Assembly: GCA_964016885.1 (NCBI GenBank)
Contig: OZ024743.1
Coordinates: 5,952,001 to 6,016,000 of the forward strand
Length of the DNA: 64,000 nucleotides
Direction: 5' to 3'
Source: Eledone cirrhosa
Lineage: Eukaryota
Below are positions 1-64,000 of the stretch, one piece after another; the stretch's first letter is position 1; each line of letters starts with the position of its first letter. Both the position numbers and the translations under genes were made by a program. Under the pieces are notes generated by a model, which did no database searches, had not been told where the DNA came from, and saw only the letters and a list, made by a program, of their open reading frames with translations.

Positions 1-3000
1 TATCCCTCACCATATAAACTGTATCCCCCACCATATAAACTATATCCCCCACCATATAAACTGTATCCCCCACCATACAAACTATATCCCCCCACCATAC
101 TAACTGTATCCCCCACCATATAAACTGTATCCCCCACCATACTAACTGTATCCCCCCACCATACTAACTGTATCCCCCCACCATACTAACTGTATCCCCC
201 ACCATACTAACTGTATCCCCCACCATATAAACTGTATCCCCCACCATACAAACTATATCCCCCCACCATACTAACTGTATCCCCCACCATATAAACTGTA
301 TCCCCCACCATACTAACTGTATCCCCCACCATATAAACTGTATCCCCCACCATACAAACTATATCCCCCCACCATACTAACTGTATCCCCCACCATATAA
401 ACTGTATCCCCCACCATACTAACTGTATCCCCCCACCATACTAACTGTATCCCCCCACCATACTAACTGTATCCCCCCACCATACTAACTGTATCCCCCA
501 CCATACTAACTGTATCCCCCACCATATAAACTATATCCCCCACCATATAAACTGTATCCCCCACCATACAAACTATATCCCCCCACCATACTAACTGTAT
601 CCCCCACCATATAAACTGTATCCCCCACCATACAAACTATATCCCCCCACCATACTAAATGTATCCCCCACCATACTAACTGTATCCCCCACCATATAAA
701 CTGTATCCCCACCATATAAACTATATCCCCCCACCATACTAACTGTATCCCCCACCATACTAACTGTATCCCCCCACCATACTAACTGTATCCCCCACCA
801 TACTAACTGTATCCCCCACCATACTAACTGTATCCCCCACCATATAAACTGTATCCCCACCATATAAACTGTATCCCCCTCCATACTAACTGTATCCCCC
901 ACCATACTAACTGTATCCCCCACCATACTAACTGTATCCCCCACCATATAAACTGTATCCCCCACCATACTAACTGTATCCCCCACCATACTAACTGTAT
1001 CCCCCACCATACTAACTGTATCCCCCCACCATACTAACTGTATCCCCCACCATACTAACTGTATCCCCCACCATACTAACTGTATCCCCCACCATACTAA
1101 CTGTATCCCCCACCATACTAACTGTATCCCCCCACCATACAAACTATATCCACCCACCATACTAACTGTATCCCCCACTATACTAACTGTATCCCCCACC
1201 ATACAAACTGTATCCCCCACCATATAAACTGTATCCCCACCATATAAACTATATCCCCCCACCATACTAACTGTATCCCCCACCATACTAACTGTATCCC
1301 CAACCATACTAACTGTATCCCCCACCATATAAACTGTATCCCCACCATACTAACTGTATCCCCCACCATACTAACTGTATCCCCACCATATAAACTGTAT
1401 CCCCCACCATATAAACTGTATCCCCCACCATACTAACTGTATCCCCCACCATACTAACTGTATCCCCCACCATACTAACTGTATCCCCCACCAGACTAAC
1501 TGTATCCCCCACCATACTAACTGTATCCCCCACCATACTAACTGTATCCCTCACCATACTAACTGTATCCCCACCATATAAACTATATCCCCCACCATAT
1601 AAACTGTATCCCCCACCATATAAACTGTATCCCCCACCATACTAACTGTATCCCCCACCATACTAACTGTATCCCCCACCATATAAACTGTATCCCCCAC
1701 CATACTAACTGTATCCCCCACCATACTAACTGTATCCCCCACCATATAAACTGTATCCCCCACCATACTAACTGTATACCCCACCATATAAACTGTATCC
1801 CCCACCATACTAACTGTATCCCCCACCATACTAACTGTATCCCCCACCATATAAACTGTATCCCCCACCATATAAACTGTATCCCCCACCATACTAACTG
1901 TATCCCCCACCATACTAACTGTATCCCCCACCATATAAACTGTATCCCCCACCATACTAACTGTATCCCCCACCATACTAACTGTATCCCCCACCATATA
2001 AACTGTATCCCCCACCATACTAACTGTATACCCCACCATATAAACTGTATCCCCCACCATACTAACTGTATCCCCCACCATACTAACTGTATCCCCCACC
2101 ATATAAACTGTATCCCCCACCATATAAACTGTATCCCCCACCATACTAACTGTATCCCCCACCATACTAACTGTATCCCCCACCATATAAACTGTATCCC
2201 CCACCATACTAACTGTATCCCTCACCATACTAACTGTATCCCCCACCATATAAACTGTATCCCCCACCATACTAACTGTATCCACCACCATAAAAATTGT
2301 ATCCCCCACCATACTAACTGTATCTCCCACCATACTAACTGTATCCCCCACCATATAAACTGTATCCCCCACCATACTAACTGTATCCCCCACCATATGA
2401 ACTGTATCCCCAACCATACTAACTGTATCCCCCACCATATAAACTGTATCCCCCACCATACTAACTGTATCCCCCACCATACTAACTGTATCCCCCACCA
2501 TATAAACTGTATCCCCCACCATACTAACTGTATCCCCCACCATATAAACTGTATCCCCCACCATACAAACTATATCCCCCACCATATAAACTGTATCCCC
2601 ACCATATAAACTGTATCCCCCACCATACTAACTGTATCCCCCACCATATAAACTGTATCCCCCACCATATAAACTGTATCCCCCACCATATAAACTGTAT
2701 CCCCCACCATACTAACTGTATCCCCCACCATACTAACTGTATCCCCCACCATATAAACTGTATCCCCCACCATATAAACTGTATCCCCCACCATATAAAC
2801 TGTATCCCCCACCATACTAACTGTATCCCCCACCATACTAACTGTATCCCCCACCATACTAACTGTATCCCCCACCATATAAACTGTATCCCCCACCATA
2901 TAAACTGTATCCCCCACCATACTAACTGTATCCCCCACCATACTAACTGTATCCCCCACTATATAAACTGTATCCCCCACCATATAAACTGTATCCCCCA

Positions 3001-6000
3001 CCATACTAACTGTATCCCCCACCATACTAACTGTATCCCCCACCATATAAACTGTATCCCCCACCATATAAACGGTATCCCCCACCATACTAACTGTATC
3101 CCCCACCATACTAACTGTATCCCCCACCATATAAACTGTATCCCCCACCATATAAACTGTATCCCCCACCATATAAACTGTATCCCCCACCATACTAACT
3201 GTATCCCCCACCATACTAACTGTATCCCCCACCATATAAACTGTATCCCCCACCATATAAACTGTATCCCCACCATACTAACTGTATCCCCCACCATACT
3301 AACTGTATCCCCCACCATATAAACTGTATCCCCCACCATACTAACTGTATCCCCCACCATACTAACTGTATCCCCCACCATACTAACTGTATCCCCCACC
3401 ATACTAACTGTATCCCCCACCATATAAACTGTATCCCCCACCATACAAACTATATCCCCCCACCATACTAACTGTATCCCCCACCATATAAACTGTATCC
3501 CCCACCATACTAACTGTATCCCCCCACCATACTAACTGTATCCCCCCACCATACTAACTGTATCCCCCCACCATACTAACTGTATCCCCCACCATACTAA
3601 CTGTATCCCCCACCATATAAACTATATCCCCCACCATATAAACTGTATCCCCCACCATACAAACTATATCCCCCCACCATACTAACTGTATCCCCCACCA
3701 TATAAACTGTATCCCCCACCATACTAACTGTATCCCCCCACCATACTAACTGTATCCCCCACCATATAAACTGTATCCCCCACCATACAAACTATATCCC
3801 CCCACCATACTAAATGTATCCCCCACCATACTAACTGTATCCCCCACCATATAAACTGTATCCCCACCATATAAACTATATCCCCCCACCATACTAACTG
3901 TATCCCCCACCATACTAACTGTATCCCCCCACCATACTAACTGTATCCCCCACCATACTAACTGTATCCCCCACCATACTAACTGTATCCCCCACCATAT
4001 AAACTGTATCCCCACCATATAAACTGTATCCCCCTCCATACTAACTGTATCCCCCACCATACTAACTGTATCCCCCACCATACTAACTGTATCCCCCACC
4101 ATACTAACTGTATCCCCCCACCATACTAACTGTATCCCCCACCATACTAACTGTATCCCCCACCATACTAACTGTATCCCCCACCATACTAACTGTATCC
4201 CCCACCATACTAACTGTATCCCCCCACCATACAAACTATATCCCCCCACCATACTAACTGTATCCACCACCATACTAACTGTATCCCCCACCATACAAAC
4301 TGTATCCCCCACCATATAAACTGTATCCCCACCATATAAACTATATCCCCCCACCATACTAACTGTATCCCCCACCATACTAACTGTATCCCCCACCATA
4401 CTAACTGTATCCCCCACCATATAAACTGTATCCCCACCATACTAACTGTATCCCCCACCATACTAACTGTATCCCCACCATATAAACTGTATCCCCCACC
4501 ATATAAACTGTATCCCCCACCATACTAACTGTATCCCCCACCATACTAACTGTATCCCCCACCATACTAACTGTATCCCCCACCAGACTAACTGTATCCC
4601 CCACCATACTAACTGTATCCCTCACCATACTAACTGTATCCCCACCATATAAACTATATCCCCCACCATATAAACTGTATCCCCCACCATATAAACTGTA
4701 TCCCCCACCATACTAACTGTATCCCCCACCATACTAACTGTATCCCCCACCATATAAACTGTATCCCCCACCATACTAACTGTATCCCCCACCATATAAA
4801 CTGTATCCCCCACCATACTAACTGTATCCCCCACCATATAAACTGTATCTCCCACCATACTAACTGTATCCCCCACCATACTAACTGTATCCCCCACCAT
4901 ATAAACTGTATCCCCCACCATACTAACTGTATCCCCCACCATACTAACTGTATCCGCCACCATACTAACTGTATCCCCCACCATACTAACTGTATCCCCC
5001 ACCATATAAACTGTATCCCCCACCATACTAACTGTATCCCCCACCATACTAACTGTATCCCCCACCATATAAACTGTATCCCCCACCATACTAACTGTAT
5101 ACCCCACCATATAAACTGTATCCCCCACCATACTAACTGTATCCCCCACCATACTAACTGTATCCCCCACCATATAAACTGTATCCCCCACCATATAAAC
5201 TGTATCCCCCACCATACTAACTGTATCCCCCACCATACTAACTGTATCCCCCACCATATAAACTGTATCCCCCACCATACTAACTGTATCCCCCACCATA
5301 CTAACTGTATCCCTCACCATACTAACTGTATCCCCCACCATATAAACTGTATCCCCCACCATACTAACTGTATCCCCCACCATATAAACTGTATCCCCCA
5401 CCATACTAACTGTATCCCCCACCATATAAACTGTATCCCCCACCATACTAACTGTATCTCCCACCATACTAACTGTATCCCCCACCATATAAACTGTATC
5501 CCCCACCATACTAACTGTATCCCCCACCATATGAACTGTATCCCCCACCATACTAACTGTATCCCCCACCATATAAACTGTATCCCCCACCATACTAACT
5601 GTATCCCCCACCATACTAACTGTATCCCCCACCATATAAACTGTATCCCCCACCATACTAACTGTATCCCCCACCATATAAACTGTATCCCCCACCATAC
5701 AAACTATATCCCCCACCATATAAACTGTATCCCCACCATATAAACTGTATCCCCCACCATACTAACTGTATCCCCCACCATATAAACTGTATCCCCCACC
5801 ATATAAACTGTATCCCCCACCATACTAACTGTATCCCCCACCATACTAACTGTATCCCCCACCATATAAACTGTATCCCCCACCATATAAACTGTATCCC
5901 CCACCATATAAACTGTATCCCCCACCATACTAACTGTATCCCCCACCATACTAACTGTATCCCCCACCATACTAACTGTATCCCCCACCATATAAACTGT

Positions 6001-9000
6001 ATCCCCCACCATATAAACTGTATCCCCCACCATACTAACTGTATCCCCCACCATACTAACTGTATCCCCCACCATATAAACTGTATCCCCCACCATACTA
6101 ACTGTATCCCCCACCATACTAACTGTATCCCCCACCATATAAACTGTATCCCCCACCATACTAACTGTATCCCCCACCATACTAACTGTATCCCCCACCA
6201 TACTAACTGTATCCCTCACCATACTAACTGTATCCCCCACCATATAAACTGTATCCCCCACCATACTAACTGTATCCCCCACCATACTAACTGTATCCCC
6301 CACCATACTAACTGTATCCCCCACCATATAAACTGTATCCCCCACCATATAAACTGTATCCCCACCATACTAACTGTATCCCCCACCATACTAACTGTAT
6401 CCCCCACCATATAAACTGTATCCCCCACCATATAAACTGTATCCCCCACCATACTAACTGTATCCCCCACCATACTAACTGTATCCCCCACCATACTAAC
6501 TGTATCCCCCACCATATAAATTGTATCCCCCACCATATAAACTATATCCCTCACCATACTAACTGTATCCCCCACCATACTAACTGTATCCCCCACCATA
6601 CTAACTGTATCCCTCACCATACTAACTGTATCCCCCACCATATAAACTGTATCCCCCACCATACTAACTGTATCCCCCACCATATAAACTGTATCCCTCA
6701 CCATACTAACTGTATCCCCCACCATATAAACTGTATCCCCCACCATATAAACTGTATCCCCCACCATACTAACTGTATCCCCCACCATACTAACTGTATC
6801 CCCCACTATATAAACTGTATCCCCCACCATATAAACTGTATCCCCCACCATACTAACTGTATCCCCCACCATACTAACTGTATCCCCCACCATATAAACT
6901 GTATCCCCCACCATATAAACGGTATCCCCCACCATACTAACTGTATCCCCCACCATACTAACTGTATCCCCCACCATATAAACTGTATCCCCCACCATAT
7001 AAACTGTATCCCCCACCATATAAACTGTATCCCCCACCATACTAACTGTATCCCCCACCATACTAACTGTATCCCCCACCATATAAACTGTATCCCCCAC
7101 CATATAAACTGTATCCCCACCATACTAACTGTATCCCCCACCATACTAACTGTTTCCCCCACCATATAAACTGTATCCCCCACCATATAAACTGTATCCC
7201 CCACCATACTAACTGTATCCCCCACCATACTAACTGTATCCCCCACCATACTAACTGTATCCCCCACCATATAAATTGTATCCCCCACCATATAAACTAT
7301 ATCCCTCACCATACTAACTGTATCCCCCACCATACTAACTGTATCCCCCACCATACTAACTGTATCCCTCACCATACTAACTGTATCCCCCACCATATAA
7401 ACTGTATCCCCCACCATATAAACTGTATCCCCCACCATATAAACTGTATCCCCCACCATACTAACTGTATCCCCCACCATACTAACTGTATCCCCCACCA
7501 TACTAACTGTATCCCCCACCATACTAACTGTATCCCCCACCATATAAACTGTATCCCCCACCATATAAACTGTATCCCCCACCATACTAACTGTATCCCC
7601 CACCATATAAACTGTATCCCCCACCATACTAACTGTATCCCCCACCATACTAACTGTATCCCCCACCATATAAACTGTATCCCCCACCATATAAACGGTA
7701 TCCCCCACCATACTAACTGTATCCCCCACCATACTAACTGTATCCCCCACCATATAAACTGTATCCCCCACCATATAAACTGTATCCCTCACCATACTAA
7801 CTGTATCCCCCACCATACTAACTGTATCCCTCACCATACTAACTGTATCCCCCACCATATAAACTGTATCCCCCACCATACTAACTGTATCCCCCACCAT
7901 ATAAACTGTATCCCCCACCATACTAACTGTATCCCTCACCATACTAACTGTATCCCCCACCATATAAACTGTATCCCCCACCATACTAACTGTATCCCCC
8001 ACCATATAAACTGTATCCCCCACCATACTAACTGTATCCCCCACCATATAAACTGTATCCCTCACCATACTAACTGTATCCCCCACCATACTAACTGTAT
8101 CCCCCACCATACTAACTGTATCCCTCACCATACTAACTGTATCCCCCACCATACTAACTGTATCCCCCACCATACTAACTGTATCCCCCACCATATAAAC
8201 TGTATCCCCCACCATACTAACTGTATCCCTCACCATACTAACTGTATCCCCCACCATATAAACTGTATCCCCCACCATACAAACTATATCCCCCACCATA
8301 TAAACTGTATCCCCCACCATATAAACTGTATCCCCCACCATACTAACTGTATCCCCCACCATATAAACTGTATCCCCCACCATACTAACTGTATCCCCCA
8401 CCATATAAACTGTATCCCTCACCATACTAACTGTATCCCCCACCATACTAACTGTATCCCCCACCATACTAACTGTATCCCCCACCATATAAACTGTATC
8501 CCCCACCATATAAACTGTATCCCCCACCATACTAACTGTATCCCCCACCATATAAACTGTATCCCTCACCATACTAACTGTATCCCCCACCATATAAACT
8601 GTATCCCCCACCATACAAACTATATCCCCCACCATATAAACTGTATCCCCCACCATATAAACTGTATCCCCCACCATATAAACTGTATCCCCCACCATAT
8701 AAACTGTATCCCCCACCATACTAACTGTATCCCCCACCATACTAACTGTATCCCCCACCATATAAACTGTATCCCCCACCATACTAAATGTATCCCCCAC
8801 CATACTAACTGTATCCCCCACCATATAAACTGTATCCTCCACCATATAAACTGTATCCCCCACCATACTAACTGTATCCCCCACCATACTAACTGTATCC
8901 CCCACCATACTAACTGTATCCCCCACCATACTAACTGTATCCCCCACCATACTAACTGTATCCCCACCATATAAACTATATCCCCCCACCATACTAACTG

Positions 9001-12000
9001 TATCCCCCACCATACTAACTGTATCCCCCACCATACTAACTGTATCCCCCACCATACAAACTATATCCCCCACCATACTAACTGTATCCCCCACCATATA
9101 AACTGTATCCCCCACCATACTAACTGTATCCCCCACCATATAAACTGTATCCCCACCATATAATCTGTATCCCCCACCATACTAACTGTATCCCCCCACC
9201 ATACTAACTGTATCCCCCACCATACAAACTATATCCCCCCACCATACTAACTGTATCCCCCACCATACTAACTGTATCCCCCACCATATAAACTGTATCC
9301 CCCATCATACAAACTATATCCCCCCCACCATACTAACTGTATCCCCCACCATACTAACTGTATCCCCCACCATATAAACTATATCCCCCCACCATACTAA
9401 CTGTATCCCCCACCATACTAACTGTATCCCCCACCATACTAACTGTATCCCCCACCATACTAACTGTATCCCCCACCATATAAACTATATCCCCCCACCA
9501 TACTAACTGTATCCCCCACCATACTAACTGTATCCCCCACCATACTAACTGTATCCCCCACCATACAAACTATATCCCCCCACCATACTAACTGTATCCC
9601 CCACCATATAAACTGTATCCCCCACCATACTAACTGTATCCCCCACCATATAAACTGTATCCCCACCATATAAACTGTATCCCCCACCATACTAACTGTA
9701 TCCCCCACCATACTAACTGTATCCCCCACCAGACTAACTGTATCCCCCACCATACTAACTGTATCCCCCACCATACTAACTGTATCCCTCACCATACTAA
9801 CTGTATCCCCACCATATAAACTATATCCCCCACCATATAAACTGTATCCCCCACCATATAAACTGTATCCCCCACCATATTAACTGTATCCCCCACCATA
9901 CTAACTGTATCCCCCACCATATAAACTGTATCCCCCACCATACTAACTGTATCCCCCACCATATAAACTGTATCCCCCACCATACTAACTGTATCCCCCA
10001 CCATATAAACTGTATCTCCCACCATACTAACTGTATCCCCCACCATACTAACTGTATCCCCCACCATATAAACTGTATCCCCCACCATACTAACTGTATC
10101 CCCCACCATACTAACTGTATCCCCCACCATACTAACTGTATCCCCCACCATACTAACTGTATCCCCCACCATATAAACTGTATCCCCCACCATACTAACT
10201 GTATCCCCCACCATACTAACTGTATCCCCCACCATATAAACTGTATCCCCCACCATACTAACTGTATACCCCACCATATAAACTGTATCCCCCACCATAC
10301 TAACTGTATCCCCCACCATACTAACTGTATCCCCCACCATATAAACTGTATCCCCCACCATACTAACTGTATCCCCCACCATACTAACTGTATCCCCCAC
10401 CATATAAACTGTATCCCCCACCATACTAACTGTATCCCCCACCATACTAACTGTATCCCCCACCATACTAACTGTATCCCTCACCATACTAACTGTATCC
10501 CCCACCATATAAACTGTATCCCCCACCATACTAACTGTATCCCCCACCATACTAACTGTATCCCCCACCATACTAACTGTATCCCCCACCATATAAACTG
10601 TATCCCCCACCATGTAAACTGTATCCCCACCATACTAACTGTATCCCCCACCATACTAACTGTATCCCCCACCATATAAACTGTATCCCCCACCATATAA
10701 ACTGTATCCCCCACCATACTAACTGTATCCCCCACCATACTAACTGTATCCCCCACCATACTAACTGTATCCCCCACCATATAAATTGTATCCCCCACCA
10801 TATAAACTATATCCCTCACCATACTAACTGTATCCCCCACCATACTAACTGTATCCCCCACCATACTAACTGTATCCCTCACCATACTAACTGTATCCCC
10901 CACCATATAAACTGTATCCCCCACCATACTAACTGTATCCCCCACCATATAAACTGTATCCCTCACCATACTAACTGTATCCCCCACCATATAAACTGTA
11001 TCCCCCACCATATAAACTGTATCCCCCACCATACTAACTGTATCCCCCACCATACTAACTGTATCCCCCACTATATAAACTGTATCCCCCACCATATAAA
11101 CTGTATCCCCCACCATACTAACTGTATCCCCCACCATACTAACTGTATCCCCCACCATATAAACTGTATCCCCCAACATATAAACGGTATCCCCCACCAT
11201 ACTAACTGTATCCCCCACCATACTAACTGTATTCCCCACCATATAAACTGTATCCCCCACCATATAAACTGTATCCCCCACCATATAAACTGTATCCCCC
11301 ACCATACTAACTGTATCCCCCACCATACTAACTGTATCCCCCACCATATAAACTGTATCCCCCACCATATAAACTGTATCCCCACCATACTAACTGTATC
11401 CCCCACCATACTAACTGTATCCCCCACCATATAAACTGTATCCCCCACCATATAAACTGTATCCCCCACCATACTAACTATATCCCCCACCATACTAACT
11501 GTATCCCCCACCATACTAACTGTATCCCCCACCATATAAACTGTATCCCCCACCATACAAACTATATCCCCCCACCATACTAACTGTATCCCCCACCATA
11601 TAAACTGTATCCCCCACCATACTAACTGTATCCCCCCACCATACTAACTGTATCCCCCCACCATACTAACTGTATCCCCCCACCATACTAACTGTATCCC
11701 CCACCATACTAACTGTATCCCCCACCATATAAACTATATCCCCCACCATATAAACTGTATCCCCCACCATACAAACTATATCCCCCCACCATACTAACTG
11801 TATCCCCCACCATATAAACTGTATCCCCCACCATACTAACTGTATCCCCCCACCATACTAACTGTATCCCCCACCATATAAACTGTATCCCCCACCATAC
11901 AAACTATATCCCCCCACCATACTAAATGTATCCCCCACCATACTAACTGTATCCCCCACCATATAAACTGTATCCCCACCATATAAACTATATCCCCCCA

Positions 12001-15000
12001 CCATACTAACTGTATCCCCCACCATACTAACTGTATCCCCCCACCATACTAACTGTATCCCCCACCATACTAACTGTATCCCCCACCATACTAACTGTAT
12101 CCCCCACCATATAAACTGTATCCCCACCATATAAACTGTATCCCCCTCCATACTAACTGTATCCCCCACCATACTAACTGTATCCCCCACCATACTAACT
12201 GTATCCCCCACCATACTAACTGTATCCCCCCACCATACTAACTGTATCCCCCACCATACTAACTGTATCCCCCACCATACTAACTGTATCCCCCACCATA
12301 CTAACTGTATCCCCCACCATACTAACTGTATCCCCCCACCATACAAACTATATCCCCCCACCATACTAACTGTATCCCCCACCATACTAACTGTATCCCC
12401 CACCATACAAACTGTATCCCCCACCATATAAACTGTATCCCCACCATATAAACTATATCCCCCCACCATACTAACTGTATCCCCCACCATACTAACTGTA
12501 TCCCCCACCATACTAACTGTATCCCCCACCATATAAACTGTATCCCCACCATACTAACTGTATCCCCCACCATACTAACTGTATCCCCACCATATAAACT
12601 GTATCCCCCACCATATAAACTGTATCCCCCACCATACTAACTGTATCCCCCACCATACTAACTGTATCCCCCACCATACTAACTGTATCCCCCACCAGAC
12701 TAACTGTATCCCCCACCATACTAACTGTATCCCTCACCATACTAACTGTATCCCCACCATATAAACTATATCCCCCACCATATAAACTGTATCCCCCACC
12801 ATATAAACTGTATCCCCCACCATACTAACTGTATCCCCCACCATACTAACTGTATCCCCCACCATATAAACTGTATCCCCCACCATACTAACTGTATCCC
12901 CCACCATATAAACTGTATCCCCCACCATACTAACTGTATCCCCCACCATATAAACTGTATCTCCCACCATACTAACTGTATCCCCCACCATACTAACTGT
13001 ATCCCCCACCATATAAACTGTATCCCCCACCATACTAACTGTATCCCCCACCATACTAACTGTATCCGCCACCATACTAACTGTATCCCCCACCATACTA
13101 ACTGTATCCCCCACCATATAAACTGTATCCCCCACCATACTAACTGTATCCCCCACCATACTAACTGTATCCCCCACCATATAAACTGTATCCCCCACCA
13201 TACTAACTGTATACCCCACCATATAAACTGTATCCCCCACCATACTAACTGTATCCCCCACCATACTAACTGTATCCCCCACCATATAAACTGTATCCCC
13301 CACCATATAAACTGTATCCCCCACCATACTAACTGTATCCCCCACCATACTAACTGTATCCCCCACCATATAAACTGTATCCCCCACCATACTAACTGTA
13401 TCCCCCACCATACTAACTGTATCCCTCACCATACTAACTGTATCCCCCACCATATAAACTGTATCCCCCACCATACTAACTGTATCCCCCACCATATAAA
13501 CTGTATCCCCCACCATACTAACTGTATCCCCCACCATATAAACTGTATCCCCCACCATACTAACTGTATCTCCCACCATACTAACTGTATCCCCCACCAT
13601 ATAAACTGTATCCCCCACCATACTAACTGTATCCCCCACCATATGAACTGTATCCCCCACCATACTAACTGTATCCCCCACCATATAAACTGTATCCCCC
13701 ACCATACTAACTGTATCCCCCACCATACTAACTGTATCCCCCACCATATAAACTGTATCCCCCACCATACTAACTGTATCCCCCACCATATAAACTGTAT
13801 CCCCCACCATACAAACTATATCCCCCACCATATAAACTGTATCCCCACCATATAAACTGTATCCCCCACCATACTAACTGTATCCCCCACCATATAAACT
13901 GTATCCCCCACCATATAAACTGTATCCCCCACCATACTAACTGTATCCCCCACCATACTAACTGTATCCCCCACCATATAAACTGTATCCCCCACCATAT
14001 AAACTGTATCCCCCACCATATAAACTGTATCCCCCACCATACTAACTGTATCCCCCACCATACTAACTGTATCCCCCACCATACAAACTGTATCCCCCAC
14101 CATATAAACTGTATCCCCCACCATATAAACTGTATCCCCCACCATACTAACTGTATCCCCCACCATACTAACTGTATCCCCCACCATATAAACTGTATCC
14201 CCCACCATACTAACTGTATCCCCCACCATACTAACTGTATCCCCCACCATATAAACTGTATCCCCCACCATACTAACTGTATCCCCCACCATACTAACTG
14301 TATCCCCCACCATACTAACTGTATCCCTCACCATACTAACTGTATCCCCCACCATATAAACTGTATCCCCCACCATACTAACTGTATCCCCCACCATACT
14401 AACTGTATCCCCCACCATACTAACTGTATCCCCCACCATATAAACTGTATCCCCCACCATATAAACTGTATCCCCACCATACTAACTGTATCCCCCACCA
14501 TACTAACTGTATCCCCCACCATATAAACTGTATCCCCCACCATATAAACTGTATCCCCCACCATACTAACTGTATCCCCCACCATACTAACTGTATCCCC
14601 CACCATACTAACTGTATCCCCCACCATATAAATTGTATCCCCCACCATATAAACTATATCCCTCACCATACTAACTGTATCCCCCACCATACTAACTGTA
14701 TCCCCCACCATACTAACTGTATCCCTCACCATACTAACTGTATCCCCCACCATATAAACTGTATCCCCCACCATACTAACTGTATCCCCCACCATATAAA
14801 CTGTATCCCTCACCATACTAACTGTATCCCCCACCATATAAACTGTATCCCCCACCATATAAACTGTATCCCCCACCATACTAACTGTATCCCCCACCAT
14901 ACTAACTGTATCCCCCACTATATAAACTGTATCCCCCACCATATAAACTGTATCCCCCACCATACTAACTGTATCCCCCACCATACTAACTGTATCCCCC

Positions 15001-18000
15001 ACCATATAAACTGTATCCCCCACCATATAAACGGTATCCCCCACCATACTAACTGTATCCCCCACCATACTAACTGTATCCCCCACCATATAAACTGTAT
15101 CCCCCACCATATAAACTGTATCCCCCACCATATAAACTGTATCCCCCACCATACTAACTGTATCCCCCACCATACTAACTGTATCCCCCACCATATAAAC
15201 TGTATCCCCCACCATATAAACTGTATCCCCACCATACTAACTGTATCCCCCACCATACTAACTGTATCCCCCACCATATAAACTGTATCCCCCACCATAT
15301 AAACTGTATCCCCCACCATACTAACTGTATCCCCCACCATACTAACTGTATCCCCCACCATACTAACTGTATCCCCCACCATATAAATTGTATCCCCCAC
15401 CATATAAACTATATCCCTCACCATACTAACTGTATCCCCCACCATACTAACTGTATCCCCCACCATACTAACTGTATCCCTCACCATACTAACTGTATCC
15501 CCCACCATATAAACTGTATCCCCCACCATATAAACTGTATCCCCCACCATATAAACTGTATCCCCCACCATACTAACTGTATCCCCCACCATACTAACTG
15601 TATCCCCCACCATACTAACTGTATCCCCCACCATACTAACTGTATCCCCCACCATATAAACTGTATCCCCCACCATACTAACTGTATCCCCCACCATATA
15701 AACTGTATCCCCACCATATAAACTGTATCCCCCACCATACTAACTGTATCCCCCACCATACTAACTGTATCCCCCACCATATAAACTGTATCCCCCACCA
15801 TATAAACGGTATCCCCCACCATACTAACTGTATCCCCCACCATACTAACTGTATCCCCCACCATATAAACTGTATCCCCCACCATATAAACTGTATCCCT
15901 CACCATACTAACTGTATCCCCCACCATACTAACTGTATCCCTCACCATACTAACTGTATCCCCCACCATATAAACTGTATCCCCCACCATACTAACTGTA
16001 TCCCCCACCATATAAACTGTATCCCCCACCATACTAACTGTATCCCTCACCATACTAACTGTATCCCCCACCATATAAACTGTATCCCCCACCATACTAA
16101 CTGTATCCCCCACCATATAAACTGTATCCCCCACCATACTAACTGTATCCCCCACCATATAAACTGTATCCCTCACCATACTAACTGTATCCCCCACCAT
16201 ACTAACTGTATCCCCCACCATACTAACTGTATCCCTCACCATACTAACTGTATCCCCCACCATACTAACTGTATCCCCCACCATACTAACTGTATCCCCC
16301 ACCATATAAACTGTATCCCCCACCATACTAACTGTATCCCTCACCATACTAACTGTATCCCCCACCATATAAACTGTATCCCCCACCATACAAACTATAT
16401 CCCCCACCATATAAACTGTATCCCCCACCATATAAACTGTATCCCCCACCATACTAACTGTATCCCCCACCATATAAACTGTATCCCCCACCATACTAAC
16501 TGTATCCCCCACCATATAAACTGTATCCCTCACCATACTAACTGTATCCCCCACCATACTAACTGTATCCCCCACCATACTAACTGTATCCCCCACCATA
16601 TAAACTGTATCCCCCACCATATAAACTGTATCCCCCACCATACTAACTGTATCCCCCACCATATAAACTGTATCCCTCACCATACTAACTGTATCCCCCA
16701 CCATATAAACTGTATCCCCCACCATACAAACTATATCCCCCACCATATAAACTGTATCCCCCACCATATAAACTGTATCCCCCACCATATAAACTGTATC
16801 CCCCACCATATAAACTGTATCCCCCACCATACTAACTGTATCCCCCACCATACTAACTGTATCCCCCACCATATAAACTGTATCCCCCACCATACTAAAT
16901 GTATCCCCCACCATACTAACTGTATCCCCCACCATATAAACTGTATCCTCCACCATATAAACTGTATCCCCCACCATACTAACTGTATCCCCCACCATAC
17001 TAACTGTATCCCCCACCATACTAACTGTATCCCCCACCATACTAACTGTATCCCCCACCATGCTAACTGTATCCCCACCATATAAACTATATCCCCCCAC
17101 CATACTAACTGTATCCCCCACCATACTAACTGTATCCCCCACCATACTAACTGTATCCCCCACCATACAAACTATATCCCCCACCATACTAACTGTATCC
17201 CCCACCATATAAACTGTATCCCCCACCATACTAACTGTATCCCCCACCATATAAACTGTATCCCCACCATATAAACTGTATCCCCCACCATACTAACTGT
17301 ATCCCCCCACCATACTAACTGTATCCCCCACCATACAAACTATATCCCCCCACCATACTAACTGTATCCCCCACCATACTAACTGTATCCCCCACCATAT
17401 AAACTGTATCCCCCACCATACAAACTATATCCCCCCACCATACTAACTGTATCCCCCACCATACTAACTGTATCCCCCACCATACAAACTATATCCCCCA
17501 CCATATAAACTATATCCCCCCACCATACTAACTGTATCCCCCACCATACTAACTGTATCCCCCACCATACTAACTGTATCCCCCACCATACTAACTGTAT
17601 CCCCCACCATATAAACTATATCCCCCCACCATACTAACTGTATCCCCCACCATACTAACTGTATCCCCCACCATACTAACTGTATCCCCCACCATACAAA
17701 CTATATCCCCCCACCATACTAACTGTATCCCCCACCATATAAACTGTATCCCCCACCATACTAACTGTATCCCCCACCATATAAACTGTATCCCCACCAT
17801 ATAAACTGTATCCCCCACCATACTAACTGTATCCCCCACCATACTAACTGTATCCCCCACCATACTAACTGTATCCCCCACCATACTAACTGTATCCCCA
17901 CCATATAAACTGTATCCCCCACCATATAAACTGTATCCCCCACCATATAAACTGTATCCCCCACCATACTAACTGTATCCCCCACCATACTAACTGTATC

Positions 18001-21000
18001 CCCACCATATAAACTGTATCCCCCACCATATAAACTGTATCCCCCACCATATAAACTGTATCCCCCACCATACTAACTGTATCCCCCACCATACTAACTG
18101 TATCCCCCACCATACTAACTGTATCCCCCACCATACTAACTGTATCCCTCACCATATAAACTGTATCCCCCACCATATAAACTATATCCCCCACCATATA
18201 AACTGTATCCCCCACCATACAAACTATATCCCCCCACCATACTAACTGTATCCCCCACCATATAAACTGTATCCCCCACCATATAAACTGTATCCCCCAC
18301 CATACTAACTGTATCCCCCACCATACAAACTATATCCCCCCACCATACTAACTGTATCCCCCACCATATAAACTGTATCCCCCACCATACTAACTGTATC
18401 CCCCACCATACTAACTGTATCCCTCACCATATAAACTGTATCCCCCACCATATAAACTATATCCCCCCACCATATAAACTGTATCCCCCACCATACTAAC
18501 TGTATCCCCCACCATATAAACTGTATCCCCCACCATACAAACTATATCCCCCCACCATACTAACTGTATCCCCCACCATATAAACTGTATCCCCCACCAT
18601 ACTAACTGTATCCCCCCACCATACTAACTGTATCCCCCACCATACTAACTGTATCCCCCCACCATACTAACTGTATCCCCCACCATACTAACTGTATCCC
18701 CCACCATACTAACTGTATCCCTCACCATATAAATTGTATCCCCCACCATACTAACTGTATCCCCCACCATACTAACTGTATCCCCCACCATACTAACTGT
18801 ATCCCCCACCATACTAACTGTATCCCCCACCATACTAACTGTATCCCCCACCATACTAGCTGTATCCCCCACCATATAAACTATATCCCCCACCATATAA
18901 ACTGTATCCCCCACCATACTAACTGTATCCCTCACCATATAAACTGTATCCCCCACCATACTAACTGTATCCCCCACCATACTAACTGTATCCCCCACCA
19001 TATAAACTATATCCCCCCACCATACTAACTGTATCCCCCACCATACTAACTGTATCCCCCACCATACTAACTGTATCCCCCACCATACAAACTATATCCC
19101 CCCACCATACTAACTGTATCCCCCACCATATAAACTGTATCCCCCACCATACTAACTGTATCCCCCACCATATAAACTGTATCCCCACCATATAAACTGT
19201 ATCCCCCACCATACTAACTGTATCCCCCACCATACTAACTGTATCCCCCACCATACTAACTGTATCCCCCACCATACTAACTGTATCCCCACCATATAAA
19301 CTGTATCCCCCACCATATAAACTGTATCCCCCACCATATAAACTGTATCCCCCACCATACTAACTGTATCCCCCACCATACTAACTGTATCCCCACCATA
19401 TAAACTGTATCCCCCACCATATAAACTGTATCCCCCACCATATAAACTGTATCCCCCACCATACTAACTGTATCCCCCACCATACTAACTGTATCCCCCA
19501 CCATACTAACTGTATCCCCCACCATACTAACTGTATCCCTCACCATATAAACTGTATCCCCCACCATATAAACTATATCCCCCACCATATAAACTGTATC
19601 CCCCACCATACAAACTATATCCCCCCACCATACTAACTGTATCCCCCACCATATAAACTGTATCCCCCACCATATAAACTGTATCCCCCACCATACTAAC
19701 TGTATCCCCCACCATACAAACTATATCCCCCCACCATACTAACTGTATCCCCCACCATATAAACTGTATCCCCCACCATACTAACTGTATCCCCCACCAT
19801 ACTAACTGTATCCCTCACCATATAAACTGTATCCCCCACCATATAAACTATATCCCCCCACCATATAAACTGTATCCCCCACCATACTAACTGTATCCCC
19901 CACCATATAAACTGTATCCCCCACCATACAAACTATATCCCCCCACCATACTAACTGTATCCCCCACCATATAAACTGTATCCCCCACCATACTAACTGT
20001 ATCCCCCCACCATACTAACTGTATCCCCCACCATACTAACTGTATCCCCCCACCATACTAACTGTATCCCCCACCATACTAACTGTATCCCCCACCATAC
20101 TAACTGTATCCCTCACCATATAAATTGTATCCCCCACCATACTAACTGTATCCCCCACCATACTAACTGTATCCCCCACCATACTAACTGTATCCCCCAC
20201 CATACTAACTGTATCCCCCACCATACTAACTGTATCCCCCACCATACTAGCTGTATCCCCCACCATATAAACTATATCCCCCACCATATAAACTGTATCC
20301 CCCACCATACTAACTGTATCCCTCACCATATAAACTGTATCCCCCACCATACTAACTGTATCCCCCACCATACTAACTGTATCCCCCACCATACTAACTG
20401 TATCCCCCACCATACTAACTGTATCCCCCACCATACTAACTGTATCCCTCACCATATAAACTGTATCCCCCACCATATAAACTATATCCCCCACCATATA
20501 AACTGTATCCCCTACCATACTAACTGTATCCCCCACCATACTAACTGTATCCCCCACCATACTAACTGTATCCCCCCACCATATAAACTGTATCCCCCAC
20601 CATACTAACTGTATCCCCCACCATACAAACTATATCCCCCCACCATACTAAATGTATCCCCCACCATACTAACTGTATCCCCACCATATAAACTGTATCC
20701 CCCACCATACTAACTGTATCCCCCCACCATACTAACTGTATCCCCCACCATACTAACTGTATCCCCCCACCATACTAACTGTATCCCCCACCATACTAAC
20801 TGTATCCCCCACCATACTAACTGTATCCCCCACCATACTAACTGTATCCCCCACCATATAAACTGTATCCCCACCATATAAACTATATCCCCCCACCATA
20901 CTAACTGTATCCCCCACCATATAAACTGTATCCCCCACCATACTAACTGTATCCCCCACCATACTAACTGTATCCCCCACCATACTAACTGTATCCCTCA

Positions 21001-24000
21001 CCATACTAACTGTATCCCCCACCATATAAACTGTATCCCCCACCATACTAACTGTATCCCCCACCATACTAACTGTATCCCCCACCATACTAACTGTATC
21101 CCCCACCATATAAACTGTATCCCCCACCATGTAAACTGTATCCCCACCATACTAACTGTATCCCCCACCATACTAACTGTATCCCCCACCATATAAACTG
21201 TATCCCCCACCATATAAACTGTATCCCCCACCATACTAACTGTATCCCCCACTATACTAACTGTATCCCCCACCATACTAACTGTATCCCCCACCATATA
21301 AATTGTATCCCCCACCATATAAACTATATCCCTCACCATACTAACTGTATCCCCCACCATACTAACTGTATCCCCCACCATACTAACTGTATCCCTCACC
21401 ATACTAACTGTATCCCCCACCATATAAACTGTATCCCCCACCATACTAACTGTATCCCCCACCATATAAACTGTATCCCTCACCATACTAACTGTATCCC
21501 CCACCATATAAACTGTATCCCCCACCATATAAACTGTATCCCCCACCATACTAACTGTATCCCCCACCATACTAACTGTATCCCCCACTATATAAACTGT
21601 ATCCCCCACCATATAAACTGTATCCCCCACCATACTAACTGTATCCCCCACCATACTAACTGTATCCCCCACCATATAAACTGTATCCCCCACCATATAA
21701 ACGGTATCCCCCACCATACTAACTGTATCCCCCACCATACTAACTGTATTCCCCACCATATAAACTGTATCCCCCACCATATAAACTGTATCCCCCACCA
21801 TATAAACTGTATCCCCCACCATACTAACTGTATCCCCCACCATACTAACTGTATCCCCCACCATATAAACTGTATCCCCCACCATATAAACTGTATCCCC
21901 ACCATACTAACTGTATCCCCCACCATACTAACTGTATCCCCCACCATATAAACTGTATCCCCCACCATATAAACTGTATCCCCCACCATACTAACTGTAT
22001 CCCCCACCATACTAACTGTATCCCCCACCATACTAACTGTATCCCCCACCATATAAACTGTATCCCCCACCATACAAACTATATCCCCCCACCATACTAA
22101 CTGTATCCCCCACCATATAAACTGTATCCCCCACCATACTAACTGTATCCCCCCACCATACTAACTGTATCCCCCCACCATACTAACTGTATCCCCCCAC
22201 CATACTAACTGTATCCCCCACCATACTAACTGTATCCCCCACCATATAAACTATATCCCCCACCATATAAACTGTATCCCCCACCATACAAACTATATCC
22301 CCCCACCATACTAACTGTATCCCCCACCATATAAACTGTATCCCCCACCATACTAACTGTATCCCCCCACCATACTAACTGTATCCCCCACCATATAAAC
22401 TGTATCCCCCACCATACAAACTATATCCCCCCACCATACTAAATGTATCCCCCACCATACTAACTGTATCCCCCACCATATAAACTGTATCCCCACCATA
22501 TAAACTATATCCCCCCACCATACTAACTGTATCCCCCACCATACTAACTGTATCCCCCCACCATACTAACTGTATCCCCCACCATACTAACTGTATCCCC
22601 CACCATACTAACTGTATCCCCCACCATATAAACTGTATCCCCACCATATAAACTGTATCCCCCTCCATACTAACTGTATCCCCCACCATACTAACTGTAT
22701 CCCCCACCATACTAACTGTATCCCCCACCATACTAACTGTATCCCCCCACCATACTAACTGTATCCCCCACCATACTAACTGTATCCCCCACCATACTAA
22801 CTGTATCCCCCACCATACTAACTGTATCCCCCACCATACTAACTGTATCCCCCCACCATACAAACTATATCCCCCCACCATACTAACTGTATCCCCCACC
22901 ATACTAACTGTATCCCCCACCATACAAACTGTATCCCCCACCATATAAACTGTATCCCCACCATATAAACTATATCCCCCCACCATACTAACTGTATCCC
23001 CCACCATACTAACTGTATCCCCCACCATACTAACTGTATCCCCCACCATATAAACTGTATCCCCACCATACTAACTGTATCCCCCACCATACTAACTGTA
23101 TCCCCACCATATAAACTGTATCCCCCACCATATAAACTGTATCCCCCACCATACTAACTGTATCCCCCACCATACTAACTGTATCCCCCACCATACTAAC
23201 TGTATCCCCCACCAGACTAACTGTATCCCCCACCATACTAACTGTATCCCTCACCATACTAACTGTATCCCCACCATATAAACTATATCCCCCACCATAT
23301 AAACTGTATCCCCCACCATATAAACTGTATCCCCCACCATACTAACTGTATCCCCCACCATACTAACTGTATCCCCCACCATATAAACTGTATCCCCCAC
23401 CATACTAACTGTATCCCCCACCATATAAACTGTATCCCCCACCATACTAACTGTATCCCCCACCATATAAACTGTATCTCCCACCATACTAACTGTATCC
23501 CCCACCATACTAACTGTATCCCCCACCATATAAACTGTATCCCCCACCATACTAACTGTATCCCCCACCATACTAACTGTATCCGCCACCATACTAACTG
23601 TATCCCCCACCATACTAACTGTATCCCCCACCATATAAACTGTATCCCCCACCATACTAACTGTATCCCCCACCATACTAACTGTATCCCCCACCATATA
23701 AACTGTATCCCCCACCATACTAACTGTATACCCCACCATATAAACTGTATCCCCCACCATACTAACTGTATCCCCCACCATACTAACTGTATCCCCCACC
23801 ATATAAACTGTATCCCCCACCATATAAACTGTATCCCCCACCATACTAACTGTATCCCCCACCATACTAACTGTATCCCCCACCATATAAACTGTATCCC
23901 CCACCATACTAACTGTATCCCCCACCATACTAACTGTATCCCTCACCATACTAACTGTATCCCCCACCATATAAACTGTATCCCCCACCATACTAACTGT

Positions 24001-27000
24001 ATCCCCCACCATATAAACTGTATCCCCCACCATACTAACTGTATCCCCCACCATATAAACTGTATCCCCCACCATACTAACTGTATCTCCCACCATACTA
24101 ACTGTATCCCCCACCATATAAACTGTATCCCCCACCATACTAACTGTATCCCCCACCATATGAACTGTATCCCCCACCATACTAACTGTATCCCCCACCA
24201 TATAAACTGTATCCCCCACCATACTAACTGTATCCCCCACCATACTAACTGTATCCCCCACCATATAAACTGTATCCCCCACCATACTAACTGTATCCCC
24301 CACCATATAAACTGTATCCCCCACCATACAAACTATATCCCCCACCATATAAACTGTATCCCCACCATATAAACTGTATCCCCCACCATACTAACTGTAT
24401 CCCCCACCATATAAACTGTATCCCCCACCATATAAACTGTATCCCCCACCATACTAACTGTATCCCCCACCATACTAACTGTATCCCCCACCATATAAAC
24501 TGTATCCCCCACCATATAAACTGTATCCCCCACCATATAAACTGTATCCCCCACCATACTAACTGTATCCCCCACCATACTAACTGTATCCCCCACCATA
24601 CAAACTGTATCCCCCACCATATAAACTGTATCCCCCACCATATAAACTGTATCCCCCACCATACTAACTGTATCCCCCACCATACTAACTGTATCCCCCA
24701 CCATATAAACTGTATCCCCCACCATACTAACTGTATCCCCCACCATACTAACTGTATCCCCCACCATATAAACTGTATCCCCCACCATACTAACTGTATC
24801 CCCCACCATACTAACTGTATCCCCCACCATACTAACTGTATCCCTCACCATACTAACTGTATCCCCCACCATATAAACTGTATCCCCCACCATACTAACT
24901 GTATCCCCCACCATACTAACTGTATCCCCCACCATACTAACTGTATCCCCCACCATATAAACTGTATCCCCCACCATATAAACTGTATCCCCACCATACT
25001 AACTGTATCCCCCACCATACTAACTGTATCCCCCACCATATAAACTGTATCCCCCACCATATAAACTGTATCCCCCACCATACTAACTGTATCCCCCACC
25101 ATACTAACTGTATCCCCCACCATACTAACTGTATCCCCCACCATATAAATTGTATCCCCCACCATATAAACTATATCCCTCACCATACTAACTGTATCCC
25201 CCACCATACTAACTGTATCCCCCACCATACTAACTGTATCCCTCACCATACTAACTGTATCCCCCACCATATAAACTGTATCCCCCACCATACTAACTGT
25301 ATCCCCCACCATATAAACTGTATCCCTCACCATACTAACTGTATCCCCCACCATATAAACTGTATCCCCCACCATATAAACTGTATCCCCCACCATACTA
25401 ACTGTATCCCCCACCATACTAACTGTATCTCCCACTATATAAACTGTATCCCCCACCATATAAACTGTATCCCCCACCATACTAACTGTATCCCCCACCA
25501 TACTAACTGTATCCCCCACCATATAAACTGTATCCCCCACCATATAAACGGTATCCCCCACCATACTAACTGTATCCCCCACCATACTAACTGTATCCCC
25601 CACCATATAAACTGTATCCCCCACCATATAAACTGTATCCCCCACCATATAAACTGTATCCCCCACCATACTAACTGTATCCCCCACCATACTAACTGTA
25701 TCCCCCACCATATAAACTGTATCCCCCACCATATAAACTGTATCCCCACCATACTAACTGTATCCCCCACCATACTAACTGTATCCCCCACCATATAAAC
25801 TGTATCCCCCACCATATAAACTGTATCCCCCACCATACTAACTGTATCCCCCACCATACTAACTGTATCCCCCACCATACTAACTGTATCCCCCACCATA
25901 TAAATTGTATCCCCCACCATATAAACTATATCCCTCACCATACTAACTGTATCCCCCACCATACTAACTGTATCCCCCACCATACTAACTGTATCCCTCA
26001 CCATACTAACTGTATCCCCCACCATATAAACTGTATCCCCCACCATATAAACTGTATCCCCCACCATATAAACTGTATCCCCCACCATACTAACTGTATC
26101 CCCCACCATACTAACTGTATCCCCCACCATACTAACTGTATCCCCCACCATACTAACTGTATCCCCCACCATATAAACTGTATCCCCCACCATACTAACT
26201 GTATCCCCCACCATATAAACTGTATCCCCACCATATAAACTGTATCCCCCACCATACTAACTGTATCCCCCACCATACTAACTGTATCCCCCACCATATA
26301 AACTGTATCCCCCACCATATAAACGGTATCCCCCACCATACTAACTGTATCCCCCACCATACTAACTGTATCCCCCACCATATAAACTGTATCCCCCACC
26401 ATATAAACTGTATCCCTCACCATACTAACTGTATCCCCCACCATACTAACTGTATCCCTCACCATACTAACTGTATCCCCCACCATATAAACTGTATCCC
26501 CCACCATACTAACTGTATCCCCCACCATATAAACTGTATCCCCCACCATACTAACTGTATCCCTCACCATACTAACTGTATCCCCCACCATATAAACTGT
26601 ATCCCCCACCATACTAACTGTATCCCCCACCATATAAACTGTATCCCCCACCATACTAACTGTATCCCCCACCATATAAACTGTATCCCTCACCATACTA
26701 ACTGTATCCCCCACCATACTAACTGTATCCCCCACCATACTAACTGTATCCCTCACCATACTAACTGTATCCCCCACCATACTAACTGTATCCCCCACCA
26801 TACTAACTGTATCCCCCACCATATAAACTGTATCCCCCACCATACTAACTGTATCCCTCACCATACTAACTGTATCCCCCACCATATAAACTGTATCCCC
26901 CACCATACAAACTATATCCCCCACCATATAAACTGTATCCCCCACCATATAAACTGTATCCCCCACCATACTAACTGTATCCCCCACCATATAAACTGTA

Positions 27001-30000
27001 TCCCCCACCATACTAACTGTATCCCCCACCATATAAACTGTATCCCTCACCATACTAACTGTATCCCCCACCATACTAACTGTATCCCCCACCATACTAA
27101 CTGTATCCCCCACCATATAAACTGTATCCCCCACCATATAAACTGTATCCCCCACCATACTAACTGTATCCCCCACCATATAAACTGTATCCCTCACCAT
27201 ACTAACTGTATCCCCCACCATATAAACTGTATCCCCCACCATACAAACTATATCCCCCACCATATAAACTGTATCCCCCACCATATAAACTGTATCCCCC
27301 ACCATATAAACTGTATCCCCCACCATATAAACTGTATCCCCCACCATACTAACTGTATCCCCCACCATACTAACTGTATCCCCCACCATATAAACTGTAT
27401 CCCCCACCATACTAAATGTATCCCCCACCATACTAACTGTATCCCCCACCATATAAACTGTATCCTCCACCATATAAACTGTATCCCCCACCATACTAAC
27501 TGTATCCCCCACCATACTAACTGTATCCCCCACCATACTAACTGTATCCCCCACCATACTAACTGTATCCCCCACCATGCTAACTGTATCCCCACCATAT
27601 AAACTATATCCCCCCACCATACTAACTGTATCCCCCACCATACTAACTGTATCCCCCACCATACTAACTGTATCCCCCACCATACAAACTATATCCCCCA
27701 CCATACTAACTGTATCCCCCACCATATAAACTGTATCCCCCACCATACTAACTGTATCCCCCACCATATAAACTGTATCCCCACCATATAAACTGTATCC
27801 CCCACCATACTAACTGTATCCCCCCACCATACTAACTGTATCCCCCACCATACAAACTATATCCCCCCACCATACTAACTCTATCCCCCACCATACTAAC
27901 TGTATCCCCCACCATATAAACTGTATCCCCCACCATACAAACTATATCCCCCCACCATACTAACTGTATCCCCCACCATACTAACTGTATCCCCCACCAT
28001 ACAAACTATATCCCCCACCATATAAACTATATCCCCCACCATACTAACTGTATCCCCCACCATACTAACTGTATCCCCCACCATATAAACTGTATCCCCC
28101 ACCATACTAACTGTATCCCCCACCATATAAACTGTATCCCTCACCATACTAACTGTATCCCCCACCATATAAACTGTATCCCCCACCATACAAACTATAT
28201 CCCCCACCATATAAACTGTATCCCCCACCATACTAACTGTATCCCCCACCATACTAACTGTATCCCCCACCATATAAACTATATCCCCCCACCATACTAA
28301 CTGTATCCCCCACCATACTAACTGTATCCCCCACCATACTAACTGTATCCCCCACCATACTAACTGTATCCCCCACCATACTAACTGTATCCCCCACCAT
28401 ACAAACTATATCCCCCCACCATACTAACTGTATCCCCCACCATATAAACTGTATCCCCCACCATACTAACTGTATCCCCCACCATATAAACTGTATCCCC
28501 ACCATATAAACTGTATCCCCCACCATACTAACTGTATCCCCCACCATACTAACTGTATCCCCCACCATACTAACTGTATCCCCCACCATACTAACTGTAT
28601 CCCCACCATATAAACTGTATCCCCCACCATATAAACTGTATCCCCCACCATATAAACTGTATCCCCCACCATACTAACTGTATCCCCCACCATACTAACT
28701 GTATCCCCACCATATAAACTGTATCCCCCACCATATAAACTGTATCCCCCACCATATAAACTGTATCCCCCACCATACTAACTGTATCCCCCACCATACT
28801 AACTGTATCCCCCACCATACTAACTGTATCCCCCACCATACTAACTGTATCCCTCACCATATAAACTGTATCCCCCACCATATAAACTATATCCCCCACC
28901 ATATAAACTGTATCCCCCACCATACAAACTATATCCCCCCACCATACTAACTGTATCCCCCACCATATAAACTGTATCCCCCACCATATAAACTGTATCC
29001 CCCACCATACTAACTGTATCCCCCACCATACAAACTATATCCCCCCACCATACTAACTGTATCCCCCACCATATAAACTGTATCCCCCACCATACTAACT
29101 GTATCCCCCACCATACTAACTGTATCCCTCACCATATAAACTGTATCCCCCACCATATAAACTATATCCCCCCACCATATAAACTGTATCCCCCACCATA
29201 CTAACTGTATCCCCCACCATATAAACTGTATCCCCCACCATACAAACTATATCCCCCCACCATACTAACTGTATCCCCCACCATATAAACTGTATCCCCC
29301 ACCATACTAACTGTATCCCCCCACCATACTAACTGTATCCCCCACCATACTAACTGTATCCCCCCACCATACTAACTGTATCCCCCACCATACTAACTGT
29401 ATCCCCCACCATACTAACTGTATCCCTCACCATATAAATTGTATCCCCCACCATACTAACTGTATCCCCCACCATACTAACTGTATCCCCCACCATACTA
29501 ACTGTATCCCCCACCATACTAACTGTATCCCCCACCATACTAACTGTATCCCCCACCATACTAGCTGTATCCCCCACCATATAAACTATATCCCCCACCA
29601 TATAAACTGTATCCCCCACCATACTAACTGTATCCCTCACCATATAAACTGTATCCCCCACCATACTAACTGTATCCCCCACCATACTAACTGTATCCCC
29701 CACCATACTAACTGTATCCCCCACCATACTAACTGTATCCCCCACCATACTAACTGTATCCCTCACCATATAAACTGTATCCCCCACCATATAAACTATA
29801 TCCCCCACCATATAAACTGTATCCCCTACCATACTAACTGTATCCCCCACCATACTAACTGTATCCCCCACCATACTAACTGTATCCCCCCACCATATAA
29901 ACTGTATCCCCCACCATACTAACTGTATCCCCCACCATACAAACTATATCCCCCCACCATACTAAATGTATCCCCCACCATACTAACTGTATCCCCACCA

Positions 30001-33000
30001 TATAAACTGTATCCCCCACCATACTAACTGTATCCCCCCACCATACTAACTGTATCCCCCACCATACTAACTGTATCCCCCCACCATACTAACTGTATCC
30101 CCCACCATACTAACTGTATCCCCCACCATACTAACTGTATCCCCCACCATACTAACTGTATCCCCCACCATATAAACTGTATCCCCACCATATAAACTAT
30201 ATCCCCCCACCATACTAACTGTATCCCCCACCATATAAACTGTATCCCCCACCATACTAACTGTATCCCCCACCATATAAACTGTATCCCCCACCATACT
30301 AACTGTATCCCACACCATACTAACTGTATCCCCCACCATACAAAATATATCCCCCCACCATACTAACTGTATCCCCCACCATATAAACTGTATCCCCCAC
30401 CATACTAACTGTATCCCCCACCATACTAACTGTATCCCCCACCATATAAACTGTATCCCCACCATACAAACTATATCCCCCCACCATACTAACTGTATCC
30501 CCCACCATACTAACTGTATCCCCCACCATATAAACTGTATCCCCCACCATACAAACTATATCCCCCCACCATACTAACTGTATCCCCCACCATACTAACT
30601 GTATCCCCCACCATACAAACTGTATCCCCCACCATATAAACTGTATCCCCACCATACAAACTATATCCCCCCACCATACTAACTGTATCCCCCACCATAC
30701 TAACTGTATCCCCCACCATATAAACTGTATCCCCCACCATACAAACTATATCCACCCACCATACTAACTGTATCCCCCACCATACTAACTGTATCCCCCA
30801 GCATACAAACTGTATCCCCCACCATATAAACTGTATCCCCACCATATAAACTATATCCCCCCACCATACTAACTGTATCCCCCACCATACTAACTGTATA
30901 CCCCACCATATAAACTGTATCCCCCACCATACTAACTGTATCCCCCACCATATAAACTGTATCCCCACCATATAAACTGTATCCCCCACCATACTAACTA
31001 TCCCCCACCATACTAACTGTATCCCCCACCATACTAACTGTATCCCCCACCATACTAACTGTATCCCCACCATATAAACTGTATCCCCCACCATATAAAC
31101 TGTATCCCCCACCATACTAACTGTATCCCCCACCATACTAACTGTATCCCCCACCAGACTAACTGTATCCCCCACCATACTAACTGTATCCCCCACCATA
31201 CTAACTGTATCCCCCACCATACTAACTGTATCCCTCACCATACTAACTGTATCCCCACCATATAAACTATATCCCCCACCATATAAACTGTATCCCCCAC
31301 CATATAAACTGTATCCCCCACCATACTAACTGTATCCCCCACCATACTAACTGTATCCCCCACCATATAAACTGTATCCCCCACCATACTAACTGTATCC
31401 CCCACCATATAAACTGTATCCCCCACCATACTAACTGTATCCCCCACCATATAAACTGTATCTCCCACCATACTAACTGTATCCCCCACCATACTAACTG
31501 TATCCCCCACCATATAAACTGTATCCCCCACCATACTAACTGTATCCCCCACCATACTAACTGTATCCCCCACCATACTAACTGTATCCCCCACCATACT
31601 AACTGTATACCCCACCATATAAACTGTATACCCCACCATATAAACTGTATCCCCCACCATACTAACTGTATCCCCCACCATACTAACTGTATCTCCCACC
31701 ATATAAACTGTATTCCCCACCATACTAACTGTATCCCCCACCATACTAACTGTATCCCCCACCATATAAACTGTATCCCCCACCATACTAACTGTATCCC
31801 CCACCATACTAACTGTATCCCTCACCATACTAACTGTATCCCCCACCATATAAACTGTATCCCCCACCATACTAACTGTATCCCCCACCATATAAACTGT
31901 ATCCCCCACCATACTAACTGTATCCCCCACCATACTAACTGTATCCCCCACCATACTAACTGTATCCCCCACCATATAAACTGTATCCCCCACCATACTA
32001 ACTGTATCCCCCACCATATGAACTGTATCCCCCACCAAACTAACTGTATCCCCCACCATATTAACTGTATCCCCCACCATACTAACTGTATCCCCCACCA
32101 TATAAACTGTATCCCCCACCATACTAACTGTATCCCCCACCATACTAACTGTATCCCCCACCATACTAACTGTATCCCTCACCATACTAACTGTATCCCC
32201 CACCATATAAACTGTATCCCCCACCATACAAACTATATCCCCCACCATATAAACTGTATCCCCACCATATAAACTGTATCCCCCACCATACTAACTGTAT
32301 CCCCCACCATATAAACTGTATCCCCCACCATATAAACTGTATCCCCCACCATATAAACTGTATCCCCCACCATATAAACTGTATCCCCCACCATACTAAC
32401 TGTATCCCCCACCATACTAACTGTATCCCCCACCATATAAACTGTATCCCCCACCATTTAAACTGTATCCCCCACCATACTAACTGTATCCCCCACCATA
32501 CTAACTGTATCCCCCACCATACTAACTGTATCCCCCACCATATAAACTCTATCCCCCACCATATAAACTGTATCCCCCACCATACTAACTGTATCCCCCA
32601 CCATACTAACTGTATCCCCCACCATATAAACTGTATCCCCCACCATATAAACTGTATCCCCCACCATACTAACTGTATCCCCCACCATACTAACTGTATC
32701 CCCCACCATATAAACTGTATCCCCCACCATATAAACTGTATCCCTCACCATACTAACTGTATCCCCCACCATACTAACTGTATCCCCCACCATATAAACT
32801 GTATCCCCCACCATATAAACTGTATCCCTCACCATACTAACTGTATCCCCCACCATACTAACTGTATCCCTCACCATACTAACTGTATCCCCCACCATAT
32901 AAACTGTATCCCCCACCATACTAACTGTATCCCCCACCATACTAACTGTATCCCCCACCATACTAACTGTATCCCCCACCATATAAACTGTATCCCCCAC

Positions 33001-36000
33001 CATATAAACTGTATCCCCCACCATACTAACTGTATCCCCCACCATACTAACTGTATCCCCCACCATATAAACTGTATCCCCCACCATATAAACTGTATCC
33101 CCCACCATACTAACTGTATCCCCCACCATACTAACTGTATCCCCCACCATATAAACTGTATCCCCCACCATATATATTGTATCCCCCACCATATAAACTG
33201 TATCCCTCACCATACTAACTGTATCCCCCACCATACTAACTGTATCCCCCACCATACTAACTGTATCCCTCACCATACTAACTGTATCCCCCACCATATA
33301 AACTGTATCCCCCACCATACTAACTGTATCCCCCACCATATAAACTGTATCCCTCACCATACTAACTGTATCCCCCACCATATAAACTGTATCCCCCACC
33401 ATACTAACTGTATCCCCCACCATACTAACTGTATCCCCCACCATATAAACTGTATCCCCCACCATATAAACTGTATCCCCCACCATACTAACTGTATCCC
33501 CCACCATATAAACTGTATCCCCCACCATACTAACTGTATCCCCCACCATACTAACTGTATCCCCCACCATACTAACTGTATCCCCCACCATATAAACTGT
33601 ATCCCCCACCATATAAACTGTATCCCCCACCATACTAACTGTATCCCCCACCATACTAACTGTATCCCCCACCATATAAACTGTATCCCCCACCATATAA
33701 ACGGTATCCCCCACCATACTAACTGTATCCCCCACCATACTAACTGTATCCCCCACCATACTAACTGTATCCCCCACCATATAAACTGTATCCCCCACCA
33801 TATAAACTGTATCCCTCACCATACTAACTGTATCCCCCACCATACTAACTGTATCCCCCACCATACTAACTGTATCCCTCACCATACTAACTGTATCCCC
33901 CACCATATAAACTGTATCCCCCACCATATAAACGGTATCCCCCACCATACTAACTGTATCCCCCACCATACTAACTGTATCCCCCACCATACTAACTGTA
34001 TCCCCCACCATATAAACTGTATCCCCCACCATATAAACTGTATCCCTCACCATACTAACTGTATCCCCCACCATACTAACTGTATCCCCCACCATACTAA
34101 CTGTATCCCTCACCATACTAACTGTATCCCCCACCATATAAACTGTATCCCTCACCATACTAACTGTATCCCCCACCATACTAACTGTATCCCCCACCAT
34201 ACTAACTGTATCCCCCACCATACTAACTGTATCCCCCACCATATAAACTGTATCCCCCACCATATAAACTGTATCCCCCACCATATAAACTGTATCCCCC
34301 ACCATATAAACTGTATCCCCCACCATACTAACTGTATCCCTCACCATACTAACTGTATCCCCCACCATATAAACTGTATCCCCCACCATACTAACTGTAT
34401 CCCCCACCATATAAACTGTATCCCCCACCATATAAACTGTATCCCTCACCATACTAACTGTATCCCCCACCATGCTAACTGTATCCCCCACCATACTAAC
34501 TGTATCCCTCACCATACTAACTGTATCCCCCACCATACTAACTGTATCCCCCACCATACTAACTGTATCCCCCACCATATAAACTGTATCCCCCACCATA
34601 CTAACTGTATCCCTCACCATACTAACTGTATCCCCCACCATATAAACTGTATCCACCACCACACAAACTATATCCCCCACCATATAAACTGTATCCCCCA
34701 CCATATAAACTGTATCCCCCACCATACTAACTGTATCCCCCACCATACTAACTGTATCCCCCACCATATAAACTGTATCCCCCACCATATAAACTGTATC
34801 CCCCACCATACTAACTGTATCCCCCACCATATAAACTGTATCCCTCACCATACTAACTGTATCCCCCACCATATAAACTGTATCCCCCACCATATAAACT
34901 GTATCCCCCACCATACTAACTGTATCCCCCACCATATAAACTGTATCCCTCACCATACTAACTGTATCCCCCACCATATAAACTGTATCCCCCACCATAT
35001 AAACTGTATCCCCCACCATACTAACTGTATCCCCCACCATATAAACTGTATCCCTCACCATACTAACTGTATCCCCCACCATATAAACTGTATCCCCCAC
35101 CATACAAACTATATCCCCCACCATACTAACTGTATCCCCCACCATACTAACTGTATCCCCCACCATATAAACTGTATCCCTCACCATACTAACTGTATCC
35201 CCCACCATATAAACTGTATCCCCCACCATATAAACTGTATCCCTCACCATACTAACTGTATCCCCCACCATATAAACTGTATCCCCCACCATACAAACTA
35301 TATCCCCCACCATACTAACTGTATCCCCCACCATACTAACTGTATCCCCCACCATATAAACTGTATCCCTCACCATACTAACTGTATCCCCCACCATATA
35401 AACTGTATCCCTCACCATACTAACTGTATCCCCCACCATATAAACTGTATCCCCCACCATATAAACTGTATCCCCCACCATACTAACTGTATCCCCCACC
35501 ATACTAACTGTATCCCCCACCATACTAACTGTATCCCCCACCATATAAACTGTATGCCCCACCATACTAACTGTATCCCCCACCATATAAACTGTATCCC
35601 CCACCATATAAACTGTATCCCCCACCATATAAACTGTATCCCCCACCATACTAACTGTATCCCCCACCATACTAACTGTATCCCCCACCATATAAACTGT
35701 ATCCCCCACCATTCTAACTGTATCCCCCACCATACTAACTGTATCCCCCACCATATAAACTGTATCCTCCACCATATAAACTGTATCCCCCACCATACTA
35801 ACTGTATCCCCCACCATACTAACTGTATCCCCCACCATATAAACTGTATCCCCCACCATATAAACTGTATCCCCCACCATACTAACTGTATCCCCCACCA
35901 TATAAACTGTATCCCCCACCATACTAACTGTATCCCCCACCATACTAACTGTATCCCACACCATACTAACTGTATCCCCCACCATACTAACTGTATCCCC

Positions 36001-39000
36001 CACCATATAAACTGTATCCCCCACCATATAAACTGTATCCCCCACCATACTAACTGTATCCCCCACCATATAAACTGTATCCCCCACCATACTAACTGTA
36101 TCCCCCACCATACTAACTGTATCCCCCACCATATAAACTGTATCCCCCACCATACTAACTGTATCCCCCACCATACTAACTGTATCCCCCACCATATAAA
36201 CTGTATCCCCCACCATACTAACTGTATCCCCCACCATACTAACTGTATCCCCCACCATATAAACTGTATCCCCCACCATACTAACTGTATCCCCCACCAT
36301 ATAAACTATATCCCCCACCATATAAACTGTATCCCCCACCATATAAACTGTATCCCCCACCATATAAACTGTATCCCCCACCATACTAACTGTATCCCCC
36401 ACCATACTAACTGTATCCCCCACCATATAAACTGTATCCCTCACCATACAAACTGTATCCCCCACCATACAAACTGTATCCCCCACCATACTAACTGTAT
36501 CCCCCACCATATAAACTGTATCCCCCACCATACAAACTATATCCCCCACCATACTAACTGTATCCCCCACCATATAAACTGTATCCCCCACCATATAAAC
36601 TGTATCCCCCACCATATAAACTGTATCCCCCACCATACTAACTGTATCCCCCACCATACTAACTGTATCCCCCACCATATAAACTGTATCCCCCACCATA
36701 TAAACTGTATCCCCCACCATACTAACTGTATCCCCCACCATACTAACTGTATCCCCCACCATACTAACTGTATCCCCCACCATATAAACTGTATCCCCCA
36801 CCATACTAACTGTATCCCCCACCATACAAACTATATCCCCCACCATACTAACTGTATCCCCCACCATACTAACTGTATCCCCCACCATACTAACTGTATC
36901 CCCCACCATATAAACTGTATCCCCCACCATATAAACTGTATCCCCCACCATACTAACTGTATCCCCCACCATACTAACTGTATCCCCCACCATATAAACT
37001 GTATCCCCCACCATACAAACTGTATCCCCCACCATACTAACTGTATCCCCCACCATATAAACTGTATCCCCCACCATATACACTGTATCCCCCACCATAT
37101 AAACTGTATCCCCCACCATACTAACTGTATCCCCCACCATATAAACTGTATCCCCCACCATACAAACCGTATCCCCCACCATATAAACTGTATCCCCACC
37201 ATATAAACTGTATCCCCCACCATACTATCTGTATCCCCCACCATACTAACTGTATCCCCCACCATATAAACTGTATCCCCCACCATACAAACTGTATCCC
37301 CCACCATATAAACTGTATCCCCACCATATAAACTGTATCCCCCACCATATAAACTGTATCCCCACCATATAAACTGTATCCCCCACCATATAAACTGTAT
37401 CCCCCACCATACTAACTGTATCCCCCACCATACAAGCTGTATCCCCCACCATATAAACTGTATCCCCCACCATATAAACTGTATCCCCCACCATATAAAC
37501 TGTATCCCCCACCATATAAACTGTATCCCCCACCATATAAACTGTATCCCCCACCATATAAACTGTATCCCCCACCATACTACCTGTATCCCCCACCATA
37601 TAAACTGTATCCCCCACCATATAAACTGTATCCCCCACCATACTAACTGTATCCCCCACCATATAAACTGTATCCCCCACCATACAAACTGTATCCCCCA
37701 CCATACTAACTGTATCCCCCACCATATAAACTGTATCCCCCACCATATAAACTGTATCCCCCACCATACAAACTGTATCCCCCACCATACTAACTGTATC
37801 CCCCACCATATAAACTATATCCCCCACCATATAAACTGTATCCCCCACCATATAAACTGTATCCCCCACCATACAAACTGTATCCCCCACCATACTACCT
37901 GTATCCCCCACCATATAAACTGTATCCCCCACCATATAAACTGTATCCCCCACCATACTAACTGTATCCCCCACCATATAAACTGTATCCCCCACCATAC
38001 AAACTGTATCCCCCAACATACTAACTGTATACCCCACCATATAAACTGTATCCCCCACCATATAAACTGTATCCCCCACCATACAAACTGTATCCCCCAC
38101 CATACTAACTGTATCCCCCACCATATAAACTATATCCCCCACCATATAAACTGTATCCCCCACCATATAAACTGTATCCCCCACCATACAAACTGTATCC
38201 CCCACCATACTACTTGTATCCCCCACCATATAAACTGTATCCCCCACCATATAAACTGTATCCCCCACCATACTAACTGTATCCCCCACCATATAAACTG
38301 TATCCCCCACCATACTAACTGTATCCCCCACCATATAAACTGTATCCCCCACCATATAAACTGTATCCCCCACCATACAAACTGTATCCCCCACCATACT
38401 AACTGTATCCCCCACCATATAAACTGTATCCCCCACCATACTAACTGTATCCCCCACCATACTAACTGTATGCCCCACTATATAAACTGTATCCCCCACC
38501 ATATAAACTGTATCCCCCACCATACTAACTGTATCCCCCACCATACTAACTGTATCCCCCACCATACTAACTGTATCCCCCACCATATAAATTGTATCCC
38601 CCACCATACTAACTGTATCCCCCACCATATAAACTGTATCCCCCACCATATAAACTGTATCCCCCACCATACTAACTGTATCCCCCACCATACTAACTGT
38701 ATCCCCCACCATATAAACTGTATCCCCCACCATATAAACGGTATCCCCCACCATACTAACTGTATCCCCCACCATACTAACTGTATCCCCCACCATACTA
38801 ACTGTATCCCCCACCATATAAACTGTATCCCCCACCATATAAACTGTATCCCTCACCATACTAACTGTATCCCCCACCATACTAACTGTATCCCCCACCA
38901 TACTAACTGTATCCCTCACCATACTAACTGTATCCCCCACCATATAAACTGTATCCCCCACCATATAAACGGTATCCCCCACCATACTAACTGTATCCCC

Positions 39001-42000
39001 CACCATACTAACTGTATCCCCCACCATACTAACTGTATCCCCCACCATATAAACTGTATCCCCCACCATATAAACTGTATCCCTCACCATACTAACTGTA
39101 TCCCCCACCATACTAACTGTATCCCCCACCATACTAACTGTATCCCTCACCATACTAACTGTATCCCCCACCATATAAACTGTATCCCTCACCATACTAA
39201 CTGTATCCCCCACCATACTAACTGTATCCCCCACCATACTAACTGTATCCCCCACCATACTAACTGTATCCCCCACCATATAAACTGTATCCCCCACCAT
39301 ATAAACTGTATCCCCCACCATATAAACTGTATCCCCCACCATATAAACTGTATCCCCCACCATACTAACTGTATCCCTCACCATACTAACTGTATCCCCC
39401 ACCATATAAACTGTATCCCCCACCATACTAACTGTATCCCCCACCATATAAACTGTATCCCCCACCATATAAACTGTATCCCTCACCATACTAACTGTAT
39501 CCCCCACCATGCTAACTGTATCCCCCACCATACTAACTGTATCCCTCACCATACTAACTGTATCCCCCACCATACTAACTGTATCCCCCACCATACTAAC
39601 TGTATCCCCCACCATATAAACTGTATCCCCCACCATACTAACTGTATCCCTCACCATACTAACTGTATCCCCCACCATATAAACTGTATCCCCCACCACA
39701 CAAACTATATCCCCCACCATATAAACTGTATCCCCCACCATATAAACTGTATCCCCCACCATACTAACTGTATCCCCCACCATACTAACTGTATCCCCCA
39801 CCATATAAACTGTATCCCCCACCATATAAACTGTATCCCCCACCATACTAACTGTATCCCCCACCATATAAACTGTATCCCTCACCATACTAACTGTATC
39901 CCCCACCATATAAACTGTATCCCCCACCATATAAACTGTATCCCCCACCATACTAACTGTATCCCCCACCATATAAACTGTATCCCTCACCATACTAACT
40001 GTATCCCCCACCATATAAACTGTATCCCCTACCATATAAACTGTATCCCCCACCATACTAACTGTATCCCCCACCATATAAACTGTATCCCTCACCATAC
40101 TAACTGTATCCCCCACCATATAAACTGTATCCCCCACCATACAAACTATATCCCCCACCATACTAACTGTATCCCCCACCATACTAACTGTATCCCCCAC
40201 CATATAAACTGTATCCCTCACCATACTAACTGTATCCCCCACCATATAAACTGTATCCCCCACCATATAAACTGTATCCCTCACCATACTAACTGTATCC
40301 CCCACCATATAAACTGTATCCCCCACCATACAAACTATATCCCCCACCATACTAACTGTATCCCCCACCATACTAACAGTATCCCCCACCATATAAACTG
40401 TATCCCTCACCATACTAACTGTATCCCCCACCATATAAACTGTATCCCTCACCATACTAACTGTATCCCCCACCATATAAACTGTATCCCCCACCATATA
40501 AACTGTATCCCCCACCATACTAACTGTATCCCCCACCATACTAACTGTATCCCCCACCATACTAACTGTATCCCCCACCATATAAACTGTATGCCCCACC
40601 ATACAAACTATATCCCCCACCATACTAACTGTATCCCCCACCATACTAACTGTATCCCCCACCATATAAACTGTATCCCTCACCATACTAACTGTATCCC
40701 CCACCATATAAACTGTATCCCTCACCATACTAACTGTATCCCCCACCATATAAACTGTATCCCCCACCATATAAACTGTATCCCCCACCATACTAACTGT
40801 ATCCCCCACCATACTAACTGTATCCCCCACCATACTAGCTGTATCCCCCACCATATAAACTGTATCCCCCACCATATAAACTGTATCCCCCACCATACTA
40901 ACTGTATCCCCCACCATACTAACTGTATCCCCCACCATATAAACTGTATCCCCCACCATACAAACTGTATCCCCCACCATACTAACTGTATCCCCCACCA
41001 TATAAACTGTATCCCCCACCATACAAACTATATCCCCCACCATACTAACTGTTTCCCCCACCATATAAACTGTATCCCCCACCATATAAACTGTATCCCC
41101 CACCATATAAACTGTATCCCCCACCATACTAACTGTATCCCCCACCATACTAACTGTATCCCCCACCATATAAACTGTATCCCCCACCATATAAACTGTA
41201 TCCCCCACCATACTAACTGTATCCCCCACCATACTAACTGTATCCCCCACCATACTAACTGTATCCCCCACCATACAAACTGTATCCCCCACCATACTAA
41301 CTGTATCCCCCACCATACAAACTATATCCCCCACCATACTAACTGTATCCCCCACCATACTAACTGTATCCCCCACCATACTAACTGTATCCCCCACCAT
41401 ATAAACTGTATCCCCCACCATATAAACTGTATCCCCCACCATACTAACTGTATCCCCCACCATACTAACTGTATCCCCCACCATATAAACTGTATCCCCC
41501 ACCATACAAACTGTATCCCCCACCATACTAACTGTATCCCCCACCATATAAACTGTATCCCCCACCATATACACTGTATCCCCCACCATATAAACTGTAT
41601 CCCCCACCATACTAACTGTATCCCCCACCATATAAACTGTATCCCCCACCATACAAACCGTATCCCCCACCATATAAACTGTATCCCCACCATATAAACT
41701 GTATCCCCCACCATACTATCTGTATCCCCCACCATACTAACTGTATCCCCCACCATATAAACTGTATCCCCCACCATACAAACTGTATCCCCCACCATAT
41801 AAACTGTATCCCCACCATATAAACTGTATCCCCACCATATAAACTGTATCCCCACCATATAAACTGTATCCCCCACCATATAAACTGTATCCCCCACCAT
41901 ACTAACTGTATCCCCCACCATACTAACTGTATCCCCCACCATACTAACTGTATCCCCCACCATACAAGCTGTATCCCCCACCATATAAACTGTATCCCCC

Positions 42001-45000
42001 ACCATATAAACTGTATCCCCCACCATATAAACTGTATCCCCCACCATATAAACTGTATCCCCCACCATATAAACTGTATCCCCCACCATATAAACTGTAT
42101 CCCCCACCATATAAACTGTATCCCCCACCATATAAACTGTATCCCCCACCATACTAACTGTATCCCCCACCATATAAACTGTATCCCCCACCATACAAAC
42201 TGTATCCCCCACCATACTAACTGTATCCCCCACCATATAAACTGTATCCCCCACCATATAAACTGTATCCCCCACCATACAAACTGTATCCCCCACCATA
42301 CTAACTGTATCCCCCACCATATAAACTATATCCCCCACCATATAAACTGTATCCCCCACCATACAAACTGTATCCCCCACCATACTACCTGTATCCCCCA
42401 CCATATAAACTGTATCCCCCACCATATAAACTGTATCCCCCACCATACTAACTGTATCCCCCACCATATAAACTGTATCCCCCACCATACAAACTGTATC
42501 CCCCAACATACTAACTGTATACCCCACCATATAAACTGTATCCCCCACCATACAAACTGTATCCCCCACCATACTAACTGTATCCCCCACCATATAAACT
42601 ATATCCCCCACCATATAAACTGTATCCCCCACCATATAAACTGTATCCCCCACCATACAAACTGTATCCCCCACCATACTACTTGTATCCCCCACCATAT
42701 AAACTGTATCCCCCACCATACTAACTGTATCCCCCACCATATAAACTGTATCCCCCACCATACTAACTGTATCCCCCATCATATAAACTGTATCCCCCAC
42801 CATATAAACTGTATCCCCCACCATACAAACTGTATCCCCCACCATACTAACTGTATCCCCCACCATATAAACTGTATCCCCCACCATATAAACTGTATCC
42901 CCCACCATATAAACTGTATCCCCCACCATACTAACTGTATCCCCCACCATACTAACTGTATCCCCCACCATATAAACTGTATCCCCCACCATACTAACTG
43001 TATCCCCCACCATATAAACTGTATCCCCCACCATATAAACTGTATCCCCCACCATATAAACTGTATCCCCCACCATATAAACTGTATCCCCCACCATACT
43101 AACTGTATCCCCCACCATACTAACTGTATCCCCCACCATATAAACTGTATCCCCCACCATATAAACTGTATCCCCCACCATATAAACTGTATCCCCCACC
43201 ATACTAACTGTATCCCCCACCATACTAACTGTATCCCCCACCATATAAACTGTATCCCCCACCATACTAACTGTATCCCCCCACCATATAAACTGTATCC
43301 CCCACCATACTAACTGTATCCCCCACCATATAAACTGTATCCCCCACCATACTAACTGTATCCCCCACCATATAAACTGTATCCCCCACCATATAAACTG
43401 TATCCCCCACCATATAAACTGTATCCCCCACCATACTAACTGTATCCCCCACCATACTAACTGTATCCCCCACCATATAAACTGTATCCCCCACCATATA
43501 AACTGTATCCCCCACCATACAAACTGTATCCCCCACCATATAAACTGTATCCCCACCATATAAACTGTATCCCCCACCATATAAACTGTATCCCCCACCA
43601 TACTAACTGTATCCCCCACCATATAAACTGTATCCCCCACCATATAAACTGTATCCCCCACCATACAAACTGTATCCCCACCATATAAACTGTATCCCCC
43701 ACCATATAAACTGTATCCCCCACCATATAAACTGTATCCCCCACCATACTAACTGTATCCCCCACCATACTAACTGTATCCCCCACCATATAAACTGTAT
43801 CCCCCACCATACAAACTGTATCCCCCACCATACTAACTGTATCCCCCACCATATAAACTGTATCCCCCACCATATACACTGTATCCCCCACCATATAAAC
43901 TGTATCCCCCACCATACTAACTGTATCCCCCACCATATAAACTGTATCCCCCACCATACAAACCGTATCCCCCACCATATAAACTGTATCCCCACCATAT
44001 AAACTGTATCCCCCACCATACTATCTGTATCCCCCACCATACTAACTGTATCCCCCACCATATAAACTGTATCCCCCACCATATAAACTGTATCCCCCAC
44101 CATACAAACTGTATCCCCCACCATATAAACTGTATCACCACCATATAAACTGTATCCCCCACCATATAAACTGTATCCCCACCATATAAGCTGTATCCCC
44201 CACCATATAAACTGTATCCCCCACCATACTAACTGTATCCCCCACCATACTAACTGTATCCCCCACCATACAAGCTATATCCCCCACCATATAAACTGTA
44301 TCCCCCACCATATAAACTGTATCCCCCACCATATAAACTGTATCCCCCACCATATAAACTGTATCCCCCACCATATAAACTGTATCCCCCACCATACAAA
44401 CTGTATCCCCCACCATACTACCTGTATCCCCCACCATATAAACTGTATCCCCCACCATACTAACTGTATCCCCCACCATATAAACTGTATCCCCCACCAT
44501 ACAAACTGTATCCCCCAACATACTAACTGTATCCCCCACCATATAAACTGTATCCCCCACCATATAAACTGTATCCCCCACCATACAAACTGTATCCCCC
44601 ACCATACTAACTGTATCCCCCACCATATAAACTATATCCCCCACCATATAAACTGTATCCCCCACAATATAAACTGTATCCCCCACCATACAAACTGTAT
44701 CCCCCACCATACTACTTGTATCCCCCACCATATAAACTGTATCCCCCACCATATAAACTGTATCCCCCACCATATAAACTGTATCCCCCACCATACTAAC
44801 TGTTTCCCCCACCATATAAACTGTATCCCCCACCATACAAACTGTATCCCCCACCATACTAACTGTATCCCCCACCATATAAACTGTATTCCCCACCATA
44901 CAAACTGTATCCCCCACCATACTAACTGTATCCCCCACCATATAAACTGTATCCCCCACCATATAAACTGTATCCCCCACCATATAAACTGTATCCCCCA

Positions 45001-48000
45001 CCATACTAACTGTATCCCCCACCATACTAACTGTATCCCCCACCATATAAACTGTATCCCCCACCATACTAACTGTATCCCCCACCATATAAACTGTATC
45101 CCCCACCATATAAACTGTATCCCCCACCATATAAACTGTATCCCCCACCATACTAACTGTATCCCCCACCATATAAACTGTATCCCCCACCATATAAACT
45201 GTATCCCCCACCATACTAACTGTATCCCCCACCATACTAACTGTATCCCCCACCATATAAACTGTATCCCCCACCATACTAACTGTATCCCCCACCATAT
45301 AAACTGTATCCCCCACCATACTAACTGTATCCCCCACCATATAAACTGTATCCCCCACCATATAAACTGTATCCCCCACCATATAAACTGTATCCCCCAC
45401 CATACTAACTGTATGCCCCACCATATAAACTGTATCCCCCACCATATAAACTGTATCCCCCACCATATAAACTGTATCCCCCACCATATAAACTGTATCC
45501 CCCACCATATAAACTGTATCCCCCACCATACTAACTGTATCCCCCACCATACTAACTGTATCCCCCACCATATAAACTGTATCCCCCACCATACTAACTG
45601 TATCCCCCACCATACTAACTGTATCCCCCACCATATAAACTGTATCCCCCACCATATAAACTGTATCCCCCACCATACTAACTGTATCCCCCACCATATA
45701 AACTGTATCCCCCACCATACTAACTGTATCCCCCACCATACTAACTGTATCCCCCACCATATAAACTGTATCCCCCACCATATAAACTGTATCCCCCACC
45801 ATACTAACTGTATCCCCCACCATATAAACTGTATCCCCCACCATATAAACTGTATCCCCCACCATACTAACTGTATCCCCCACCATACTAACTGTATCCC
45901 CCACCATATAAACTGTATCCCCCACCATATAAACTGTATCCCCCACCATACTAACTGTATCCCGCACCATACTAACTGTATCCCCCACCATATAAACTAT
46001 ATCCCCCACCATACTAACTGTATCCCCCACCATACTAACTGTATCCCCCACCATATAAACTGTATCCCCCACCATATAAACTGTATCCCCCACCATACTA
46101 ACTGTATCCCCCACCATACTAACTGTATCCCCCACCATATAAACTATATCCCCCACCATATAAACTGTATCCCCCACCATACTAACTGTATCCCCCACCA
46201 TATAAACTGTATCCCCCACCATATAAACTGTATCCCCCACCATACTAACTGTATCCCCCACCATACTAACTGTATCCCCCACCATACTAACTGTATCCCC
46301 CACCATATAAACTGTATCCCCCACCATATAAACTGTATCCCCCACCATACTAACTGTATCCCCCACCATACTAACTGTATCCCCCACCATATAAACTGTA
46401 TCCCCCACCATATAAACTGTATCCCCCACCATACTAACTGTATCCCCCACCATACTAACTGTATCCCCCACCATATAAACTGTATCCCCCACCATACTAA
46501 CTGTATCCCCCACCATACTAACTGTATCCCCCACCATATAAATTGTATCCCCCACCATATAAACTGTATCCCCCACCATATAAACTGTATGCCCCACCAT
46601 ATAAACTGTATCCCCCACCATATAAACTGTATCCCCCACCATATAAACTGTATCCCCCACCATACTAACTGTATCCCCCACCATATAAACTGTATCCCCC
46701 ACCATATAAACTGTATCCCCCACCATATAAACTGTATACCCCACCATACTAACTGTATCCCCCACCATATAAACTGTATCCCCCACCATATAAACTGTAT
46801 CCCCCACCATACTAACTGTATCCCCCACCATATAAACTGTATCCCCCACCATATAAACTGTATCCCCCACCATACAAACTGTATCCCCCACCATATAAAC
46901 TGTATCCCCCACCATATAAACTGTATCCCCCACCATATAAACTGTATCCCCCACCATATAAACTGTATCCCCCACCATATAAACTGTATCCCCCACCATA
47001 TAAACTGTATCCCCCACCATACAAACTGTATCCCCCACCATACTAACTGTATCCCTCACCATACTAACTGTATCCCCCACCATATAAACTGTATCCCTCA
47101 CCATATAAACTGTATCCCCCACCATATAAACTGTATCCCCCACCATATAAACTGTATCCCCCACCATATAAACTGTATCCCCCACCATATAAACTGTATC
47201 CCCCACCATATAAACTGTATCCCCCACCATATAAACTGTATCCCCCACCATACAAACTGTATCCCCCACCATACTAACTGTATCCCCCACCATACTAACT
47301 GTATCCCCCACCATATAAACTGTATCCCCCACCATATAAACTGATCCCCCACCATACTAACTGTATCCCCCACCATATAAACTGTATCCCCCACCATATA
47401 AACTGTATCCCCCACCATATAAACTGTATCCCCCACCATACAAACTGTATCCCCCACCATACTAACTATCCCCCACCATATAAACTGTATCCCTCACCAT
47501 ATAAACTGTATCCCCCACCATACTAACTGTATCCCCCACCATATAAACTGTATCCCTCACCATATAAACTGTATCCCCCACCATATAAACTGTATCCCCC
47601 ACCATATAAACTGTATCCCCCACCATACTAACTGTATCCCTCACCATATAAACTGTATCCCCCACCATACAAACTGTATCCCCCACCATACTAACTGTAT
47701 CCCCCACCATATAAACTGTATCCCCCACCATATAAACTGTAACCGCCACCATATAAACTGTATCCCCCACCATACTAACTGTATCCCCCACCATATAAAC
47801 TGTATCCCCCACCATATAAACTGTATCCCCACCATATAAACTGTATCCCCCACCATATAAACTGTATCCCCCACCATATAAACTGTATCCCCCACCATAT
47901 AAACTGTATCCCCCACCATACTAACTGTATCCCCCACCATATAAACTGTATCCCCCACCATATAAACTGTATCCCCCACCATACTAACTGTATCCCCCAC

Positions 48001-49380
48001 CATATAAACTGTATCCCCCACCATATAAACTGTATCCCCCACCATATAAACTGTATCCCCCACCATATAAACTGTATCCCCCACCATACAAACTGTATCC
48101 CCCACCATACTAACTGTATCCCCCACCATACTAACTGTATCCCCCACCATATAAACTGTTTCCCCACCATACTAACTGTATCCTCCACCATACTAACTGT
48201 ATCCCCCACCATATAAACTGTATCCCCCACCATACTAACTGTATCCCCCACCATACTAACTGTATCCCCCACCATACTAACTGTATCCCCCACCATACTA
48301 ACTGTATCCCCCACCATATAAACTGTATCCCCCACCATACTAACTGTATCCCCCACCATACTAACTGTATCCCCCACCATATAAACTATATCCCCCACCA
48401 TATAAACTGTATCCCCCACCATATAAACTGTATCCCCCACCATACTAACTGTATCCCCCACCATATAAACTGTATCCCCACCATATAAACTATATCCCCC
48501 ACCATACTAACTGTATCCCCCACCATACTAACTGTATCCCCCACCATACTAACTGTATCCCCCACCATATAAACTATATCCCCCACCATATAAACTGTAT
48601 CCCCCACCATATAAACTGTATCCCCCACCATATAAACTGTTTTCCCACCATACTAACTGTATCCCCCACCATATAAACTGTTTCCCCACCATACTAACTG
48701 TATCCCCCACCATATAAACTGTATCCCCCACCATACTAACTGTATCCCCCACCATATAAACTGTATCCCCACCATATAAACTATATCCCCCACCATACTA
48801 ACTGTATCCCCCACCATATAAACTGTATCCCCCACCATATAAACTGTATCCCCCACCATATAAACTATATCCCCCACCATATAAACTGTATCCCCCACCA
48901 TATAAACTATATCCCCCACCATACTAACTGTATCCCCCACCATACTAACTGTATCCCCCACCATATAAACTGTATCCCCCACCATATAAACTATATCCCC
49001 CACCATATAAACTGTATCCCCCACCATATAAACTATATCCCCCACCATATAAACTGTATCCCCCACCATATAAACTGTATCCCCCACCATATAAACTATA
49101 TCCCCCACCATATAAACTGTATCCCCCACCATACTAACTGTATCCCCCACCATACTAACTGTATCCCCCACCATATAAACTGTATCCCCCACCATACAAA
49201 CTGTATCCCCCACCATATAAACTGTATCCCCCACCATACTAACTGTATCCCCCACCATATAACTGTATCCACCACCATACTAACTGTATCCCCCACCATA
49301 CAAACTGTATCCCCCACCATATAAATTGTATCCCCCACCATACAAACTGTATCCCCCACCATATAACTGTATCCACCACT
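1..49380. repeat. 21-bp tandem satellite, consensus CTGTATCCCCCACCATA(CT|TA)AA, >=49 kb, open at the left window edge
   Basis: Continuous head-to-tail units read directly; two major variants (..CATACTAA, ..CATATAAA), minor ..CATACAAA, C-run of 4-6; about 49380/21 = ~2,350 units; decays at 49260-49380. Confidence 0.99.
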
Positions 49381-49511
49381 GTACAAGCTGCACCCAATAC
49401 AGTTGCCCCCCCCCCCCCCCCACACTCATCATTTCCATTTTGTTTCATCAGCAAATATTGATGAAAGATATACGTTATGTTTAATAAACATTTTGAAAGC
49501 CCAGCTATGAA

Positions 49512-49631
49512 TTGGAAGGCTGATGGGCAGTACCGCCTTGTGGATTCCAGCAGAAGCAGTGGGGATAACTCAGTTATTCTCCGCTGCTTCTGCCGGAATC
49601 CACTAGATGGCACTACCTGTCAGCCTTTCAA
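49512..49631. repeat. Imperfect palindrome with ~60-bp arms (MITE-like/foldback), containing a CTCF-like motif
   Basis: Left arm TTGGAAGGCTGATGGGCAGTACCGCCTTGTGGATTCCAGCAGAAGCAGTGGGGATAACT aligns to the reverse complement of 49572-49631 with about 11 mismatches (mostly transitions) and 1 gap; centre at 49571. Confidence 0.9.
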
Positions 49632-49814
49632 AATGTTTATTTATTAAACATACCGTATATCTTTAGACATATGAAATTCACATACATATATGTATACAAC
49701 CAAGGGCCTTGTTTCAACGGGGTACCTGGTGACATTACCCCCCCCCCCCCCCCCACACACACACTTTTTCAGGAGCGGTGGACAAACCATCTTTTGTTTT
49801 TTTGTTTATTTGAT

Positions 49815-49917
49815 ATAATTGTTTCTACTTTTTTTGGCACAAGGCCAGCAAATTACCCAGTGTATTACTGGTACTTTATTTTATCGACCCCGTAAGGATG
49901 AAAGGCAAAGTGAACCT
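49815..49917 (-). mobile_element. SINE family A copy, 5'-truncated, 13-bp target-site duplication
   Basis: Shares ACTGGTACTTTATTTTATCGACCCCGTAAGGATGAAAGGCAAAG with other copies in the window; TATTTGATATAAT at 49807-49819 and 49917-49929. Confidence 0.85.
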
Positions 49918-50099
49918 ATTTGATATAATAAATCCTTTTAAGCTTATTTTTTTTTATATCTGAACTTCATTTGAATATATAAAATTTAATTAGCGTAAAA
50001 TTTTACTTATGTGATAGGGTCCAGGAAAGGCACCATAAACAATACTAACATGCTCCTTTAAGAATCAACAAAATGTTGGTTTATCCCCTTCACATTTTT

Positions 50100-50275
50100 A
50101 AAGCATATGAGGCCCATGTACACAACTATGCCGAAGATAAATTTTAGTCCTATTGACTTTGTCTAATACTTCTTACTCAGAGTTGATGTCTTATGGAACA
50201 CTCTCTGCTAATGCTTTTGAACTAACATGACTGTAAAGAAGTTCAAACAGAACATTAATTGCATCAAACTCATCT
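50100..50275 (+). mobile_element. Possible degraded LINE (CR1/jockey-like) 3' remnant
   Basis: Short translation YFLLRVDVLWNTL resembles the FFxxRVxxxWNxLP C-terminal motif of CR1-group ORF2; frameshifted and short. Confidence 0.3.
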
Positions 50276-50420
50276 GTTTAATAGGGCTTGCAAAGACCAT
50301 GAGTGTTTCTTCATCTCTTCTGAAGCAGATCTACAATGTATGATGTATATGTGGGTGAATATCAACTGTAAAATAACTTTTGAAAAAAAACCAGTTAAAT
50401 TAAATGTTTTCTATTTTCAG

Positions 50421-50626
50421 GGTACTTCTATTCATCAGACCCTTCTCAAATTTGGCGTGTTGCTGAGAACCTAGAGACAGGGATTGTTGGTGTTAATGAA
50501 AGTTTGTTATCTGCATCTGAATGTCCATTTGGTGGAGTTAAGCAATCAGGTTTAGGACGAGAAGGAGGGAAGTTTGGTATTGATGAGTTTTTAGAAATAA
50601 AATATGTGTGTATGGGAGGGCTTTAA
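50421..50626 (+). CDS. ALDH5A1: Terminal coding exon of succinate-semialdehyde dehydrogenase (SSADH, aldehyde dehydrogenase family 5)
   Basis: Acceptor TGTTTTCTATTTTCAG ends at 50420 (phase 1). Manual translation (G)[67 protein letters not shown] with TAA at 50624-50626; has the ALDH PFGGxKxSGxGREG motif and closely matches the animal SSADH C-terminus as recalled. Confidence 0.95.
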
Positions 50627-50924
50627 ATAAATAGATTTAATATATTATAAATAATGTCCAGTATATATTTATAAATGAGAGCTTTAGATTTTTATATAGG
50701 AATTGGGGATTAGATAGTTTGTTAGCTTCACTGGAATTGTTGGAGCAAGTGTTGTGAACCCCATTCTAATATCACCCATTCAGCATATTTTCTTAACTGA
50801 ATTGAATTTGGTAGAACAATCTATATTGTTTAAGAAATGTGCAGTGGCTAGGAAAGATTTTATATGACATATAATTATAGTATATATTTTAAAATGAAAC
50901 TTATAGATGGATTTTGAGTTGTGA

Positions 50925-50930
50925 AATAAA
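50925..50930 (+). terminator. Candidate polyadenylation signal of ALDH5A1
   Basis: AATAAA ~300 nt after the stop, followed by GT/T-rich CTGTTTTGTGTATTCTTTG at ~50950; a second AATAAA overlaps the stop codon (50626-50631). Confidence 0.55.
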
Positions 50931-51422
50931 TATAATATATACTTAATATCTGTTTTGTGTATTCTTTGTATAAGCATGCTAACTAATGACACAAAAAGCT
51001 CCAGTAGATAATTTATATATTTATTTTTCTGTTTCTTCCCTTTATTCCAGCATCCCTCTTCTTCCAGGTTCCCCCTTAACTAAACTATTCCTTTTCTCAC
51101 ATGTCCCCTTCTTCTACAACTGCCCTTCTTTACTGCTTCCTCCTTATCTCAAACTCCTTCTGTCTCTCTCACATGCCTATTTTATTATCCAAGCTTGCCC
51201 AATCCTATTCCATACACTTACACTTACTTCTCATTCTATTATTTTCCTTCCCACATTGCATGCTAGACTGTAATGAAATGTCTTTTTAGGATAACCCATC
51301 TAAGAGGGTAGTAACTCAAAATAAAAACTTGCATAAAGGACACTGTTTAGGAGAGCAATAACTCCTTATTCAAACTGCATAGAAATGACAGGAACTCTAG
51401 AAGCTGTAACAGTAGAGGTAAC

Positions 51423-54041
51423 ATGTTTAGGAGAGCAGTAATAAAATCTGGTGACGGCTTCAATAGAGTACATGGAGGCCATGGAGTTGGCACAAGGAAT
51501 GAGGAAGGATTCAGACTTCTAGAATTCTGCGACGCCAATGACATGTCGATATGTAACACAAACTTTAAAAAACCCGACAACCACCTGATCACCTATAGAT
51601 CAGGGGAGCACTCTAGTCAGTTAGATTTTATCCTCATCAGAGGACGTGACAGATGGACGGTCGTAAACACAAAAGCCTTCCCTAGTGAGGAATGTACATC
51701 CCAACATAGCTTAGTTGTCAGCGACCTCACGGTCAGAACTAGACGAACCCGGAAACAGAGGCCAACCTGGAGAAGAAAGATCTGGAAGCTGAAAGTCCCC
51801 TCAACCAGTAACAGATTTAAAGATATTTTACTCAACGCCTACAACAGTAAAGAAGAACAGATAGAGACATTTAACGTAGAAGAGAACTGGGAGTTCCTAA
51901 AAAATAATTTACTAGAGGCGACGGATGAGGTCTGTGGCTGGAGTAAGACCTCAAGCAGGAGTAGAGTGACTTGGTGGTGGAACAATAAGGTAGATGAAGC
52001 AGTTAAGGCCAAGAGACAGGCATGGAAAGAATGGAAGAACGGGGGGAGCAGGGTACATTACATAGAGACCAAGAGGGAAGCTAGGCGACAAGTATACTTA
52101 GCTAGGAGGGAAGCAGAGGATAGAAAATTCAAGCATGTTTTACAACGTGAGGACCAGAAACAGGAGGTGTTCAAGATTGCGAGGCAGTGTGTCAGAGATA
52201 GTTGCGATGTCATTGGAGAGAAGTGTATCCGGAATGATAAACGTGAGCTTGTCCTCACAAGGGCTGAGAAGAAAGATGCATGGAAGAGTCATTATGATAG
52301 ATTACTAAATGAGGAGAATGCATGGGAAGAAGAGACCCTACCCCAAGTAGACCCTATAGAGGGACCAGCAGTACAAGTCAGCAGCAGCATAGTAAGTAAG
52401 GCAATCAAAGATATGAAGATAGGGAAGGCAACCGGTCCATCGGGTATAGCTGCCGAGATGCTGAAGGCATCTGGGTCTGTAGGTCACACTATAACCACAC
52501 GTATCGTTAACCAGGTAATACTAGAAGGGGCCATACCAAAAGATTGGTGCAGTAGCATCATTGTCAACTGCTACAAAGGTAAAGGCGATGCACTAGATAG
52601 AGGAAACTATAGAGGTAGAAAGTTGATGGACCAGGTCATGAAAGTAACAGAAAGAGTTATAGCACAGCTGATTAGGGACCGGGTGAATATAGACGAGATG
52701 CAATTTGGGTTTGTACCAGGAAGAGGCACCACTGATGCCCTCTTCCTTGTGAGGCAATTACAGGAAAAGTACCTAGCTAAAAGTAAGCCACTCTACTTGG
52801 CATTTGTCGACCTTGAGAAAGCCTTTGACAGAGTTCCACGTGCTGTAATCTGGTGGGCTCTTAGAAAACTAGGAGTAGATGAATGGCTTGTGAAAGCGGT
52901 ACAAGCCATGTATAGGGGAGCAGTCAGCAAAGTTAGGATTAGCAATGAGTATAGCGAGGAATTTAGCGTACAGGTTGGGGTCCACCAGGGCTCTGTTCTT
53001 AGCCCTCTCCTGTTCATCATAGTCCTGCAGGCAATAACGGAGGAGTTTAAGACCGGATGCCCATGGGAACTCCTGTATGCTGATGACCTCGCACTCATAG
53101 CTGAATCTATGGTAGAACTAGAGAATAAATTCCAAACCTGGAAGCAGGGACTAGAGAGAAAGGGTCTCAAAGTCAACATAACAAAGACTAAGGTCCTTGT
53201 AAGTAGACGAGAAAACAGAACCCAGATCCCCTCAGGGAAATGGCCTTGCTCAGTATGTAGGAAAGGTGTATGTAGGAACTCCATTCTCTGCCCCAAATGC
53301 AAACAATGGGTACACAAGAGATGTAGCGGGATCTCAGGAAGCTTAATTAAGAATGTAGGATTCACATGCAGCAGCTGTGCTGAAACAGCAAGCAGCAAAC
53401 AGCCACAGGAAACAAGTACCACCAATCTCTGGGAGGGCCCTGTAGAAACAGTAGACAGCTTCTGCTACCTAGGTGACCGAATTAGCAACGGAGGTGGGTG
53501 TTCAGAAAGTACAATAACTAGGGTAAGAACGGGATGGAAGAAGTTTAGGGAACTACTACCACTGCTAGCTGCAAAAGGCTTCTCCCTCAGAAAGAAAGGC
53601 AGACTGTATGATGCGTGTATCCGAACAGCGATGTTGCATGGTAGTGAGACCTGGGCGCTGAAGGTGGAAGACTTACGTAGATTAGAGAGAAACGAAGCCT
53701 GCATGCTCCGATGGATGTGTAACAGTAATATACGTGAACGACAAAGCATAAATGAATTGAGAGAGAGACTGAGCATAAGAGGAATCAAATGCTGTGTGCA
53801 GGAGAGGCGGTTGCGCTGGTATGGACATGTGATGCGTATGAAGGATGACAGCTGCATAAAAAGGTGCAGAGCACTAGAAGTTGATGGAAACCGCGGAGTG
53901 GGGAGACCCAAGATGACCTGGGATGAGGTGATAAAAGCCGACCTTACCCAATTACACCTCTCAAAGACAATGACACACGACCGTGACTTCTGGCGTCACG
54001 CAGTAATACAGAGTACCCGACCTCCCATGGGTACATGCTGA
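51423..54041 (+). CDS. RTE ORF: partial APE endonuclease, reverse transcriptase and PHD-type zinc finger (872 aa; first codons probably from flanking DNA)
   Basis: Endonuclease tail (SQLDFIL, SQHSLVV); RT motifs NYRG, QFGF, FVDLEKAFDRV, GVHQGSVLSPLLF, YADD (53076-53087), FCYLG; RTE C-terminal RRLRWYGHV and GRPKxTW; no stops. Confidence 0.93.
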   Translation: MFRRAVIKSGDGFNRVHGGHGVGTRNEEGFRLLEFCDANDMSICNTNFKKPDNHLITYRSGEHSSQLDFILIRGRDRWTVVNTKAFPSEECTSQHSLVVSDLTVRTRRTRKQRPTWRRKIWKLKVPSTSNRFKDILLNAYNSKEEQIETFNVEENWEFLKNNLLEATDEVCGWSKTSSRSRVTWWWNNKVDEAVKAKRQAWKEWKNGGSRVHYIETKREARRQVYLARREAEDRKFKHVLQREDQKQEVFKIARQCVRDSCDVIGEKCIRNDKRELVLTRAEKKDAWKSHYDRLLNEENAWEEETLPQVDPIEGPAVQVSSSIVSKAIKDMKIGKATGPSGIAAEMLKASGSVGHTITTRIVNQVILEGAIPKDWCSSIIVNCYKGKGDALDRGNYRGRKLMDQVMKVTERVIAQLIRDRVNIDEMQFGFVPGRGTTDALFLVRQLQEKYLAKSKPLYLAFVDLEKAFDRVPRAVIWWALRKLGVDEWLVKAVQAMYRGAVSKVRISNEYSEEFSVQVGVHQGSVLSPLLFIIVLQAITEEFKTGCPWELLYADDLALIAESMVELENKFQTWKQGLERKGLKVNITKTKVLVSRRENRTQIPSGKWPCSVCRKGVCRNSILCPKCKQWVHKRCSGISGSLIKNVGFTCSSCAETASSKQPQETSTTNLWEGPVETVDSFCYLGDRISNGGGCSESTITRVRTGWKKFRELLPLLAAKGFSLRKKGRLYDACIRTAMLHGSETWALKVEDLRRLERNEACMLRWMCNSNIRERQSINELRERLSIRGIKCCVQERRLRWYGHVMRMKDDSCIKRCRALEVDGNRGVGRPKMTWDEVIKADLTQLHLSKTMTHDRDFWRHAVIQSTRPPMGTC

Positions 54042-54338
54042 AGCATATAAACAATATGCCCCCACACCCCCCACCGCAAGGTGGTCGTGGAGGTGCCACG
54101 GCAAAAAAGCACCCAGCCCACACTGTAAAGTGGACGTGTAGGCGCCACGAAAAAGCACCCAGCACTCACTGTAAATGAGGTTGGTGTTAGGAAGGGCATC
54201 CAGCTGTAGAAATCAAGCCAGATCAGTTCCTGTATGAGCAAGGCATGGTCAGCCGACCAGACACTGCACACAACAGGACAACCCGTCTAACCCATGCTAG
54301 CGTGGAAGAACGGACGCAAAACGGTGATGATGATGATG
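51450..54338 (+). mobile_element. RTE-clade non-LTR retrotransposon, 5'-truncated
   Basis: Begins mid-endonuclease (VHGGHGVGTRNEEG), complete RT, ~300-nt 3' UTR, (TGA)n tail at 54325-54338; no TSD found, 5' boundary approximate. Confidence 0.93.
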
Positions 54339-54667
54339 TCAAGGGGAAACATAAATCCTGACAGAAAACTTCTGCACTCAGTTCATGCTGTAAAGTAGCT
54401 GGAAATAGGAAAGGCATTAAGCCAATAAAACAATGCTAAAAATATAACGCGTACAGATATAAACTCTAACTGCATATACATGGCTAGCACTAACCAAATT
54501 AGGGCCGTGTAAAGTAGTGGGTGGCTACTCTGAGGTCTCGAATAATCGTCTCCACCCCCGCTTATTAATATTTTAGGTCCTCCCTCCACTTATTAAATTT
54601 TGCTAATCTATCTCCAGCGAAATGTTATTGTAACTGATTCATATTGATACAGCAGCTGAAGAATCTA

Positions 54668-54780
54668 ATAATTGTTTCTACTTTTTGGCACAAGGCCAGC
54701 AATTACCCAGTACATTACTGGTACTTTATTTTATCGACCCCGTAAGGATGAAAGGCAAAGTTAACCTCGGCGGGATTTGA
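54668..54780 (-). mobile_element. SINE family A copy with 16-bp target-site duplication
   Basis: Near-identical to the 49815 copy; TGAAGAATCTAATAAT at 54657-54672 and 54778-54793. Confidence 0.88.
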
Positions 54781-54887
54781 AGAATCTAATAATAATTTTA
54801 TTTTACATAAAAAAACATTATATATGACAAAAAAGGAACATAAATGTTTTTTTTTATGAATAAGGACCAGTTGAATTTGTTATATAC

Positions 54888-54951
54888 ACCTTTCACTCTA
54901 TGTCTCTCCTGGCCCTTACTGGCTTTCACCTTCTCGGCCACTGACTACAGC
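54888..54951 (+). repeat. 64-bp fragment of the LTR-like element at 57.2-57.9 kb
   Basis: ACCTTTCACTCTATGTCTCTCCTGGCCCTTACTGGCTTTCACCTTCTCGGCCACTGACTACAGC is nearly identical to 57529-57592. Confidence 0.8.
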
Positions 54952-54976
54952 ATAGAGTTACGGTCCTTGCTCTTCT

Positions 54977-55093
54977 GAGTTCAAATCCTGCCGAGGTTAA
55001 CTTTGCCGTTCATCCTTACGGGGTCGATAAAATAAAGTACCAGTAATGTATTGGGTAACTGCTGGCCTTGTGCCAAAAGTAGAAACAATTATT
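54977..55093 (+). mobile_element. SINE family A copy (inverted relative to 54668-54780)
   Basis: Starts with B-box-like GAGTTCAAATCC, family core, ends AGAAACAATTATT. Confidence 0.85.
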
Positions 55094-55713
55094 TATTACT
55101 AGCTCCGCTGGAGGAACAAGGACACCAGCTTTCACGAATGCCGTAAGGTTGCAAAAATAGTAGCGCTGGAAGTTACATCGTTTTATGTTCCGAGTTGATA
55201 GCTTTACATTTTATTATTCTAAAATTGATAAGGTAATACCAGACAACATTGGGGTTAAATGAATCGCTAATAGTTTCATTGATCACTGTAATTGCTGGCC
55301 TTGTGCCTAAATCAGAAACCAATATTATATCGTTAATGCATATTATTTCATCCCAGTTTTGTTGCAATTCGTAGTTGTCTATACCTCTGCAGATGTGCAG
55401 ATTATTATAATCATAAGACTGATTTGTCTTATGATCTGAAGTTACTGAAATATAAGTACTCATTCAGGGTAATTATAGGTAAATATAGTGAACTACTGGT
55501 AAATGCATATCGACATAGTTTATATGAGAAATAATGCTATGATATACTTGTGGTTAGAAATAGCTATCTCACTTACCGCTTTTCATAGGCGCCGCTAAAT
55601 CCCATGGCTGGTTTCTCCTCTTCCGCGTGCGTCCAACTCATTAACACCCGGGAGCTGCCAAACTCGCGTCCACACCGTTCCTGGTCCCCACTAGAGAGAG
55701 ACCCATCTGCTGG

Positions 55714-55777
55714 CCCTTCTGGTCGAGCACCCTTCCGGCCAAGCACCCTTCCGGTCAAGCACTCTTCCGGTCGAGCA
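55714..55777. repeat. 16-bp GC-rich minisatellite x4 (CCCTTCCGGTCRAGCA)
   Basis: Four adjacent units read directly. Confidence 0.85.
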
Positions 55778-55998
55778 CTCCCCAGCTTCCGGCCACCGCA
55801 CACCACACCATACCCACAGTACTGACATAGTAATAATATAATCTTAATGAATTTCTGCCTAAATGTGTTGCTAATTGTAACTATTTTCACGTTGCCCAAG
55901 ATTTATATATCACCACTGAATTCAGGAGCGATGGTTTATCTAGGTCAATATAAAAGTCAACTATTAGTATTCATAATGACAATATGGCCTTATTTATA

Positions 55999-56540
55999 CT
56001 AGCTGAGGTACCCGGTAATACCCGGGAGCGGGGGTATTCCCAGTTCCCATTAAAATGCCCAATGCTTCTCAGACCAAAAATAAATGTTACAGCAAGCAGA
56101 GAATATTAAGTTGAACTGTAACGGAATACTATTGTTAGAGTTTCCCACGATTGTCCTGTAAAAAAACAGGATGATAAACGTACATACCACTTGACCTGTG
56201 AACAAATCCACAAACACAAACAGACAGAAATTGCCATTTATGTATATAGATAGGGAGTTTAATATTATTGAAATTTGTTGAAATTTTGTGATTAGGCATC
56301 ATATCTTGTCATTTAGCTATGGTTTAAATTTCATATAAATCGAAGGGAAAACGTTTTCAGCGGGGTTTGAGCTCCCGGGGAACCCTTTAATTAAAATGAA
56401 ATATACGTAAGAAATCAAATGTCATGAGCCCCCACACATGTGTCAAGTTCCATCAAGATCGGTTTGGTAGTTTTTGAGTTTTAGGTTCACAAACAAACAC
56501 ACAAACAGACAGAAATTGTCATTTATGTTATGTATATAGA
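55999..56540 (-). mobile_element. Composite non-autonomous Helitron with two 5' ends and one 3' end
   Basis: Minus strand: A|TCTATATACATAA...TTTCTGTCTGTTTGTG starts at both 56540 and 56250; 3' hairpin CCCGGGTATTACCGGG then CTAG|T at 55999; 56260-56400 is the reverse complement of ~61635-61775. Confidence 0.75.
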
Positions 56541-56816
56541 TTTCTCACTGACGTATATAGTAGGGTGTTTGATAAACAATTTTTGTACTTGCGACTAATT
56601 AGGAAGTATTTTTTAATTAGGGCTAAGAAATTTCTAGCTATATTTGATTTTACATTTTTGTTGGTAATCGCTTCGTAAAGCCAAAACAGTTGCAGTAAAT
56701 AGTTCATGGACGACCTCTTTGTACTCAAGTCCCGAGACAGAGGAAGCGGCATGGATAAATAGCCTGTTTTAGATCAACCCAGCAGCAGTTCGAAGCGGTT
56801 CTTGATAGAGTAAACA

Positions 56817-57187
56817 TGTAACCTATTGAGGTCTTACAGACTCTTACTTTCTCTTACTCTCACTCTCTCTCTTTCACCCAATCTCTATCTCTTGGCCTCT
56901 CTCTCTCAACCCAGCCAGTGAAGTTCATGAAGTTTTCTTGGTAAATAAGACTTTAACTTTACTTTTATAAACAAACAAATAACGGCTATAATTCTGATAT
57001 ATTTTTCGTATAGCTTCGGCGTGAGCTATTTTCAATCAAGCGGTTTGGTGTTATCATGGTTCATTTAAATATATTCATTTTTTGCGTGATCAAGGAATAT
57101 CATATCATCATCATCTTATTGATCAAGGAACTATCATATCATCATCATCTTACTCACTTACCTGCACACATGCAACCTCTGGTTACA
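56817..57187. mobile_element. Possible solo LTR or small TIR element
   Basis: Perfect terminal inverted repeat TGTAACC...GGTTACA; internal short duplication at 57088-57151; no TSD seen. Confidence 0.3.
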
Positions 57188-57225
57188 CTGTATCACACAA
57201 CAATGACCACACGCAATGAACGAAC

Positions 57226-57911
57226 TGTAACGGAATACTCCTATATTTTACGAGCGAAGATTGGAAACCGAATCTAAGAGTTCTCGCCTCTGGGACAACC
57301 TATTGTTGGAGTTTCCCACGATTGTCCTGTCAAGAAACAGGATGATAAACATACACACCACTTGACCTGTGACCCCAGCTTGTGGACAGAAGAAACACCG
57401 ATGGCTGCCCATAAATCAACCCATATACACATCCTTCTAGCTATAGGGTTATTATAAATACAAGGACTTGGGAAATCCAAGAGCAGACTACGAAGCAGCT
57501 GTCCGTGTTAAGGTTAACGATGTAGCAGACCTTTCACTCTATCTCTCTCCTGGCCCTTACTGGCTTTCACCTTCTCAGCCACTGACTACAGCCAGACAGC
57601 AGACCGAAGCAGCAGTCCGCGAGAGATAACGATGTAGGCATCAACAGACCTTTACCCTTTGTCTAACCTGGCCTGACTGGCTCTCACCTTCTGGGCCACA
57701 GACTACAAGCAGTCCTTGAGAGGAATAGCGAATACTAAGGATACACACATACACACACACTCAAGTTCGATTATATTGTTTACTTCTGTGTTTTATCTAT
57801 TCTTGCGTCTTCCTGTTGAATCACTTATATTGTATCATCGTATTGATACATGCATGCACGCTAGCTCGAAGTAGCTAGCCAGCAAATAACGTAGCGATAA
57901 ATTCTGTCACA
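57226..57911 (+). mobile_element. Solo-LTR-like repeat
   Basis: TGTAAC...GTCACA termini, internal TATAAATA (~57453), ~118-bp diverged tandem duplication (57482-57710), partial copies at 54888 and 56113; no TSD seen. Confidence 0.45.
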
Positions 57912-58289
57912 TATTGTTATTGTAAAATAAATATTATCAACATCACAATCCTGGCATTGCTCTTATCAAACATTCATCAAACAATAACATTTATCCACTA
58001 CAGAATCAACACCACAACACAATCAACTATCAACTACTACCATCCAAACTATCGCTATAAGCGCATCTGTACATGGTGACTATAACATTTTGCAGGTGAC
58101 TATTCATCGGACATTTCGATTGCCTTTGATATGTTGTGAAGGTGACTACCGAAAACTAAAGATAAAGCTCAATGAATCTTTACAAATAGTAACAATTCCG
58201 ATACAATCTTTTGCGGTACTTTATTCTAGATAGTTAACCAAGCAGAAGGAGCACCATAGATTCTCTTTGAGATCACTCTGTTTAAGGCA

Positions 58290-58480
58290 TTATTTATGTC
58301 ACACTTTGTCAAAAGTCTTTGCAAAGCCCAGAGTAAACTTCATCTACATATGACTGGTTAAAGCAGCTGTAGAAAAATCATTTGACAAGTTATTTTGTTC
58401 TGGTAACGTGATCAGTTTTTCTGATAATTCATTCGACGACCTTCTTGATATGTGAAGTCAGAGATAGGCCTGTAATTTTT
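58290..58480 (-). pseudogene. Degraded CR1-type LINE reverse-transcriptase fragment
   Basis: Frameshifted minus-strand translations NYRPIS/TSHIKK and VDEVY/GFAKTFDKV resemble NYRPISLTS and DVIYLDFAKAFDKV. Confidence 0.6.
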
Positions 58481-58596
58481 ACCATCTGCTCGACTTTCAC
58501 TCTTGTTATGACATTATGTTACTCTTAGTTGTTTTCTTTTTTTCACCTTACTACTTTAAAAATGTTTTGAACTTTGGCTAGGTAATTTTTGTATGT

Positions 58597-58669
58597 CTTC
58601 TTCTTCTTCTTCTTCTTCTTCTTCTTCTTCTTTTTCTTTTTCTTTTTCTTCTTTTCTTCTTCTTCTTCT
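58597..58669. repeat. (CTT)n / CTTTTT microsatellite
   Basis: Read directly; abuts the 3' side of the minus-strand RTE fragment. Confidence 0.95.
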
Positions 58670-58679
58670 TGCAGTATTC

Positions 58680-59300
58680 GATGAATAACATTTCTGGAGC
58701 ATGTGCTCTTTTGGGGCTCACTGTAAGCTTAACTGCTGAGCTGAACATTCTCCGCTCCGTTTTAATGTCCTCAGTCTCTTCAGGGAGTATTCTAAATTCG
58801 GACGCAACAGTATCAGCAACCCTGTTCCTGACTTCCTTATCCGCCAACGCTCCCTACTTTATCCCGTAGATAGACCTGGACCTGCCAGTTTTGTGGGCTT
58901 CTTTGGCTTTAGGTACTTTTAGGTTGCAGATAACTAGATGATGATCAGTTGGCAGCTCAGCTACTCTCTTAATACGAACATCCAGCACAGAATCAAAGAG
59001 ATCAGAGACAGTAACAAAATCAATTATTGATGTTTGTCCCCGATTTCCTTATACCATGTGCATTTATGGAGATTTCTTTGTGCTGGAAGATTTTCATAAT
59101 AGAGAGTCCATTTAAATCGTATTTAGATCGGGATAGTCGTCGCTTCCAATCACTCCTTTTCATGTCTGGGGATCAGTGCCAACATGTGCATTGAAGTTTT
59201 AACTACGTCTCACGCTGCAGTGACTTCATCAAGGAAATATCTGTATTAGGACTCTCTATTTGGTGCATAAACATGCATTACCGCACACTTTCTTTCAGCC
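58680..59300 (-). pseudogene. Degraded RTE-type LINE endonuclease/linker fragment
   Basis: Minus-strand motifs HVYAPN, NFNAHVG, SIIDFVTVSDLFDSVLDVRIKRVAELPTDHHLV, with stops and frameshifts. Confidence 0.8.
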
Positions 59301-59932
59301 TAAACTTCAAGAGGCAAATCCTTCCTCCCAAGGAAATCCAGTCCAACACCCATTGTAACAGTTGGGGAATTGTGAGAATCCCCATTCCTGCCTGTGCAAT
59401 CTTTTCTGGCACTATACCTAAATAGTGAGCTTTTCATACTCCATCCAAATCTACAATACCACGGAACTTTGTTGAGGAACCCCGACAATATCTAGTTGGT
59501 AACATCTGGCCTCCTCCACAAGTCCCTGTTCCTTACCTCAGTGAAAACTGAGACAGACATACTCTCAAGAAATATCGAACCTAGGGACTTTAGTATACAT
59601 GTTATACGATCTTGTTATTGTAAACGATCTGGTAAAATTAGCTGTTCATATAGGGATAGGGTATCCTTCATTTACACAGTTATTATTTTGATTTCCTGTT
59701 CAGAAATATAAGATTATCTGGGTTCAATAAAAGTAGTACAGTTGAATACTAGTTTTAATTCAATAAGTTATCCCATTTTCCCAAAGTAATTGACTAAGAA
59801 ATCATTTTTACACAGAAATAGAGTAGACTTCCAGTTTGAGAGACTTCACTTATATTGTATTGCTAATGTTCTTTGGAAAAGCATCAAATAATAAATACTG
59901 CTTCTTATTTTCTTTTTCGGGTTTATTAATAA

Positions 59933-60316
59933 CTAGCAGATTTACTCGGCGTTGCCCGGGGTTTGAAATGCAACAAAGAATAAACAAGAAACAAACGATA
60001 ATATTAGTGATTTATCTTCAAATGAATCTGATGTTTATATTTCTGTCAATAAAGTTGGTTATCTCCCTTTTTTATAAGGATTGTCAATAAAGTTGGTTAT
60101 CTCCCTTACATCAATTTTGCTACCGATAATTTTGATATCGATTTTTTATTGCTCAACGTGGGTCGATTTGAAAAATGTTTGTGATGTGACAATCTTAGCG
60201 ACCTGTGCAACGTGCACAGAAAATTTGGTCAAATTCAGTTGGTAATTGTAAAAGCCTTAAGTATGCAAAAGTTGTACACAGACACACACACATCCTCGCT
60301 TATATATATATAAAGA
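59933..60316 (-). mobile_element. Non-autonomous Helitron-like element
   Basis: Minus strand A|TCTTTATATATATAT start at 60316; 3' hairpin CCCGGGCAACGCCGAG then CTAG|T at 59933; internal 26-bp direct repeat (60044, 60082). Confidence 0.65.
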
Positions 60317-61465
60317 TATTTTGCTTCATATGCGGTGGTGGGCTGCGTAATATAGCGGGAGGTGTCAGTAAACTGAGTGCGTAACTTATTTATATTTATC
60401 GATTCCCATACGGAATTATTTTTCTTTCACGCGAAAAATCCAATGAGACGATTATAATCATCACAATGTCTTGTCCCATCCTTTCACTTTTCTACGCCCC
60501 CCCCCCCCCCCCTCTTACTCTGTCTGCCCGTCACACTTATATGTATATAGGAATGTAGGAGTGAAAAGGGGCGGCACCTCCTTGCCTTAAGTTGAGAGGA
60601 GTGGGGAGATAACTTATGTCATGCTTATAGTTTATTGCAAGCTCAAGGATAGACAAGGGTTAGAGGTAGCAAGGTAGATCTGCCAATCCACCACCATTCA
60701 TTGTACGACTAGAAATATAATTGACTTTTGAAACATTGGATTCAGTTATCCACATTGTAAGTATTGCAAAAAATCTCTAATTTCAACTCGTTCGTCTCCT
60801 TTATTGAACTTATTATCAGCATCTATCGCTTGATATTATTTATTTAAATGTGTTATCTTTTATGTTATTGTATCAGTAACTGAGTGTCTAAAAATGCAAA
60901 TCTTGCAACAACTGCTGTAACCAAATGTTTTCTTCTCACGCTTATTCTTGATATACGTATTTAAGCAATTTTACTCGTTTATATTGCAAGTATGTCTTAC
61001 AGTTTGATTTTGTTCATCGCATTCTTGACGGTTTGCTACACGGCCCATTTGGTATGTGTTTTCTATTTTTAAACTTGAAGTTTAACGATATGATCTATGA
61101 TTAGAGTATATGTTTTCACTAAAAATGCCTAACATATCGGTTTCTTTTGATTACGTTGTCATCAGCGATCTTAGGAAAATATAAACGTCAAAACGTAACT
61201 TCTCCCCAATAAATCAGTGGCCTATCACTTAACAAGAAATTAGGCAACATGGATTCCTCCACCCCTTTAACGTTTTAGAATGCCTTAAAACCGTCGTCAG
61301 ATTTTATGTTTAGGAAATTTAGCAAGTTTGAAAGCCACGACAATGCGGATTTGGACGGAAAATAATTAAACAGGAAACCGGGCTTTTTTTTACCTTAATT
61401 CCTTCATATGTCCTGATATTTAGAGATTAAAATCTCTTCTTCCGAGGAAAATAAACTACAAATTC

Positions 61466-61468
<3 letters not shown>

Positions 61469-61516
<48 letters not shown>
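61469..61516. repeat. (TA)n microsatellite
   Basis: Read directly. Confidence 0.95.
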
Positions 61517-61520
<4 letters not shown>

Positions 61521-61808
61521 TGTAGTTCCTGTCTGTTTGTTTGTTCATGAACTACTCCTATGGTTTTGGAGATAGACCCCCATAACCATCTATATTCTGA
61601 AACTACATTGCCCACGGTACTTGGATAAGTATATTTCATTTTAATCAAATAGTTCCCCGGCGGCACAAACCCCGCTGAAAATTTTTTCCCTACGATTTAT
61701 ATGAAATTTAAACCATAGGTAAATGACAAGATATGATGCCTATTCACAAAATTTCGGTAAATTTCAATAATATTAAGACACCCTAATGGGTGAAAATGTT
61801 GGCCAATA

Positions 61809-62130
61809 AATGGAACAAGATGTGTTGTAACAAGATTGCATGAGAACTTGATTGAAGCAACTATTATATTTGGGGCTTACAAAGGTCAAGCTCTTCTCAT
61901 TCCGAGGATACCACTTATACCAAGTGATAGTGAGTTGCCTTTTACATTTAAGAGGCTTCAGTTCCCAGTGAGGCCATGCTTTGCCATGAGCATCAATAAG
62001 AGTCAAGGTGAAACTTTCAAAACTATTGGTATCAATCTGACAAACCCATGTTTAAGTCAAGGCATATTTTATGTGGCTGTTTCAAGGACTGGAACTTCAA
62101 AAAATATCTACATTTTAGCCAATCAAGAAA
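61809..62130 (+). pseudogene. Helitron RepHel PIF1-type helicase C-terminal fragment
   Basis: NGTRCVVTRLHENLIEA...LIPRIPLIPSDSELPFTFKRLQFPVRPCFAMSINKSQG...YVAVSR, the C-terminal PIF1 helicase motifs; no N-terminal part. Confidence 0.9.
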
Positions 62131-62522
62131 TGTTGTTTACCCTCAAGTTCTTCATTAGGACAAAGTATGAAATATATTTTCATGTATTTATTATGTTAAA
62201 ACATAAATAATTAAACTTTGAATTTTTAATTTGAAAATAATGCTTTACACAAAAATGAAATGATCAAGTTTTGAATTGATATTTTGAAAAAAATTATTTA
62301 CAAGAAACAAAATAAGAATAAGATTTAATAATGTAATTTTGATTTGATATATGACAAAAAATAATGTTTTTCAATTTTTCATGCATTACATTTTACATTG
62401 AGTAATATTGAAATGCAGAGTTTTTCTCCATAAATTATATCAATGATTTAAAATCAATCATCATTTTCTTACAAAAAAAAAAAAAATGTGTGAAACGCAA
62501 CAAAGCGTGAGCAATTCGGCTA

Positions 62523-62523
<1 letters not shown>

Positions 62524-62552
<29 letters not shown>
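62524..62552. repeat. (TA)n microsatellite
   Basis: Read directly, immediately after the Helitron CTAG. Confidence 0.95.
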
Positions 62553-62556
<4 letters not shown>

Positions 62557-62755
62557 GTTTGTATTTATCGTTGTTGTGGCTATACACTATGACCACATAC
62601 ACCTCGTCGATTTCTTCATGTTGTAACACTTTTAACTTTGTGTTTACTCTGGACGAAAAATGTATAAACTTTTCGCACAATTGAGTGCTTTGTGACTGCC
62701 TCAAACAATTCGATTGGTATCTACCCTACACTGCAGCTAAAACTTCGATTTATAA

Positions 62756-62860
<105 letters not shown>

Positions 62861-62874
62861 AGTACGTAAAAATC

Positions 62875-62982
62875 ATCCTACCGAGGTTAACTTTGCCTTT
62901 CATCCTTACGGGGTCGATAAAATAAAGTACCAGTAATGTACTGGATAATTGCTGGCCTTGTGCCTAAAATAGAAACAATTAT
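62875..62982 (+). mobile_element. SINE family A copy
   Basis: CCGAGGTTAACTTTGCCTTTCATCCTTACGGGGTCGATAAAATAAAGTACCAG...AGAAACAATTAT. Confidence 0.85.
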
Positions 62983-63069
62983 AAGTATAACATTTCCAAA
63001 GTACATTATATAACTACTTTAAAAAAAATCAATAATAAAAGAATCCCAATGTTTTATAAATATTCTGTG

Positions 63070-63363
63070 TGGTAGATCCTTCGTCGGTTTCAGCGATGAG
63101 CATTCATTGTTCGATCAACTAAATGTCCCATCCATTAGATTAACGTGTATGTCACTCAGTATTCCACAAAACATATGTGTATTCATAACGGAATGCCTTA
63201 GCTGAATCTCTATATGTGGCAGTACTGGACCTTTGAGCCTCCACACATATTCCGCCAACCCAATTCCACTCAAGTTTGACGAAGACACTTGACCAAGATG
63301 CCTCGCTGAGTGATCGAACTCGCGACTCTATGACAGAAAAGCGAACTTCTTGCTATCCAGCCA
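63070..63363 (-). mobile_element. Degraded tRNA-derived SINE (family B)
   Basis: Minus strand begins TGGCTGGATAG (A-box-like) ... GAGTTCGATC (B-box) followed by GGCATCTTGGTCAAGTGTCTT; 3' boundary approximate. Confidence 0.6.
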
Positions 63364-63821
63364 CGAAACAAAAAACAATAACAAAATATACTACATCAAA
63401 TATCTCTGGCATGCCACACGTCATAAGAAATAATGCTATATTGTAGGAAGAAGTACATCCTTCATTCAATAGTTCCTACCTGTTTCGTGTTAATTCAATA
63501 TAATAGATTAAGCATAAAAACAAGGTTTGTCCGGTAAATGTATTCTTTAAAGAAACATCATCGTGATTTATTAAATACAGGAACAGGCACTTCGGCGCAT
63601 TGAGGTACAAGCTATGAGTAAATCTGAGTAATCTATCTTTGATTTGGTGTTGGAAATATGTTCAGGTATATCAATCACCAAAAATAATCTCCAACGTGGT
63701 TTGTTGGTTCTCCTTAGACCACTGATTTACGATGCAAGTTCGGTAATCAGAGTGAATAGCCTAAGGTTTGTCTTCATTGTCCAATTTCACTCTCAATATA
63801 TGTTAAATATTCTCTTGTAAA

Positions 63822-64000
63822 ATAATTTTTACTTTAGGCACAAGACCAGTAATTTGAAGGAGGGGAAAGTAGATTAAATCGAACCCATTGCATTACTGGT
63901 GCTTTATTTTATCGACCCCGTAAGGATGAAAGGCAAAGCCAACCTCGGCGGGATTTGAACTCGGAACATAAAGCACCATAACTCTATGCTACAAAGCATA
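63822..64000 (-). mobile_element. SINE family A, longer variant, runs off the window
   Basis: Family core plus roughly 30 extra bases (TTTGAAGGAGGGGAAAGTAGATTAAATCGA) between the two conserved blocks. Confidence 0.8.

Follow-up and report, generated by a model that had tools for sequence, protein, structure and literature searches.

Two introns of a single-copy ALDH5A1 gene in the octopod Eledone cirrhosa are filled by giant locus-private tandem arrays

The stretch of DNA analysed here (the window, 64,000 nucleotides, C4:5952001-6016000) opens with a tandem array of a 21-bp unit and, beyond the end of this array, contains an exon resembling the last exon of ALDH5A1, the gene for SSADH, an enzyme that breaks down GABA. 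The locus raises the question of whether a satellite of this size lies inside an intron of an intact metabolic gene and, if so, whether the gene is transcribed and spliced across it. The window was examined together with 200 kb of upstream sequence, 264 kb in total from an assembly of 3.0 Gb, and no N bases were found in these 264 kb around ALDH5A1.

Searching this region by tblastn with an SSADH-like protein from Argonauta (P0002) gave a gene model of 11 exons, colinear and all on the + strand, in which 10 of 10 introns have GT-AG borders. The features of the locus, in order along the contig, are as follows.

C4:5796567-5809332, + strand, ALDH5A1 exons 1-7 (tblastn gene model)
C4:5827279-5892017, + strand, 58-bp array in intron 7 (64,739 bp), followed as far as 5892670 by a tail of 50-bp units
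C4:5893584-5893742, + strand, exon 8 (gene model)
C4:5901976-5902145, + strand, exon 9 (gene model)
C4:5909960-5910018, + strand, exon 10, the penultimate exon, 42 kb left of the window (gene model; a GT donor follows)
Directly after the GT donor of exon 10, + strand, non-array 5' part of intron 10, 1,551 bp
C4:5911570-6001379, + strand, whole 21-bp array in intron 10, 89,810 bp, ~4,270 units, gap-free
Window 1-49379, + strand, the part of the 21-bp array that lies inside the window (its right-hand 55%), with 2350.5 copies at 92% matches
Window 49380-50420, + strand, non-array 3' part of intron 10, 1,041 bp, with a pyrimidine tract and then the AG acceptor at 50419-50420
Window 50421-50626, + strand, exon 11, terminal and coding, phase 1, ending at a TAA stop
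Window 50627-50930, + strand, 3' UTR, with a transcript-like contig to 50920 and AATAAA at 50925-50930

The predicted protein has 505 amino acids and 0 internal stops. It is identical to the Argonauta protein at 413 of 505 positions (81.8%) in a gap-free alignment and is 58.6% identical to chimpanzee ALDH5A1. The terminal exon, which encodes the C-terminus, has Argonauta hians SSADH-like protein as its nearest named relative (85%), matches the Pfam family Aldedh (E 2e-15) and finds human SSADH as its best PDB match (2w8p, E 1.7e-32, 67 of 67 residues aligned); its best 120 matches are mostly SSADH where they are named. In the modelled protein LELGG is found at 275 and GQTCVC at 307, and we take the Glu of ELGG and the Cys of the CxC loop to be catalytic. 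A genome-wide search did not find a second copy. On its sequence the gene is ALDH5A1, encoding mitochondrial SSADH, intact and single-copy, and an active enzyme that oxidises succinic semialdehyde is predicted. The terminal exon and canonical acceptor read from the window alone are thus borne out, and the possibility that this exon is an orphan or a duplicate is excluded by its single copy and its place in a complete 11-exon gene. Compared with human SSADH (2w8p) the protein shows no notable difference, with both motifs kept; the oddity of this gene is the content of its introns.

Intron 10 measures 92,402 bp and the 21-bp array fills 97.2% of it. The largest step between unit anchors in the array is 63 bp. 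The original prediction had placed at least 49 kb of satellite in the last ALDH5A1 intron, with an intron length above 50 kb and about 98% of the visible part made of satellite; the visible share is 97.9%, and the two lower bounds are well exceeded in the assembly. The part of the intron between the array and the acceptor contains no SSADH exon, in line with the original observation that no penultimate exon is recognisable there. Exon 10 maps beyond the other, left-hand end of the array, in the correct order and phase. A high-copy interspersed repeat is found near 49815-49917 in this non-array part. The 21-bp array has open stretches, the longest of 1,671 codons, which are probably a product of the repeat unit rather than a sign of a coding role.

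The last intron is not the only one affected, as intron 7 (84,251 bp) holds the 58-bp array, which is unrelated to the 21-bp one and makes up 77.6% of the intron. ALDH5A1 thus has two array-filled introns, 7 and 10. The eight remaining introns are of 0.3-8.2 kb, and both arrays together occupy 155 of the 206 kb between the start codon and the point where the transcript contig ends. The TTAGGG telomeric repeat was not found in either array.

Evidence that intron 10 is removed comes from assembled contigs of sequencing runs. A contig of 2,083 nt from run X4 (organism A, the species of this assembly), a run classed as RNA because its contig is spliced, the records listing none of the runs as RNA, matches window 50420-50920 with 0 differences. 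In the comparison around exon 10 only exon 10 itself is covered (record positions 500-559), and the contig continues on one side with the last bases of exon 9 and on the other with the first bases of exon 11. The contig therefore joins position 50421 directly to exon 10, that is, to a donor left of the array, as the original prediction required. The same exon 10-exon 11 junction is present in X15, from another, related species and guessed to be RNA, so that it occurs in 2 of the 4 runs compared. The X16 contig stops 1 base beyond exon 10, and the X1 contig reads through the intron edges, is DNA-like and carries 3 differences in exon 10. Excision of intron 10 at the exon 10-11 junction is confirmed at the level of transcript contigs. 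The exon 7-8 junction is predicted by the gene model, and the length of the X4 contig fits it: outside the terminal exon the contig measures 1,582 nt, and the coding sequence upstream of that exon amounts to 1,312 nt. Given cis-splicing, read-through of the 21-bp array by Pol II is likely.

Both arrays appear to be private to this locus. All 2,782 genome-wide matches to exact words from the 21-bp array and all 158 to words from the 58-bp array lie at ALDH5A1, with 0 on the reverse strand in each case; exact words would overlook diverged copies elsewhere. The 21-bp array contains 133 distinct units, two main types accounting for 1,808 and 1,159 of 4,201 units. Rare unit types are more frequent in two edge blocks (37 of 400) than in the interior (7-20 of 400). 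Exact internal duplications of at least 300 bp number 223 in the 21-bp array (longest 3,432 bp) and 157 in the 58-bp array (longest 4,839 bp), and degenerate 65-bp and 50-bp relatives lie on the flanks of the latter. Duplications accompanied by degenerate flanking units are the pattern expected if arrays grow in place, and the degenerate edge units may hint at a single seed copy in the orthologous intron of relatives.

The probable explanation is that introns 7 and 10 of an intact, single-copy ALDH5A1 are filled by giant locus-private minisatellites that were born in place, are read through and cis-spliced, and are near-neutral. A short local seed in each intron may have been duplicated where it stood, and the array would then have grown by slippage and kb-scale unequal exchange. 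Pol II would transcribe the arrays, at about four times (~4x) the transcription length, and ordinary cis-splicing would remove them. They may have escaped purging since exons would still be defined correctly and intron length would be under weak selection; near-neutrality is likely as the default assumption.

A different reading, which is unlikely, is that the assembler inflated real arrays, for instance by placing the two haplotypes, or blocks that are nearly identical, one after the other, and that the true introns are several-fold shorter. The long exact duplications lie at offsets of 5-18 kb and could be false duplications, and the 3 differences of the X1 contig in exon 10 suggest that the source may be heterozygous here. 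However, N gaps are absent, and array-unique 64-mers are missing over at most 9,715 bp at a time in the 21-bp array and 5,690 bp in the 58-bp array, distances that the usual accurate long reads of 15-20 kb would span if such reads were used here. This spacing makes gross misassembly less likely, and array lengths are given as assembled. The duplications are also nested at many offsets, as in the real VNTR of human CACNA1C (PMC11118589), and the confinement of the array words to a single locus makes the placement of the arrays between the exons independent of the join.

The transcribed strand of the 21-bp array contains 2,240 TACTAAC and only 40 AG, with 0 GTRAG, 0 AGGT and 0 AATAAA/ATTAAA; the rest of the gene has 3 TACTAAC in 50 kb. 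The sense strand of the 58-bp array has 8,732 AG and 7 GTRAG, again with 0 AGGT and 0 AATAAA/ATTAAA. TACTAAC is the consensus of the branch point and of STAR proteins. It could therefore be proposed that the arrays are retained for a function, either to delay transcription or, for intron 10, to bind SF1/BBP or Quaking-family proteins through its TACTAAC words, as an RNA scaffold or sponge; a size of 155 of 206 kb would suit the proposal that intron size acts as a timer (PMC11207136). Such a function is quite unlikely. TACTAAC has a probability of 0.6% in a shuffled 21-bp unit, but it was noticed post hoc, and 1,625 units have TATAAA in its place. Of 12 intronic arrays, just 1 has ACTAAY in its sense-strand units and 2 have it in their antisense-strand units, an AG-free unit is expected in 70% of shuffles, and the units of different introns are unrelated. 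The abundance of TACTAAC is likely to be chance.

Other signs of selection on the sequence were sought among the 12 intronic arrays. Selection against AG in the 21-mer was not supported, as 7 of 39 substitution types create AG (their contexts being non-independent) and AG-free units are so common among shuffles. A general avoidance of splice-like words was rejected, since on the sense strand GTRAG reaches 22-67/kb in 3 of the 12 arrays and a pyrimidine-AG word 34/kb in 1 of the 12. Strand-specific selection on poly(A) signals was not seen, AATAAA/ATTAAA being near zero on both strands in 12 of 12, and no consistent strand bias was found across the arrays (GC skew -0.81 to +0.99). The 21-mer would be easily tolerated because its sense strand is nearly free of acceptors, donors and poly(A) signals. 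Splice-like words abound in other arrays, however, and exon definition at the true sites is thus likely to suffice.

It is very improbable that the array is not read through, with exon 11 joined by trans-splicing, which is noted for some large-intron genes (PMC11207136), or with intron 10 removed piecewise by recursive splicing; a contig junction is compatible with cis and trans joining alike, but the exons follow each other in order on a single strand and are all bordered by canonical sites, and the lack of AGGT and of AATAAA/ATTAAA on the sense strand of both ALDH5A1 arrays leaves no usual recursive site or terminator.

Large arrays are not confined to ALDH5A1. Among 80 stretches of 10 kb, evenly placed on nine contigs and so a non-random sample, 11 were at least 97% tandem repeat, with units that mostly differed. 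All 11 were among 58 stretches from elsewhere, whereas the 22 stretches taken from the initial 20 Mb of C4 gave 0. One array begins at C4:208.30 Mb, and its unit also fills the stretch at 210.0 Mb. Most genes surveyed are compact: gaps of more than ~18 kb between exon matches were found in 0 of 9 multi-exon CCT/HSP60 loci and in 0 of 5 other ALDH loci, the latter as partial spans and excluding a cluster on C13. The myosin survey covered 19 myosin-head loci with at least 2 matches, by a strict search that misses weak exons. Gaps above 30 kb were present in 6 of the 19 and all were probed; large arrays were found in 2, while arrays above 6 kb were absent from the other four gaps (C11, C2, C208 and C5, the one on C11 being interrupted by 200 N).

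The first of the two positive genes is Myosin-IX on C3, with 11 colinear exon matches to the O. vulgaris protein and, in the predicted introns between them, arrays of 81 kb (40-mer), 41 kb (29-mer), 19 kb, 14 kb and 10 kb. The second, on C6, has a predicted intron of 41 kb containing a 37.7-kb array of a 45-mer, one flanking exon match being weak (E 0.07). A myosin exon from the same genome is 99% identical to the Argonauta and Octopus vulgaris proteins, which, like the Argonauta hians match of the SSADH exon, points to an octopod. Exact words of the 40-mer (423 of 423) and of the 45-mer (120 of 120) are likewise confined to a single locus, with 0 on the other strand, so that 4 of 4 intronic arrays examined by this exact-word test are private. 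Array-filled introns are therefore not peculiar to ALDH5A1 but recur in other genes, and their presence says little about SSADH specifically. Given that most surveyed genes are compact, two arrays in one gene exceed what a uniform rate would readily lead one to expect. ALDH5A1 and the two myosin genes each lie within ~6 Mb of a contig end; compact CCT genes, however, are found at 4.7-4.9 Mb of C19 and C21.

The original prediction had named the Y-linked fertility genes of Drosophila as the best-known case of satellite-filled giant introns. These genes, kl-3 and kl-5, exceed 4 Mb and are expressed in spermatocytes by a dedicated program with the factors blanks and heph (PMC6508621, PMC11207136). 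The parallel holds in that introns of an intact gene are nearly all tandem repeat between small exons, 97.2% of intron 10 and 77.6% of intron 7 being satellite. It does not hold for size, the ALDH5A1 introns being 92.4 and 84.3 kb rather than megabases, and the gene differs further in spanning 0.2 Mb, in encoding a metabolic enzyme and in having private 21- and 58-bp units.

On the best reading the nearest known case found is instead the VNTR in intron 3 of human CACNA1C. This has a 30-bp unit, single-copy in chimpanzee, and a median length of 5.7 kb, and its longest type, of 13-61 kb, is termed an outlier (PMC11118589). The ALDH5A1 arrays are similarly intronic and single-locus, with short units, a few common variants and kb-scale duplication; in this one assembly they show three features of an intronic VNTR, namely a head-to-tail unit of 10-100 bp within an intron, a single locus and internal duplication. 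They differ in reaching 65 and 90 kb within one gene, in taking up 78% and 97% of the introns that hold them, and in recurring in other genes. VNTRs are enriched near chromosome ends (PMC11118589), and the position of the three array genes near contig ends resembles this. Octopus minor is also an octopod with enlarged introns, to which, with transposons, its genome size is ascribed (mean intron 5.4 kb, simple repeats 14.7%); introns made of a single private array are absent from the part of that account available in PMC6279123. No paper on array-filled cephalopod introns was found in the literature searched, and supplements to genome papers may already tabulate such arrays.

Satellite-filled giant introns have been studied chiefly in the Y-linked fertility genes of flies, and in humans intronic VNTRs of giant size are treated as outliers. 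The arrays described here bear on whether such introns are silenced, slowed or dependent on special factors in ordinary genes, and short-read assemblies of cephalopod genomes would break array-filled genes into pieces. Many unrelated single-locus arrays within mollusc genes would be independent replicates of the birth of a satellite before it spreads, and of the limits on intron length. A tentative and rather doubtful extension is that intron gigantism affects ordinary genes genome-wide, with private satellites of 10-90 kb per intron, several per gene, perhaps affecting a few percent of genes. Somatic cells would then have to transcribe and splice satellite-filled introns as a matter of routine, and would need a read-through program like that of the Y loops outside the germ line. 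If this were true, the most stringent test would be offered by the 21-bp array of ALDH5A1, as every nascent transcript would carry 2,240 branch-point words.

ALDH5A1 contains a second giant array, in intron 7, and arrays of similarly short units occupy introns of two myosin genes elsewhere in the assembly (G000; C-numbers are its contigs and L-numbers stretches of it).

C4:5827279-5892670 (L007-L014), intron 7 of ALDH5A1: 1,117 copies of a 58-bp unit, then a 50-bp tail
C3:880001-1205000 (L156-L171, L174-L205), minus strand: arrays in introns of the Myosin-IX gene
C6:99966272-100003949 (L146-L150): 37.7-kb array of a 45-mer in a myosin intron

The 58-bp array occupies 78% of intron 7, and its exact words occur at a single locus, being no more numerous genome-wide than locally. 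In Myosin-IX, different arrays were found in at least five introns, namely a 40-mer (81 kb), a 29-mer (41 kb), a 42-mer (19 kb), a 48-mer (14 kb) and a 28-mer (10 kb), along with several further arrays of 3-9 kb. The C6 45-mer resembles, when compared by eye, a dispersed repeat fragment in L084, and because of this likeness the array may derive from a SINE-like element.

The contig from the DNA-like run X1 differed from the assembly at three positions (L006:7968, 7999 and 8005), all changed to G. All three lay within the 59-bp exon 10 of ALDH5A1, the flanking intron (257 bp) showing no difference, and one is predicted to replace Thr421 with Arg. The spliced contig of run X4 matched the assembly at this exon. 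The X1 contig is possibly the other allele.

An interspersed repeat, a retrotransposon copy and a helicase fragment were also found in the window.

49815-49917, 54670-54780, 54970-55085, 62880-62980, 63830-63970, both strands: one very high-copy short interspersed repeat, identified by eye
51351-54175: copy of a non-LTR retrotransposon, just beyond the ALDH5A1 3' UTR
61794-62210: helicase C-terminal fragment of 138 codons (matched weakly in Pfam, with a score under the cut-off)

At the first of the repeat copies, summed contig depth exceeded background by orders of magnitude. The retrotransposon, which we take to be RTE-like, has an open frame of 896 codons encoding a reverse transcriptase and a PHD-like finger, and its 3' end carries a short tandem duplication. 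The helicase fragment is presumably PIF1/Helitron-like.

Other large arrays were observed in the genome.

C4, from 208.30 Mb, also in L083 (210.0 Mb): 55-mer array
C4, from 269.81 Mb, with L086 at 270.0 Mb: 39-mer array

Reverse-strand matches were few for both (10 and 30, respectively). The 55-mer array possibly extends over at least 1.7 Mb and is a possible candidate centromere. The repeat in L098 (C1:280.0 Mb), a 227-bp unit inside a 1,723-bp higher-order repeat, differs in kind from the short-unit arrays. Contigs C1-C4 measure 379-443 Mb each whereas the other contigs seen reach at most 135 Mb, and this disparity suggests that C1-C4 are the products of large chromosome fusions.

Follow-up and report, generated by a model that had tools for sequence, protein, structure and literature searches.

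A 90-kb Single-Locus Minisatellite Rich in TACTAAC in the Last Intron of an Octopod SSADH Gene

The SSADH Locus and Its Transcript

The stretch of DNA analysed here, 64,000 nucleotides of the octopod Eledone cirrhosa (contig OZ024743.1, positions 5,952,001 to 6,016,000, hereafter the window), carries the 3' end of a succinate-semialdehyde dehydrogenase (SSADH/ALDH5A1) gene preceded by a very long minisatellite. By tblastn over the window and the 200 kb upstream of it, 11 coding exons of SSADH/ALDH5A1 were placed in order on the + strand over 206 kb, the + strand being the sense strand of the gene. Intron 10, the last one, measures 92,402 bp and is filled nearly completely by an array of 21-bp units, around which exons 10 and 11 join in frame. 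The 3' part of this intron occupies positions 1..50420 (+) of the window, the donor being located 42 kb upstream of it. The array is followed by a unique intron end of 1 kb (49380..50420, +), containing 47 AG and a T-rich tract and closing with the acceptor AG (50419-50420), and by the last coding exon (50421..50626, +; 11/11 mapped), which encodes the Aldedh C-terminus and whose product finds its best database match, with 85% identity, in an Argonauta protein. The 3' UTR (50627..50930, +) ends with an AATAAA at 50925-50930. Two tandem arrays, in introns 7 and 10, account for 154.5 of the 206 kb of the gene (75%).

One of the sequencing runs, X4, was treated as RNA from its behaviour only, no run being recorded as RNA. 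A single X4 contig of 2,083 nt covers positions 50420-50920, starting at the acceptor and stopping before the AATAAA at 50925; runs X1-X3 continue through the intron-exon boundary at exon 11. The one base of the X4 contig that matches in excess, a G, agrees with the final base of exon 10, and the 1,582 nt left unplaced agree with a leader together with the ~1.31 kb of coding exons located upstream. The contig is not among the filtered records shown for exons 9-10 and the 5' intron flank, where the exon-9 bin has a depth of 0.18. From this contig the SSADH gene appears to be expressed and spliced and, since the contig starts at the acceptor, the 21-bp array is likely transcribed and spliced out in the one sample concerned. 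The repeats do not form an exon of a noncoding RNA, the RNA-like contig stopping at the acceptor. In exon 10 (59 bp), three sites distinguish the DNA run X1 from the assembly (L006:7968, 7999 and 8005), one of these differences changing a residue, and the rest of its 1,286-base contig shows 0 differences.

Other elements occur in the window. An open frame of 896 codons (51351-54041, +) with an RVT_1 match and a weak PHD match belongs to a high-copy LINE-type element, which lies 400 bases downstream of the poly(A) signal of SSADH. A 138-codon helicase fragment below the Pfam cut-off (61794-62210, +) is one which we take to be Helitron-like. A short SINE-like repeat of very high copy number, found in both orientations at 49785-49920 and near 54670-54790, 54980-55090, 62880-62970 and 63830-63970, is also abundant in run X4. 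No Rfam match was obtained for positions 45000-64000.

Structure and Composition of the 21-bp Array

The tandem-repeat call on the window delineates the array at 1..49379 (+), with 2,350.5 copies and 92% matches. This segment represents the 3' 49.4 kb of an array that starts 40.4 kb upstream of the window and comprises 89,810 bp and 4,273 units (G000:C4:5911570-6001379), with a GC content of 45%. Its head-to-tail organization and its unit length, within the range of 10-100 bp, are those of a minisatellite or VNTR. All exact genome-wide matches of two unit patterns (1,685 of 1,685 and 3,093 of 3,093) fall inside the array, which is thus single-locus as judged by an exact-match search, a search that would miss diverged relatives. 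Runs of 65-162 units are found again in identical form at lags between 66 and 886 units; for lags of 265-886 units, such runs reach 162 units. The array is built by kb-scale block duplications. A fixed higher-order period was not found in it, the best lags giving an identity of 0.35 vs a base of 0.27.

TACTAAC, a consensus branch sequence, occurs 1,188 times on the + strand of the window and 0 times on the - strand, i.e., in ~51% of the units, and in 2,240 of the 4,273 units (52%) of the entire array. A preliminary description made from the letters of the window had estimated about half of the units and on the order of a thousand copies, and had rightly taken the strand of the motif for that of the intron RNA, + being the sense strand of intron 10. 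The cores of the units are interchangeable, the other forms in the window being TATAAAC (967) and TACAAAC (121). The TACTAAC share reaches 57% in mid-array vs 18% in the first 100 and 33% in the last 100 units. The single G of the unit stands in a TG context, and AG is limited to rare variants on the + strand, with 16 occurrences in the window array vs 3,688 on the - strand. The motif count assigns these 16 to 7 sequence contexts and includes among them all four positions named beforehand (1493-94, 4585-86, 9731-32 and 18858..18859, +, the last being an example of a rare AG variant). The entire array has 40 AG on its sense strand, corresponding to 0.45 AG/kb vs 50 AG/kb in the unique intron of the gene. 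CAG, which had been expected in nearly every unit of the opposite strand, indeed occurs there 2,159 times (~92% of the units of the window array). All these motif counts reflect one unit copied, not independent events. The sense strand of the array contains 0 GTRAG. As to recursive splicing within the array, scoring of its sense strand for YAG|GT ratchet sites returned 0 YAGGT, and this candidate was rejected.

The UAAC part of the array RNA is predicted by folding to be unpaired, and 957 of the 1,195 cores of the window possess a UAAY half-site within ~20 nt, the spacing of half-sites at which QKI binds. Two YCAY occur in each unit (8,473 in the entire array), so that other RNA-binding motifs fit equally well as the branch point. 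The - (template) strand of positions 1-49379 displays five consecutive G once per 21 bases; folding of one 210-nt stretch with the G-quadruplex option and RNA parameters predicted no G4 for this G-rich strand. R-loops are generally disfavoured for C-rich RNA, and would be so for the C-rich RNA of the array.

Selection on AG and on the Motif

The preliminary description suggested that the absence of AG would keep the motif sites from defining cryptic acceptors, and raised the question of whether AG-creating variants are depleted. Among 400,000 shuffles of the 21-bp unit, 70% are devoid of AG; TACTAAC occurs in 0.63% of the shuffles, and ~79% of these also lack AG. Since the unit contains a single G, most shuffles are without AG. 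Over the entire array, 8 of the 20 AG-creating substitution types are seen vs 12 of the 37 other substitutions to G (p=0.58), and 52 of the 108 remaining types, in a variant test whose power is low owing to the 20 possible AG-creating types and the few independent duplications. Moreover, for 19 of the 26 YAG of the entire array, a TACTAAC branch A lies at a distance of 18-40 nt on the 5' side; these acceptor-like sites are tolerated. Selection on AG is not supported, and the variant test gives no sign of depletion.

With respect to the motif itself, its columns carry 3.2 context-distinct rare variants each vs 3.5 for the non-motif columns, and the TACTAAC columns are neither fixed nor protected within the array, again at low power. 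The mid-array excess of TACTAAC could mean that the motif has been favoured in the younger part; given the few duplication events it can also be due to drift, or to drive. Three TACTAAC spaced by 16-33 nt are found 46,258 times genome-wide (28,277 forward, 17,981 reverse), ten times more often than the reversed-word control (4,436), whereas the branch-dead TACCAAC gives 127,814 such triples and its reversed word 28,852. In terms of these match counts, which are dominated by large arrays, TACTAAC lies inside the spread of the control words and shows no tandem enrichment over TACCAAC.

Orientation and Distribution of Other Intronic Arrays

The 84-kb intron 7 of SSADH harbors an unrelated array of 58-bp units, 64.7 kb long with 1,117 copies (G000:C4:5827279-5892017), which contains 8,732 AG on the sense strand (135 AG/kb) and 1,054 ACTAAY on the antisense strand; at its 3' end it grades into a 50-bp unit. 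A myosin-IX gene near a contig start (G000:C3:886096-1201001, - strand, 11 exon matches in order) possesses in its introns at least 12 unrelated minisatellites with units of 22-59 bp, up to ~80 kb in length. One of them, with 28-bp units and a length of ~10 kb, abounds in ACTAAC and lacks AG on the antisense strand, a mirror image of the array of SSADH intron 10. YTRAY and YAG occur together on the sense strand of three of the myosin-IX arrays.

Altogether, 22 intronic arrays were compared in five genes picked for their large gaps, 14 of them in exon-mapped genes and 8 between ordered Pfam hits, most being only partly covered and one being a near tie; the count leaves out (AT)n microsatellites as well as one 27-bp array that precedes the first coding exon of myosin-IX. 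The sense strand is the AG-poorer one in 8 arrays and the AG-richer one in 14 (p=0.29), and among the arrays in which many or most units contain ACTAAY, 1 is sense and 3 are antisense. Selection on orientation, which the preliminary description had envisaged, is not supported. A second array with exact TACTAAC extends over 32.6 kb at G000:C1:1530950-1563550; its 32-bp unit provides 726 copies of the motif on the - strand, which is AG-poor. A host gene was not found for this array among 60 of 151 candidate open stretches scanned, which gave retroelement domains only.

The contig that carries the 21-bp array measures 379 Mb, and the array belongs to its first 6 Mb. Between 0.5 and 10.5 Mb of this contig (C4), 0 of 20 samples of 5 kb fell within an array >1 kb, and arrays >1 kb cover 10.4 of 200 kb in the flanks of the SSADH region. 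At 0.2-3.5 Mb of C3, 4 of 10 samples hit a minisatellite >1 kb, and at 1.49-1.59 Mb of C1, tandem repeats occupy 83 of 100 kb. Among the myosin gaps sampled, those near contig ends (C3, C6) contain arrays of tens of kb, and those located in the interior (C2, C5, and C3 at 169 Mb) contain no arrays or small ones. The distribution of the arrays is patchy. The myosin-IX gene suggests that genes close to contig ends generally carry giant intronic arrays in this genome. A literature search, with poor coverage of subscription journals, found no paper on many giant unrelated arrays in octopod introns; a search of article texts found nothing relevant on a TACTAAC satellite in introns or on cephalopod intronic minisatellites.

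Comparison with Known Repeat Systems

Human VNTRs typically remain far below ~90 kb. In other respects, the SSADH array resembles the human intronic VNTRs or minisatellites, which are enriched at subtelomeres (PMC7608644), in its single locus, its unit >15 bp, its intronic position near a contig end and its interspersed variant units, but differs from them by a GC content of 45% instead of >60% (PMC7608644). As in the Drosophila Y-loop genes kl-3 and kl-5, the repeat RNA of which binds specific proteins and the expression of which requires dedicated RNA-binding proteins, repeats located in introns constitute most of the gene (PMC6508621, PMC11207136). In contrast to the megabase introns of simple satellites in the Y-loops, the SSADH introns of 92 and 84 kb consist of locus-specific units of 21 and 58 bp, in a metabolic gene. 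The array behaves as an unusually large intronic VNTR and is similar in kind to the Y-loop satellite introns.

Gomafu/MIAT contains 6-7 UACUAAC repeats in an exon, which bind SF1 and are common to mouse, human and chicken (PMC3116199). The SSADH array similarly presents tandem UACUAAC on the transcribed strand, SF1 binding being a property of Gomafu. Unlike this exon of a stable nuclear lncRNA, it lies in an intron of a protein-coding gene and offers 2,240 copies, in half of its units; being intronic, restricted to one locus and with a motif neither fixed nor protected within the array, it falls outside the Gomafu kind. Tandem UACUAAC binds both SF1 and QKI in vertebrate systems (PMC3116199, PMC13004596), and QKI recognises NACUAAY together with a neighbouring UAAY (PMC2697983). 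Since a STAR_dimer gene is present in the genome as well, binding of SF1/QKI to the array RNA is plausible by analogy. At the dual ACUAAC branch sites of RAI14 intron 10, QKI and SF1 compete, and dual sites bound by QKI do not serve as branch points (PMC13004596). The neighbouring ACUAAC cores of the array likewise resemble bipartite QKI sites, a possible way to keep the rare YAGs unused. The RAI14 sites are real branch points of an alternative exon, whereas those of SSADH lie 1-90 kb from the acceptor.

In myotonic dystrophy type 2, RNA from an intronic CCUG expansion sequesters proteins. Repeat RNAs also sequester proteins in HSat2/HSat3 bodies (PMC10505914), which, like Gomafu, offer a precedent for an RNA sponge. 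With thousands of sites per transcript, the SSADH array is like these RNAs at the sequence level, and foci are a plausible by-product.

Origin of the Array

The array, a single-locus minisatellite of 90 kb, has likely expanded neutrally, and its TACTAAC motifs and poverty in AG are likely passengers of the amplified unit, because unrelated arrays in the same and in other genes lie either way and are mostly AG-rich. This is the null explanation of the preliminary description, a chance 7-mer amplified with the monomer, and it fits best; a special role of the motif finds no support in four separate tests. The array would have grown by unequal exchange or slippage, would be transcribed as an intron, and would be removed when exons 10 and 11 are joined by normal splicing at the unique ends of the intron. 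The rare decoys combining a branch sequence and a YAG would remain unused because no strong donor (0 GTRAG) defines an exon, and may also be masked by Quaking-type proteins on the tandem ACUAAC. Proteins of the SF1/Quaking type probably bind the nascent array RNA, as a side effect rather than in a selected role. The neutral origin has to contend with the rarity of TACTAAC in the shuffled unit (0.63%), its higher share in mid-array (57% vs 18% and 33% at the ends) and the tenfold excess of its triples over the reversed control (46,258 vs 4,436).

A functionless array could also have been shaped by a survivorship filter, under which a sense array of strong branch points survives only without AG and donors, AG-rich versions being purged. 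The density of 0.45 AG/kb against 50 AG/kb, with 0 GTRAG, agrees with such a filter, as do the other three arrays with ACTAAY per unit, all antisense and with AG-rich sense strands; yet 79% of the TACTAAC-bearing shuffles are free of AG anyway, the array tolerates 19 YAG that have a TACTAAC at a suitable distance, variants creating AG show no depletion, and three myosin-IX arrays combine YTRAY and YAG on the sense strand. With a single case in its favour, we consider such a filter unlikely. It is decidedly unlikely that the intron RNA has been selected as a Gomafu-like sponge or scaffold, gathering SF1, Quaking and U2 at the locus in order to tune splicing in trans or to delay the output of SSADH mRNA. 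The motif is neither fixed nor protected, occurs at one locus, and shows no enrichment over TACCAAC; its host gene is a metabolic one and contains another giant array, with ACTAAY in the opposite orientation; an intron is, moreover, expected to be short-lived, unlike the exonic repeats of Gomafu. These points weigh against the 2,240 optimal sites per allele, the UAAY half-sites accompanying 957 of 1,195 window cores, the predicted unpaired UAAC, the STAR_dimer gene and the higher TACTAAC share in mid-array, and against the finding that six or seven Gomafu repeats bind SF1 and slow splicing in vitro (PMC3116199). Finally, the array might be real but inflated in length by the assembly, or represent one long allele of a very variable repeat. 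Long identical blocks are where assemblers err, and reads are not placeable on the repeat, but the 264 kb of the SSADH region contain no N, the blocks carry nested, partly diverged variant patterns, and similar arrays of 10-80 kb with other units exist elsewhere, which makes this a very improbable account.

Biological Implications

As a neutral passenger, the array means that 2,240 consensus branch sequences are apparently tolerated in an intron of 92 kb, as are the 8,732 sense AGs in the 84-kb intron 7. The two SSADH introns offer a natural experiment on the way in which decoys are ignored by exon definition. They also call for caution in the counting of satellite motifs, thousands of which amount to one event. 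Should the array RNA form foci with SF1/Quaking, it would represent a wild-type equivalent of Gomafu and of the RNAs of repeat expansions, with a few hundred times more sites. A bolder conjecture, in which we place little confidence, is that the nascent RNAs of the locus-specific intronic minisatellites of 10-90 kb in octopod genes act as natural repeat-expansion-like foci, the SSADH array, with 2,240 optimal SF1/Quaking sites and without usable splice sites, recruiting these proteins in amounts sufficient to alter Quaking-dependent splicing or the output of SSADH, involved in GABA breakdown, in proportion to allele length. The presence of many unrelated giant arrays in octopod introns may be the more useful lead.
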